A program made the translations under genes and the position numbers. Under the pieces are notes generated by a model, which worked only from the letters and a program-made list of their open reading frames with translations, did not search any database and was not told the DNA's origin. Below, one piece after another: positions 1 to 32,000 of a DNA stretch of 32,000 nucleotides. Within the stretch, counting starts at the first letter, position 1. The number at the start of each line of letters is the position of its first letter. Source of the DNA: an uncultured Alphaproteobacteria bacterium (lineage in GTDB: Bacteria > Pseudomonadota > Alphaproteobacteria > Rs-D84); the NCBI GenBank assembly GCA_963931495.1, contig OZ007020.1, positions 420,001 through 452,000 of the forward strand, written 5' to 3'.

Positions 1-2291
1 GGGACGCATACACCGTGATGGATGATTTGGATTCGGGTTCTGCAAATCCGTTAAGTGGCAAAGAAGGGGATGCGCTGTTTAATGCATCGCACCAACTATG
101 TGCCCAGCAAATGCCCGAATGTAATGAACAGTTAAGTATGCTGTCACTGATGTATCGCCAGCAAATTCGTTCCGATTGCACGGCGTATGAAAACAGTTTG
201 AATCAACAAAAACAAGCCAGCCAACAAAAATTAGCCGCGGCCCAAACGGCGTTACGCCAGGCGTCATATGAACAACTGCAAGCGGCGAATAAGTACGACT
301 TGGGTCAATGTACGGTTGAATTCAAAAACTGTATGATAACAACCGGTGGGTGTGGCGATGACTTTGCCGGGTGTGCAACAGTTGCGGCGTTTGATGCAAC
401 AAATACACGCGGTCGGGCCAGTGATGCAGAAAAATATTCAATCAAAGGCGCTGTTACAGAAATAGAAATTAATGCGTCAACGTACGATATTTTGTTGTCT
501 AAAAAGCCGTTGTGCGAAAGCGTGACTCAGCAATGTGTTAATGTTGCCGATCAAGTTTGGGATACTTTTTTGCGTGATATTGCGCCCCAGGTAAAGTCAG
601 CGGAATTAATTGCCGAAGATAATGCGCGCCAAAATTGCATTGGTAACATATCGTCATGTTTTCAACAGGCGTGTCGTGATACCATGGATCCAAATGATCC
701 AGATGGTTCGTATGATATGTGTCTGACACGGCCAGAAACAATGCTGGACTTATGTACAGTGCCGTTGAATGCATGTGAAATTTCTACGACGTCGGCGGCC
801 GAAGCAGAGGCGTCGCCAATATGGGAATTTGTGGTTGCGCGTTTGCAATCAATGCGTGTGAATTCGTGTACAACGCAATTCAAAGAATGTTTGCAATCCG
901 AAGACAGATGTGGTTCGGATTATACACAGTGCGTTGGACTGGATACAGATACAATCGTGCGGATGTGCCCGTATGACGCGTTGCCCGGATGCCAGCAGGT
1001 TTATGGCAGTAATGAAATTCGCGATGATGCCGTATATGACGAATTATATGAATTCGCCCAGGGAATATTCTTGGGCATAGACAACAATATGTTGGAATAT
1101 TGCCAGTCTGCGTTGGATGAAGCGGTCATAGAAGTTTGCGGTTCAACAGATTCCTGTGACCAGTACATGTTAAATCAAGATGTTGGTACGCGTTCATTGG
1201 ATTACAAAATCTGTGATATCCAGGTTATTGATGGTACGGATATTGCGTATTCAAATTGTCGGACAACGGCATCGCAAATAACAGATGTTGAATTGGGACG
1301 CAATGCAACCGGACAAATTTCACCGTTGGGTGGCGTTATTACAGGTACAATTTATTGGGACAGTGTTGATGTTGACAGCAATGGCAACATTACCCCGGTT
1401 GATGAATATTTCGTAAATGCAGATTTGACAGATGCATCAGATTCAGAAAAAGAAATGGTGGCGTTGGAATTGGGGGCGTTACAGACCAATATAGATATGG
1501 TGTTTGGTATGATTGAATCTGACCCGACCGTACAATTCTGTATGAGTGGCCGTGAAGTTCAGGGTATTAAACCGTATTCTGGGGAAACAAAACCACGGTT
1601 CCCAGAATTAACCAAACAGGTACGTATGCAGATTGCAACATCGGCACTGAATGCCGCGCGGGATAATTATTACCAGCGATATGATGAATTAAATGAACAA
1701 ATGAGCAAAGATAATATTGAAATCGCCGAACGTATTGCCGCGGTCAGTGGTGAAAATGCAAAAGATGTTCGTCGTGAAGCCGCACGCCAGGCATGTGTGA
1801 ACTTGGCAGATATGTCTGGTATGCCAAAGTCAGAGACACCAAAATCACTGGTTGGAACAATTATTGCCGCCGCGGTTATCGCGACATCGGCGGTTCTGAT
1901 TACAGTGTTCAGTGCAGGGATTGGTGGGTTGGTCGGGCTGGCAGCAACAGTTACAGCCAAAAGCGCCATTGTCGCGGCGGCACCAATAGTATATGTGGCC
2001 GCCGGGTCAGCCGGACTGGGGGCGGTCAGTGGATGGATCCAAGGGGCCGCAACGGCGGATTATTCTGGTGCCCAGGTTACAAACGAAGTCAAGGATTTAA
2101 CAGGGTATTTTGAAAATAAGCAATGGAATTACGAAGAAACAATTACAACAGAATTCAATATGGATACTCTGGTTTGTCACAAGTGTGTAAAATCACGTCA
2201 ATGTGCGAAAATAAAAACACCATTGTTTGGCAGCAAGTCTTGCAAGCAATGGGAAGAACCAATTGAGGTTTGTTCAGATATTGAGTTTTAA
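1..2291 (+). CDS. Cysteine-rich exported protein, family member A. The 5' end lies outside the window. It has a C-terminal Gly/Ala-rich hydrophobic anchor.
   Basis: The frame is open from nt 3 to the TAA at 2289-2291. The track ORF 15..2291 starts at an internal GTG and has no signal peptide there. I count about 33 Cys by hand. There are two copies of C-x6-C-x6-C-G-x2-[FY]-x2-C (nt 309-374 and 867-932). The protein is collinear with the gene at 30332 at an offset of about 186 aa. A hydrophobic stretch LVGTIIAAAVIATSAVLITVFSAGIGGLVGLAA...VAAGSAGLGAVSG lies at nt ~1848-2051. A hairpin terminator follows. Confidence 0.85.
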   Translation, partial: DAYTVMDDLDSGSANPLSGKEGDALFNASHQLCAQQMPECNEQLSMLSLMYRQQIRSDCTAYENSLNQQKQASQQKLAAAQTALRQASYEQLQAANKYDLGQCTVEFKNCMITTGGCGDDFAGCATVAAFDATNTRGRASDAEKYSIKGAVTEIEINASTYDILLSKKPLCESVTQQCVNVADQVWDTFLRDIAPQVKSAELIAEDNARQNCIGNISSCFQQACRDTMDPNDPDGSYDMCLTRPETMLDLCTVPLNACEISTTSAAEAEASPIWEFVVARLQSMRVNSCTTQFKECLQSEDRCGSDYTQCVGLDTDTIVRMCPYDALPGCQQVYGSNEIRDDAVYDELYEFAQGIFLGIDNNMLEYCQSALDEAVIEVCGSTDSCDQYMLNQDVGTRSLDYKICDIQVIDGTDIAYSNCRTTASQITDVELGRNATGQISPLGGVITGTIYWDSVDVDSNGNITPVDEYFVNADLTDASDSEKEMVALELGALQTNIDMVFGMIESDPTVQFCMSGREVQGIKPYSGETKPRFPELTKQVRMQIATSALNAARDNYYQRYDELNEQMSKDNIEIAERIAAVSGENAKDVRREAARQACVNLADMSGMPKSETPKSLVGTIIAAAVIATSAVLITVFSAGIGGLVGLAATVTAKSAIVAAAPIVYVAAGSAGLGAVSGWIQGAATADYSGAQVTNEVKDLTGYFENKQWNYEETITTEFNMDTLVCHKCVKSRQCAKIKTPLFGSKSCKQWEEPIEVCSDIEF

Positions 2292-2298
2292 TAAATAG

Positions 2299-2327
2299 AA
2301 AATCCCGCCAATGTCGGGATTTTTATT
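2299..2327. terminator. Bidirectional intrinsic terminator between convergent genes
   Basis: AATCCCG (2301-2307), loop CCAATGT, CGGGATT (2315-2321). An A-run lies 5' and TTTT lies 3'. Confidence 0.75.
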
Positions 2328-2357
2328 GTTCCGACGTAATACCACGGGCGTGACTAT

Positions 2358-3335
2358 TTATTTTATTTCATCAATTGATGTTATGACGCGTATGCCAGAT
2401 TTTTCCCATTCTTGGCGGTGTGTTTCAAAATCCATTATATTCGTTTGGCCCATGTATAATATTGGTTGCACGTTGTTTGCCGCGGCAACTGTGACCAGTG
2501 TTTTAATTGGTGATGGGCGTTGGCCACCGGTTGTGAACCATGTTTCTTCATCGGCAACCCAGAAGTTTGCATCGTCGTGTACGGCAATGGCGTTTTTATC
2601 GGTTAATATTATGTCGTCTTGGGTTGTGTATGCAATGCCTTGTTCGGTCAGATATTTTGTTACACTGTTTTCATTGTTATTGTCATTGATGATGGGGATG
2701 GGGGTGTCATCAAAATTTATTTCCGAGAATACTGGGTTAAATTCCGGCATCATTGTATCAACGTCGTTGTCTGATTCCATTGGAACATCAAAATCGTTTG
2801 GCAATGGTATTTGCCCCACAGGCTGTAATTCGGGTGCCGTGGGTTGTGCCGGGGGCGCGGATGTAATGTTACTGATATCAAATCCAGAACGGGGCAAGGC
2901 CGCAAGGTTGTTTTTTGCACGCGTATACATTGTGCGCATTTCGTGTGGCATGTTTGGTGGAAATTCTGGCGCATGATTTTGTTCTGGAATTTTTTCCGTC
3001 GGCGCCGGTGTATCATTGTTTTTGTCTGTTTGGGGCGCGTCACATGGAACAGGTTCCATAAACTTTGGTATTTTTATCGTAAACAGTGGTGCGTTACGGC
3101 GCGCAATTATTACAGTTGTTGCAACATATAATGGCAGTGCTGATAATATTAACAAACCAAATACAAATCCAGGAAATCCATGCAGTTCTGAACGCGCCAA
3201 GTGAATCCAGTATTCGGTGGAAAACATATTGAAATTAAACATCCAATATAAAATTGCCCACATTGTGAAAATATAAAATACTGTCCATATTAATGGATGC
3301 TTGATGCGTTTGAAAAAATTCAGTACTTTATTCAT
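2358..3335 (-). CDS. Hypothetical membrane protein with two N-terminal TM helices, a Pro-rich acidic linker and a C-terminal globular domain
   Basis: Long ORF. The track start at 3356 is a TTG, so I prefer the ATG at 3335 (MNKVLNFFKR...). Hydrophobic segments are LIWTVFYIFTMWAILYWMF and FVFGLLILSALPLYVATTVII. The linker reads PVPCDAPQTDKNNDTPAPTEKIPEQNHAPEFPP...APPAQPTAPELQPVGQIPLP. I recognise no family. Confidence 0.7.
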   Translation of the reverse strand: MNKVLNFFKRIKHPLIWTVFYIFTMWAILYWMFNFNMFSTEYWIHLARSELHGFPGFVFGLLILSALPLYVATTVIIARRNAPLFTIKIPKFMEPVPCDAPQTDKNNDTPAPTEKIPEQNHAPEFPPNMPHEMRTMYTRAKNNLAALPRSGFDISNITSAPPAQPTAPELQPVGQIPLPNDFDVPMESDNDVDTMMPEFNPVFSEINFDDTPIPIINDNNNENSVTKYLTEQGIAYTTQDDIILTDKNAIAVHDDANFWVADEETWFTTGGQRPSPIKTLVTVAAANNVQPILYMGQTNIMDFETHRQEWEKSGIRVITSIDEIK

Positions 3336-3345
3336 ATGTATATAA

Positions 3346-3373
3346 AGTATAGACAATAATATAGATTTGTCAA
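3346..3373 (-). promoter_or_regulatory. Putative sigma70-type promoter for the 2358-3335 gene
   Basis: On the minus strand: TTGACA (3373-3368), 16 nt, TATACT (3351-3346). The -10 lies only ~10 nt upstream of the ATG at 3335, which implies a very short leader. Confidence 0.4.
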
Positions 3374-3482
3374 TGTTTGTATGATTTTATGTTGTTGGGT
3401 TTTGAAAAAGTGCTTTTTTTTGTCGCGTTTTTAGGATATAATCTGTTAATAAGAGTGTCTTATAACAAGGGGGAGTTTTCCT

Positions 3483-5504
3483 ATGCAAAATTTGCTGAAA
3501 ATGTTTGGCGTATCCGTTGTTGGTTTGGGAATCTGTGCGTTCGTTGGGGGCGCGTATGCGGTGGATACCAGTGCTGGGCGTGCGGCATATAATACGGTGC
3601 AATCTGCGCGGGCCGGTGCCACATCCCAGGCGCGTATGCCGACAATGCCGTCTTTGCCAATTAATGCGGTTGGAAATTTGTCCCCGAATGTGTCGGTGGA
3701 TAATGGGAATAATAATGATGATGGCGGTGGAAATGATGGTAACCCGGATATTCCCCCAGAACCAGAATGCCCAGATGGCGGGGTTAAAAATTCTGAATAT
3801 ACAGTGGATGATTGTATGAATGATATTCTGGCATGCATAAACAATGGGGCATTGCCGGGTGGGTTGAACGACATGTTTAACGAAGATCTGCGTAACGCGA
3901 TTGTTAATGGAATGGGACTGTGTGCAACCCAGGTTGACAGATGTATTACAGATGTGCGGCGCGATTGTGAAAATGTATATCGTTCGTCGGCAGATGTCTG
4001 GATTGATTTTAATTCGCGCAAGGTGCAACCGGAATACTATAACTTTGTATTGCGCAAAACGGGCTTGACCCCGAACCAGGCGGAAAATACATGCGAATTG
4101 TTGGACAGAAATGTTTATGGTTCTTCGTTTAATGCGGTGTCAAATTCGGGTACTGTTACCGCAGAATATAATAACCGGGTTGGCGCGTATAACAGCCAAA
4201 ATGGAAATGTGTTGGTTAAAACAACACCCCAAGGCGTCCAGGTTAACAGTAATGACAATTCCGTAGATGGCCAACGTGGGCACTATGCACGATGGGATCC
4301 GACAACTGCAGAATGCTGGTTGCGGGTGGCGGCCTATAACAAGGATACACATATTAAAAACAGTTGGCTGTTCGGTGCCGCTGGGAATGACCAGCCCGCC
4401 GAAGTGTGGCGTCTGGCCGGGGATACGTTTACGTGCAATCGCGATCTGTTCGGATTTTCTTTGATGAATCAAACAAATACCGCGGCCGTTGTTGGTATCG
4501 GTGGTGGTACACTGTTGGGTGTCGGGGTTGGTGCAATTGCCGGACATGGTGAACGTGCGTTTAACTGTGATATCAAAAATCATCGCGATATGTTGATGTC
4601 GGCGTTAAAGCAAAATGATTCTGTGGGCAAGGTGAATAAATATCTGGGGGCCGGTGTTCAATTGTCTGTGATTGATGACACTATGACACGCGAACAATGT
4701 GCGGCGGTTGTTACCCTGTATGATAACGCGGTCAGTAATTCGTTGTTGGTGACAACGGATATATCTGGGACAATGACGTTGGATATCCAGGCGGTTTGTG
4801 CCGCTGGCCAGGCAGAGGCTGATTGCATCAACGCCAATGCACGTGGGTGTGCCGATGCGGGTATAACCACAATTGCGGCGTGCCAAGATTTCTTGTCAGG
4901 GCAATCTTGTGTCAATATGTCGCCGGATGAATGTATTGATTACTTGGTGAATGATTTGGGTGTGAACAGAAATGCGATTACGGTTGAAAGCGTGTCGGAA
5001 ACAACGATGGTCACAACCCAAGAAGCCAGCGATATTCGTGCAATATTTACCAGCGATGTAATTGATTTAATGCAAAATGGCGATGATTCTAATATGGGCA
5101 AGGCAATTGGTATTGGCGCCGCGGCCGGTGCCGGTGCCGGTGGATTGGCCACAGCGATAACGGCATTTGTTGAACGCAGTAATATTAATTGCCGCGTTGG
5201 TGATGGTCTGGCCCAGGTCGGATATGGTAAATCGTATGCGATTGAATCGTTAAAAGATTTCTATGTTAAGTGGAATTTGAATTTACCGGATACTGTATCG
5301 CCGACGGCCACGGTTGTGGACTGTGATTCATGGCGGCGTGCATGTGGCACAATCAAAGATTTGAATCAATGTCCACATGTTCAGATTAATTATCGGCCGG
5401 CCGGGGCGGCGACAACAACACTGATACCATCGGCATGTGCCGTATCGGGCAGTGAATGTATTGAAAACTATCCGGTGGCAAAATCGTTTGGTGCATGTAA
5501 GTAA
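3483..5504 (+). CDS. Cysteine-rich exported protein, family member B, with two internal glycine-zipper segments
   Basis: RBS AAGGGGGAG lies 8 nt upstream of the ATG. Signal peptide MQNLLKMFGVSVVGLGICAFVGGAYA. ARMPTM box at nt 3630-3647. 24 Cys by hand count. Cys units include C-x6-C-x7-C (CATQVDRCITDVRRDC) and a duplicated C-x8-C-x7-C (nt 4797-4934). Glycine zippers are AAVVGIGGGTLLGVGVGAIAG (4479-4550) and GKAIGIGAAAGAGAGGLATAITA (5097-5168). A terminator follows. Confidence 0.9.
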   Translation: MQNLLKMFGVSVVGLGICAFVGGAYAVDTSAGRAAYNTVQSARAGATSQARMPTMPSLPINAVGNLSPNVSVDNGNNNDDGGGNDGNPDIPPEPECPDGGVKNSEYTVDDCMNDILACINNGALPGGLNDMFNEDLRNAIVNGMGLCATQVDRCITDVRRDCENVYRSSADVWIDFNSRKVQPEYYNFVLRKTGLTPNQAENTCELLDRNVYGSSFNAVSNSGTVTAEYNNRVGAYNSQNGNVLVKTTPQGVQVNSNDNSVDGQRGHYARWDPTTAECWLRVAAYNKDTHIKNSWLFGAAGNDQPAEVWRLAGDTFTCNRDLFGFSLMNQTNTAAVVGIGGGTLLGVGVGAIAGHGERAFNCDIKNHRDMLMSALKQNDSVGKVNKYLGAGVQLSVIDDTMTREQCAAVVTLYDNAVSNSLLVTTDISGTMTLDIQAVCAAGQAEADCINANARGCADAGITTIAACQDFLSGQSCVNMSPDECIDYLVNDLGVNRNAITVESVSETTMVTTQEASDIRAIFTSDVIDLMQNGDDSNMGKAIGIGAAAGAGAGGLATAITAFVERSNINCRVGDGLAQVGYGKSYAIESLKDFYVKWNLNLPDTVSPTATVVDCDSWRRACGTIKDLNQCPHVQINYRPAGAATTTLIPSACAVSGSECIENYPVAKSFGACK

Positions 5505-5532
5505 AAAAATCCGCCGCATGGCGGATTTTTTC
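5503..5532. terminator. Bidirectional intrinsic terminator
   Basis: A7 run, ATCCGCC (5509-5515), loop GCAT, GGCGGAT (5520-5526), T5-6 run. Confidence 0.8.
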
Positions 5533-5950
5533 ATCTGTAAATATGGGTGTCATCCGTGGGGCGACGGGGCGCGGAAAGTGGCGTCTATAAATAAATATCA
5601 ATTCATGTAATACGTCGTTTGGGCGTTTATTTCGTTATTTGGACAGATTGTTTGATTTGCTGGAATAGTATTTGTGCAACAGAGTGTATCGCCACTGGTG
5701 CGTTTCCATTGATGGGCAATGTTTATATCTGATACTTGTGTGATGGTGAATGGTTGGTGCGGTTGTGGATAATATGGCATTAAACAGATATGCGTTATTC
5801 TGTTAATTTTTGTTTATAAGTATGTGTTGATAAGCCAATTGTTATTGCAAACCACAAACCGCGGTACAGATTTGGTAAATACAGGGAATAAACAAATACA
5901 GAAATTGCCACTATACCCGGGTGTAAAAGTCGGTGTGCTTATTGATTTTT

Positions 5951-8803
5951 TTATACTTGGCAAACTGTGTTACTGTATTGTATTTCAATATTGCGGCAAT
6001 CTGGTTGGTCACCGATGTCGGGGCATGCCGACGAACCCGCGCCAATTGATGTGATATTATTTGGATTTAATCCGGATTCTATCAGTACGTCACGCACAGC
6101 ATCGGCGCGTTGTTGGGACAGTGGTGTATTGATCGCATCGTTACCTGTTTTGTCTGTATTTCCAATAACGCTGATGCAATAATTTGCATTTGTGCCGGAC
6201 GTTTGTTTTACATCTGTGGCGAAATCTTTTATTATTTTTTCTGCATCGGTGGTCAAGCGACTTTCGTTCACAGCAAACAACTGTGGTGCCGGTATTTGCA
6301 GTCTGTCAATTGGTAACGTGGGATTTTTAACGCACTGTCCGGCCAGATTTATTATATGATTCGGACTGGGGCATGCACATGCCGTTATGTATTCTGGGTT
6401 ATCTGGTGAATATTGCGGTATAAAACCATTGTCACATGTACATGAACAATCAGTTGTATCAAAGCGAATGTTTGCCGCCGTGATATCACATTCGTATTCT
6501 TGGCATGTTGCAATTGGCGCAATACACACGTCGTTATCCATTTCTGTGGTTCCAGCAGGACATTGGCATGTGTTGTTTACAGAAATCTTGTCGCCTGGAC
6601 ATATGTCACATGTATTCGTATTTTTGTTATATGCAGATTTTGTGTCAGAACATACACAATTTGGATATGTTCCGGTTGCATTGGATGGACATTGTGCATC
6701 TGCGTCTTGGTCGGGCAAGATTGCAACCGCGTTTTCCAGTGATTTTAATGGTTCATACTTTGCGATGATGTCATCAGTTAAATTCTGGGGTGATTTTTTG
6801 TTTTCATTTATCGCAATATTGCCAATTATACTGGCCAATGTACCAACCCCAGCCGTTATTAAACCTGTTTGTAATTGTTCCGATGTCGCAGATTGTTGCG
6901 CCGCCCATGCCGCCGCCGCAGGTCCAGTCGGATCAGATAACGCCGCCGCCAATGATACATATACACCATCACCGCGACCCAACGATACATTGTCGTATAA
7001 CCCAGATGTCGCACTGTCTTGTATTATCTCGGATTCTATGCCAGGACTTAATCCCAATGCTTCTTTACGCGTCTTTAAGTCTGATGCCAATGTTATATAT
7101 TCTGTATACAGTGGTAATAACTGGTTCCCCCCAGGTAACGTTATGCCCGTTTCACCACCACTGATGTTGCGACCAGAACCATAGTCACACCGGAATGTTG
7201 CCAGGTATGCCGTCATATCGCGTGTCGCATCATTTGATGCATTCTGTTGCGCCAACGCAGATGCTGTTTGCATTAATCCAATACCTGTTGCACCAATGCC
7301 GGCAGCCCCCAGTATCTTGTTCGCTGTTGATTGTTCTTTGTCACGCATCGCGTCCGCATTCGCCTGTAATTCCGAAATCTGGGCCAACGAATCTTCTTGC
7401 GAAAGAATAGGGGTTATGCATGATTTTTTATCCGGGCTGGGGCTGTATCCATCGGCACAGGTATCAATTATGCATACTTCGGTTCCAGTTGCGGTGTCCC
7501 ATTCACGGTGTGCCGCAATGGCGTTTTCTGGCATTGGGTGACAGTCACCCGCAATTGGAACGCATTTACCGTCACTGACATCAAAACCGGCGTTGCATTC
7601 TGTGGCATGGCACACACCGTTTTTCAATTCGCCATTTGTGGCGTTTTCAATGGCGAAAATTTGTTCTGGGGTACATGAACCTTCGCTGGGGATGCATGCA
7701 GTATCGTTGTCATCAGGCAAGAATCCCTTGGCGCATCGTACAATGCATAATAATTTACCGTTACGTAATTCGTATTTTCCGGAACGGGCGTTCGTTGGTA
7801 ATGTCAGGCAATTATCCCCATCACCCAAACACTTGCTATTTTGTTCATCCGCGATGTATGGTGATTTACACTTGGTCACACGGCATGAAATACCGCCGTT
7901 GGCATTTGTGCGGTATGTGCCGGATTCTGCATGTGGGATTTTTGCAATATCGCTGTCGCTGCACGGGTCGCCCGGCTGGACAGACTGTACGACAACGGCA
8001 TCCAGCATCATATCATCGTCCATGGTCAAAGTTATGGTCCCCACATCTGGTGACGATGATGATACAGATACAAACTGTTGATTATACCCCAGGCCACTGA
8101 TTAATATTTCATCGGTTATACTTGTAACTTCCAGACTGAAATGTCCATTTGCATCAGTTGTTGCATAGTTTGCCAGTCCTGGGACAGATATATCGGCACC
8201 AACCACCGGACCAATGTTATCAACAACCGTACCGGTTACAAACATTGTTGTCGCATTTGATTCCGGTGCAGACGTGGATTCAGACGGCGTTTGTGGAATG
8301 TTCATTAAATCAGCATGTAAATCTGTGTCGGGGGTGTTGAATTCCATGTCTGGAACCTGGATATCATCGTATGAAACGTCAATGTCGTTTGATATTTCTG
8401 GGGCGTCTGGTGTTGTAACTGTTCTGGTGTTCCCGTTACATTCGGCATCAATCATTTCATTTATGAATTGTTCTTCGGCAATAAATTCCAATTGGCCATT
8501 TTGACATTGTTGCGGTTGGCATTGGCGTAATGTTTGTCCCGCCTGGCACGTGTATGGATATGACTGCATACCCAAAGTGCACATAGTGTCCAGATTTTGT
8601 GTCAGTGGTGTATCAAGTTGTTTGTTGAATTCCGAATTTGGATCATTTTTTATTTGATTATATATTTGTTGGTATCGTGGGTTGTTGGCCGGTGCGTCAA
8701 AAGCATATTTTTGCCGAACCCGAATGGCACAATCGTCAATACTGGCCGCGAATGCGGGCAATGTAAACAATGCCACAAAAATTCCGGTCAATATCTTGTT
8801 CAT
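5951..8803 (-). CDS. Large cysteine-rich envelope protein, family member C. Domain order: CarboxypepD_reg-like fold, four tandem 4-Cys repeats, glycine zipper, EGF-like Cys cluster, C-terminal OmpA-like peptidoglycan-binding domain.
   Basis: Signal peptide MNKILTGIFVALFTLPAFA. About 43 Cys. TGTVVDNIGPVVGADISVPGLANYATTDANGHFSLEV (nt 8018-8245) matches the carboxypeptidase-regulatory-like beta-sandwich pattern. Glycine zipper ILGAAGIGATGIGLMQTA at 7253-7318. Cys cluster CPSNATGTYPNCVCS...CDICPGD...CQCPAGT...CSCTCDNGF at 6332-6691. The OmpA_C-like motif set ISVIGNTDKTGNDAINTPLSQQRADAVRDVLIESGL...G.GSSACP...CRNIEIQY lies at 5969-6283. The start is 6 nt after the upstream stop, with AGAAAGG as RBS. 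Confidence 0.9.
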   Translation of the reverse strand: MNKILTGIFVALFTLPAFAASIDDCAIRVRQKYAFDAPANNPRYQQIYNQIKNDPNSEFNKQLDTPLTQNLDTMCTLGMQSYPYTCQAGQTLRQCQPQQCQNGQLEFIAEEQFINEMIDAECNGNTRTVTTPDAPEISNDIDVSYDDIQVPDMEFNTPDTDLHADLMNIPQTPSESTSAPESNATTMFVTGTVVDNIGPVVGADISVPGLANYATTDANGHFSLEVTSITDEILISGLGYNQQFVSVSSSSPDVGTITLTMDDDMMLDAVVVQSVQPGDPCSDSDIAKIPHAESGTYRTNANGGISCRVTKCKSPYIADEQNSKCLGDGDNCLTLPTNARSGKYELRNGKLLCIVRCAKGFLPDDNDTACIPSEGSCTPEQIFAIENATNGELKNGVCHATECNAGFDVSDGKCVPIAGDCHPMPENAIAAHREWDTATGTEVCIIDTCADGYSPSPDKKSCITPILSQEDSLAQISELQANADAMRDKEQSTANKILGAAGIGATGIGLMQTASALAQQNASNDATRDMTAYLATFRCDYGSGRNISGGETGITLPGGNQLLPLYTEYITLASDLKTRKEALGLSPGIESEIIQDSATSGLYDNVSLGRGDGVYVSLAAALSDPTGPAAAAWAAQQSATSEQLQTGLITAGVGTLASIIGNIAINENKKSPQNLTDDIIAKYEPLKSLENAVAILPDQDADAQCPSNATGTYPNCVCSDTKSAYNKNTNTCDICPGDKISVNNTCQCPAGTTEMDNDVCIAPIATCQEYECDITAANIRFDTTDCSCTCDNGFIPQYSPDNPEYITACACPSPNHIINLAGQCVKNPTLPIDRLQIPAPQLFAVNESRLTTDAEKIIKDFATDVKQTSGTNANYCISVIGNTDKTGNDAINTPLSQQRADAVRDVLIESGLNPNNITSIGAGSSACPDIGDQPDCRNIEIQYSNTVCQV
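7415..7963 (-). repeat. Four tandem ~40-45-aa 4-Cys protein repeats inside gene C
   Basis: aa 281-325, 332-370, 377-414 and 421-462. Each follows C-x20-25-(G..)C-x3-4-C-x2-G[FY]/PY-x6-9-C-[ILV]-[PGT]. Examples: NCLTLPTNARSGKYELRNGKLLCIVRCAKGFLPDDNDTACIP, SCTPEQIFAIENATNGELKNGVCHATECNAGFDVSDGKCVP, DCHPMPENAIAAHREWDTATGTEVCIIDTCADGYSPSPDKKSCITP. Confidence 0.8.
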
Positions 8804-8809
8804 GCCTTT

Positions 8810-10177
8810 CTATCTCTGTGCGACGCCACGCTGGGTGGTTGATTGGATATTTGATGTATCGTTGTCTGGCGCGCTGGATGGGGCGACCGCGTCGTTTGAT
8901 GTTGTCGGTGGTAATTCGCCATAGTTTTGTTCGTATTCATCCTGGGCATCTTTCAGGGCGGATTCTGCCTGGTGACGATCAACCGCACGGTCAATTGCCC
9001 CAGATGTTATCGCACCAACGCCAATCCCAAGACCAGAACCCATAATCGCCGCCGTCGCAGATGTTTGTGCACTGGTTAACCGATACGCATTTTCCATAAA
9101 TGTTGTAATATCAATGCCAAACCAATTAGGTGTACAATCAAATGTTGAACCGGCATACGCCTTTTTAGATGCATATAACGTTCCATCTTCGCCCGCATAG
9201 AATTCAACCGTGTATACGCAATCCATTGTGCGTTCGTCCAATGTTGCCCCCAGTGCCATGCAAGTTTCGCGCATTTCGTCGCGTAATTCATATAAACGTT
9301 GTTCGTCACGTTGAACCTGGACTTCGGCATCTTGGCGTAAAATGGCAAAAACATTCATTGCACGGGCGGCCAGACCGCTGTCTTGCTGAATACAATTGTC
9401 AGCGATTGTTTTACATGCCGCAATTGCCGCATCGCCGTCTGATTTGCCCAGACATCCACCAAATGTTGTTCCGCACTGGGTCACAATACAATCATTATAT
9501 GCGTTGCCACAGTCCAGTACGTCATTATATGACGCCAAGCGTGCATTCATATCACGGTCGGCCTTGATTTCGGTGGAAAATAATTTGTATTCTTCGCCAG
9601 TGCATTCGGCATCCATGCGGCACAAATCCATTTTGTTGCCCCATGTGGTATCAGTATCGCCACGACATTGTGTGAAATCTTCGCCACATTTTTCTTGCAT
9701 GCAACGACGCAATGATACATCACATGCATTTTGCCCGGTGGCCAATGCGTTTTGCATATTCTGGGTCGCCGTGTTTGTGGCGTCGGCCGCATCCAGGGCG
9801 GCACGTTGACGTTGAATCATGTCGGCCAATGCCAATGCAGATGTGTCGGTTGTTGATGCCGATGTTGATGACGCGCCCAGTACAGAATCAAACTGGCTTG
9901 ATTTATTTTCAATTATTTCTGTGGGTTCGGTTTCAGATACTGGTTCGGCCGTTTCTGGTTCTGTGGCGTTTTCTGTTGTTTGTGTTGTCGTATTGGTAAC
10001 CGTGGTACGAACACCCGATGCAACACGACCGGATACCGACGGACGGGCCGTGGTTGTGCGTTGGGCAACGGTGGCGGCATCAGCGTATTGTATCATGCCG
10101 ATTATTGTCGCCAGCGCAAATACAGCCCCCATTGGGTGCATCATTTTATGGCAAAGATTTTCAAATGGTCGTTTCAT
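8810..10177 (-). CDS. Cysteine-rich exported protein, family member D, with a C-terminal glycine zipper
   Basis: Signal-like N-terminus ...MGAVFALATIIGMIQYADA. Thr/Arg/Glu-rich low-complexity region. Two C-x6-C-x4-C-G-x2-F-x2-C modules (nt 9665-9724 and 9452-9511). Glycine zipper ATAAIMGSGLGIGVGAITSGAI at 8996-9058. The start is 9 nt after the stop of the upstream gene. Confidence 0.88.
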   Translation of the reverse strand: MKRPFENLCHKMMHPMGAVFALATIIGMIQYADAATVAQRTTTARPSVSGRVASGVRTTVTNTTTQTTENATEPETAEPVSETEPTEIIENKSSQFDSVLGASSTSASTTDTSALALADMIQRQRAALDAADATNTATQNMQNALATGQNACDVSLRRCMQEKCGEDFTQCRGDTDTTWGNKMDLCRMDAECTGEEYKLFSTEIKADRDMNARLASYNDVLDCGNAYNDCIVTQCGTTFGGCLGKSDGDAAIAACKTIADNCIQQDSGLAARAMNVFAILRQDAEVQVQRDEQRLYELRDEMRETCMALGATLDERTMDCVYTVEFYAGEDGTLYASKKAYAGSTFDCTPNWFGIDITTFMENAYRLTSAQTSATAAIMGSGLGIGVGAITSGAIDRAVDRHQAESALKDAQDEYEQNYGELPPTTSNDAVAPSSAPDNDTSNIQSTTQRGVAQR

Positions 10178-10186
10178 TTATGTTCT

Positions 10187-11053
10187 TTAATCCAATAATT
10201 CACATGCCGTGTCATAAAATTCACACAGTTGTGTTGCCGCCGTGCGTTCGGATTCATATCCGTCACCACAGTGGTTGGGCATATTTTGTGCGCACACGGT
10301 TTCAATACATATATTTTTTGCGTTGGCATCTTTGCATCCATTTTGTGCCGATGCCAGGCGTTGTTCGCGTGCATTCTGGTACGCGGTAACAATGTTGTTT
10401 AACAATGTATCGGCGTTTTCAATGGCAAAGTCGCGGTCAGATGTTAAATCTGCGCGTATGTCGGCCAGATATTCATCACATCCCGCAGCAACAACCCCGC
10501 ATTCAGAAAAGAATTTATTAAAATCTGAATCTGTTTCGCATGCCGCCCAGTCTGGACCGCAACGATTCGCATTCACCATACATGCACGAATATCGGTGGA
10601 ACATGATGTCGCACTGGTGGTCTGGGCATTACGCGCCAGTGATGCCGCGTATTGTGCACTGACCCCCGCGGCACGACATGATTGTTCAATTAATTTATCG
10701 TATACATCAGATACGTCGTCCGCCGTGCAACCGTCAACCTTGGAAATACACTGGCGGGCCGCCCATATATAACGCTGGCCCGGGTCGGTTGGCGCGTCAG
10801 CCAGTTCGTCTTCGGTTAATGTGTATCGTGCAGACTGGCCCAAAGACAGACTGCGCATGCCACCGGTTGTTGGCGGGGTGCCGGCACTGGATGTGCCACA
10901 ATATTGACACCGTGCCGCCGGATTAGATGACACATTTATTGCACATACAGAATCCAGGCAACGCGTTAAGTTCATCTGGGAACACGTGGCACCAAGCGCA
11001 AATGACGGGCACAATAACACCCCGACGAAAAAAAATGTAATACGTGTGTTCAT
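10187..11053 (-). CDS. Cysteine-rich exported protein, family member E (compact version, first gene of the operon)
   Basis: Signal peptide MNTRITFFFVGVLLCPSFALGA. 20 Cys in ~266 mature aa. N-terminal knot CSQMNLTRCLDSVCAINVSSNPAARCQYC. Module CSTDIRACMVNANRCGPDWAAC at nt 10538-10603. Confidence 0.88.
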   Translation of the reverse strand: MNTRITFFFVGVLLCPSFALGATCSQMNLTRCLDSVCAINVSSNPAARCQYCGTSSAGTPPTTGGMRSLSLGQSARYTLTEDELADAPTDPGQRYIWAARQCISKVDGCTADDVSDVYDKLIEQSCRAAGVSAQYAASLARNAQTTSATSCSTDIRACMVNANRCGPDWAACETDSDFNKFFSECGVVAAGCDEYLADIRADLTSDRDFAIENADTLLNNIVTAYQNAREQRLASAQNGCKDANAKNICIETVCAQNMPNHCGDGYESERTAATQLCEFYDTACELLD

Positions 11054-11070
11054 TTCTCTCTTTACGCAAA

Positions 11071-11099
11071 ATTATATCAAAAAACATTATAACTTGAAA
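11071..11099 (-). promoter_or_regulatory. Putative promoter of the E-D-C operon (extended -10)
   Basis: On the minus strand: TTTCAA (11099-11094), 17 nt, TGATATAAT (11079-11071). It lies ~18 nt upstream of the ATG at 11053. Confidence 0.45.
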
Positions 11100-11139
11100 G
11101 TAAAAATACATGGGTTAATATAAAAATTGAACTGTATAC

Positions 11140-11168
11140 TTGACAAAATAGTATAATTTGTCTATATT
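11140..11168 (+). promoter_or_regulatory. Putative sigma70-type promoter for the 11201 gene
   Basis: TTGACA (11140-11145), 17 nt, TATATT (11163-11168). RBS AGGA at 11191-11194. Confidence 0.55.
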
Positions 11169-11200
11169 GCTAATACAAGCAAGTTAAAAAAGGAAATGAA

Positions 11201-11899
11201 ATGGCGAATGTTAAAAGAATTTTAGTCAGAACAAGTGCGGGGATTGCCGGTGCTGCGTTACTGGTGTTTGGTATCACGCAATGCAATGGCAAGCGCGATG
11301 AACGTGCGGCCAAAGAATCAGCGCTGCGCAGTGCAAATGAAACGCAAGAACAATATATCAAGGCAGTGCATACGTTACAAGATGCCGCCGTCGCAATTGA
11401 CAGTTTGTTAAAAGATAATGGTGTCCAGGCGGATTCTATTATTGTTCTGAATGATTCAATCCAAGTGTTAAACGATTCGTTGGATTTGACCCAGCGTCAA
11501 TTGATTGATTGCAGAAATTCAAAAAAGAAACCAGTGCGCAAATCACAACCTGGCCAGAAACAGCCAAAACCACAACCGCGCGTTGTTGATACAGTTATGG
11601 CGCCGTCTGGGGTTAATAACGAAACAATAATTGAACTGCGTGACAGTGTGAAAAACGATGGTGATATTGTTGTCGCAAATGGCGATACACGTGGCAATAA
11701 TAAAACGCAAATTACATTGGGCAATGGTGCTGAAAATAATGGTACAATTGTCGTTAACAATGGTGGTAATGTCACAATATATGGTAAAAATGCCACTGAA
11801 AACACGGCGGATACGTTGAAAAACAAGGCACATGCAGATACACTGCGTGCAAAAGTTATATGTGTTTGGACAAAACGTGAACGTTCGTGGACGCGTTAA
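11201..11899 (+). CDS. Hypothetical membrane-anchored or exported protein with a coiled-coil-like segment, a basic Lys/Pro/Gln linker and an Asn/Gly-rich C-terminal repeat region
   Basis: Good RBS. N-terminal hydrophobic segment SAGIAGAALLVFGITQC. LNDSIQVLNDSLD repeat. Basic linker KKKPVRKSQPGQKQPKPQPR. C-terminal region GDIVVANGDTRGNNKTQITLGNGAENNGTIVVNNGGNVTIYGKN. A strong terminator lies downstream. Confidence 0.8.
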   Translation: MANVKRILVRTSAGIAGAALLVFGITQCNGKRDERAAKESALRSANETQEQYIKAVHTLQDAAVAIDSLLKDNGVQADSIIVLNDSIQVLNDSLDLTQRQLIDCRNSKKKPVRKSQPGQKQPKPQPRVVDTVMAPSGVNNETIIELRDSVKNDGDIVVANGDTRGNNKTQITLGNGAENNGTIVVNNGGNVTIYGKNATENTADTLKNKAHADTLRAKVICVWTKRERSWTR

Positions 11900-11923
11900 T
11901 AAATAAGTGTAATGTGTAATAAT

Positions 11924-11955
11924 ATGCCCCGGGGGTTGCCCGGGGCATTTTTTTG
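11924..11955 (+). terminator. Intrinsic terminator
   Basis: ATGCCCCGGG (11924-11933), loop GGTTG, CCCGGGGCAT (11939-11948), T7. Confidence 0.85.
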
Positions 11956-11965
11956 GTATGAATTT

Positions 11966-11994
11966 TTGCTAGACATATCTTTCACAAGTATGTT
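11966..11994 (+). promoter_or_regulatory. Putative promoter for the 12025 autotransporter gene
   Basis: TTGCTA (11966-11971), 17 nt, TATGTT (11989-11994). Confidence 0.35.
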
Positions 11995-12024
11995 AAGATG
12001 TTTTTTGTACAGAGAGAATAGTTA

Positions 12025-15000
12025 ATGAAATATATCAGAATTTTTCTGTTTGCTTTGTTTTTTGCACCAATGGCGGCGTTTGCGGCAACGCCCAGTAATG
12101 AATTCATGGTTGCGGCACAGTTGCTGTCTGCGGCCAAGAATGCCGATATTCAACAGGTGCAAAATCTTATCAACAGTGGCGCAAATGTTAATTATGTGGA
12201 CAGTACGGGATTGTCACTGGTGTGTACCGCGTTGATGAATAATGATGTACGCGCAGCACAGATATTACAAATGTATGGTGCAGATGCGTCACAGTGTGAC
12301 CGGCAAATCAAACAATACGAATCGCGAAATGTGCCCGAGAGCAGCGGGGGACTGTTCAGCGGACTATCTTCCGCCCAGAGTATTTCATTAGCGGCGGCCG
12401 GGGCCGCCGTTGTCGTAGGTGGGCTGTTTTTATTAACAGACTGGCTGGACCCGGGAAATGAAAATAATAATGGTGGAATATCCGGCGGTGGTGACCGTCC
12501 TGGCCAGGGTGACGGCAGTGGTGGTAATGGTAATAAAACAGAATGGCAGGTTGGGGCAATTCCATATGGCCCGGCAATGCCAGATGCCGAAGCAGAGACA
12601 AAAAATTATACTGCAAATTTGAATCTGTACAGTGATGCAGAGTCGTTCAAAGAAAATTTCACATTAATGACCAAGACATATCGTCAAAATTACTTGTTGA
12701 TGATGCATGGGTATTCGTCGTTTGCACGTGGATATATGGGACAACGCACATTGCGTTATGAAGACAGGTCACCTGTGCCGGCAAGTGTTTTGGGAAACTA
12801 TAATTTGGGACAATGGCAACTGGGCGGCGGTCGGCCGGTTACAGTTGCGCTGGTCACAGAAAATGGTATAAATGCTGCGTCTAAACCCGCTGGTGAAATT
12901 TCAGCAGAAAAAAATTCCTTGGATGACCAATTACTGGTGTGGGCCACAATGAGTGGGGATAAGGTTAATAATACAGATGTTGGAATGTTATCCAGTAAGT
13001 ATTATAACAATGTCATTCAATTGGGAACAGGCGAAGGTGATACGCTAACAAATTCATATACCTATGAAGATGGCACATTGGTTAATAATTTTGACCTGGC
13101 GGGGTTCGGAACGGCGGTAAATAATACATCGGCAACCAATGATGACGATTTGTTGGCCAAGGTTGTCGGTGGCGGTACCAGTGGATATCCAAATGCGGAC
13201 TTTATGGGATTTATGCCAAATGGCCAAATGATGATTTTCCGTACAGGTGATGGAAATGGACTGGTTAATATCGCCAAAGACGAACAATCGGCCACAGGCA
13301 CGTATACCATGGCGGGTGACAGTTTGGCAACAGGGGACACACTGTCATTATTTGGAAAAACATTAACGGTAACCAGAACCGGAAATCAAATAACGGCGGT
13401 TGCGGATGATGAAACAAAGTATACCGGATATATTGGGGCGGACGGGCTGTTGTATATTGACAGTGCCGCCGATGGTGTCATAGACCAGGCATATGAATTG
13501 GCCGATAATAACCTGACCATGGTTAAAAAGGCAGGCAAGATTGATTATTATAATTACAAGGCGTTAATTAATGCCGCGGCGTTGTACAATGCAAATGGGT
13601 TGACCGGTGATTTAGAAGGTGGGCGTTCGCGGCCGTTTATATTGGCAAATGCGTCGGTTATTGAACCACTGCATGATAAATCGTCGGCGACAATTGAAGA
13701 TGTTTTGTCATATGGAAACGATTCGGATTCTTTGTTGTACGGATTTACGACACTGATAAATGAATATTATAACAACAGTGAAACAGATGGTGTAAACGGC
13801 AATGACGATACGCCTGATGTGTACGCGACGGCGTTCTTTAAGGGATTGGGAATGACATATTCGCCACTGGTTATTTTTTCAACCGGGGCGTCAGAGACAG
13901 ATGCAAATTATTCCGGGAAACATTTAGAGGCATCATTTGAAAATTCTGCGCCGTTGGTGTTTGATAATATGGAACATTTGTTTATGTCTGTTGTGCCAGT
14001 ATCTTTGTCTGGGGCTGGGACCGCGAATGTGGAAACAGTCAGTGGTTTTAACCCGTCAAACAGCAAATACCAAGTGTCACAATGGCAAAGTACCAATGGA
14101 ACATCGGATACAACGGATGATGATACTTTTTATATGGGGCGCGTTTGTGGCGTTGCGGGAACGGGCGCGAATGGTGTTGATCCATGGTGTTTTGCCGCCG
14201 CTGGTGTGACAGATGAATTGGCGGTTGCGTCGGCCGCAGGGGCCGCAGGTTCATTAAAGTCCGCGTTTAGTTATATGAGCAGCGAGCAGTTATTCACGTT
14301 GATGGCGTTGACCGCCGATGGGGCATACTTGGGCACGGATACGTCGGGCAACCCGTTTTCAACAGAAGAAAGTTTGATTTCTTATTTACAAGGTATTTAT
14401 CAAATGCCGAACGAATATGAATATCGCTGGAAAGAAGGTGGTGAAAACTATCTGGACGTATTTAAGGAAGTTTTTGGATATGGTGTAATTAACCTGGAAC
14501 GCGCAACAAAGCCGGGAACAAATATATATTTTTATAATGGTACAGATATTGTGTCGGATAATGGCAATGCGTATTGGCGTGCGGCAACAAACACCGTGTT
14601 TCGGCCGTCGTCGGTGTTTGGGGCGCGGGCCGCAACAATCAGTGCGCCATTCTTTGATGTTCTGGAAAGTTTTGATGGTTCAATGACTTTGCCACGTGTG
14701 TGGAAGAATGAATTCTCGTTGGCGGGGGCGTCAGAACGGGGATTGTACATGGGTGACGTGTTGGGCGATTTCAAAACACGTGATTCAGATGCGCCGCGGG
14801 TTCAGTTCGGTAATTTCGGATTTTCTATGGCATTTTCTGAAAAACCGTATGTTGATAATTTGAATGGATTGGACGAATTAAGTATGGATTATTCATTGGG
14901 TAATTGGAATTTTGCCGCCGGTTATCAACGGCACTTTACAGATGGTAATTCACGGTATAACGGAATGTCTAATCCGATTTTGGGATTGGCGTCAAATGTG

Positions 15001-15747
15001 GTTGCGTCTGATGTTGCGTATGGAATGGGACGCTGGTCGTTTGGGGCACGTGCGTATTCGGGGAATATTACAGATGAAACAATGCTGGATAATGATCCGA
15101 CCATTTCGTCACAGTATTTGCCGGCCCGTTTAGGGATGATGCATGGGGTGCAGTCGGATGTTGCATGGAATGGCGATAAGTTCGGATTTACAGCAGCGTT
15201 CGGTGTGGCGCATGAAACGAATACTCTGTTGGGGGCGTTGTCTGGTGGGTTGTTGAATATGGGTAATGGCGATACGTCATATATTGATACAGAATTACGT
15301 TGGGCGCCGATGGATAAACTGAATTTCACACTGCGTTCAACATTTGCGCGGACATCGTCGGATGCCAGTGGTGAATTTATATTGGGAATGTCTGATGTTG
15401 ATTCACGGGCCTTTGCATTCGGAATGGATATTGGTAATTTTAAGTTCAGTGTATCGCAACCATTGGTTGTTACGAATGGATATTTGATGTATCCGTATGC
15501 AGACTATGATATCACCGAAAGTGCCGATGGAAAATATGACTTGGCCATAACAAATACGCATGTTGAACATATGGATTTAAGTGCCCAGCATCGTGAAGTA
15601 CGATTTGTTGGTGAATATCGTCATAACTTTGGCGAATTTACAGATGGGGCCGTTGGATTTATATATCGGGTTAATCCAAATAATACAGATATGTTCGGAA
15701 ACGAAGCGATACTGATGATGAAAATGACACATCGTTTGGGAATATAA
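12025..15747 (+). CDS. Autotransporter-like outer-membrane protein. It has an N-terminal ankyrin repeat region, a hydrophobic/Gly-rich segment, a subtilase (S8, NalP/SphB1-type)-like passenger that looks catalytically degenerate, and a C-terminal beta-barrel region.
   Basis: Signal peptide MKYIRIFLFALFFAPMAAFA. ANK pattern AAKNADIQQVQNLINSGANVNYVDSTGLSLVCTALMNNDVRAAQILQMYGADAS at nt ~12106-12294. Hydrophobic SLAAAGAAVVVGGLFLLTDWL at 12376-12438. S8-autotransporter-like landmarks are RVCG...DPWCFAAAGV (14140-14208) and FGYGVINLERATKPG (~14473-14517). The C-terminal ~300 aa has alternating beta-strand-like sequence (FGFSMAFSEKPY...GFIYRVNP...). Confidence 0.8.
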   Translation: MKYIRIFLFALFFAPMAAFAATPSNEFMVAAQLLSAAKNADIQQVQNLINSGANVNYVDSTGLSLVCTALMNNDVRAAQILQMYGADASQCDRQIKQYESRNVPESSGGLFSGLSSAQSISLAAAGAAVVVGGLFLLTDWLDPGNENNNGGISGGGDRPGQGDGSGGNGNKTEWQVGAIPYGPAMPDAEAETKNYTANLNLYSDAESFKENFTLMTKTYRQNYLLMMHGYSSFARGYMGQRTLRYEDRSPVPASVLGNYNLGQWQLGGGRPVTVALVTENGINAASKPAGEISAEKNSLDDQLLVWATMSGDKVNNTDVGMLSSKYYNNVIQLGTGEGDTLTNSYTYEDGTLVNNFDLAGFGTAVNNTSATNDDDLLAKVVGGGTSGYPNADFMGFMPNGQMMIFRTGDGNGLVNIAKDEQSATGTYTMAGDSLATGDTLSLFGKTLTVTRTGNQITAVADDETKYTGYIGADGLLYIDSAADGVIDQAYELADNNLTMVKKAGKIDYYNYKALINAAALYNANGLTGDLEGGRSRPFILANASVIEPLHDKSSATIEDVLSYGNDSDSLLYGFTTLINEYYNNSETDGVNGNDDTPDVYATAFFKGLGMTYSPLVIFSTGASETDANYSGKHLEASFENSAPLVFDNMEHLFMSVVPVSLSGAGTANVETVSGFNPSNSKYQVSQWQSTNGTSDTTDDDTFYMGRVCGVAGTGANGVDPWCFAAAGVTDELAVASAAGAAGSLKSAFSYMSSEQLFTLMALTADGAYLGTDTSGNPFSTEESLISYLQGIYQMPNEYEYRWKEGGENYLDVFKEVFGYGVINLERATKPGTNIYFYNGTDIVSDNGNAYWRAATNTVFRPSSVFGARAATISAPFFDVLESFDGSMTLPRVWKNEFSLAGASERGLYMGDVLGDFKTRDSDAPRVQFGNFGFSMAFSEKPYVDNLNGLDELSMDYSLGNWNFAAGYQRHFTDGNSRYNGMSNPILGLASNVVASDVAYGMGRWSFGARAYSGNITDETMLDNDPTISSQYLPARLGMMHGVQSDVAWNGDKFGFTAAFGVAHETNTLLGALSGGLLNMGNGDTSYIDTELRWAPMDKLNFTLRSTFARTSSDASGEFILGMSDVDSRAFAFGMDIGNFKFSVSQPLVVTNGYLMYPYADYDITESADGKYDLAITNTHVEHMDLSAQHREVRFVGEYRHNFGEFTDGAVGFIYRVNPNNTDMFGNEAILMMKMTHRLGI

Positions 15748-15765
15748 CAGATTTTGTCCGGCGGT

Positions 15766-15792
15766 AAGCATCCCAATATGGGGTGCTTTTTT
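15766..15792 (+). terminator. Intrinsic terminator
   Basis: AAGCATCCC (15766-15774), loop AATAT, GGGGTGCTT (15780-15788) with one G-U pair, then a T-run. Confidence 0.75.
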
Positions 15793-15870
15793 GATTTTAT
15801 TCATGACAATATTACTTGATAAAAAATATTTTTATCATATTATAATTTGGCTTGAAAAAAGGTGTTCATA

Positions 15871-16284
15871 ATGAGTTTATACAAGGGTATTGAGTATATA
15901 AAAAATATTTTTTCACAAAATGTGTCGTATCCCGGCAAAGATTCTGTGCGTGATGCAGAAACATTGTCGTTTATCGGTGCGGATGCACGTTTTTTACGGG
16001 CGCGTAATGGATGTGTATATTTTTACTATTGTCCACTGAATGTCGCCGATTTAGAAGTGGCAAAATTTTTGTTGGCCAGAAATGGTATTCGGGCATCTGT
16101 TCATAACAGTCGTTTTTATTATCGTGTGCGCCCAATTTTACGCGCGCCGCGCCGTCGTATCGCCGGCAATCCAGAACGTATGAATTTTGTGAAATCAATT
16201 GATGTTACGAATAATAAATCTGTTCCTGATTTTGAATCACGTATGCGCGAAATACAAAATCAGATGCAACAAAGGACAAAATAA
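15871..16284 (+). CDS. Hypothetical cytoplasmic protein (137 aa)
   Basis: The ATG at 15871 is preceded by AAGGTG (15859-15864). The track start at 15862 is a GTG inside the RBS. No signal peptide. The C-terminal half is basic. I recognise no family. Confidence 0.65.
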   Translation: MSLYKGIEYIKNIFSQNVSYPGKDSVRDAETLSFIGADARFLRARNGCVYFYYCPLNVADLEVAKFLLARNGIRASVHNSRFYYRVRPILRAPRRRIAGNPERMNFVKSIDVTNNKSVPDFESRMREIQNQMQQRTK

Positions 16285-16310
16285 AAATCGCCCATTTGGG
16301 CGATTTTTAT
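16284..16310. terminator. Bidirectional intrinsic terminator
   Basis: A-run, ATCGCCC (16287-16293), loop ATTT, GGGCGAT (16298-16304), T-run. It abuts the stop codons of both convergent genes. Confidence 0.8.
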
Positions 16311-17719
16311 TTTGCAAAGAATCTGTTATAAACCTTTTCATTTATTTCAACCGGATATTCGCGAATCAAGAATTCGTTGTAATCGTCAATAATTTCACGA
16401 TTTGACATTGTTTCCAATTCTTTACGCAATTCGGACATCTTTTTATCGTTATGTGTTGGTGCGATTTCTTGGTCAATATGCATGACGTAAAATGCATCAG
16501 TGCCCGCCACAATTGAATTTGTTCCGATTTCGTTGTTGAATGCCGCGGTCAGAACATCTAATGGTGCACCAGATGTGCGTGACACGGTTGCTGTTTTCTT
16601 GTTGGTCATATTGCCGTTCTGGTTCAAATCAACCAAAATTTCGTTTGCACGGACATATGCCTGTTTGCGCTGTTCGTTGCGACGCCAATCAGAAACCAGA
16701 TTTTGTTTCACAGATTCAAATTCGGCATTATGCGACGGAATTACGGCATCAACACGCACAATGACAAAACCCATATCTGTTTCAATTAATTCGCTTTCCA
16801 TGCCTTCGTCCATATCAAATATGCGGGCAATCATGCGGTCGGTTAATAATTTATCCACTGGGCGATTTTCTGCGTCAAATGTTCCCAGCGAAACGTATTT
16901 CGCATCATGTGATTTGGCCGCAACATCCATCGGATTGCCGGCGATTATATCATCTTCAACCATTATGGCGACATCGTATGCCGCATCATAACTGTCTGGT
17001 TTGTCCATTTCGGCCGGAATTAAAACATATGATACGGTGCGCTGTTCCGGGATTACATGTGGGTTTTGTTCGTAAAACGCGCGTAATTCGGAATCAGACG
17101 GATTATCCGTGGTAAATTCAGAAAATTTTACCGTTGAATAATCAATCTTGCGTTCGCCATATCGGGCGTCATATGTTGCCGTAACAGCAAAATCCGCCAC
17201 CGGCATTGGTACAGATAACGCGCCCAAGACATATTCACGGATAATCTGGTTGCGCAGAACGGCGGCAAATGCAGCCTCGCTATATCCGGTATTCATCAAT
17301 ATTGTGTCAAACAAATATGTGGAAAATTGACCATTTTCTTGGAATTCTGGGAATTCACGAATTTCACGCGCAATTTCAGAATCTGATACAACGAATCCCA
17401 AATCACGACCACGGTTTTCGGCCATTGCCTGGGTCGTTAATTTTGACAGCACAGATTGATTTAATGCATCGGTTAATGCCGAATCAGCGTAAACAACCCG
17501 CTGTTCTTCGCGGGACATGTCCGCCAACTGGGACGTTTTTTCCAAACTGAATTGTTGTATTGTTATTTCTGTGCCACCAACGCGAACCAAGGTGGTGTCA
17601 CCCGCACTGCCACCGAAAATCCATTCGGCAACACCCCATCCGACAAATGAAAACGCCAATAATGCAATCAAGATTTTTGCAACAGGTTTGTCCGCCGCAT
17701 TACGTAAATATTCTAGCAT
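16307..17719 (-). CDS. ppiD: PpiD-like periplasmic chaperone / SurA N-terminal-domain protein (membrane-anchored)
   Basis: The N-terminus MLEYLRNAADKPVAKILIALLAFSFVGWGVAEW followed by ...V.G.EI....F is the typical PpiD signal-anchor plus SurA_N pattern. At 470 aa it is shorter than E. coli PpiD, and I see no clear parvulin signature. Confidence 0.65.
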   Translation of the reverse strand: MLEYLRNAADKPVAKILIALLAFSFVGWGVAEWIFGGSAGDTTLVRVGGTEITIQQFSLEKTSQLADMSREEQRVVYADSALTDALNQSVLSKLTTQAMAENRGRDLGFVVSDSEIAREIREFPEFQENGQFSTYLFDTILMNTGYSEAAFAAVLRNQIIREYVLGALSVPMPVADFAVTATYDARYGERKIDYSTVKFSEFTTDNPSDSELRAFYEQNPHVIPEQRTVSYVLIPAEMDKPDSYDAAYDVAIMVEDDIIAGNPMDVAAKSHDAKYVSLGTFDAENRPVDKLLTDRMIARIFDMDEGMESELIETDMGFVIVRVDAVIPSHNAEFESVKQNLVSDWRRNEQRKQAYVRANEILVDLNQNGNMTNKKTATVSRTSGAPLDVLTAAFNNEIGTNSIVAGTDAFYVMHIDQEIAPTHNDKKMSELRKELETMSNREIIDDYNEFLIREYPVEINEKVYNRFFAK

Positions 17720-17787
17720 TTAATCCCCTTTTGCGATACCATAGCAAAACGATATCAGAAAAATCAACGAAAAAAAGGGAATTTTCA

Positions 17788-18492
17788 ATGAAAATTATTG
17801 CAGGTAATTGGAAAATGAATGGGTCGCGCGATGCGCTGGTTAATATGGTGCGGGCGTTGCAGGATATAGATACCAGTAATACAGTTATTTTGTGCGTTCC
17901 GTATACTATGCTGGGGGTTGATGGCGGAAATGTTTATATCGGCGCCCAGGATGCCAGTGCGCATGATAAAGGTGCGTATACTGGTGAAGTTTCTGCCGAT
18001 ATGATTGCCGATACTGGGGCCCGGTATGTTATTGTGGGGCACAGCGAATGTCGCGCATATCACAACGATACAAATGATACGGTTCGGCAAAAGGCCGCCG
18101 CTGTTATCGCCGCAGGTATGGTGCCAATTATATGTGTCGGTGAAACAATGGACGAAAAACAGGCCGGAAAAACAATGGAAGTCATTGAATCAGGGGTACG
18201 GGAATCTGTGCCGTCGGATCCAGATGGTGATGTTATTATTGCATATGAACCACGGTGGGCAATTGGGGCAGGGCTGACCCCGACAAACGTGGAAATTGCC
18301 ACAGCACATAAATTGATTGCAGATACGCTGGATTCCATGGGATTAAGTAATACGCCGATTTTATATGGGGCCAGTGTCAAGGCATCTAATGCGGCGGATA
18401 TCATGTCTGTGCCAAATGTCGGGGGTGTTTTGGTTGGCGGGGCGTCCTTGAAACCTGATGACTTCATACCTATAATAACCAGTATCAAATAA
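17788..18492 (+). CDS. tpiA: Triose-phosphate isomerase
   Basis: MKIIAGNWKMNGS, VIVGHSECR, ICVGET, IAYEPRWAIGAG, ILYGASVK. RBS AAGGGA lies 7 nt upstream. The track ORF 17560.. is an upstream read-through extension. Confidence 0.95.
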   Translation: MKIIAGNWKMNGSRDALVNMVRALQDIDTSNTVILCVPYTMLGVDGGNVYIGAQDASAHDKGAYTGEVSADMIADTGARYVIVGHSECRAYHNDTNDTVRQKAAAVIAAGMVPIICVGETMDEKQAGKTMEVIESGVRESVPSDPDGDVIIAYEPRWAIGAGLTPTNVEIATAHKLIADTLDSMGLSNTPILYGASVKASNAADIMSVPNVGGVLVGGASLKPDDFIPIITSIK

Positions 18493-18527
18493 GTATAGGA
18501 TTATTACAGGTGATGTAAGGATATAAA

Positions 18528-19103
18528 ATGTCAGACAAAGAAATAAAAATAGATACTGTATCAGTTAATGATCTAGATTCGGCACCCACAGCGGGTAAGG
18601 CCGCGTGCACGGATTCTGAAAATATACCTGGGGACAATGGGGGCGAACCAATTGATATGGCCGAACAAATTGAAAAACTTAATGCCCAGGTAACAGAATT
18701 AACAGATAAATATTTACGTGTGGCGGCGGAATTAGAAAATACACGTCGGCGTGCGGCATTGGATATTGAAGCGGCGGCACGTAATCGGGCCATGGTCATA
18801 GCCAAGAAATTCTTGCCGGTGATGGATGCAATTGAATCTGCGCAAAAGCACAGCCCAGATGACGAAGGTATAAAATCGTTGGCAATGGCAATGGACGGCG
18901 CATTTGCGCAAATTGGTATTGTCAAAATAGAATCTGTGGGCCAGGTTATGAATCCGCAATTTCATAACGCAATCCAAGTAATAGATGCACCATCCGCAGA
19001 TGGAAAAAGTGTCCCGCATAATACGATTGTTGAAGAAATGCAGTCTGGGTATATGTTTGGCGACAGTGTTTTGCGTCCGGCAATGGTTGTTGTATCTAAA
19101 TAA
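18528..19103 (+). CDS. grpE: Nucleotide exchange factor GrpE
   Basis: LTDKYLRVAAELENTRRRAALDIEAAARNRAMVIAKKFLPVMDAIESA and the C-terminal ...FHNAIQVIDA...GYMFGDSVLRPAMVVVSK are typical GrpE patterns. Confidence 0.93.
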   Translation: MSDKEIKIDTVSVNDLDSAPTAGKAACTDSENIPGDNGGEPIDMAEQIEKLNAQVTELTDKYLRVAAELENTRRRAALDIEAAARNRAMVIAKKFLPVMDAIESAQKHSPDDEGIKSLAMAMDGAFAQIGIVKIESVGQVMNPQFHNAIQVIDAPSADGKSVPHNTIVEEMQSGYMFGDSVLRPAMVVVSK

Positions 19104-19134
19104 AAAATCCCGTTTTGTAACGGGATTTTTTTTA
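19102..19134. terminator. Bidirectional intrinsic terminator
   Basis: A6, ATCCCGTT (19107-19114), loop TTGT, AACGGGAT (19119-19126), T8. Confidence 0.85.
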
Positions 19135-20370
19135 TGACAGTTTGTGAATTACCAATCCACTGCGTAATTTTGGTTCAAACCACGTTGTCTTTGGTGGCAT
19201 GATGTTGCCAGTGTCGGCAATATCAATAATTTGACGCATCGTCACAGGATACAGTGCAAATGCCACCGCCATTTCCCCAGAATCAACGCGTTTCTGCAAT
19301 TCACCCAGTCCGCGAATTCCGCCAACGAAATCAATACGTTTGCTGGTGCGCAAATCACCCAGATTTAATATTTTATCAAATACCAGATTTGACAGCACCG
19401 TTACATCCAGTACCCCAATCGGGTCGTTGTCATTGTATGTACCCGGTTTGGCGGTCAACGAATACCATTTGCCATTCAAATACATTCCAAAGTTATGTAA
19501 TTTGTTCGGTTTATAGATATCTGGACCGATTTCAGTGACGTCAAACGATTCGCGCAATTTATTCAGAAATTCGTCCGGGGTCAGCCCATTCAAATCACGT
19601 ACAACGCGGTTATAGTCAATAACGTGCAATTGACTTTCCGGGAATATTACCGCCAAGAAATAATTATATTCTTCGTTGCCGGTGTGATTCGGATTTGCGT
19701 TACGTTTTTCTTCGCCAACCAACGCCGCCGCCGCTGTTCTGTGGTGACCATCGGCAACATATAATGCCGGGATATCACGGAATATTTCGGTTATGCGTGC
19801 ATTAATTGCGTCATCGTCAATTTTCCAGAATGTATGGCCAAAGCCGTCTGGGGCCACAAAGTCGTATTCAGGCGTATGTGACGCGACGTAATCTGAAACA
19901 ATTTTGTTCATTTCATCAACGTCTGGGTATGCAAAGAATACTGGTTCAATGTTCGCGTTTTGGATACGAACGTGAATCATACGATCTTCTTCTTTGTCTT
20001 TGCGGGTTAATTCATGCTTTTTGATTTTGCCGGTCATATAGTCTTCAACACTGGCGGCGGCAACCAGACCGTATTGTGTACGTCCATCCATTGTTTGGGC
20101 ATAGATGTAATACATTTCTTTATCATCTTGGACCAACCAACCGCGTTCTTGCCACAGTTTGAAATTTTCAACCGCTTTGTCATACACCGCCGGCGAATGT
20201 TCATCCGCAATTGGATTAAAATCTATTTCTGGTTTTATAATATGTAACAGTGATTTTTCACCGGCTTCGGCCTGGGCTTCGGCAGAATTCAGAACGTCAT
20301 ATGGACGCGATGCAACATCAGCGGCAAATTCTTTGGGCGGACGTACGCCGGCAAATGGCTTTATTTTCAT
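19132..20370 (-). CDS. DUF1015 family protein
   Basis: The start MKIKPFAGVRPPKEFAADVASRPYDVL is the typical DUF1015 N-terminus. AAAGGAG lies 8 nt upstream of the ATG at 20370. The track start at 20436 adds 22 unlikely residues. The ADGHHR motif is present. Confidence 0.85.
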   Translation of the reverse strand: MKIKPFAGVRPPKEFAADVASRPYDVLNSAEAQAEAGEKSLLHIIKPEIDFNPIADEHSPAVYDKAVENFKLWQERGWLVQDDKEMYYIYAQTMDGRTQYGLVAAASVEDYMTGKIKKHELTRKDKEEDRMIHVRIQNANIEPVFFAYPDVDEMNKIVSDYVASHTPEYDFVAPDGFGHTFWKIDDDAINARITEIFRDIPALYVADGHHRTAAAALVGEEKRNANPNHTGNEEYNYFLAVIFPESQLHVIDYNRVVRDLNGLTPDEFLNKLRESFDVTEIGPDIYKPNKLHNFGMYLNGKWYSLTAKPGTYNDNDPIGVLDVTVLSNLVFDKILNLGDLRTSKRIDFVGGIRGLGELQKRVDSGEMAVAFALYPVTMRQIIDIADTGNIMPPKTTWFEPKLRSGLVIHKLS

Positions 20371-20415
20371 ACTTGATACTCCTTTGCTGTTTGAATTTAT
20401 GTTGGAACATATTAA

Positions 20416-20443
20416 ATTATACCCCCATAAATCCAAAAGGCAA
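20416..20443 (-). promoter_or_regulatory. Putative promoter for the DUF1015 gene
   Basis: On the minus strand: TTGCCT (20443-20438), 16 nt, TATAAT (20421-20416). Confidence 0.45.
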
Positions 20444-20462
20444 ACGTCCGCTGTGAAAATTT

Positions 20463-21560
20463 TTATTGCGCGTTTTGTGTAACAGTTATTGGAATGATTG
20501 TTTCTGAACGCGTGTCATCCAATGGGTGTGACTGGAACGATACAGTTGCAAAGTCAATCTTGTCCAGTTCAATTGCGCGCAATGTTCGGTTGTACATTGT
20601 ATGGTAATATACCACGCGATCATGCATGTCGGTCGCAATTGTCCATTGGGTCGCAGATGGCATATTTACCGGCGCGCGGCCAACAGGGTATTCTGTACCC
20701 AATGGCACATCAAAGTTGTTCAAGATATGAAACGCCTGCATCGCAGAATCATATGATGTGTCTTGCTGGATAGAATATGTCTGTAAAAATGCTGCGCGAA
20801 CGAATCGCGATGGCGGGGTAAAGTCCCCCGGCAATCCCAAAAATCCAGAACCGGCACCAAACGCGTTTAACGATATCGGACCCATCTTTATCGGACCGGC
20901 CGTGCCCGGAATCAGGTTCACGTAATTATTCAAATTCTTTAATTGCCACGGATAGTCGGGTGAATTTGTCAGTACGCCCAGTTGACTGTCATAAACGTTG
21001 GGGCGCCCGTCAACGAATTCAATGATTATTTGTTTCCCAGATGGTTCGGTGACGCGCCAGTGCGCGGTTGATGCACGTGGGTCAATGCTGGTTACGCGTA
21101 TGTCTTGGATTGCATCGCGCACTTGGTCAACGGTGGAAAATCGTGACAATATCCATGATACTAATTGAAAATCAGAAATTGTTTTTGCTTTTTCATCGGG
21201 GTCATATTCAGGGTATTCCCCGTATCCAGGAAAGTAAAATAATCCTGCGGACAGACCGGCTTCGTTCATGCCGTCTACGACCCAGCCAGGTTCCACCACC
21301 GCCAAGCCGACATATCCGTACATCGCAGAAAATGCCATTCCGCCCGTTTCGCCATTGGGCAACATTGATTGTTGAATATATCCGCGTGGTACAATTGTGT
21401 ACATGTTGTCCATTTCTGAGGCGCCCCATTCAATGGTGCGCGCAGTAACCACGCCGTTATCTTTGGATTTCAGGGTGATACCTGTACAGGCATCGGCCCC
21501 GTTTGCACTGATTAAGCCGATTGTCGCGGCCAGTGCGAAAAATAATTCTCTCTTTGCCAT
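20463..21560 (-). CDS. Exported choloylglycine hydrolase family (linear amide C-N hydrolase, Ntn) protein
   Basis: I take the start at MAKRELFFALAATIGLISANGADA|CTGITLKSKDNGVVTARTIEWG. The signal peptide ends exactly before the Cys that would be the N-terminal nucleophile of the CBAH/penicillin V acylase family. The track start at 21671 would overlap the tRNA. Confidence 0.8.
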   Translation of the reverse strand: MAKRELFFALAATIGLISANGADACTGITLKSKDNGVVTARTIEWGASEMDNMYTIVPRGYIQQSMLPNGETGGMAFSAMYGYVGLAVVEPGWVVDGMNEAGLSAGLFYFPGYGEYPEYDPDEKAKTISDFQLVSWILSRFSTVDQVRDAIQDIRVTSIDPRASTAHWRVTEPSGKQIIIEFVDGRPNVYDSQLGVLTNSPDYPWQLKNLNNYVNLIPGTAGPIKMGPISLNAFGAGSGFLGLPGDFTPPSRFVRAAFLQTYSIQQDTSYDSAMQAFHILNNFDVPLGTEYPVGRAPVNMPSATQWTIATDMHDRVVYYHTMYNRTLRAIELDKIDFATVSFQSHPLDDTRSETIIPITVTQNAQ

Positions 21561-21663
21561 GTTGTCATTATTGCGCGTTTGAATTTTTTTTCCACAGGAA
21601 AGATGTCGGCAAACAGTTTTTAATTGCAAACGTAATAAATGCAATATATAATGCCCAACACAT

Positions 21664-21737
21664 TGGGGCATAGTTTAACGGTAGAACTCCGGACTCTGAC
21701 TCCGTCAGTGTTGGTTCGAATCCAGCTGCCCCAACCA
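21664..21737 (+). tRNA. tRNA-Gln (anticodon CUG)
   Basis: Hand-folded cloverleaf. Acceptor TGGGGCA/TGCCCCA. D-arm GTTT-AACGGTA-GAAC. Anticodon arm CCGGA-CTCTGAC-TCCGT (one C-T mismatch). Variable loop CAGT. T-arm GTTGG-TTCGAAT-CCAGC. Encoded ACCA end. Confidence 0.9.
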
Positions 21738-21843
21738 CTCTTCGCGTCTGTGGCGTTGCGCCGGTAAGCCGAAGCGGAACAGTTCACGCAAAGGAGTGCT
21801 GCACGAGGTTTTAACGAAGTGTGGCAGACGCACTTAATATTTA

Positions 21844-21871
21844 CTCTGCTGTTCGGCGGGGGTATTTTTTT
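21844..21871 (+). terminator. Possible intrinsic terminator ending the tRNA-Gln transcription unit
   Basis: CTCTGCT (21844-21850), loop GTTC, GGCGGGG (21855-21861). This gives 7 bp including 3 G-U pairs. GTA and then T7 (21865-21871) follow. Confidence 0.4.
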
Positions 21872-22041
21872 GGAATGCGCAGATACTTAATTAATTGTAC
21901 AAATTAATCATACAAAATACACAAATGGACTGGTTGGTACAGTTGCTATGAATACATTCATGTGTTTTTGTGGTTGCAAGTTTGATATATTATGCTAGGC
22001 TTTTTGGTGAGAAGGGTTTTCGCAATTACAAAGGAGAAAAT

Positions 22042-25000
22042 ATGTCTGCACATAAACATTTGATTGATTTGTTAAAGGTTTGTTCGGTATTGCCGGCGTT
22101 GGTTATTATGCCTGCGTTTGCAACGGATGCCGATGCTGATGTTAATGATGATGCCGCACAACCAGTGGTGCATCAACCGGCCACAAATCCATTCGCAGTT
22201 AAGAGTTGGAGTGGACTGGAATACACCGCACCTGCAAATACGTCGGCGCTTGGCGGGGTTCTGAAAATTTCGGACAATGGTTATGAAAATGCGGATATTA
22301 ATGTTGGTATCGCAGAAAACAACCATATATATCTGTCAAAAGATACGGAAGATACGAAAGATGTCGCAGGGCAGGGGGCGGTTCTGTATGCCAATGGTGC
22401 GATAAATTCTGTCAACGGGTTATTCAGAAATAATACAATTACAAATAAATCCACGTACGCGACCAAGGCGTCGGTAAACGGCGGGGTGTTTGCATTGTAC
22501 AATGGGACAGATATTGATTCAATTAATGGTGATTTTGAAAATAACGTTGTTACATCAAAGTATGTTGGGACAGATGAGACAACAGAATACACGTCGGGTA
22601 GTCAGATTTCTGCCGGGGGTGGTGCAATTCATATAGAGGGTCAATATGGCAATGGTTCTGCAACCGAAGCGCATATTGGCACAATCACCGGTAATTTCAA
22701 AAACAATGCGGCAATTGGTGATGGATATGCCAGTGGTGGTGCGATTTATATCAAGGGTGGTGCCGACCGCGAAGGACAAACAGGGGCCGACACGTCAATC
22801 GAACTGATTAAGGGTGATTTTACCGGCAACTATGTCAAAGCCACAACAAATACCACGGATAATAAAAAGATATCTTCGGGCGGTGCCATATCTGTTAAGC
22901 GTGCAAGTGGCGCGCCAAATGTGGCCAGTGTTAACATAGAAGGTAATTTTGATGGAAACTATGTTGAAACAAATGGAACAGATGCTTTTGGTGGCGCGAT
23001 TTATAATGAAGGCGCCGTGCGTGTCACAGGGAACTTTAACAATAACTATGTTAGTTCGGAAAGTGCGAATGGTTGGGGTGGCGCTGTGTATAATGCCGTT
23101 GGTGCAACGTTTGTCATAGACCAGGGATCCGAATTCATGTATAACGCGGCGGCATCTGGGGGTGCAATTTGGAATGAAGGTACATTGACGTTTAACAATG
23201 GTAATACGCAATTAAACTTTGGGCACAATACAGCAGGTAATATTGCTGGGGCGATTTATAACAAGGGTGATATTGATAAAATATCATTCGCGTCGTTCCA
23301 AGATAATAATGCGGTCACGGGCGGTGCCATTAACAATGCCAAGATATCCAAAGATGGCACGTTCGGTACAATTGGTGAAATATCGCGTTCTGTATTTGCC
23401 GATAATCACGCAAAAACGTCGGGCGGTGGCGCGATTCGTAACGAAGGGATTATTGAAAAAATCAGCCGTGTGACATTTATGGAAAACGATGCCGGTAATG
23501 GGGGCGCAATCTGGAACGGTTCGTGGGGACTGATTGGTACGGATGACGCGGCGGGAATTGCCAGTATTGAAGATTCAACATTCTTGAATAATGATGCGTT
23601 GGCTGCATCTAATCCTGAGCAACAGGGGGGCGCTATTACAAATGCCGGAAAAATTAACCTGATTGCAAGAACAGAATTTACTGGTAACCGGGCAGGAATC
23701 AAGGGCGGCGCAATCGCCAATGTTGGTTCCCAGGCTGGCGCAGTGCCGACAATTAACCTGCAAGACGTTACGTTTACAAATAACAGTGCCGGTGAAATGG
23801 GTGGCGCGATTTACAATGAAAGCGGAACTCTGATAACTCTGGCCGGTAGTAATGTATTTACAGGCAACATCGCCGCGAACAAGGCAAATGATATTTATAA
23901 CGCGGGTACGATAAATATCACTGGTGGCGAAACAAAACTGGGCGGCGGTGTGACCGGTACGGGAACGTTGTCAGTTGCCAAAGATGCAACATTAAATATT
24001 GGCGCAACAACATTACAGCAAGGAACATTTACACTGAATGGAACATTGGTCGCATCGTTTGTCAACACCAACGCATATGCCAAGTTAGATGTTGACAGTT
24101 TCAGTGGCGATGGGGATATCGTGCTGACATTTGGTTCGGTGGGCGTGTATGATATCGGAACAGATATCAGTGGCGTTGACCTTATGTACAGTGACAAGTT
24201 GTACAATGTTGATGTCACAGGTCAGAAAATTGTTGTCAAGACAAAGTCCATGGATGAAGTTATGAATAATTCCAATGTTTCTGCGATGGTGGCAGGGACT
24301 ATGATTGGGCTGTCTAACAGTAATGATTATGCATTGAACATTGCGTCGTTAAATGCGCAATCGGCACTGGAACGTGGCGATACAGAATATCTGGAAACAG
24401 AATCCAAGAAATTGGGACCAGGCGCGCAATCAGTGACCCAGTCGGTATCATCATCGGTACAAAACCAGGTTATATCGTTGGCGGCGAATCGTATGACGGG
24501 TGGTATCGGACGCAGTGGTGGTGACGAAGATAATCTGGATTATGGCGTATGGGCCCAGGGCTTGATCAATCATTCCAGATTAAATGGCCAATTTACTGGT
24601 GATACACTGGGGATTGCGGTTGGTGTTGATACGATGATAGACAATACCTATACACTGGGTATCGGATATGCGTATAACAATACAGACGTTGATTCTGGTG
24701 AAATGGGAACAACCAATATTGACAGCAGCAGCATATTCGTATATGGCCAATACAAGCCGAATGAATGGTTCGTAAATGCGATGTTGAATTATACAATGTC
24801 TGATTATGACCAAAGTGTTACGGCATTTGGTGCGAGGTTTGATGACACCACATATGGGGTGACGTCGTTTGGTGGCCAGGTGATGGGTGGATATGAATTT
24901 GCATCTGGAATCACGCCAGAGGTTGGATTGCGTTATTTGCATGTGGCCCAGGATAATTATACTAATGGCCTGAACGATATATCTGTTCAAGATACAGATT

Positions 25001-25311
25001 ATCTGACCGGTATTGCCGGAATGCAATATGCGTTCGCAATTGAATCTGACAGTGAATTAAAGTTCAGTCCGAATTTACGCGCAGCGTTAACATATGATTT
25101 CTTGTCTGATGCGGCGGCGGCGACAGTGACAATCCCTGGGGCGGCGTCATATGTTGTATCGGGTGAATCTTTGTCCCGTCTGGGCGGGGAATTCGGTATC
25201 GGATTATCCGCAACGTACAAGGGGTGGGAAATTTCAGCAAATTATGATTTGGATTTGCATGAACACTATACATCTCATACAGGTATGTTAAAGTTCAAGT
25301 ATGATTTTTAA
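22042..25311 (+). CDS. Autotransporter with a polymorphic-membrane-protein (Pmp)-type GGA[IV]/FxxN repeat passenger
   Basis: AAGGAG lies 5 nt upstream of the ATG at 22042. Signal peptide MSAHKHLIDLLKVCSVLPALVIMPAFA. By hand count, 12 GGA[IV] and ~15 FxxN tetrapeptides alternate between nt ~22420 and 23880. The C-terminal ~260 aa (from DYGVWAQGLINHSRL, nt ~24538) looks like an autotransporter beta-domain ending KFKYDF. Confidence 0.9.
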   Translation: MSAHKHLIDLLKVCSVLPALVIMPAFATDADADVNDDAAQPVVHQPATNPFAVKSWSGLEYTAPANTSALGGVLKISDNGYENADINVGIAENNHIYLSKDTEDTKDVAGQGAVLYANGAINSVNGLFRNNTITNKSTYATKASVNGGVFALYNGTDIDSINGDFENNVVTSKYVGTDETTEYTSGSQISAGGGAIHIEGQYGNGSATEAHIGTITGNFKNNAAIGDGYASGGAIYIKGGADREGQTGADTSIELIKGDFTGNYVKATTNTTDNKKISSGGAISVKRASGAPNVASVNIEGNFDGNYVETNGTDAFGGAIYNEGAVRVTGNFNNNYVSSESANGWGGAVYNAVGATFVIDQGSEFMYNAAASGGAIWNEGTLTFNNGNTQLNFGHNTAGNIAGAIYNKGDIDKISFASFQDNNAVTGGAINNAKISKDGTFGTIGEISRSVFADNHAKTSGGGAIRNEGIIEKISRVTFMENDAGNGGAIWNGSWGLIGTDDAAGIASIEDSTFLNNDALAASNPEQQGGAITNAGKINLIARTEFTGNRAGIKGGAIANVGSQAGAVPTINLQDVTFTNNSAGEMGGAIYNESGTLITLAGSNVFTGNIAANKANDIYNAGTINITGGETKLGGGVTGTGTLSVAKDATLNIGATTLQQGTFTLNGTLVASFVNTNAYAKLDVDSFSGDGDIVLTFGSVGVYDIGTDISGVDLMYSDKLYNVDVTGQKIVVKTKSMDEVMNNSNVSAMVAGTMIGLSNSNDYALNIASLNAQSALERGDTEYLETESKKLGPGAQSVTQSVSSSVQNQVISLAANRMTGGIGRSGGDEDNLDYGVWAQGLINHSRLNGQFTGDTLGIAVGVDTMIDNTYTLGIGYAYNNTDVDSGEMGTTNIDSSSIFVYGQYKPNEWFVNAMLNYTMSDYDQSVTAFGARFDDTTYGVTSFGGQVMGGYEFASGITPEVGLRYLHVAQDNYTNGLNDISVQDTDYLTGIAGMQYAFAIESDSELKFSPNLRAALTYDFLSDAAAATVTIPGAASYVVSGESLSRLGGEFGIGLSATYKGWEISANYDLDLHEHYTSHTGMLKFKYDF

Positions 25312-25334
25312 CAATATCTGGTCGTCAAAATACT

Positions 25335-25368
25335 TTCCGCAGAAAATACCCGTTTCTGCGGAATTTTT
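25335..25368 (+). terminator. Intrinsic terminator
   Basis: TTCCGCAGAAA (25335-25345), loop ATACCCG, TTTCTGCGGAA (25353-25363), T5. Confidence 0.85.
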
Positions 25369-25447
25369 GTATAAGTTTCCTAAAAATATATTGAAATGAC
25401 GGGGCGGGTTATGTAGAGTGATAGGGTAATAAAAGGATGAATGAGTT

Positions 25448-26425
25448 ATGTTTGGGTTGTGGGGCAGAAAATCTGATAAAGTCGCGATTTTGAATTATGG
25501 CAACTTTGAACGTGAAAATTATGGCGCGATTTTAACGGCATATGCTTTAAGCAAGTTGTTGCGGATGAATGGGTATGATGTTAAAAACATAAATTATCGT
25601 CCGAATTTTTATCAACCATTCGCAAAAAATGATACGTTTGTGCATTTTCGCAGAAAATTTCTGCCGATGACAAAAACAATAAAAACACAGCGGGATTTCA
25701 AAAAGTTAAATAAAAAATATTCTGTTTTTGTCGTTGGCAGCGACCAGGTTTTTAATCACGATTTTGTGCGCAAAGAAAATGATGTTTATTACCTGGGGTT
25801 TGTTGATGATAACAGGCGCAAGGTTGCCTGTGCGGCATCGTTTGGAACGAATCGCTTTATGGGGGATGACGCCGAAAAACAACATGTGCATGATTTACTG
25901 GCGCGGTTTGACGCAATTTCAGTACGCGAACCGTCCGGGGTTGATATATTGCATGATATGGGACTGGATGGGGTATATATCTTGGATCCTGTGTTCTTGA
26001 TAGATTGGGACGATATGATTGGAAATTACCATCCAAATGGTACGTTTTATTATTCTATATGGCCCCAGATACAAAATATTGCCGCAGATAAAAATACGTT
26101 CGCCAGCGGCATGAGTGCCCAAGATTGGTTGGCGGGAATAAAAAATGCGGATTTATTGGTGACAGATTCTTTTCATGGAATTTGTTTCGCGATAATGTTC
26201 GGCACGCCGTTCGTGCCGTTGGCACTGAAAACAGATGCGCGTATAGAACGCTTGTATGCACTGTTTGATGCGGTGGGAATTTCACGGGACCAGATTTTGT
26301 ATTCTGATTCTGATACGGATTGGGAAAATTTGCAGCAATATGCGATTACACCAAATGTTGGTGACAATTTAGACAAATTGCGCCGTTTTTCGGTTCAATG
26401 GATATTGGATGCATTAAAGGGATAA
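25448..26425 (+). CDS. Polysaccharide pyruvyl transferase family protein
   Basis: KVAILNYGNFERENYGAILTAYALSKLLRMNGYDVKNINY, VVGSDQVFN and TDSFHGICFAIMFGTPFV match the landmarks I associate with the PS_pyruv_trans (WcaK/CsaB-like) family. Confidence 0.72.
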   Translation: MFGLWGRKSDKVAILNYGNFERENYGAILTAYALSKLLRMNGYDVKNINYRPNFYQPFAKNDTFVHFRRKFLPMTKTIKTQRDFKKLNKKYSVFVVGSDQVFNHDFVRKENDVYYLGFVDDNRRKVACAASFGTNRFMGDDAEKQHVHDLLARFDAISVREPSGVDILHDMGLDGVYILDPVFLIDWDDMIGNYHPNGTFYYSIWPQIQNIAADKNTFASGMSAQDWLAGIKNADLLVTDSFHGICFAIMFGTPFVPLALKTDARIERLYALFDAVGISRDQILYSDSDTDWENLQQYAITPNVGDNLDKLRRFSVQWILDALKG

Positions 26426-26472
26426 ATCTGACAGCCAGCCGCGTGGATACGTTTATAATGTCTGTGATATCG

Positions 26473-26502
26473 TAAAAAATACCGCCATGTCTGGGCGGTA
26501 TC
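26473..26502 (-). terminator. Intrinsic terminator for the 26504-27235 gene
   Basis: Plus-strand ATACCGCC (26479-26486), loop ATGTCTG, GGCGGTAT (26494-26501). On the minus strand the hairpin is followed by T6. Confidence 0.7.
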
Positions 26503-26503
26503 T

Positions 26504-27235
26504 TTAATTGTTTGTAAAATATTTGCCACGTTGACGTTTGGATACAGATTCCATTTCATCAAATATATCGTCCGCGGCGTTTGTATCCATTGCGTTGGCG
26601 TTCGTACCAGTTATATATTCGGCACCGTTCAGTATGATTATGCGACTGGGTAACATTTCGCCATCGTTGTTACATTCAATATAATACTGGTTATAATCAT
26701 ATTCTTTGCCGTAACAGCCGTCTTCTTCAATTGCGATAAATCCCCAATCAGCCAAATCGCGGCATGACGGAATCGGATCAGCAATTAATCCATTCGGAAC
26801 ATCAGCCACCCAATCAACAGGAACGTTTTCACACCATACGGGTACCATTTCTTCATCCCAATATGCCATGGAACCGTTCGCAGATGTTCGGCGTACACCA
26901 AAGCAATCACCGTTCAAGACATCTGTATCAAAATCAGGATTAATACCATTGTTTTTTTTGATGTCATTCATTGTTTTTGCCACGGGAATAAATGCGTTTG
27001 GGTCATCCAATGCTTCGGGACAAATTAATTTTTGCCCCCAGCATTTTGCGTCATTGTCCCATATTTGCGATTCATATCCGATACCCATTTTGGTATAGCA
27101 TTCTGTGGGATCACGCCGGCACACGGTTGATGTGGCCAATGTCCAATTACTGGCCGCGTTGGCACCAGATGCCAACAGTATGCCCAGTAAAGATATCGCG
27201 AACGTTTTTCCCATTTTTATTCTCTTGTCGTGCAT
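26504..27235 (-). CDS. Small exported Cys-containing, acidic, Trp/Asp-rich protein (H). It is a possible distant associate of the Cys-rich family.
   Basis: Signal peptide (MHDKRIK)MGKTFAISLLGILLASGANA. 10 Cys. An alternative start is the ATG at 27214, if the TTGATT-17-TAAAAT promoter at 27264-27236 is real. The gene lies directly downstream of family member F on the same strand. Confidence 0.75.
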   Translation of the reverse strand: MHDKRIKMGKTFAISLLGILLASGANAASNWTLATSTVCRRDPTECYTKMGIGYESQIWDNDAKCWGQKLICPEALDDPNAFIPVAKTMNDIKKNNGINPDFDTDVLNGDCFGVRRTSANGSMAYWDEEMVPVWCENVPVDWVADVPNGLIADPIPSCRDLADWGFIAIEEDGCYGKEYDYNQYYIECNNDGEMLPSRIIILNGAEYITGTNANAMDTNAADDIFDEMESVSKRQRGKYFTNN

Positions 27236-27306
27236 ATTTTATCAAATTTTTGTACACAAATCAATATGACAGCATATGCATTTTTATCATTTGTTATACT
27301 GGTTTC

Positions 27307-29820
27307 TTATGGTGTGTCAGACAGGCTTTCTATGCTGGATGTGTCTGCGCAATAACCCCACTTTGAATTTGCCCCCGTTTCATCATAGAAATATTTTAAC
27401 TGGGTATGTCCTGTTTTATCATGAACGCCGTCGGCGGTGTCATTTGCATTGTCAACCCATTGTGTATCAACCCATGTTCCACCCAGTCGTTCGCATTCCG
27501 CAGATAATTGGGTCGCCATATCACGCCGTACAGAATCCATTACGATGTTAATATCCTGTAATACCGCGATTGGCACAGTTGCTGTTGAATCTGTTGCGTT
27601 TAATTCTTCATAGAACGACGGACGCAGGCATGTTTCCAATGCATACTGGGTCATTTTTTGATACAGACTGCCGACGTAATCGTCGCCACAATCCTGGCTT
27701 GTGCCACCGACCGTCCCAGCGACTGGTGCATCTTTTCCACCGTTACATGTGTAACCTGTCGGACATGGCAGACAACGGTTGTTGACCGCTTCTGTGGTTG
27801 TTGGTACCCAATTGCCATCATTTTGTGTCGCCAAGAAAAATCCTGGTGCACAGCTGTAAAATACAATCTGTGTCAGACACATATATCCATTATCTGGCAG
27901 ATTCACCCCAATATCAACCACCACAGAACTGTCCGCGGGAACAGATACACCTTCGGCACGGTTACACGCCATGTCAGATGCGTATATATGGTCACCTGGG
28001 GAATACACACGGCATCCATATGGGTATGTGTGTAATGTATCGTTACTGGGGACGGTACAGGTTTCTTGGGCAAATGTGGTCAGCAAGTCACGGCAATTTG
28101 ACAATATTTTTTGATCAGTTAAATCGGCCATTGCATCAACCAATAATTGCAACCCTTCGCCATCAGGATCACCGTACAGGCGGCTGCATGTGTTTAATTT
28201 TTCGCGACACAGTTCTTCGGACAATTCCAAACGCGACCCCAGTAATAATTCTTCTTTGATATTACTAAAATCTTTCAATGATTCTGATTGTTGGTCATAA
28301 CATGCGTTAACAACATCCATACATTCGTTCTTTACCGTGCGAACGCGTGACTGTTGACCTTGGTATATTTCGGTCAGTGCCTGGCGTACGAATTCGTCCC
28401 ATACTTCGTCTGAAATGTCGCGGCATGTGTCCAGACTGCCTTCGGCATACATGCGCATGCGATTTAATTCTGCAACAATCAATCGGTTCGTTGCGTTATT
28501 CAGCACATCGCCGTCCAGTGATATTTGGTATTCCAGTTGATAAAATTCTTCGCTGTAAATTGGTTCGCCGGTATCACGATTCAGATAGCGACCGGTAATA
28601 TCCAGACAATGAACGTAATTCGGACCACATGCGGTTTCTGCGGTAATGTCGGCACGAACATTCGCAATACAGTCGTTGATAGATGTTGAATTGTGGGCGT
28701 TGTAGTTATCAAGACGGGCAACATTCATTTCGCGTTCTGTGCTGCGTATAGAACTGTTTGCCTGGATTAACTGGTTATCCAGTGCATTTGATAAATTTGT
28801 ACAATCGTTTTCAATATACATACCGTACGCGGAAACAACCATTGATAATGTTGATTTATTGGTGCAACTGTCGGCAACAATGTCAACACATTGGGCATGA
28901 ACAGCGTTATACAATGCTTCACCAGTCAGATTGGCAATGTTTTCACCAGATGCCAAATCTGTTGTTGCCCATATTTGATTTATGTCCCCGGCAATGTCCA
29001 GTTTGCCCAGCGTTGACAGAGACTGGGTTTTTGATGTTGATAAAACTTCACTGATTCCGGCCAAATATTGCGCAGATTCAGATGAATCGTTTTTGATTGC
29101 TTGTTCGCCTTCGCTGGCATGTAACATGGCATTGACTTCGCCCGCTGTTTTATCAATCACGTCAATGTTCAAGTTGTGAAAGTCTTGTAATTGGTCCGAC
29201 GCCTGGGCCAATGCGCGTTCGCGTTCTTGGATATCAGTCAGGCGTGAAGAACATATACACCGACGATATGAATCGTTGGCGGTTGCACAAAATTGGTCCA
29301 TGCATGTAAAATATGCGTCGCGGCACTGGTTATATCCAGTACCAAATGTACTGGTCGTCGCAGGTGAACCAATTGTTGTCGCACGTGCCGTTGTACGTGC
29401 CGCGCGCGCCGGTGATGATGTCGCGCTGCGTACCGTGGTGGCCGCGCGATTTACGGTGTTGGTTGTCGCACTGCGTGGCGATGCGGTGGCAACGGTTGTT
29501 GATGCGCTGCGTGCAACGCGTGATGTCGGGGTTGTTGCACTGCGTGTTATGGTTTGTTGCGATGCCGAACGTGATGTTACGGACGAATTGCGTGAAATTG
29601 TATTCTGGTGCGATGCGCGTGATGATACCGTATTGGATTGACGCCCCGATTGAACAGAACCGGTGCCTGTGCGCGAATTTGTTGTCGCACGTGCAATAAC
29701 AGATGTTTCGGTGTCAGATGAATTATTCGTCCGATTTATGGATTTTGAATCACGAACAGCAGCGTCAGCATGCACGATGCAAACGCAACACATCATGATA
29801 AAAATCCACAGTTTTCTCAT
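27307..29820 (-). CDS. Cysteine-rich exported protein, family member F, with a long N-terminal Arg/Ser/Thr/Ala repeat region
   Basis: Signal peptide MRKLWIFIMMCCVCIVHADA. Low-complexity region at aa 21-160. N-terminal knot CRDAYFTCMDQFCATANDSYRRCICS (nt 29251-29325). 29 mature Cys. Collinear with A and G, for example CRDISDEVWDEFVRQA vs A CVNVADQVWDTFLRDIA. CLPCPTGYTC lies at 27745-27774. Confidence 0.9.
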   Translation of the reverse strand: MRKLWIFIMMCCVCIVHADAAVRDSKSINRTNNSSDTETSVIARATTNSRTGTGSVQSGRQSNTVSSRASHQNTISRNSSVTSRSASQQTITRSATTPTSRVARSASTTVATASPRSATTNTVNRAATTVRSATSSPARAARTTARATTIGSPATTSTFGTGYNQCRDAYFTCMDQFCATANDSYRRCICSSRLTDIQERERALAQASDQLQDFHNLNIDVIDKTAGEVNAMLHASEGEQAIKNDSSESAQYLAGISEVLSTSKTQSLSTLGKLDIAGDINQIWATTDLASGENIANLTGEALYNAVHAQCVDIVADSCTNKSTLSMVVSAYGMYIENDCTNLSNALDNQLIQANSSIRSTEREMNVARLDNYNAHNSTSINDCIANVRADITAETACGPNYVHCLDITGRYLNRDTGEPIYSEEFYQLEYQISLDGDVLNNATNRLIVAELNRMRMYAEGSLDTCRDISDEVWDEFVRQALTEIYQGQQSRVRTVKNECMDVVNACYDQQSESLKDFSNIKEELLLGSRLELSEELCREKLNTCSRLYGDPDGEGLQLLVDAMADLTDQKILSNCRDLLTTFAQETCTVPSNDTLHTYPYGCRVYSPGDHIYASDMACNRAEGVSVPADSSVVVDIGVNLPDNGYMCLTQIVFYSCAPGFFLATQNDGNWVPTTTEAVNNRCLPCPTGYTCNGGKDAPVAGTVGGTSQDCGDDYVGSLYQKMTQYALETCLRPSFYEELNATDSTATVPIAVLQDINIVMDSVRRDMATQLSAECERLGGTWVDTQWVDNANDTADGVHDKTGHTQLKYFYDETGANSKWGYCADTSSIESLSDTP
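29341..29760 (-). repeat. Degenerate R-[SA]-A-[ST]-[ST]-type low-complexity repeat (coding) in gene F
   Basis: ...SRSASQQTITRSATTPTSRVARSASTTVATASPRSATTNTVNRAATTVRSATSSPARAARTTARATT... The DNA shows imperfect repeats of GTTGT(C/T)GCAC(T)GCGTG-like units on the plus strand. Confidence 0.75.
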
Positions 29821-29906
29821 TCCTTCAAATCATATATCATAGTAATGATAACAAAAATATATTTTTATGAAAAGTAATTTTATTTGCAGTTTGTTGTAAT
29901 TTTTAT

Positions 29907-29933
29907 CAAAAAAAATCCATCAAACGGTGGATT
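29907..29933 (-). terminator. Intrinsic terminator after infA
   Basis: Minus strand: AATCCA, loop CCGTTTGA, TGGATT, then T8 (plus-strand A-run 29908-29915). The 5' arm overlaps the infA stop codon. Confidence 0.65.
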
Positions 29934-30189
29934 ATGCATTTGATTGTGATGGCGCGTCCCCAGGTGCACGGTTGCGTTCAACAAATGTTATACGACCCTT
30001 GTCCAGATCATACGGTGTCATTTCAACACGAACATTTTCGCCGACGTTCACCCAGATGCGTGCCTTGCGCATTTTGCCACATACGGTTGCCAATATTTCG
30101 TGGCCATTGTCCAAGCGAACACGGAACATTGTGTTTGGTAATTTATCAACCACAGTGCCACTGAAAACAATTACATCATCTTTTGCCAT
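29932..30189 (-). CDS. infA: Translation initiation factor IF-1
   Basis: [69 protein letters not shown] is near-canonical IF-1. AAGGA lies 6 nt upstream. It carries a C-terminal extension of about 10-13 aa ([13 protein letters not shown]). Confidence 0.95.
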
Positions 30190-30227
30190 TTATAATCCTT
30201 GGTATTTACTGTAAAATCATGGCGGTA

Positions 30228-30256
30228 ATTGTATTATTGCGAATAAAAAAAAGCAA
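30228..30256 (-). promoter_or_regulatory. Putative infA promoter
   Basis: On the minus strand: TTGCTT (30256-30251), 17 nt including a T8 tract, TACAAT (30233-30228). Confidence 0.4.
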
Positions 30257-30271
30257 GATGTTTTTATGTGC

Positions 30272-30300
30272 TTGCACGGGATGGATTGTTTTGATAAAAT
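30272..30300 (+). promoter_or_regulatory. Putative promoter for family member G
   Basis: TTGCAC (30272-30277), 17 nt, TAAAAT (30295-30300). RBS GGGTGGA at 30320-30326. Confidence 0.5.
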
Positions 30301-30331
30301 TCTATGTAAAGTAATATGTAGGGTGGATTCT

Positions 30332-32000
30332 ATGAAACTTGGATTTTTTTTAGCCACATTGTTTTTAATCCCTGGAATTGTTAACGCCGCAGATCGCACG
30401 TCGGCCAGTTCGGTGCGTGTTGGTGCCAATCGGGCGTCCCAGGTTGGCGCGCGAATGCCGACAATGACGGCCAATGTCGGTGGCGGTACAGTTGAACAGT
30501 CGGCTGTGTTGACGGTGAATCCACTGACCCCCAGTCCAAGTGTTGTGGAATCTGAATCTGATGATGGGGCGGATGATTCTTCGTCGGGGGGCGCGGATAC
30601 AGAAATCGTTGCAAACAGCCAGTCGTGTCGTGATGCATATCGGGCGTGTATGGATGAATTTTGTTTGCTGGATGAATCCGAGGGGAATCGTTGTGCGTGT
30701 TCTGCAAATATAAACCAGGCAAAACCACTTATCCAAGAAATACAAGAAATTCAAGAAGAAGCAGATTTGCTGTATACCGAAGGGGTTGAACGTGAACAAC
30801 TGGGGGGCCAGGCGCGGTTGGTATTCGGTGAAAGCGAAGCGGCACAAAAAAGTTCGCGCGTGTCGGGCATCAGCTTTGCAGATCGGATAAATATGGGGAC
30901 AGAACAAGAAGATGCCGGTTTGGGCGCAGATTATGATATTGGTGAAGGGCTGTATATGATGGCGGCAGAATTCTGTGCAGACAAATTGGCGGCCTGTGGT
31001 GATGATGCCCAGATGGAAGAAATATTGTATTCACGTTTAATTGTTCAAGATTGTAAAAATTATGAATCTTATTTGAATGACCAAAAATCTATTGCGGAAT
31101 CAAATAAACGCACAGCCGAAGCGGCCGTGCGCCAGGCGCGTTTAGATATGCTGGATACAACAAACAAGTATAATCGCGGCGAATGTTTATTGGCGTATCG
31201 TTCTTGTATCGCGGACAAGGGTGGCTGCGGCGTTAATTTTGAAAACTGTTTGGATGCAGATTTGCTGCAACGCCGTGCAAATGCGTGTGAAAATGTTTTG
31301 GATCAATGCATGGCTGTGCGTGAATACGTCTTGCAGGACTGGGAAGCCGAAGCGGTTTCTATACTGGCGGATGCGGAAAAATATGCTGATCGGTATGCAC
31401 GTCAAACGTGCTTGTCACGGATACAGTTGTGTTTGGAAGACGGCTGTTCAACCAGTACGAATTCAGCATGTTTAACAGATGTTAATGTTGCCGCCGGTGT
31501 TTGCCCGGTTATTGATGAATGTGAAGCGATGATACCTGGTATCAAGGCGGTTGTTAATGACAAGTTGGGTTATCTGCGTACACAATTCTGTCAAAATGAT
31601 GTTGACCAATGTTTGCGTGACCGCTGTGGCGAAAACTTTACTGCGCCGGAATGTGTCGGAAAAAGTGCGCGTGAAATTGCCGAACTGTGTCCCCAGGATA
31701 TGTTCCCGTCATGTAATAATGAAACGCAATTTGATATCATTGTGAATGCGGCATTGTTGCAAATGGATTACCAGATGTTACAAGGCTGTTTGAATTATTT
31801 CAGTCAACAGTTGGGTGCGGTTTGCGGGACAGATATGTCGTGTCTGCCGACAGATACGTTGGTGACGTCGTTGACAGAAATTCCAGATAACCAGGAAGAT
31901 TTGGCCGCATTGCGTGAAACGTTGCGTGAAAATACAGAATTGTCGGTGGACGAATTCTTTGAACAGTTTGAACAGGATAAAACCGTGGCGGCGTGCCAAA
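30332..32000 (+). CDS. Cysteine-rich exported protein, family member G (3' end outside the window)
   Basis: This ORF is not in the supplied track because it has no stop in the window. I translated it by hand from the ATG at 30332, and the frame stays open for 556 codons to the window end. Signal peptide MKLGFFLATLFLIPGIVNA. ARMPTM box at 30449-30466. Knot CRDAYRACMDEFCLLDESEGNRCACS at 30626-30700. Modules CLLAYRSCIADKGGCGVNFENC (31184-31249) and CQNDVDQCLRDRCGENFTAPEC (31589-31654). At least 30 Cys. Confidence 0.88.
   Translation, partial: MKLGFFLATLFLIPGIVNAADRTSASSVRVGANRASQVGARMPTMTANVGGGTVEQSAVLTVNPLTPSPSVVESESDDGADDSSSGGADTEIVANSQSCRDAYRACMDEFCLLDESEGNRCACSANINQAKPLIQEIQEIQEEADLLYTEGVEREQLGGQARLVFGESEAAQKSSRVSGISFADRINMGTEQEDAGLGADYDIGEGLYMMAAEFCADKLAACGDDAQMEEILYSRLIVQDCKNYESYLNDQKSIAESNKRTAEAAVRQARLDMLDTTNKYNRGECLLAYRSCIADKGGCGVNFENCLDADLLQRRANACENVLDQCMAVREYVLQDWEAEAVSILADAEKYADRYARQTCLSRIQLCLEDGCSTSTNSACLTDVNVAAGVCPVIDECEAMIPGIKAVVNDKLGYLRTQFCQNDVDQCLRDRCGENFTAPECVGKSAREIAELCPQDMFPSCNNETQFDIIVNAALLQMDYQMLQGCLNYFSQQLGAVCGTDMSCLPTDTLVTSLTEIPDNQEDLAALRETLRENTELSVDEFFEQFEQDKTVAACQ

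Follow-up and report, generated by a model that had tools for sequence, protein, structure and literature searches.

A 32,000-nucleotide stretch of the genome (~0.96 Mb) of Candidatus Enterousia (order Rs-D84, Alphaproteobacteria), an uncultured gut bacterium, carries eight open reading frames (A-H) with 3.5-7.3% cysteine each, compared to 0-1.4% in six identified neighbor genes. The first-pass annotation of this stretch, hereafter the window, had read them as one lineage-specific expanded family of seven or eight paralogs. Are these proteins relatives of one another, and what might they do for the cell? Rs-D84 genomes are smaller than 1 Mb and lack respiration and standard transporters, and dependence on a partner has been proposed (PMC12306168).

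All eight ORFs are present (Table 1) and fill 44.7% of the window (A-G, 42.5%), in line with the 42-45% estimated initially. Over the whole ORFs we counted 33 (A), 25 (B), 43 (C), 16 (D), 21 (E), 32 (F), 30 (G) and 9 (H) cysteines; once the signal peptides were removed, these matched the earlier counts for the mature parts in every protein but H (9, not 10). By inspection, each of the eight begins with a hydrophobic stretch that closes in an AxA-like site, in keeping with the signal peptides assigned before to all but A, and seven proteins, including the non-homologous B, have in common an acid-poor, R/S/T/A-rich stretch directly after the signal peptide. The annotated neighbors include the core genes already named (ppiD-like, tpiA, grpE and infA) and, again as described, no transposase or integrase is found among the annotated genes of the window.

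Table 1. Features discussed in the text, by window position
Feature	Coordinates	Strand	Description
A	1..2291	+	C-terminal 762 codons of 957-aa exported Cys-rich helical protein; assigned to core superfamily
I	2358..3335	-	325 aa, two predicted TM segments, 1 Cys; not a family member
B	3483..5504	+	673-aa exported Cys-rich protein; ortholog family of its own
C	5951..8803	-	950-aa exported protein; last gene of E-D-C string
D	8810..10177	-	455-aa exported protein; 15 conserved mature Cys
E	10187..11053	-	288-aa exported all-helical protein (predicted); 20 invariant mature Cys
Two genes divergent from E	11201..15747	+	Conserved neighbors; not family members
Membrane-anchored protein	11201-11899	+	232 aa
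Exported Cys-poor protein	12025-15747	+	1240 aa
H	26504..27235	-	243-aa exported protein; 9 conserved Cys; downstream of F
F	27307..29820	-	837 aa; assigned to core superfamily
infA	29932..30189	-	85 aa; housekeeping gene between F and G
G	30332..32000	+	First 556 codons of 722-aa protein, 36 Cys; assigned to core superfamily

Relatives and non-relatives among the eight ORFs

The collinear similarity of A and G, noted initially over more than 250 aa, extends over 366 aa (BLASTP, E 4e-34), and BLASTP also joined A to F (3e-13) and F to G (2e-15). Composition-preserving shuffles of the mature cores gave z scores of 58 (A-G), 31 (A-F) and 23 (F-G), and hhalign comparison of ortholog alignments presented the same picture (98-100% for the A/F/G pairs). 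With all cysteines masked, the profile-profile matches A-G (99.6%, E 3e-24) and A-F (98.6%, E 6e-16) were kept, but the direct F-G match was gone (2.5%); thus, A is the link between F and G. Two further paralogs of these three proteins, Z and J (834 aa), lie just beyond the window, J adjoining G on its downstream side. The N-terminal knot (C..Y..CMDxFC-x9-CxC) first recognized in F and G is indeed there, and is also found in Z and in full-length A (P0001, 97% identical).

A has two C-x6-C...CGxD[FY]xxC modules, a strongly hydrophobic Gly-rich segment (residues 809-870, full-length numbering) and a small Cys-rich beta C-terminal domain, with 36 of its 38 cysteines kept in at least 80% of 67 orthologs; its AF2 model, of moderate confidence (pLDDT 66, pTM 0.39), consists of long helices. 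In G, read at full length from a 99.99%-identical contig of 958,617 bp, the knot is joined by two Cys modules, a Cys motif and a Gly-zipper at the C-terminus; its match to Gly-zipper_YMGG is weak (E 1.4e-4 when the segment is taken by itself; 21.9 bits, cut-off 28.9). In F, a long S/T/R-rich N-terminal region accompanies the knot, a variant Cys module replaces the canonical one, 29 mature cysteines are conserved, and the C-terminus, absent from A, G, Z and J, has one sub-threshold Pfam match (DUF7631). On these sequence comparisons, A, F and G are secure paralogs that form one predicted long-helix superfamily with Z and J.

D and E, both short, are probably distant members of this superfamily, E a compact one, on cysteine-dependent evidence. 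They have in common the module C-x6-C...CG-x2-[FWY]-x2-3-C; nine copies of the four-Cys module occur in all, seven in the window (two each in A, G and D, one in E) and two in Z, and a six-frame translation of the window held no other copy. Shuffle z scores were 9.5 (D-E), 8.2 (A-D) and 4.6 (A-E), and hhalign gave 93.7% for D-E and 81% over 34 columns for A-D, while residues 100-201 of E aligned with 405-536 of A (Prob 71.5%, E 3.6e-5). The AF2 model of E (pLDDT 76), like that of A, is nearly all helix. The first-pass annotation had staked the family on similarity that outlasts cysteine masking: this holds for A-G and A-F, but besides the direct F-G match, A-D and A-E were lost at the profile level, and D-E fell to 40%.

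B, C and H are also Cys-rich, but by sequence they stand apart from the A/F/G core: their shuffle z scores against all others were ~0, with D-B as the sole exception, and their hhalign values against the core were below 10%; B had no BLAST relation to it either. The separate module claimed for B and D is real (AG[SD]TFxC..FG followed by a Gly-zipper, z 5.1), and in D it follows two C-x6-C...CGxxFxxC modules. B also has a TM-like, strongly hydrophobic Gly-rich stretch (residues 334-354), and an N-terminal RMPTM motif is conserved in both the B and G groups. C combines a CarboxypepD_reg-like domain (CarbopepD_reg_2 in Pfam, 45.7 bits; cut-off 32.2), EGF-like Cys repeats (weak EGF-like and CPL1-like matches, under cut-off), Gly-rich hydrophobic segments (strongly so at residues 647-665) and a C-terminal OmpA-type peptidoglycan-binding domain (Pfam, 54.7 bits; gathering cut-off 27.2), for which the NCBIfam matches are all under cut-off (YiaD, 61 against 175).

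We considered that the likeness might be compositional only, with unrelated Cys-rich proteins that chance to adjoin. This describes B, C and H, and it can draw on the cysteine dependence of the D and E matches to A and on pairwise BLAST, in which replacing Cys by X leaves A, F and G with only E 0.003-0.016; however, the masked A-G and A-F profiles, the core z scores of 23-58 and the collinear modules refute it for A, F, G, Z and J, and as an account of the whole it is very improbable. Thus, as judged from these alignments, the eight ORFs are not a single eight-member family and only some are true relatives: A, F and G securely (20% of the window) and D and E marginally (27% with these).

As the first-pass annotation held, the core proteins are unlike any described family. 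Apart from the OmpA and CarboxypepD_reg domains in C, searches of the set against Pfam and NCBIfam gave no match above cut-off, PDB sequence profiles gave none for the set proteins, and Foldseek of two AlphaFold models against the PDB gave none. Chlamydial OMP3/OMP6, for which the Pfam library presumably includes models, did not match in the scan of the set.

Conservation of the set and its gene order

Homologs number more than 1000 for A and 712 for E (45-77% identity), all of them unnamed MAG proteins, and those of E reduce to only 67 cluster representatives among 1.84 billion proteins. Each member forms its own conserved ortholog group in which nearly all cysteines are invariant, except in C (14 of 43). 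The strings E>D>C (begun by E, its genes separated by 9 and 6 bp), I|B and H<F|G>J are maintained over the 38 long loci surveyed, and the divergent I-B pair, found in 28 of the 38, is kept through rearrangement. I, for which the gene call was taken from a 97%-identical strain, has no Pfam match; a plus-strand ORF overlapping it (2311-2976) was rejected as spurious. D and E also recur in one block with the two genes divergent from E, which have only a weak ankyrin match in Pfam; the products of these two genes are possible partners of the set. A Pmp-type autotransporter gene is found among the neighbors, and K, just outside the window, carries Ephrin_rec_like repeats (Pfam, 37 bits; cut-off 23.1).

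In a distant alphaproteobacterial lineage (RpoA 51% identical), G-, A-, F-, E- and D-like genes form one co-directional array, together with a gene for a small Gly-zipper protein. The distinct ortholog groups and this array indicate an old, multi-component set rather than a recent expansion. Of the earlier claim of a lineage-specific expanded family, the confinement to one lineage stands, but recent paralog amplification does not. Gene conversion between Z and A yields mosaics between strains. The Sec-exported Cys-rich proteins encoded in the window are an old set that is inherited together.

A putative disulfide-stapled scaffold and its alternatives

An envelope role was a reasonable proposal, and this Cys-rich, mostly helical set is probably part of the cell envelope, based on the signal-peptide-like N-termini, the OmpA domain of C and the hydrophobic Gly-rich stretches of A, B and C. 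Dominance of the C-x6-C spacing, at most two CXXC per family member, the absence of CXXCH from the family, the scarcity of His (1-3 in A, Z, J, G and E) and the helical AF2 models favor disulfides over metal sites. The number of mature cysteines is even in A, Z, G, J, E and B and odd in F, D, H and C; six against four gives parity no statistical support.

From these features and the predicted models, we infer a function as a cell-envelope system, and our best, if tentative, reading is a disulfide-stapled scaffold anchored to membrane and peptidoglycan. After Sec export, the invariant cysteines would form intramolecular disulfides, with C-x6-C placing two cysteines on one helix face, so that helix-loop-helix units are stapled into rigid, protease-resistant rods. 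The hydrophobic Gly-zipper-like segments of A, B and C (G more weakly) would tether the proteins to a membrane, C would anchor to peptidoglycan through its OmpA domain, and the odd conserved cysteines of F, D and H could form intermolecular links, bracing a scaffold in the periplasm or outer envelope. Several points count against this reading: a lineage without a respiratory chain makes classical DsbB re-oxidation questionable, the reducing gut lumen would stress surface disulfides, and only G matches a Gly-zipper model, under the Pfam cut-off.

The proposed function is analogous to that of the chlamydial cysteine-rich outer-membrane complex (OmcB/OmcA, MOMP, Pmps), likewise several Sec-exported Cys-rich envelope proteins of a dependent, small-genome diderm, with a Pmp-type autotransporter gene near the set here too and envelope disulfide bracing as the proposed role. 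There is no sequence relation, however; cross-linking in our set is putative, and OmcB is beta-rich whereas the set is predicted to be almost all-helical. Disulfide-linked outer-membrane proteins of Anaplasmataceae are a comparable case. YiaD-type Gly-zipper/OmpA lipoproteins and SlyB/Pcp-type proteins resemble C in its bona fide OmpA domain and Gly-rich segments, G in its weak zipper match, and A, B and D in similar segments, but no protein of the set has a lipobox, C's OmpA domain alone passes a curated cut-off, and the Cys-rich helical bulk has no counterpart there. In twin Cx9C/Cx3C (CHCH) proteins of the mitochondrial intermembrane space, Cys pairs spaced by one or two helical turns on antiparallel helices form two disulfides after export into an oxidizing compartment. 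The principle is the same in the helix-loop-helix context of C-x6-C, but the set has x6 spacing and a CGxDFxxC loop, is 10-50 times larger with many tandem units, and is bacterial, Sec-exported and not homologous.

Ephrin_rec_like and EGF-like repeats are usual in surface-exposed proteins, so those of K (above cut-off) and C (below) are as compatible with a role at the surface or in adhesion as with a scaffold. The proteins could thus be surface adhesins or cell-contact proteins, forming a protease-resistant coat or attachment apparatus beyond the outer membrane that grips a partner cell, mucus or epithelium. Coats rich in Cys are an established answer to protease-rich anaerobic guts, and ephrin-receptor-like, TNFR or EGF surface repeats (as in Giardia VSP/HCMP-like coats) are echoed in K, weakly in C and in the DUF7631 match of F, but the core superfamily (A, Z, F, G, J, D and E) is not built of them and is not recognized by any of these models. 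The nearby autotransporter, the Z/A mosaics, and the post-signal stretch and B/G RMPTM motif, which could be a second-step sorting tag, would suit adhesins, as would the partner-dependent lifestyle proposed for Rs-D84 (PMC12306168). Nevertheless, neither a known signal for crossing the outer membrane nor genes for a dedicated secretion route were seen in the loci, the cores show strong conservation instead of hypervariability, C's OmpA domain and A's hydrophobic hairpin suggest the periplasmic side, and the disulfides would face the reducing lumen; we therefore regard adhesins as somewhat unlikely.

Symbionts with reduced genomes frequently commit lineage-specific genes to effectors, and the lack of known domains would agree with effectors or toxins delivered into a host or partner cell. 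Such proteins are quite improbable here, given 700-960 aa with 30-38 structural cysteines and membrane-anchoring segments, close conservation throughout the order in which each paralog keeps its identity, no secretion-system genes nearby, and no homologs on plasmids or in phages. Redox proteins, or proteins that bind a metal or cofactor, with the cysteines as ligands, would suit many invariant cysteines in an anaerobe that perhaps has no classical route to disulfides, but are highly unlikely given the motif and His counts above, Sec export of unfolded chains, Cys spacing that suits helix stapling, and no Pfam metal-cluster domain. If the disulfide-braced scaffold is the true function, it could lend a partner-dependent cell mechanical integrity and perhaps a contact surface.

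Relationships among the cysteine-rich proteins

ORF listing and translation recovered all eight Cys-rich ORFs (A-H) described by the first-pass annotation, with the positions it gave, and together they occupy 44.7% of the window, in line with its estimate of ~42-45%. Their whole-ORF Cys content is 3.5-7.3%, while that of six neighbours (the two large exported proteins, ppiD-like, grpE, DUF1015 and pyruvyl transferase) is 0-0.6%, that of the choloylglycine-hydrolase-like (CBAH) neighbour 1.0% and that of two small unannotated ORFs 1.3-1.4%. The annotated identities of the ppiD-like, tpiA, grpE and infA neighbours were likewise upheld; further neighbours are DUF1015, the choloylglycine-hydrolase-like gene, a Pmp-type autotransporter and pyruvyl transferase. 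The mature Cys counts reported earlier are correct, once signal-peptide Cys are removed, for all members but H, where the number is 9 and not 10. Each of A-H begins with a hydrophobic N-terminus that ends in an AxA-type site, as expected of the exported proteins they were claimed to be; Sec export was read from these sequences rather than from a dedicated signal-peptide predictor.

Coordinates of the genes and features discussed (window positions unless a fetched related locus is named)
Feature	Position	Strand	Length (aa)	Cys in whole ORF	Description
A	<1-2291	+	957 (full length; Cys count for the window part)	33	cut by window edge
Z			958		tandem paralog upstream of A
Rejected ORF	2311-2976	+			overlaps I
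I	2358-3335	-	325		two predicted TM segments, Pro-rich linker, C-terminal domain
B	3483-5504	+		25
B N-terminus	3483-3760	+			RMPTM(P)
C	5951-8803	-		43
D	8810-10177	-		16
D N-terminus	9900-10177	-			RxPT in place of RMPTM
E	10187-11053	-		21
o11201	starts 11201	+			Cys-poor neighbour
o12025	12025-15747	+	1240		very large exported Cys-poor protein; weak ankyrin match only
CBAH gene	20463-21671	-			CBAH family, bile-salt/penicillin-acylase type, 216 bits
Autotransporter	21970-25311	+			very large, exported, Cys-poor; Chlamydia-Pmp-type repeats; Autotransporter 115 bits, Chlam_PMP 43.8 bits
H	26504-27235	-		9
F	27307-29820	-		32
G	30332->32000	+		30	cut by window edge
G N-terminus	30332-30640	+			RMPTM(P)
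G, full length	L080 14885-17053		722
J	L080 17105-19609		834	36	fifth large paralog, after G
OB-fold gene	L080 19721-20092				BOF/YgiW-type, after J
K	L081 20366-20977				Cys-rich; Ephrin_rec_like/TNFR repeats, 37 bits (cut-off 23.1)
Restriction pair	L001 1742-3353				TaqI-like restriction enzyme and N6/N4 methyltransferase, between rpsK and rpoA
Distant array	L084 3479-12294				co-directional, adjoining rpoA-rplQ

For the family question, we fetched 77 related genome loci, made an ortholog alignment for each protein, and compared these profile to profile (hhalign), assigning to one superfamily those proteins with collinear profile homology that survives both Cys masking and composition-preserving shuffles, the latter done on mature cores with Cys content held constant. 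All-vs-all BLASTP bore out the proposed collinear alignment of A with G (4e-34 over 366 aa) and joined A to F (3e-13) and F to G (2e-15); weak matches linked A-D (2e-5), A-E (3e-3) and D-E (4e-3), and B, C and H matched no other member. J is 34% identical to A (E 6e-123). Run on the ortholog alignments, hhalign unites A, Z, F and G with probabilities of 98-100% and puts D-E at 93.7%; the A-D (81%) and A-E (71%) matches are confined to one Cys module of 24-34 columns. For B, the matches to G and D are limited to its signal peptide and low-complexity N-terminus, and C, H and I (the gene between A and B) have no profile match to the others. Shuffle z-scores fall in the same direction, from A-G (58), A-F (31) and F-G (23) to D-E (9.5), A-D (8.2), G-D (6.5), D-B (5.1), A-E (4.6) and G-E (3.7), and are about 0 for the remaining B, C and H pairs.

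Cys masking, the refuting test named in the first-pass annotation, left A-G (99.6%, E 3e-24) and A-F (98.6%, E 6e-16) intact at profile level, whereas the direct F-G match dropped to 2.5%, D-E dropped to 40%, and A-D and A-E vanished. With X substituted for every C, pairwise BLAST retained no more than E = 0.003-0.016 for A/F/G. Since their direct match is lost under masking, F and G are joined via A. In a comparison with larger alignments, E 100-201 is collinear with A 405-536 (Prob 71.5%, E 3.6e-5). Homology surviving both controls was found for A, F, G, Z and J, and was absent for B, C and H by hhalign and shuffles. From these comparisons, we consider A, F and G secure paralogs, D and E probable distant and compact relatives that rest on Cys-containing modules, and B, C and H proteins distinct from A/F/G. 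Thus, the proposal of one family of 7-8 paralogs stands for A, F and G, with D and E probable, but fails for B, C and H; BLASTP, hhalign, shuffle z-scores and Cys masking together rule out a single eight-member family. A module said to be shared by B and D was found, as one short module plus a Gly-zipper common to both.

Anatomy, disulfides and known families

The large paralogs A, Z, F, G and J have a common layout, in which the signal peptide gives way to a disordered stretch that is poor in acidic residues and rich in R/S/T/A (longest in F, at about 140 aa), and then come an N-terminal knot, C-x6-C-x4-C-x9-C-x-C, and long helices that bear the Cys modules. A small Cys-rich C-terminal domain, with the terminus C-x-D-[IV]-x-[FM], closes A, Z, G and J. 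For A (pLDDT 66), AlphaFold predicts a beta domain at the C-terminus and helices as long as 67 residues, and it predicts an all-helical fold for E (pLDDT 76, with the C-terminal half >85). Strongly hydrophobic Gly-rich segments lie at A 809-870, B 334-354 and C 647-665. Against PF13441 (Gly-zipper_YMGG), the G segment reaches 21.9 bits (E 1.4e-4), below the cut-off of 28.9. No match to the Gly-zipper models PF13441, PF13488, PF05433 and PF13436 came from the A, B, C or D segments, whose membership of these families was dropped for want of Pfam support.

The acid-poor stretch stands directly after the signal peptide in seven proteins (A, Z, J, G, F, D and B), and proteins of the distant lineage described below also bear one. 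The ortholog groups of B and G, two otherwise unrelated proteins, both conserve the motif RMPTM(P) in their mature N-terminal disordered regions. The stretch may act as a tag for sorting or anchoring.

C-x6-C is the predominant Cys spacing (A 11, J 10, G 8, E 6, D 5, B 4), a dominance that extends to the non-homologous B and H. A motif count of the family members found no CXXCH and 0-2 CXXC each, a pattern unlike that of multihaem, Fe-S or Zn-ribbon proteins, and His is very scarce in A, Z, J, G and E (1-3 per protein of 288-958 aa). Thus, the C-x6-C dominance, the lack of CXXCH, the near lack of CXXC and the few His favour disulfide-stapled helical hairpins over metal sites. Four proteins have an odd number of mature Cys, namely F (29), D (15), H (9) and C (43, only 14 of them conserved); for A, Z, G, J, E and B the number is even.

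Among A-H, C is the one protein with a named family. It belongs to the OmpA family (PF00691, residues 842-926, 54.7 bits compared to a gathering cut-off of 27.2), and its sequence contains NTPLSQQRADAV, which fits N..LS..RA..V, the peptidoglycan-binding motif of this family; a CarboxypepD_reg-like domain and EGF-like repeats complete the protein. C scored 61 bits against the YiaD-type lipoprotein model NF053611, through the OmpA part only and short of the full-length threshold of 175 bits, and its signal peptide, which terminates in AFA|A, lacks a lipobox Cys, so that the YiaD-type lipoprotein signal is absent. For A, B, D, E, F, G and H the claim that no named family is involved held in Pfam and NCBIfam scans, and A, B, D, E, F, G, H, Z and J had no Pfam-A or NCBIfam match at or near the gathering cut-off. 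Pfam scans of each of 42 A orthologs gave no recurrent family, solved structures (PDB) showed neither sequence-profile similarity nor, for two AlphaFold models, Foldseek similarity, and Foldseek against BFVD returned no match; with these searches empty, a known-domain assignment was rejected for the proteins other than C. Literature searches on Enterousia and Rs-D84 turned up only genome surveys, in the available text of which these proteins go unmentioned.

Age, distribution and genomic setting

A has >1000 homologs and E has 712, with orthologs typically 45-77% identical and nearly all Cys conserved. Several gene strings are kept through rearrangements (E>D(>C), I beside B, D-E beside o11201-o12025, and H<F beside G>J), and in some genomes all of them lie inside 22 kb. 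I, which had no family match in Pfam, is a constant divergent neighbour of B (28 of 38 long loci, also after inversions); the plus-strand ORF that overlaps it is spurious, I being the conserved gene there. A distant Alphaproteobacteria MAG (GC 35%), from a lineage whose RpoA is 51% identical to that of Enterousia (compared to 86-94% within the genus), carries in order G-like (713 aa), A-like (718), F-like (712), E-like (273) and D-like (369) genes, and last a Gly-zipper protein of 121 aa. Directly upstream of this array is an integrase gene, and one copy of the locus sits on a 2.7-kb contig, with a number >34,000, in the very fragmented NCBI assembly GCA_022702835.1.

The distant array, together with the conserved ortholog groups and strings, implies that the paralogs split long ago and stay together. 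The set is therefore old, and the proposed lineage-specific expansion does not hold in the sense of a recent one: ortholog groups are conserved and the distant lineage has separate G-, A-, F-, E- and D-like genes. Such co-retention of old paralogs, as seen in gene order, is what the components of a single apparatus would be expected to show. Searched exhaustively with the E profile HMM, 1.84 billion cluster representatives yielded only 67 proteins, nearly all of them like E; an 803-aa match (E 5e-4) is repetitive and probably eukaryotic, and was treated as a false positive. A mobile-element origin was rejected, tblastn having found no match in 72,556 plasmids or 50,697 phages.

We also noted other features of the surrounding DNA. 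The o12025 gene accompanies the E-D block across genomes. The CBAH product has a hydrophobic N-terminal region and may be exported, and the gene is notable in a gut symbiont with very reduced metabolism. In a 97%-identical strain, the restriction/methyltransferase pair breaks an otherwise conserved ribosomal-protein/rpoA string. GC skew over the window (1-32000, 2-kb bins) is about +0.2 mostly over plus-strand genes and about 0 mostly over minus-strand genes, probably a mixture of coding-strand and replication-strand bias.

A putative envelope scaffold

The host is an uncultured gut member of the Alphaproteobacteria, Candidatus Enterousia (GTDB order Rs-D84). From position 15447 to its right edge (32000), the window agrees at 99.99% identity with a stretch of a 958,617-bp contig (ena:ERZ21564551:s287.ctg000449c), to which the pyruvyl-transferase gene led, exact-sequence look-ups of F and H having found no record. 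In the available text of PMC12306168, genomes of the genus are 0.75-1.0 Mb, a range into which this contig falls, and lack a TCA cycle, respiratory chains and standard transporters, partner-dependence is proposed, and Rs-D84/Enterousia are described as uncultured, widespread in human and animal guts, and with Patescibacteria-like reduced genomes. The fetched loci, ~1.4 Mb in total, cover little of each genome; a motif scan of them found no Dsb-like thioredoxin proteins, the CxxC there being NrdR-type only.

We propose that A-H would be Sec-exported proteins stiffened by many intramolecular disulfides, some perhaps held to the membrane by Gly-zipper-like hairpins and one tied to peptidoglycan through its OmpA domain. 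Together they might form an envelope scaffold, possibly cross-linked via unpaired Cys of F, D and H, whose odd conserved Cys counts are the only pointer to intermolecular cross-links. Such a scaffold would work much like the chlamydial cysteine-rich outer-membrane complex. Pfam-A includes Chlam_OMP3 and Chlam_OMP6 models, and no OmcA/OmcB-type homology appeared in Pfam at E up to 1; with no such hit and a predicted helical fold, the set does not belong to that group.

The main rival to the scaffold is a surface coat or adhesion apparatus, which would fit the partner-dependent lifestyle, the Pmp-type autotransporter nearby, the repeats of ephrin and EGF type found in K and C, the common N-terminal tag, with RMPTM conserved in the otherwise unrelated B and G, and the Z-A mosaics present between strains. 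We rate the set as of a kind already known, Cys-rich exported envelope proteins of a small-genome symbiont, but one made up of an undescribed superfamily. A bolder and rather unlikely reading is that the proteins, at least 10 in number, are a kit for an unseen Rs-D84-type envelope architecture or attachment organelle, with R/S/T-rich RMPTM sorting and non-classical disulfide oxidation in a fermentative anaerobe without quinone-linked respiration. It is a puzzle how a strict fermenter with no respiratory chain oxidises dozens of exported Cys pairs, or keeps them reduced.

By the gene lengths found, these Cys-rich exported proteins (at least 10) make up roughly 2% of a ~0.96-Mb genome. Since there is no detectable sequence or structural relative, one structure or one localised member would open a new protein family, and the highly conserved A and E are good candidate markers or antigens with which to visualise and enrich these organisms. 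Given its share of the genome, its invariant Cys in 38 long loci and its presence in at least one distant lineage, the set is probably central to the cell biology of Rs-D84/Enterousia.

Follow-up and report, generated by a model that had tools for sequence, protein, structure and literature searches.

A conserved three-gene unit for exported cysteine-rich proteins, one ending in an OmpA-like domain, in gut Alphaproteobacteria of the Rs-D84 group

In domains of the OmpA_C/Pal/MotB family (PF00691) the Asp of a G-x-T-D motif and the Arg of an L-S-x-x-R-A motif contact the diaminopimelate of the stem peptide, a ligand role that reportedly derives from OmpA-peptide structures of A. baumannii. Such a domain is the C-terminal anchor of PorE (PG1058), a periplasmic protein of type IX secretion, in which it follows TPR, beta-propeller and CarboxypepD_reg-like domains. 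In the chlamydial OmcA/OmcB/MOMP complex, intermolecular disulfides reportedly cross-link exported Cys-rich proteins. The three genes described here, E, D and C, recall each of these systems in part.

The window, the whole stretch of 32,000 nucleotides that was analysed, belongs to a gut alphaproteobacterium, uncultured and with a small genome, in the Candidatus Enterousia / Rs-D84 group; Rs-D84 contigs and published genomes are of about 0.9 Mb. Rs-D84 genomes encode RodA, MreB and MrdA and have kept their peptidoglycan synthesis genes, respiratory chains are reported to be absent from the lineage, and an obligate symbiotic or parasitic life that requires contact with other cells has been proposed for its members (PMC12306168). 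E-D-C lies within a conserved island and adjoins a gene for a 1240-aa exported protein. The genes and their expression signals are as follows.

11071 to 11099, minus strand: promoter-like site of E-D-C, read from the sequence and its cross-species invariance
11054 to 11063, minus strand: purine-rich ribosome-binding site AAAGAGAGAA, directly before the ATG of E (11053-11051)
10187 to 11053, minus strand: gene E, an ORF of 288 aa
8810 to 10177, minus strand: gene D, an ORF of 455 aa
8805 to 8811, minus strand: Shine-Dalgarno-like AGAAAGG for C, overlapping the D stop codon TAG (8812-8810); the C ATG is at 8803
5951 to 8803, minus strand: gene C, an ORF of 950 aa; multidomain and exported, with an OmpA-like C-terminus

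A sequence-only reading of this locus had proposed a tightly coupled operon of three family members. Its ORF coordinates, lengths and common strand were correct, as were the gaps of 9 nt between E and D (10178-10186) and of 6 nt between D and C (8804-8809); the AGAAAGG shares the AG of the D stop codon, its last base lying 1 nt before the ATG of C. No inverted repeat was found at either junction, in agreement with the hairpin-free junctions described earlier, and no minus-strand terminator-like site lies inside E-D-C. Upstream of E, 17 nt of spacer separate a TTTCAA -35 element (11099-11094) from a TATAAT -10 element (11076-11071), which is extended by TG at 11079-11078 (TG-n-TATAAT, 11079-11071). 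The earlier notation was slightly off in its count, since the 17 nt end at TATAAT and not at TGATATAAT. Because the -35 element fits the consensus at only three of six positions, a generic promoter scan did not list the site. Across species, the block TTTTTTG(A/G)TATA(A/C)T is nevertheless unchanged in eight of eight while its flanks vary, and the extended -10 element and the AGAGAGAA-ATG ribosome site of E are likewise invariant (8/8).

The same three-gene order, which had been put forward as something to look for in relatives, holds across genomes: of 80 species-level genomes, 79 have E immediately in front of D, and a C-like ORF lies within 300 nt downstream of D at 63 of 75 evaluable loci. 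The E-D junction has a median of 11 nt across species and the D-C junction one of 17 nt; 10 of the 63 D-C junctions overlap, and several cross-species junctions are overlaps of the ATGA/TAATG type. About eight species (~10%) have no C beside D at the locus, and E-D is retained there. Co-direction, short conserved junctions, a conserved promoter, conserved order and the lack of an internal terminator together support the view that E-D-C probably behaves as one conserved transcription unit.

The family relationship stands, and weakly, only for E and D. These two share a unit of about 20 aa with four Cys (C-x6-C-x4-6-C-x6-C), present twice in each protein (aa 151-172 and 240-262 of E; aa 152-171 and 223-242 of D) and expected by chance at ~0.001-0.005. 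Overall their relation is weak (BLAST E 0.003; hhalign probability 33%), and a search of the E profile against 1.84 billion representatives found no D-sized protein, with the exception of one weak 33-residue match. C is unrelated to both: BLAST of C against D or E gave no hit, sub-region HMM cross-hits to C were insignificant, and C lacks the four-Cys unit. E has no relative in Pfam, NCBIfam or the PDB, and neither E nor D has relatives outside the lineage or a PDB match. As in CHCH-type proteins (twin-CX9C/CX3C), the Cys of E and D lie at i/i+7 on predicted helices and in paired units, a spacing that suggests disulfide-stapled helices. E and D differ from CHCH-type proteins in the spacing itself and in being bacterial and exported, and no homology to those proteins and no PDB fold match were detectable.

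All three proteins begin with typical signal peptides, with predicted cleavage of E near ALG/A (aa 21-22); that of C is of type I, ends AFA/AS and has no lipobox. Behind its signal peptide, C is a string of modules.

8432 to 8743, minus strand: N-terminal folded accessory domain of C, aa 21-124, with 6 Cys (AF2 pLDDT 75-91)
8018 to 8245, minus strand: CarboxypepD_reg-like beta-sandwich of C, aa 187-262 (Pfam PF13715 and AF2)
7418 to 7963, minus strand: four EGF-like Cys-rich beta modules of C, aa 281-462, with 16 Cys (beta hairpins, AF2 pLDDT about 80-86)
6704 to 7396, minus strand: conserved middle of C, aa 470-700, predicted helical
6332 to 6691, minus strand: second Cys-rich module set of C, aa 705-824, with 16 Cys, of CxC type (sequence and AF2)
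5954 to 6301, minus strand: OmpA-like peptidoglycan-binding domain of C, aa 835-950 (Pfam, PDB phmmer, Foldseek)

The beta-sandwich had been placed correctly, and its Pfam match is above the cutoff: PF13715 (CarbopepD_reg_2) covers aa 189-272 (E 6.9e-12; 45.7 bits against a cutoff of 32.2), while PF13620 falls slightly below (31.3 against 32.3). AF2 places seven strands between aa 187 and 258, at a pLDDT of about 80-87, and the region also matches the SusC/RagA N-terminal extension. The EGF-like modules have faint CPL1-like and cEGF Pfam hits. Within C, conservation is highest in the middle (45-79% by tblastn, with many invariant residues), which contains two Gly/Ala-rich hydrophobic segments at about aa 495-520 and 646-665 and has no PDB relative; its AF2 pLDDT is 25-54.

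The assignment of the C-terminus to the OmpA-like domains withstood profile, PDB-sequence and fold tests. PF00691 matches aa 842-926 (E 1.4e-14; 54.7 bits against a cutoff of 27.2), the domain taken alone scores 57.2 bits, and PDB phmmer matches it to OprF, Pal and OmpA. Its AF2 model (pLDDT 74-93) is matched by Foldseek to 4rha, 5u1h, 4g4w and 1oap (E 3e-8 to 3e-6; target TM 0.66-0.79). The motif GNTD...N..LSQQRADAV aligns with the corresponding motif of OprF, Pal and OmpA, and the ligand residues are kept: across 37 orthologs, T883, D884, N892, L895, S896, R899 and A900 each show conservation of 90% or more. The domain is C-terminal in 41 of 51 complete C orthologs, and about 20% lack it.

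Thus the last ~115 aa of C match the PF00691 systems in profile, motif and fold. Unlike the proteins of those systems, C is a 950-aa, 43-Cys protein without a beta-barrel, lipobox, or motor or secretion-system context, and its OmpA-like domain itself has four Cys. With the YiaD and PA1041 lipoproteins (NF053611, NF053612), C has in common a Gly-rich hydrophobic segment and a C-terminal OmpA-like domain, a plan that by analogy points to a tether between membrane and wall. Among NCBIfam models, YiaD matches C best, through the OmpA part only (NF053611, 61 bits where the cutoff is 175), and C was rejected as a YiaD-type lipoprotein on this sub-cutoff score, the lack of a lipobox and the lack of a Pfam Gly-zipper match; it is also some four times longer and has a type I signal peptide. 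PorE was rejected likewise (NF052230, 27.7 bits against 600, again in the OmpA part only, with no TPR or WD40 hits): C has no lipid anchor, its host belongs to the Alphaproteobacteria and not to the Bacteroidota, and no type IX secretion genes were found near E-D-C. The chlamydial complex, likewise from a host-dependent diderm with a small genome, is a functional analogy only. Neither by sequence nor in Pfam is E-D-C related to the chlamydial Cys-rich proteins, and it differs in that Rs-D84 keeps rod-shape and peptidoglycan genes and that C has a predicted wall-binding domain.

D consists of a signal peptide (aa 1-34), an Arg-motif and Thr-rich linker, a helical Cys-rich core, a small beta sheet, a conserved Gly-rich hydrophobic segment and a hypervariable tail.

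9383 to 9730, minus strand: helical Cys-rich core of D, aa 150-265 (AF2 pLDDT about 74-84; motif test)
8975 to 9148, minus strand: best-conserved block of D, aa 344-401, with many invariant positions in 51 orthologs
8813 to 8974, minus strand: hypervariable tail of D, aa 402-455, Cys-free in the window and ending RGVAQR

The core has no PDB fold match. The glycine-zipper-like segment AAIMGSGLGIGVGAITSGAI (aa 372-395; hydropathy 1.5) lies within the best-conserved block, for which AF2 pLDDT is below 50. It is thus on the best-conserved stretches, aa 344-401 in D and aa 482-700 in C, that AF2 modelling of the monomers fails. This was counted in favour of partner-dependent folding, although the low confidence could instead stem from shallow alignments (37 and 51 sequences).

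The accessory domain of C links the two proteins further. It is 41% identical to the tail of the D ortholog P0116 (E 1e-22), and it occurs at the C-terminus of D in five species and at the N-terminus of C in three species and the window, never in both; on these alignments, one folded domain evidently moves between the end of D and the start of C. An in-frame D::C fusion protein (P0076) is also found in public data. Such exchange argues against E, D and C being functionally unrelated neighbours whose tight spacing reflects compaction of a genome of ~0.9 Mb. Close spacing is indeed common among the window genes, E-D persists where C is sometimes absent, and C has no homology to E or D. Nevertheless, order and spacing are held over dozens of species whose proteins are 50-77% identical, there is a single footprinted promoter, and D and C have in common a layout of an orphan Cys with a Gly-rich segment, so that mere adjacency seems to us very unlikely.

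The Cys counts follow strict rules. E has 20 mature Cys, all invariant, and the number is 20 in 114 of 115 orthologs. D has 16, of which the signal peptide contains one; the 15 mature Cys are invariant in 51 orthologs, and the core has 15 in 113 of 113. The odd number counted earlier in mature D is thus confirmed, and the idea of one unpaired Cys extends to C: in 33 of 41 orthologs, the middle of C has exactly one Cys and each flank an even number. This lone invariant residue is Cys539 (TFRCDYG; codon 7189-7187); the orphan of D may be Cys348 (TFDC; codon 9136-9134). The D orphan is retained where C is absent at the locus, so a bond between D and C cannot be its sole role. D tails add 0, 2, 6, 8 or 10 Cys: 74 of 102 D orthologs have tail Cys, in EGF-like patterns, and the count is even in 73 of these. 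The strict Cys parity across E, D and C is a new finding.

An alternative is that the Cys serve as metal or cofactor ligands, in which case Zn or Fe-S-like centres would be held by the helical four-Cys units that E and D share. The units recur, the 20 Cys of E equal 5 x 4, and such centres would fit a strictly anaerobic, non-respiring organism; re-oxidation by the classical DsbB route is doubtful because the lineage is reported to lack respiration (PMC12306168). The proteins are, however, Sec-exported, the D core has 15 Cys and the EGF-like beta modules of C are classical disulfide folds. Since the D-tail counts are even, with additions of 2, 6 or 10 and not of multiples of four, Cys pairs are favoured over Cys4 metal sites, and we consider the ligand explanation improbable.

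Parity also bears on the side of the membrane on which the D tail lies. D could be bitopic in the inner membrane, with its N-terminus periplasmic and its tail cytoplasmic, and C a helical hairpin in the same membrane, so that the assembly would connect this membrane to peptidoglycan in the manner of MotB, TssL or YiaD-type anchors. D has a single segment of 20-24 uncharged aa followed by the Arg/Lys-containing DRAVDRHQ...K, the loop between the two segments of C (aa 530-645) has one Cys only, and inner-membrane proteins such as MotB and TssL have OmpA-like domains (hits at domain level). The Cys that D tails add come in even numbers only, which argues against a cytoplasmic D tail; moreover, a D tail domain and the N-terminal part of C that follows the signal peptide are interchangeable, and the neighbour B673 is rich in Cys between its two equivalent segments and on both sides of them. 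In our judgement this topology is very unlikely.

Because an exported Cys-rich trio has a third member that would bind the wall and two others without known relatives, a lineage-specific envelope structure is indicated, and the periplasm would be its default destination because no secretion-system signal is recognisable. We give about an even chance to the proposal that E-D-C is a lineage-specific transcription unit whose three Sec-exported, disulfide-rich products form a covalent, wall-tethered scaffold or lattice on the periplasmic side of the envelope. C would be the tether, its OmpA-like domain binding peptidoglycan non-covalently in the periplasm and its conserved, Gly-rich hydrophobic middle contacting partner subunits or the face of a membrane. 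D would be the universally conserved core partner, its variable tail in the same oxidising compartment as the N-terminus of C, and E a soluble partner, fully disulfide-bonded. The single unpaired Cys of D and of C, each beside Gly-rich segments, would form intermolecular disulfides (D-D, D-C or C-C) and so link the scaffold covalently. Counted against this proposal is the reported lack of respiratory chains, which bears on the re-oxidation of a DsbA/DsbB-type system (PMC12306168). Wall anchoring would not be essential to the role of E and D, since ~20% of C proteins lack the OmpA-like domain and ~10% of species lack C.

An outer-membrane-spanning arrangement is an alternative to the periplasmic one. 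In it, the one glycine-zipper-like helix of D and those of C would cross the outer membrane as oligomeric bundles, with the D tail and the N-terminal half of C as adhesins: the tail and the accessory, CarboxypepD_reg-like and EGF-like modules of C would face a partner cell or host, and the OmpA end of C would hold the assembly to the wall from inside. D has GxxxGxxxG spacing at aa 380-388, its even-numbered tail Cys speak against a cytoplasmic location, and the tail, with lengths of 41-534 aa and changing modules, shows the hypervariability typical of exposed regions. E-D-C sits in its island beside the 1240-aa exported protein, an autotransporter with Chlamydia PMP repeats, confirmed by Pfam, is encoded elsewhere in the window, and dependence on cell contact has been proposed for Rs-D84 (PMC12306168). 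Against such a surface apparatus, the Gly-rich segments of D and C are only modestly hydrophobic and do not match the Pfam glycine-zipper families (E<=1 for C), and the two segments of C would bring the chain back to its original side. There is also no known route across the outer membrane for a disulfide-rich N-terminal half of ~460 aa, and PorE, which pairs CarboxypepD_reg with OmpA, is periplasmic. On balance we think surface display unlikely.

Rather less probable still, in our estimate, is the wider view that E-D-C forms the core of an undescribed, lineage-wide envelope or attachment apparatus with B673, the A protein and the 1240-aa protein. D oligomers would then cross the outer membrane through the glycine-zipper helix and display the fast-evolving modular tail, C would staple the assembly to peptidoglycan, and the orphan Cys of D and C would lock it through intermolecular disulfides. 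If true, obligately partner-dependent gut Alphaproteobacteria would have a trans-envelope structure that is alpha-helical and locked by disulfides and has no relationship to known secretion systems or adhesins.

The conserved Cys-rich neighbours of E-D-C are B673, the A protein (957 aa) and the 1240-aa exported protein. B673 is convergent with E-D-C, and one further element lies between them.

5504 to 5531, no strand assigned: perfect palindromic hairpin AAAAAATCCGCC-atgc-GGCGGATTTTTT with A/T-run flanks, read from the sequence

This hairpin is a candidate bidirectional terminator common to B673 and E-D-C, and for E-D-C it would act about 420 nt past the end of the operon.

The E-D-C block is best read as a single operon, whose products we infer to build a disulfide-rich envelope complex. 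The three genes, together with the signals and genes that flank them, are as follows.

10187-11053, minus strand: E, ORF of 288 aa
8810-10177, minus strand: D, ORF of 455 aa
5951-8803, minus strand: C, ORF of 950 aa
5504-5531: perfect palindrome hairpin flanked by A and T runs, about 420 nt beyond the stop of C
3483-5504, plus strand: B673, a 673-aa Cys-rich exported protein, convergent to C
11140-11168, plus strand: near-consensus promoter TTGACA-17-TATATT, facing the divergent 232-aa and 1240-aa genes
11201-11899, plus strand: 232-aa protein with an N-terminal hydrophobic anchor, adjoining E-D-C in every relative examined
12025-15747, plus strand: 1240-aa exported protein, likewise adjoining E-D-C in every relative examined

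The three ORFs follow one another in the tight co-directional arrangement already described in the sequence-only reading, with junctions of 9 nt (E-D) and 6 nt (D-C), and the ATG of C is closely preceded by AGAAAGG, which overlaps the TAG of D. No inverted repeat was found at either junction, and no minus-strand terminator-like site within the block; the sole strong hairpin near E-D-C is that at 5504-5531, a candidate bidirectional terminator common to the convergent neighbour. The promoter-like TTTCAA-17 site proposed upstream of E is present, with TATAAT and a TG extension, its -35 box being weak (3/6). When the DNA upstream of E was aligned for eight species, the extended -10 and the AGAGAGAA-ATG ribosome site proved invariant in diverged flanking DNA, and both boxes of the TTGACA-17-TATATT promoter, within the same 11054-11200 intergenic region, were invariant in most of the eight. 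E-D-C and the divergent gene pair have back-to-back conserved promoters, and may therefore be co-regulated. Two alternative start sites were rejected. A start of C 27 nt later, called on other contigs of the same species, is a gene-caller artefact in genes truncated by contig ends, since the DNA is identical; and a start of D at an internal Met (MMHPMG...) was set aside in favour of the longer N-terminus (M-x6-F/L-Y/C...), which is conserved across orthologs.

The relatives come from human, chicken and ruminant guts, as metagenome-assembled genomes that carry the label Candidatus Enterousia or uncultured Alphaproteobacteria. Seven loci were obtained via C homologs, with orthologs of E (51-77% identity) and D (53-70%) standing ahead of C (36-54%). 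A further search via D gave 80 species-representative loci, in 79 of which E lies directly upstream of D, the exception being cut by a contig end; E-D spacing has a median of 11 nt and never exceeds 28 nt. In 63 of 75 evaluable loci the D stop is followed within 300 nt by the start of a plus-strand ORF 300 aa or longer; the median distance is 17 nt (no more than 30 nt in 48 of the 63, and several overlap by 1-4 nt). Of the 51 complete C-like ORFs, 41 close with a Pfam OmpA domain. In loci without C, a B673 ortholog or A-type genes come straight after D; A is the neighbouring 957-aa Cys-rich protein. E-D is therefore the invariant core and C its usual but dispensable third gene, so that conservation of the three-gene order, as raised in the sequence-only reading, holds throughout for E-D and is common, not universal, for C. 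Synteny extends to the wider neighbourhood, taking in the divergent 1240-aa and 232-aa genes beyond E and, beyond C, B673, a 325-aa membrane protein and the A protein.

The description of E, D and C as three family members holds only in part. E and D match weakly (BLAST E 0.003; hhalign probability 33%). The two share, with the A protein, a unit of about 20 aa, C-x6-8-C-[ILMV]-x3-5-C-[GAS]-x5-7-C, found twice per protein against roughly 0.001-0.005 expected in shuffles, a comparison that is partly post hoc, the motif having been defined on these sequences. C does not have this unit, and neither BLAST nor HMM comparison links it to D or E. An exhaustive search of 1.84 billion representative proteins with the E profile returned only 66 clusters, nearly all of them E-sized orthologs or fragments, and did not retrieve D. 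Neither D nor E matches Pfam, PDB sequence searches with E, D and the middle of C gave nothing credible, the D model matched no PDB fold, and a literature search found nothing on these proteins or their combination. E and D are lineage-restricted orphan families. D and B673 share a TFxC-plus-Gly-rich module (37% identity over 78 aa, E 0.005). Sub-region HMMs of D and C, covering the Gly-rich segments and the N-terminal Arg motif, gave marginal cross-matches (E 0.01-0.5) among 12 window proteins, on which no homology of those regions is claimed.

The peptidoglycan anchor and the beta-sandwich of C are ordinary domains. Both exceed their Pfam cutoffs, as OmpA (aa 842-926, E 1.4e-14) and CarbopepD_reg_2 (aa 189-272, E 6.9e-12), and the OmpA-like C-terminus called from sequence is thereby upheld by profile search, as it is by fold. 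Over its last 133 aa, C aligns with the peptidoglycan-binding domains of OprF, Pal and OmpA; the G-x-T-D...N-x-x-L-S-x-x-R-A motif is preserved, its residues being at least 90% conserved in 37 orthologs. NCBIfam gave domain-level OmpA matches only, the best, far under cutoff, being the YiaD glycine-zipper/OmpA family. C resembles PorE in pairing CarboxypepD_reg with OmpA, and YiaD in pairing a Gly-rich segment with OmpA, but does not pass the tests for membership of either family. The AF2 model of C has a mean pLDDT of 66.6, with five confident parts.

aa 21-124: N-terminal domain
aa 187-262: beta-sandwich
aa 280-465 and aa 705-830: Cys-rich beta modules, in two blocks
C-terminus: OmpA-like domain, which in Foldseek superimposes on solved OmpA, Pal and MotB domains (TM 0.66-0.79)

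An anchor domain was looked for on D in C-less species and was absent.

Cysteine number obeys a parity rule. The count for mature E is exactly 20 in 114 of 115 orthologs, and that for the D core exactly 15 in 113 of 113, all 15 being kept even in C-less species. Variable tails of D add 0, 2, 6, 8 or 10, giving an odd sum in 112 of 113, which bears out the odd mature count of 15 first made on the window's D. C has an odd number in 37 of 41 orthologs, and 33 of the 41 have a single Cys in the conserved middle (Cys539, TFRCDYG) with even counts in both flanks. Intramolecular disulfides are favoured over Cys4 metal sites as the mode of pairing, because the even counts are not multiples of four. 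Such pairing would leave D and C with a single conserved orphan thiol each, that of D being, by elimination, probably Cys348 in TFDC.

Evidence that D and C act together comes from a domain that moves between them. The N-terminal domain of C (aa 23-122) has a counterpart at the C-terminus of many D orthologs (41% identity, E 1e-22); this domain stands at the end of D in five species and at the start of C in three and in the window, never at both, and is absent from the rest. In addition, P0076, a public protein of 939 aa on two short metagenome contigs, is an in-frame D::C fusion in which an entire D, tail included, runs on into the middle and OmpA end of C; it represents a natural deletion-fusion or, alternatively, a chimera of assembly. 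Since these are observations of the Rosetta-stone type, they suggest that the D tail and the C N-terminus work in the same place. They also speak against E, D and C being neighbours by pure coincidence, an explanation also disfavoured by the conserved gene order and spacing (E-D in 79/80; D-C median 17 nt). The best-conserved segments, D aa 344-401 and C aa 482-700 (45-79% identity), are the worst parts of the AF2 monomer models (pLDDT about 25-54), as expected for oligomerisation or membrane-embedded elements, though shallow alignments may contribute. D aa 372-395, directly before the tail, is Gly-rich, conserved and uncharged, with GxxxGxxxG at 380-388, and might be read as a transmembrane helix. 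Most D tails carry even-numbered, EGF-like Cys, which argues that the tail is not cytoplasmic. The same feature of the tails disfavours an inner-membrane placement of the complex, as do the domain migration between the end of D and the start of C and the D::C fusion.

The default location of E, D and C would be the periplasm, because all three carry Sec signal peptides, no recognisable secretion signal was found on any of them, and the OmpA-like domain must reach the wall. There the OmpA-like domain of C would fasten the complex to peptidoglycan on the periplasmic side, D and C would associate via their Gly-rich conserved segments and possibly also via the orphan cysteines, and E would be a soluble partner. 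In the main rival, the Gly-zipper helices would pass through the outer membrane, with the hypervariable tail of D and the N-terminal half of C displayed at the surface; this would suit a partner-dependent lifestyle, but has no known export route. We class E-D-C as a putative OmpA-family wall-tethered envelope assembly. Its combination of features is, to our knowledge, undescribed: E and D are invariably paired, the Cys count is exact, D and C each have one orphan Cys, and a domain hops the D/C boundary.

Rs-D84 / Enterousia bacteria occur widely in the guts of humans and animals. Members of the order Rs-D84 have genomes of less than 1 Mb, without respiration or standard transporters, keep RodA, MreB and MrdA, and have been proposed to be obligate symbionts or parasites (PMC12306168). 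The E and D families are very likely important in so small a genome, given their adjacency in 79 of 80 loci and the exact, invariant Cys count of each. The peptidoglycan anchor, the candidate cross-linking cysteines (D Cys348, C Cys539) and the mobile D/C domain offer experimental handles, which could reveal how the envelope is built or stabilised in these bacteria, and possibly how they attach to partners; if the assembly were only a reinforced periplasmic scaffold, it would extend the known range of OmpA-family tethers modestly.

In many D orthologs the C-terminus reads R-x-V-x-x-R (RGVSSR, RGVATR, RTVSQR and similar; QRGVAQR in the window, 8830-8813), resembling the conserved motif after the signal peptide (AAVVQRGTSARP; the window's mature N-terminus is ATVAQRTTTARP, 10075-10040), and several paralogs likewise begin the mature chain with AAV..R. 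These terminal motifs could be a sorting, processing or attachment signal. B673, which still adjoins D in C-less species, shares with D orthologs both the TFxC + Gly-rich module and an RMPTM-type N-terminal motif; numerous Cys lie on either side of, and between, its two hydrophobic Gly-rich segments (aa 333-354 and 541-563). In the 1240-aa protein, the N-terminal ankyrin matches are weak, a second hydrophobic segment spans aa 119-138, and Pfam gives no autotransporter domain. Between the convergent stops of B673 and C, 446 nt (5505-5950) hold no called gene, the hairpin lying at the far end; small ORFs are called in the equivalent stretch of one relative (L007), and Rfam gave only tRNA in the window and no match in this interval. 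Lineage-specific Cys-rich exported proteins are encoded by a large share of the 32-kb window. The remaining features are these.

15-2291, plus strand: Cys-rich exported protein enriched in C-x6-C pairs, the 3' part of the 957-aa gene cut by the window start, with the E/D four-Cys unit
26504-27235, minus strand: Cys-rich exported protein enriched in C-x6-C pairs
27307-29820, minus strand: Cys-rich exported protein enriched in C-x6-C pairs
2358-3335, minus strand: conserved 325-aa hydrophobic protein without a Pfam match, syntenic with the cluster in relatives
2311-2976, plus strand: 221-aa ORF, which appears to be a shadow of the 325-aa protein
20463-21671, minus strand: choloylglycine (bile-salt) hydrolase family gene
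21970-25311, plus strand: autotransporter with Chlamydia PMP repeat

The hydrolase and the PMP-repeat autotransporter fit a gut, host- or partner-associated life.
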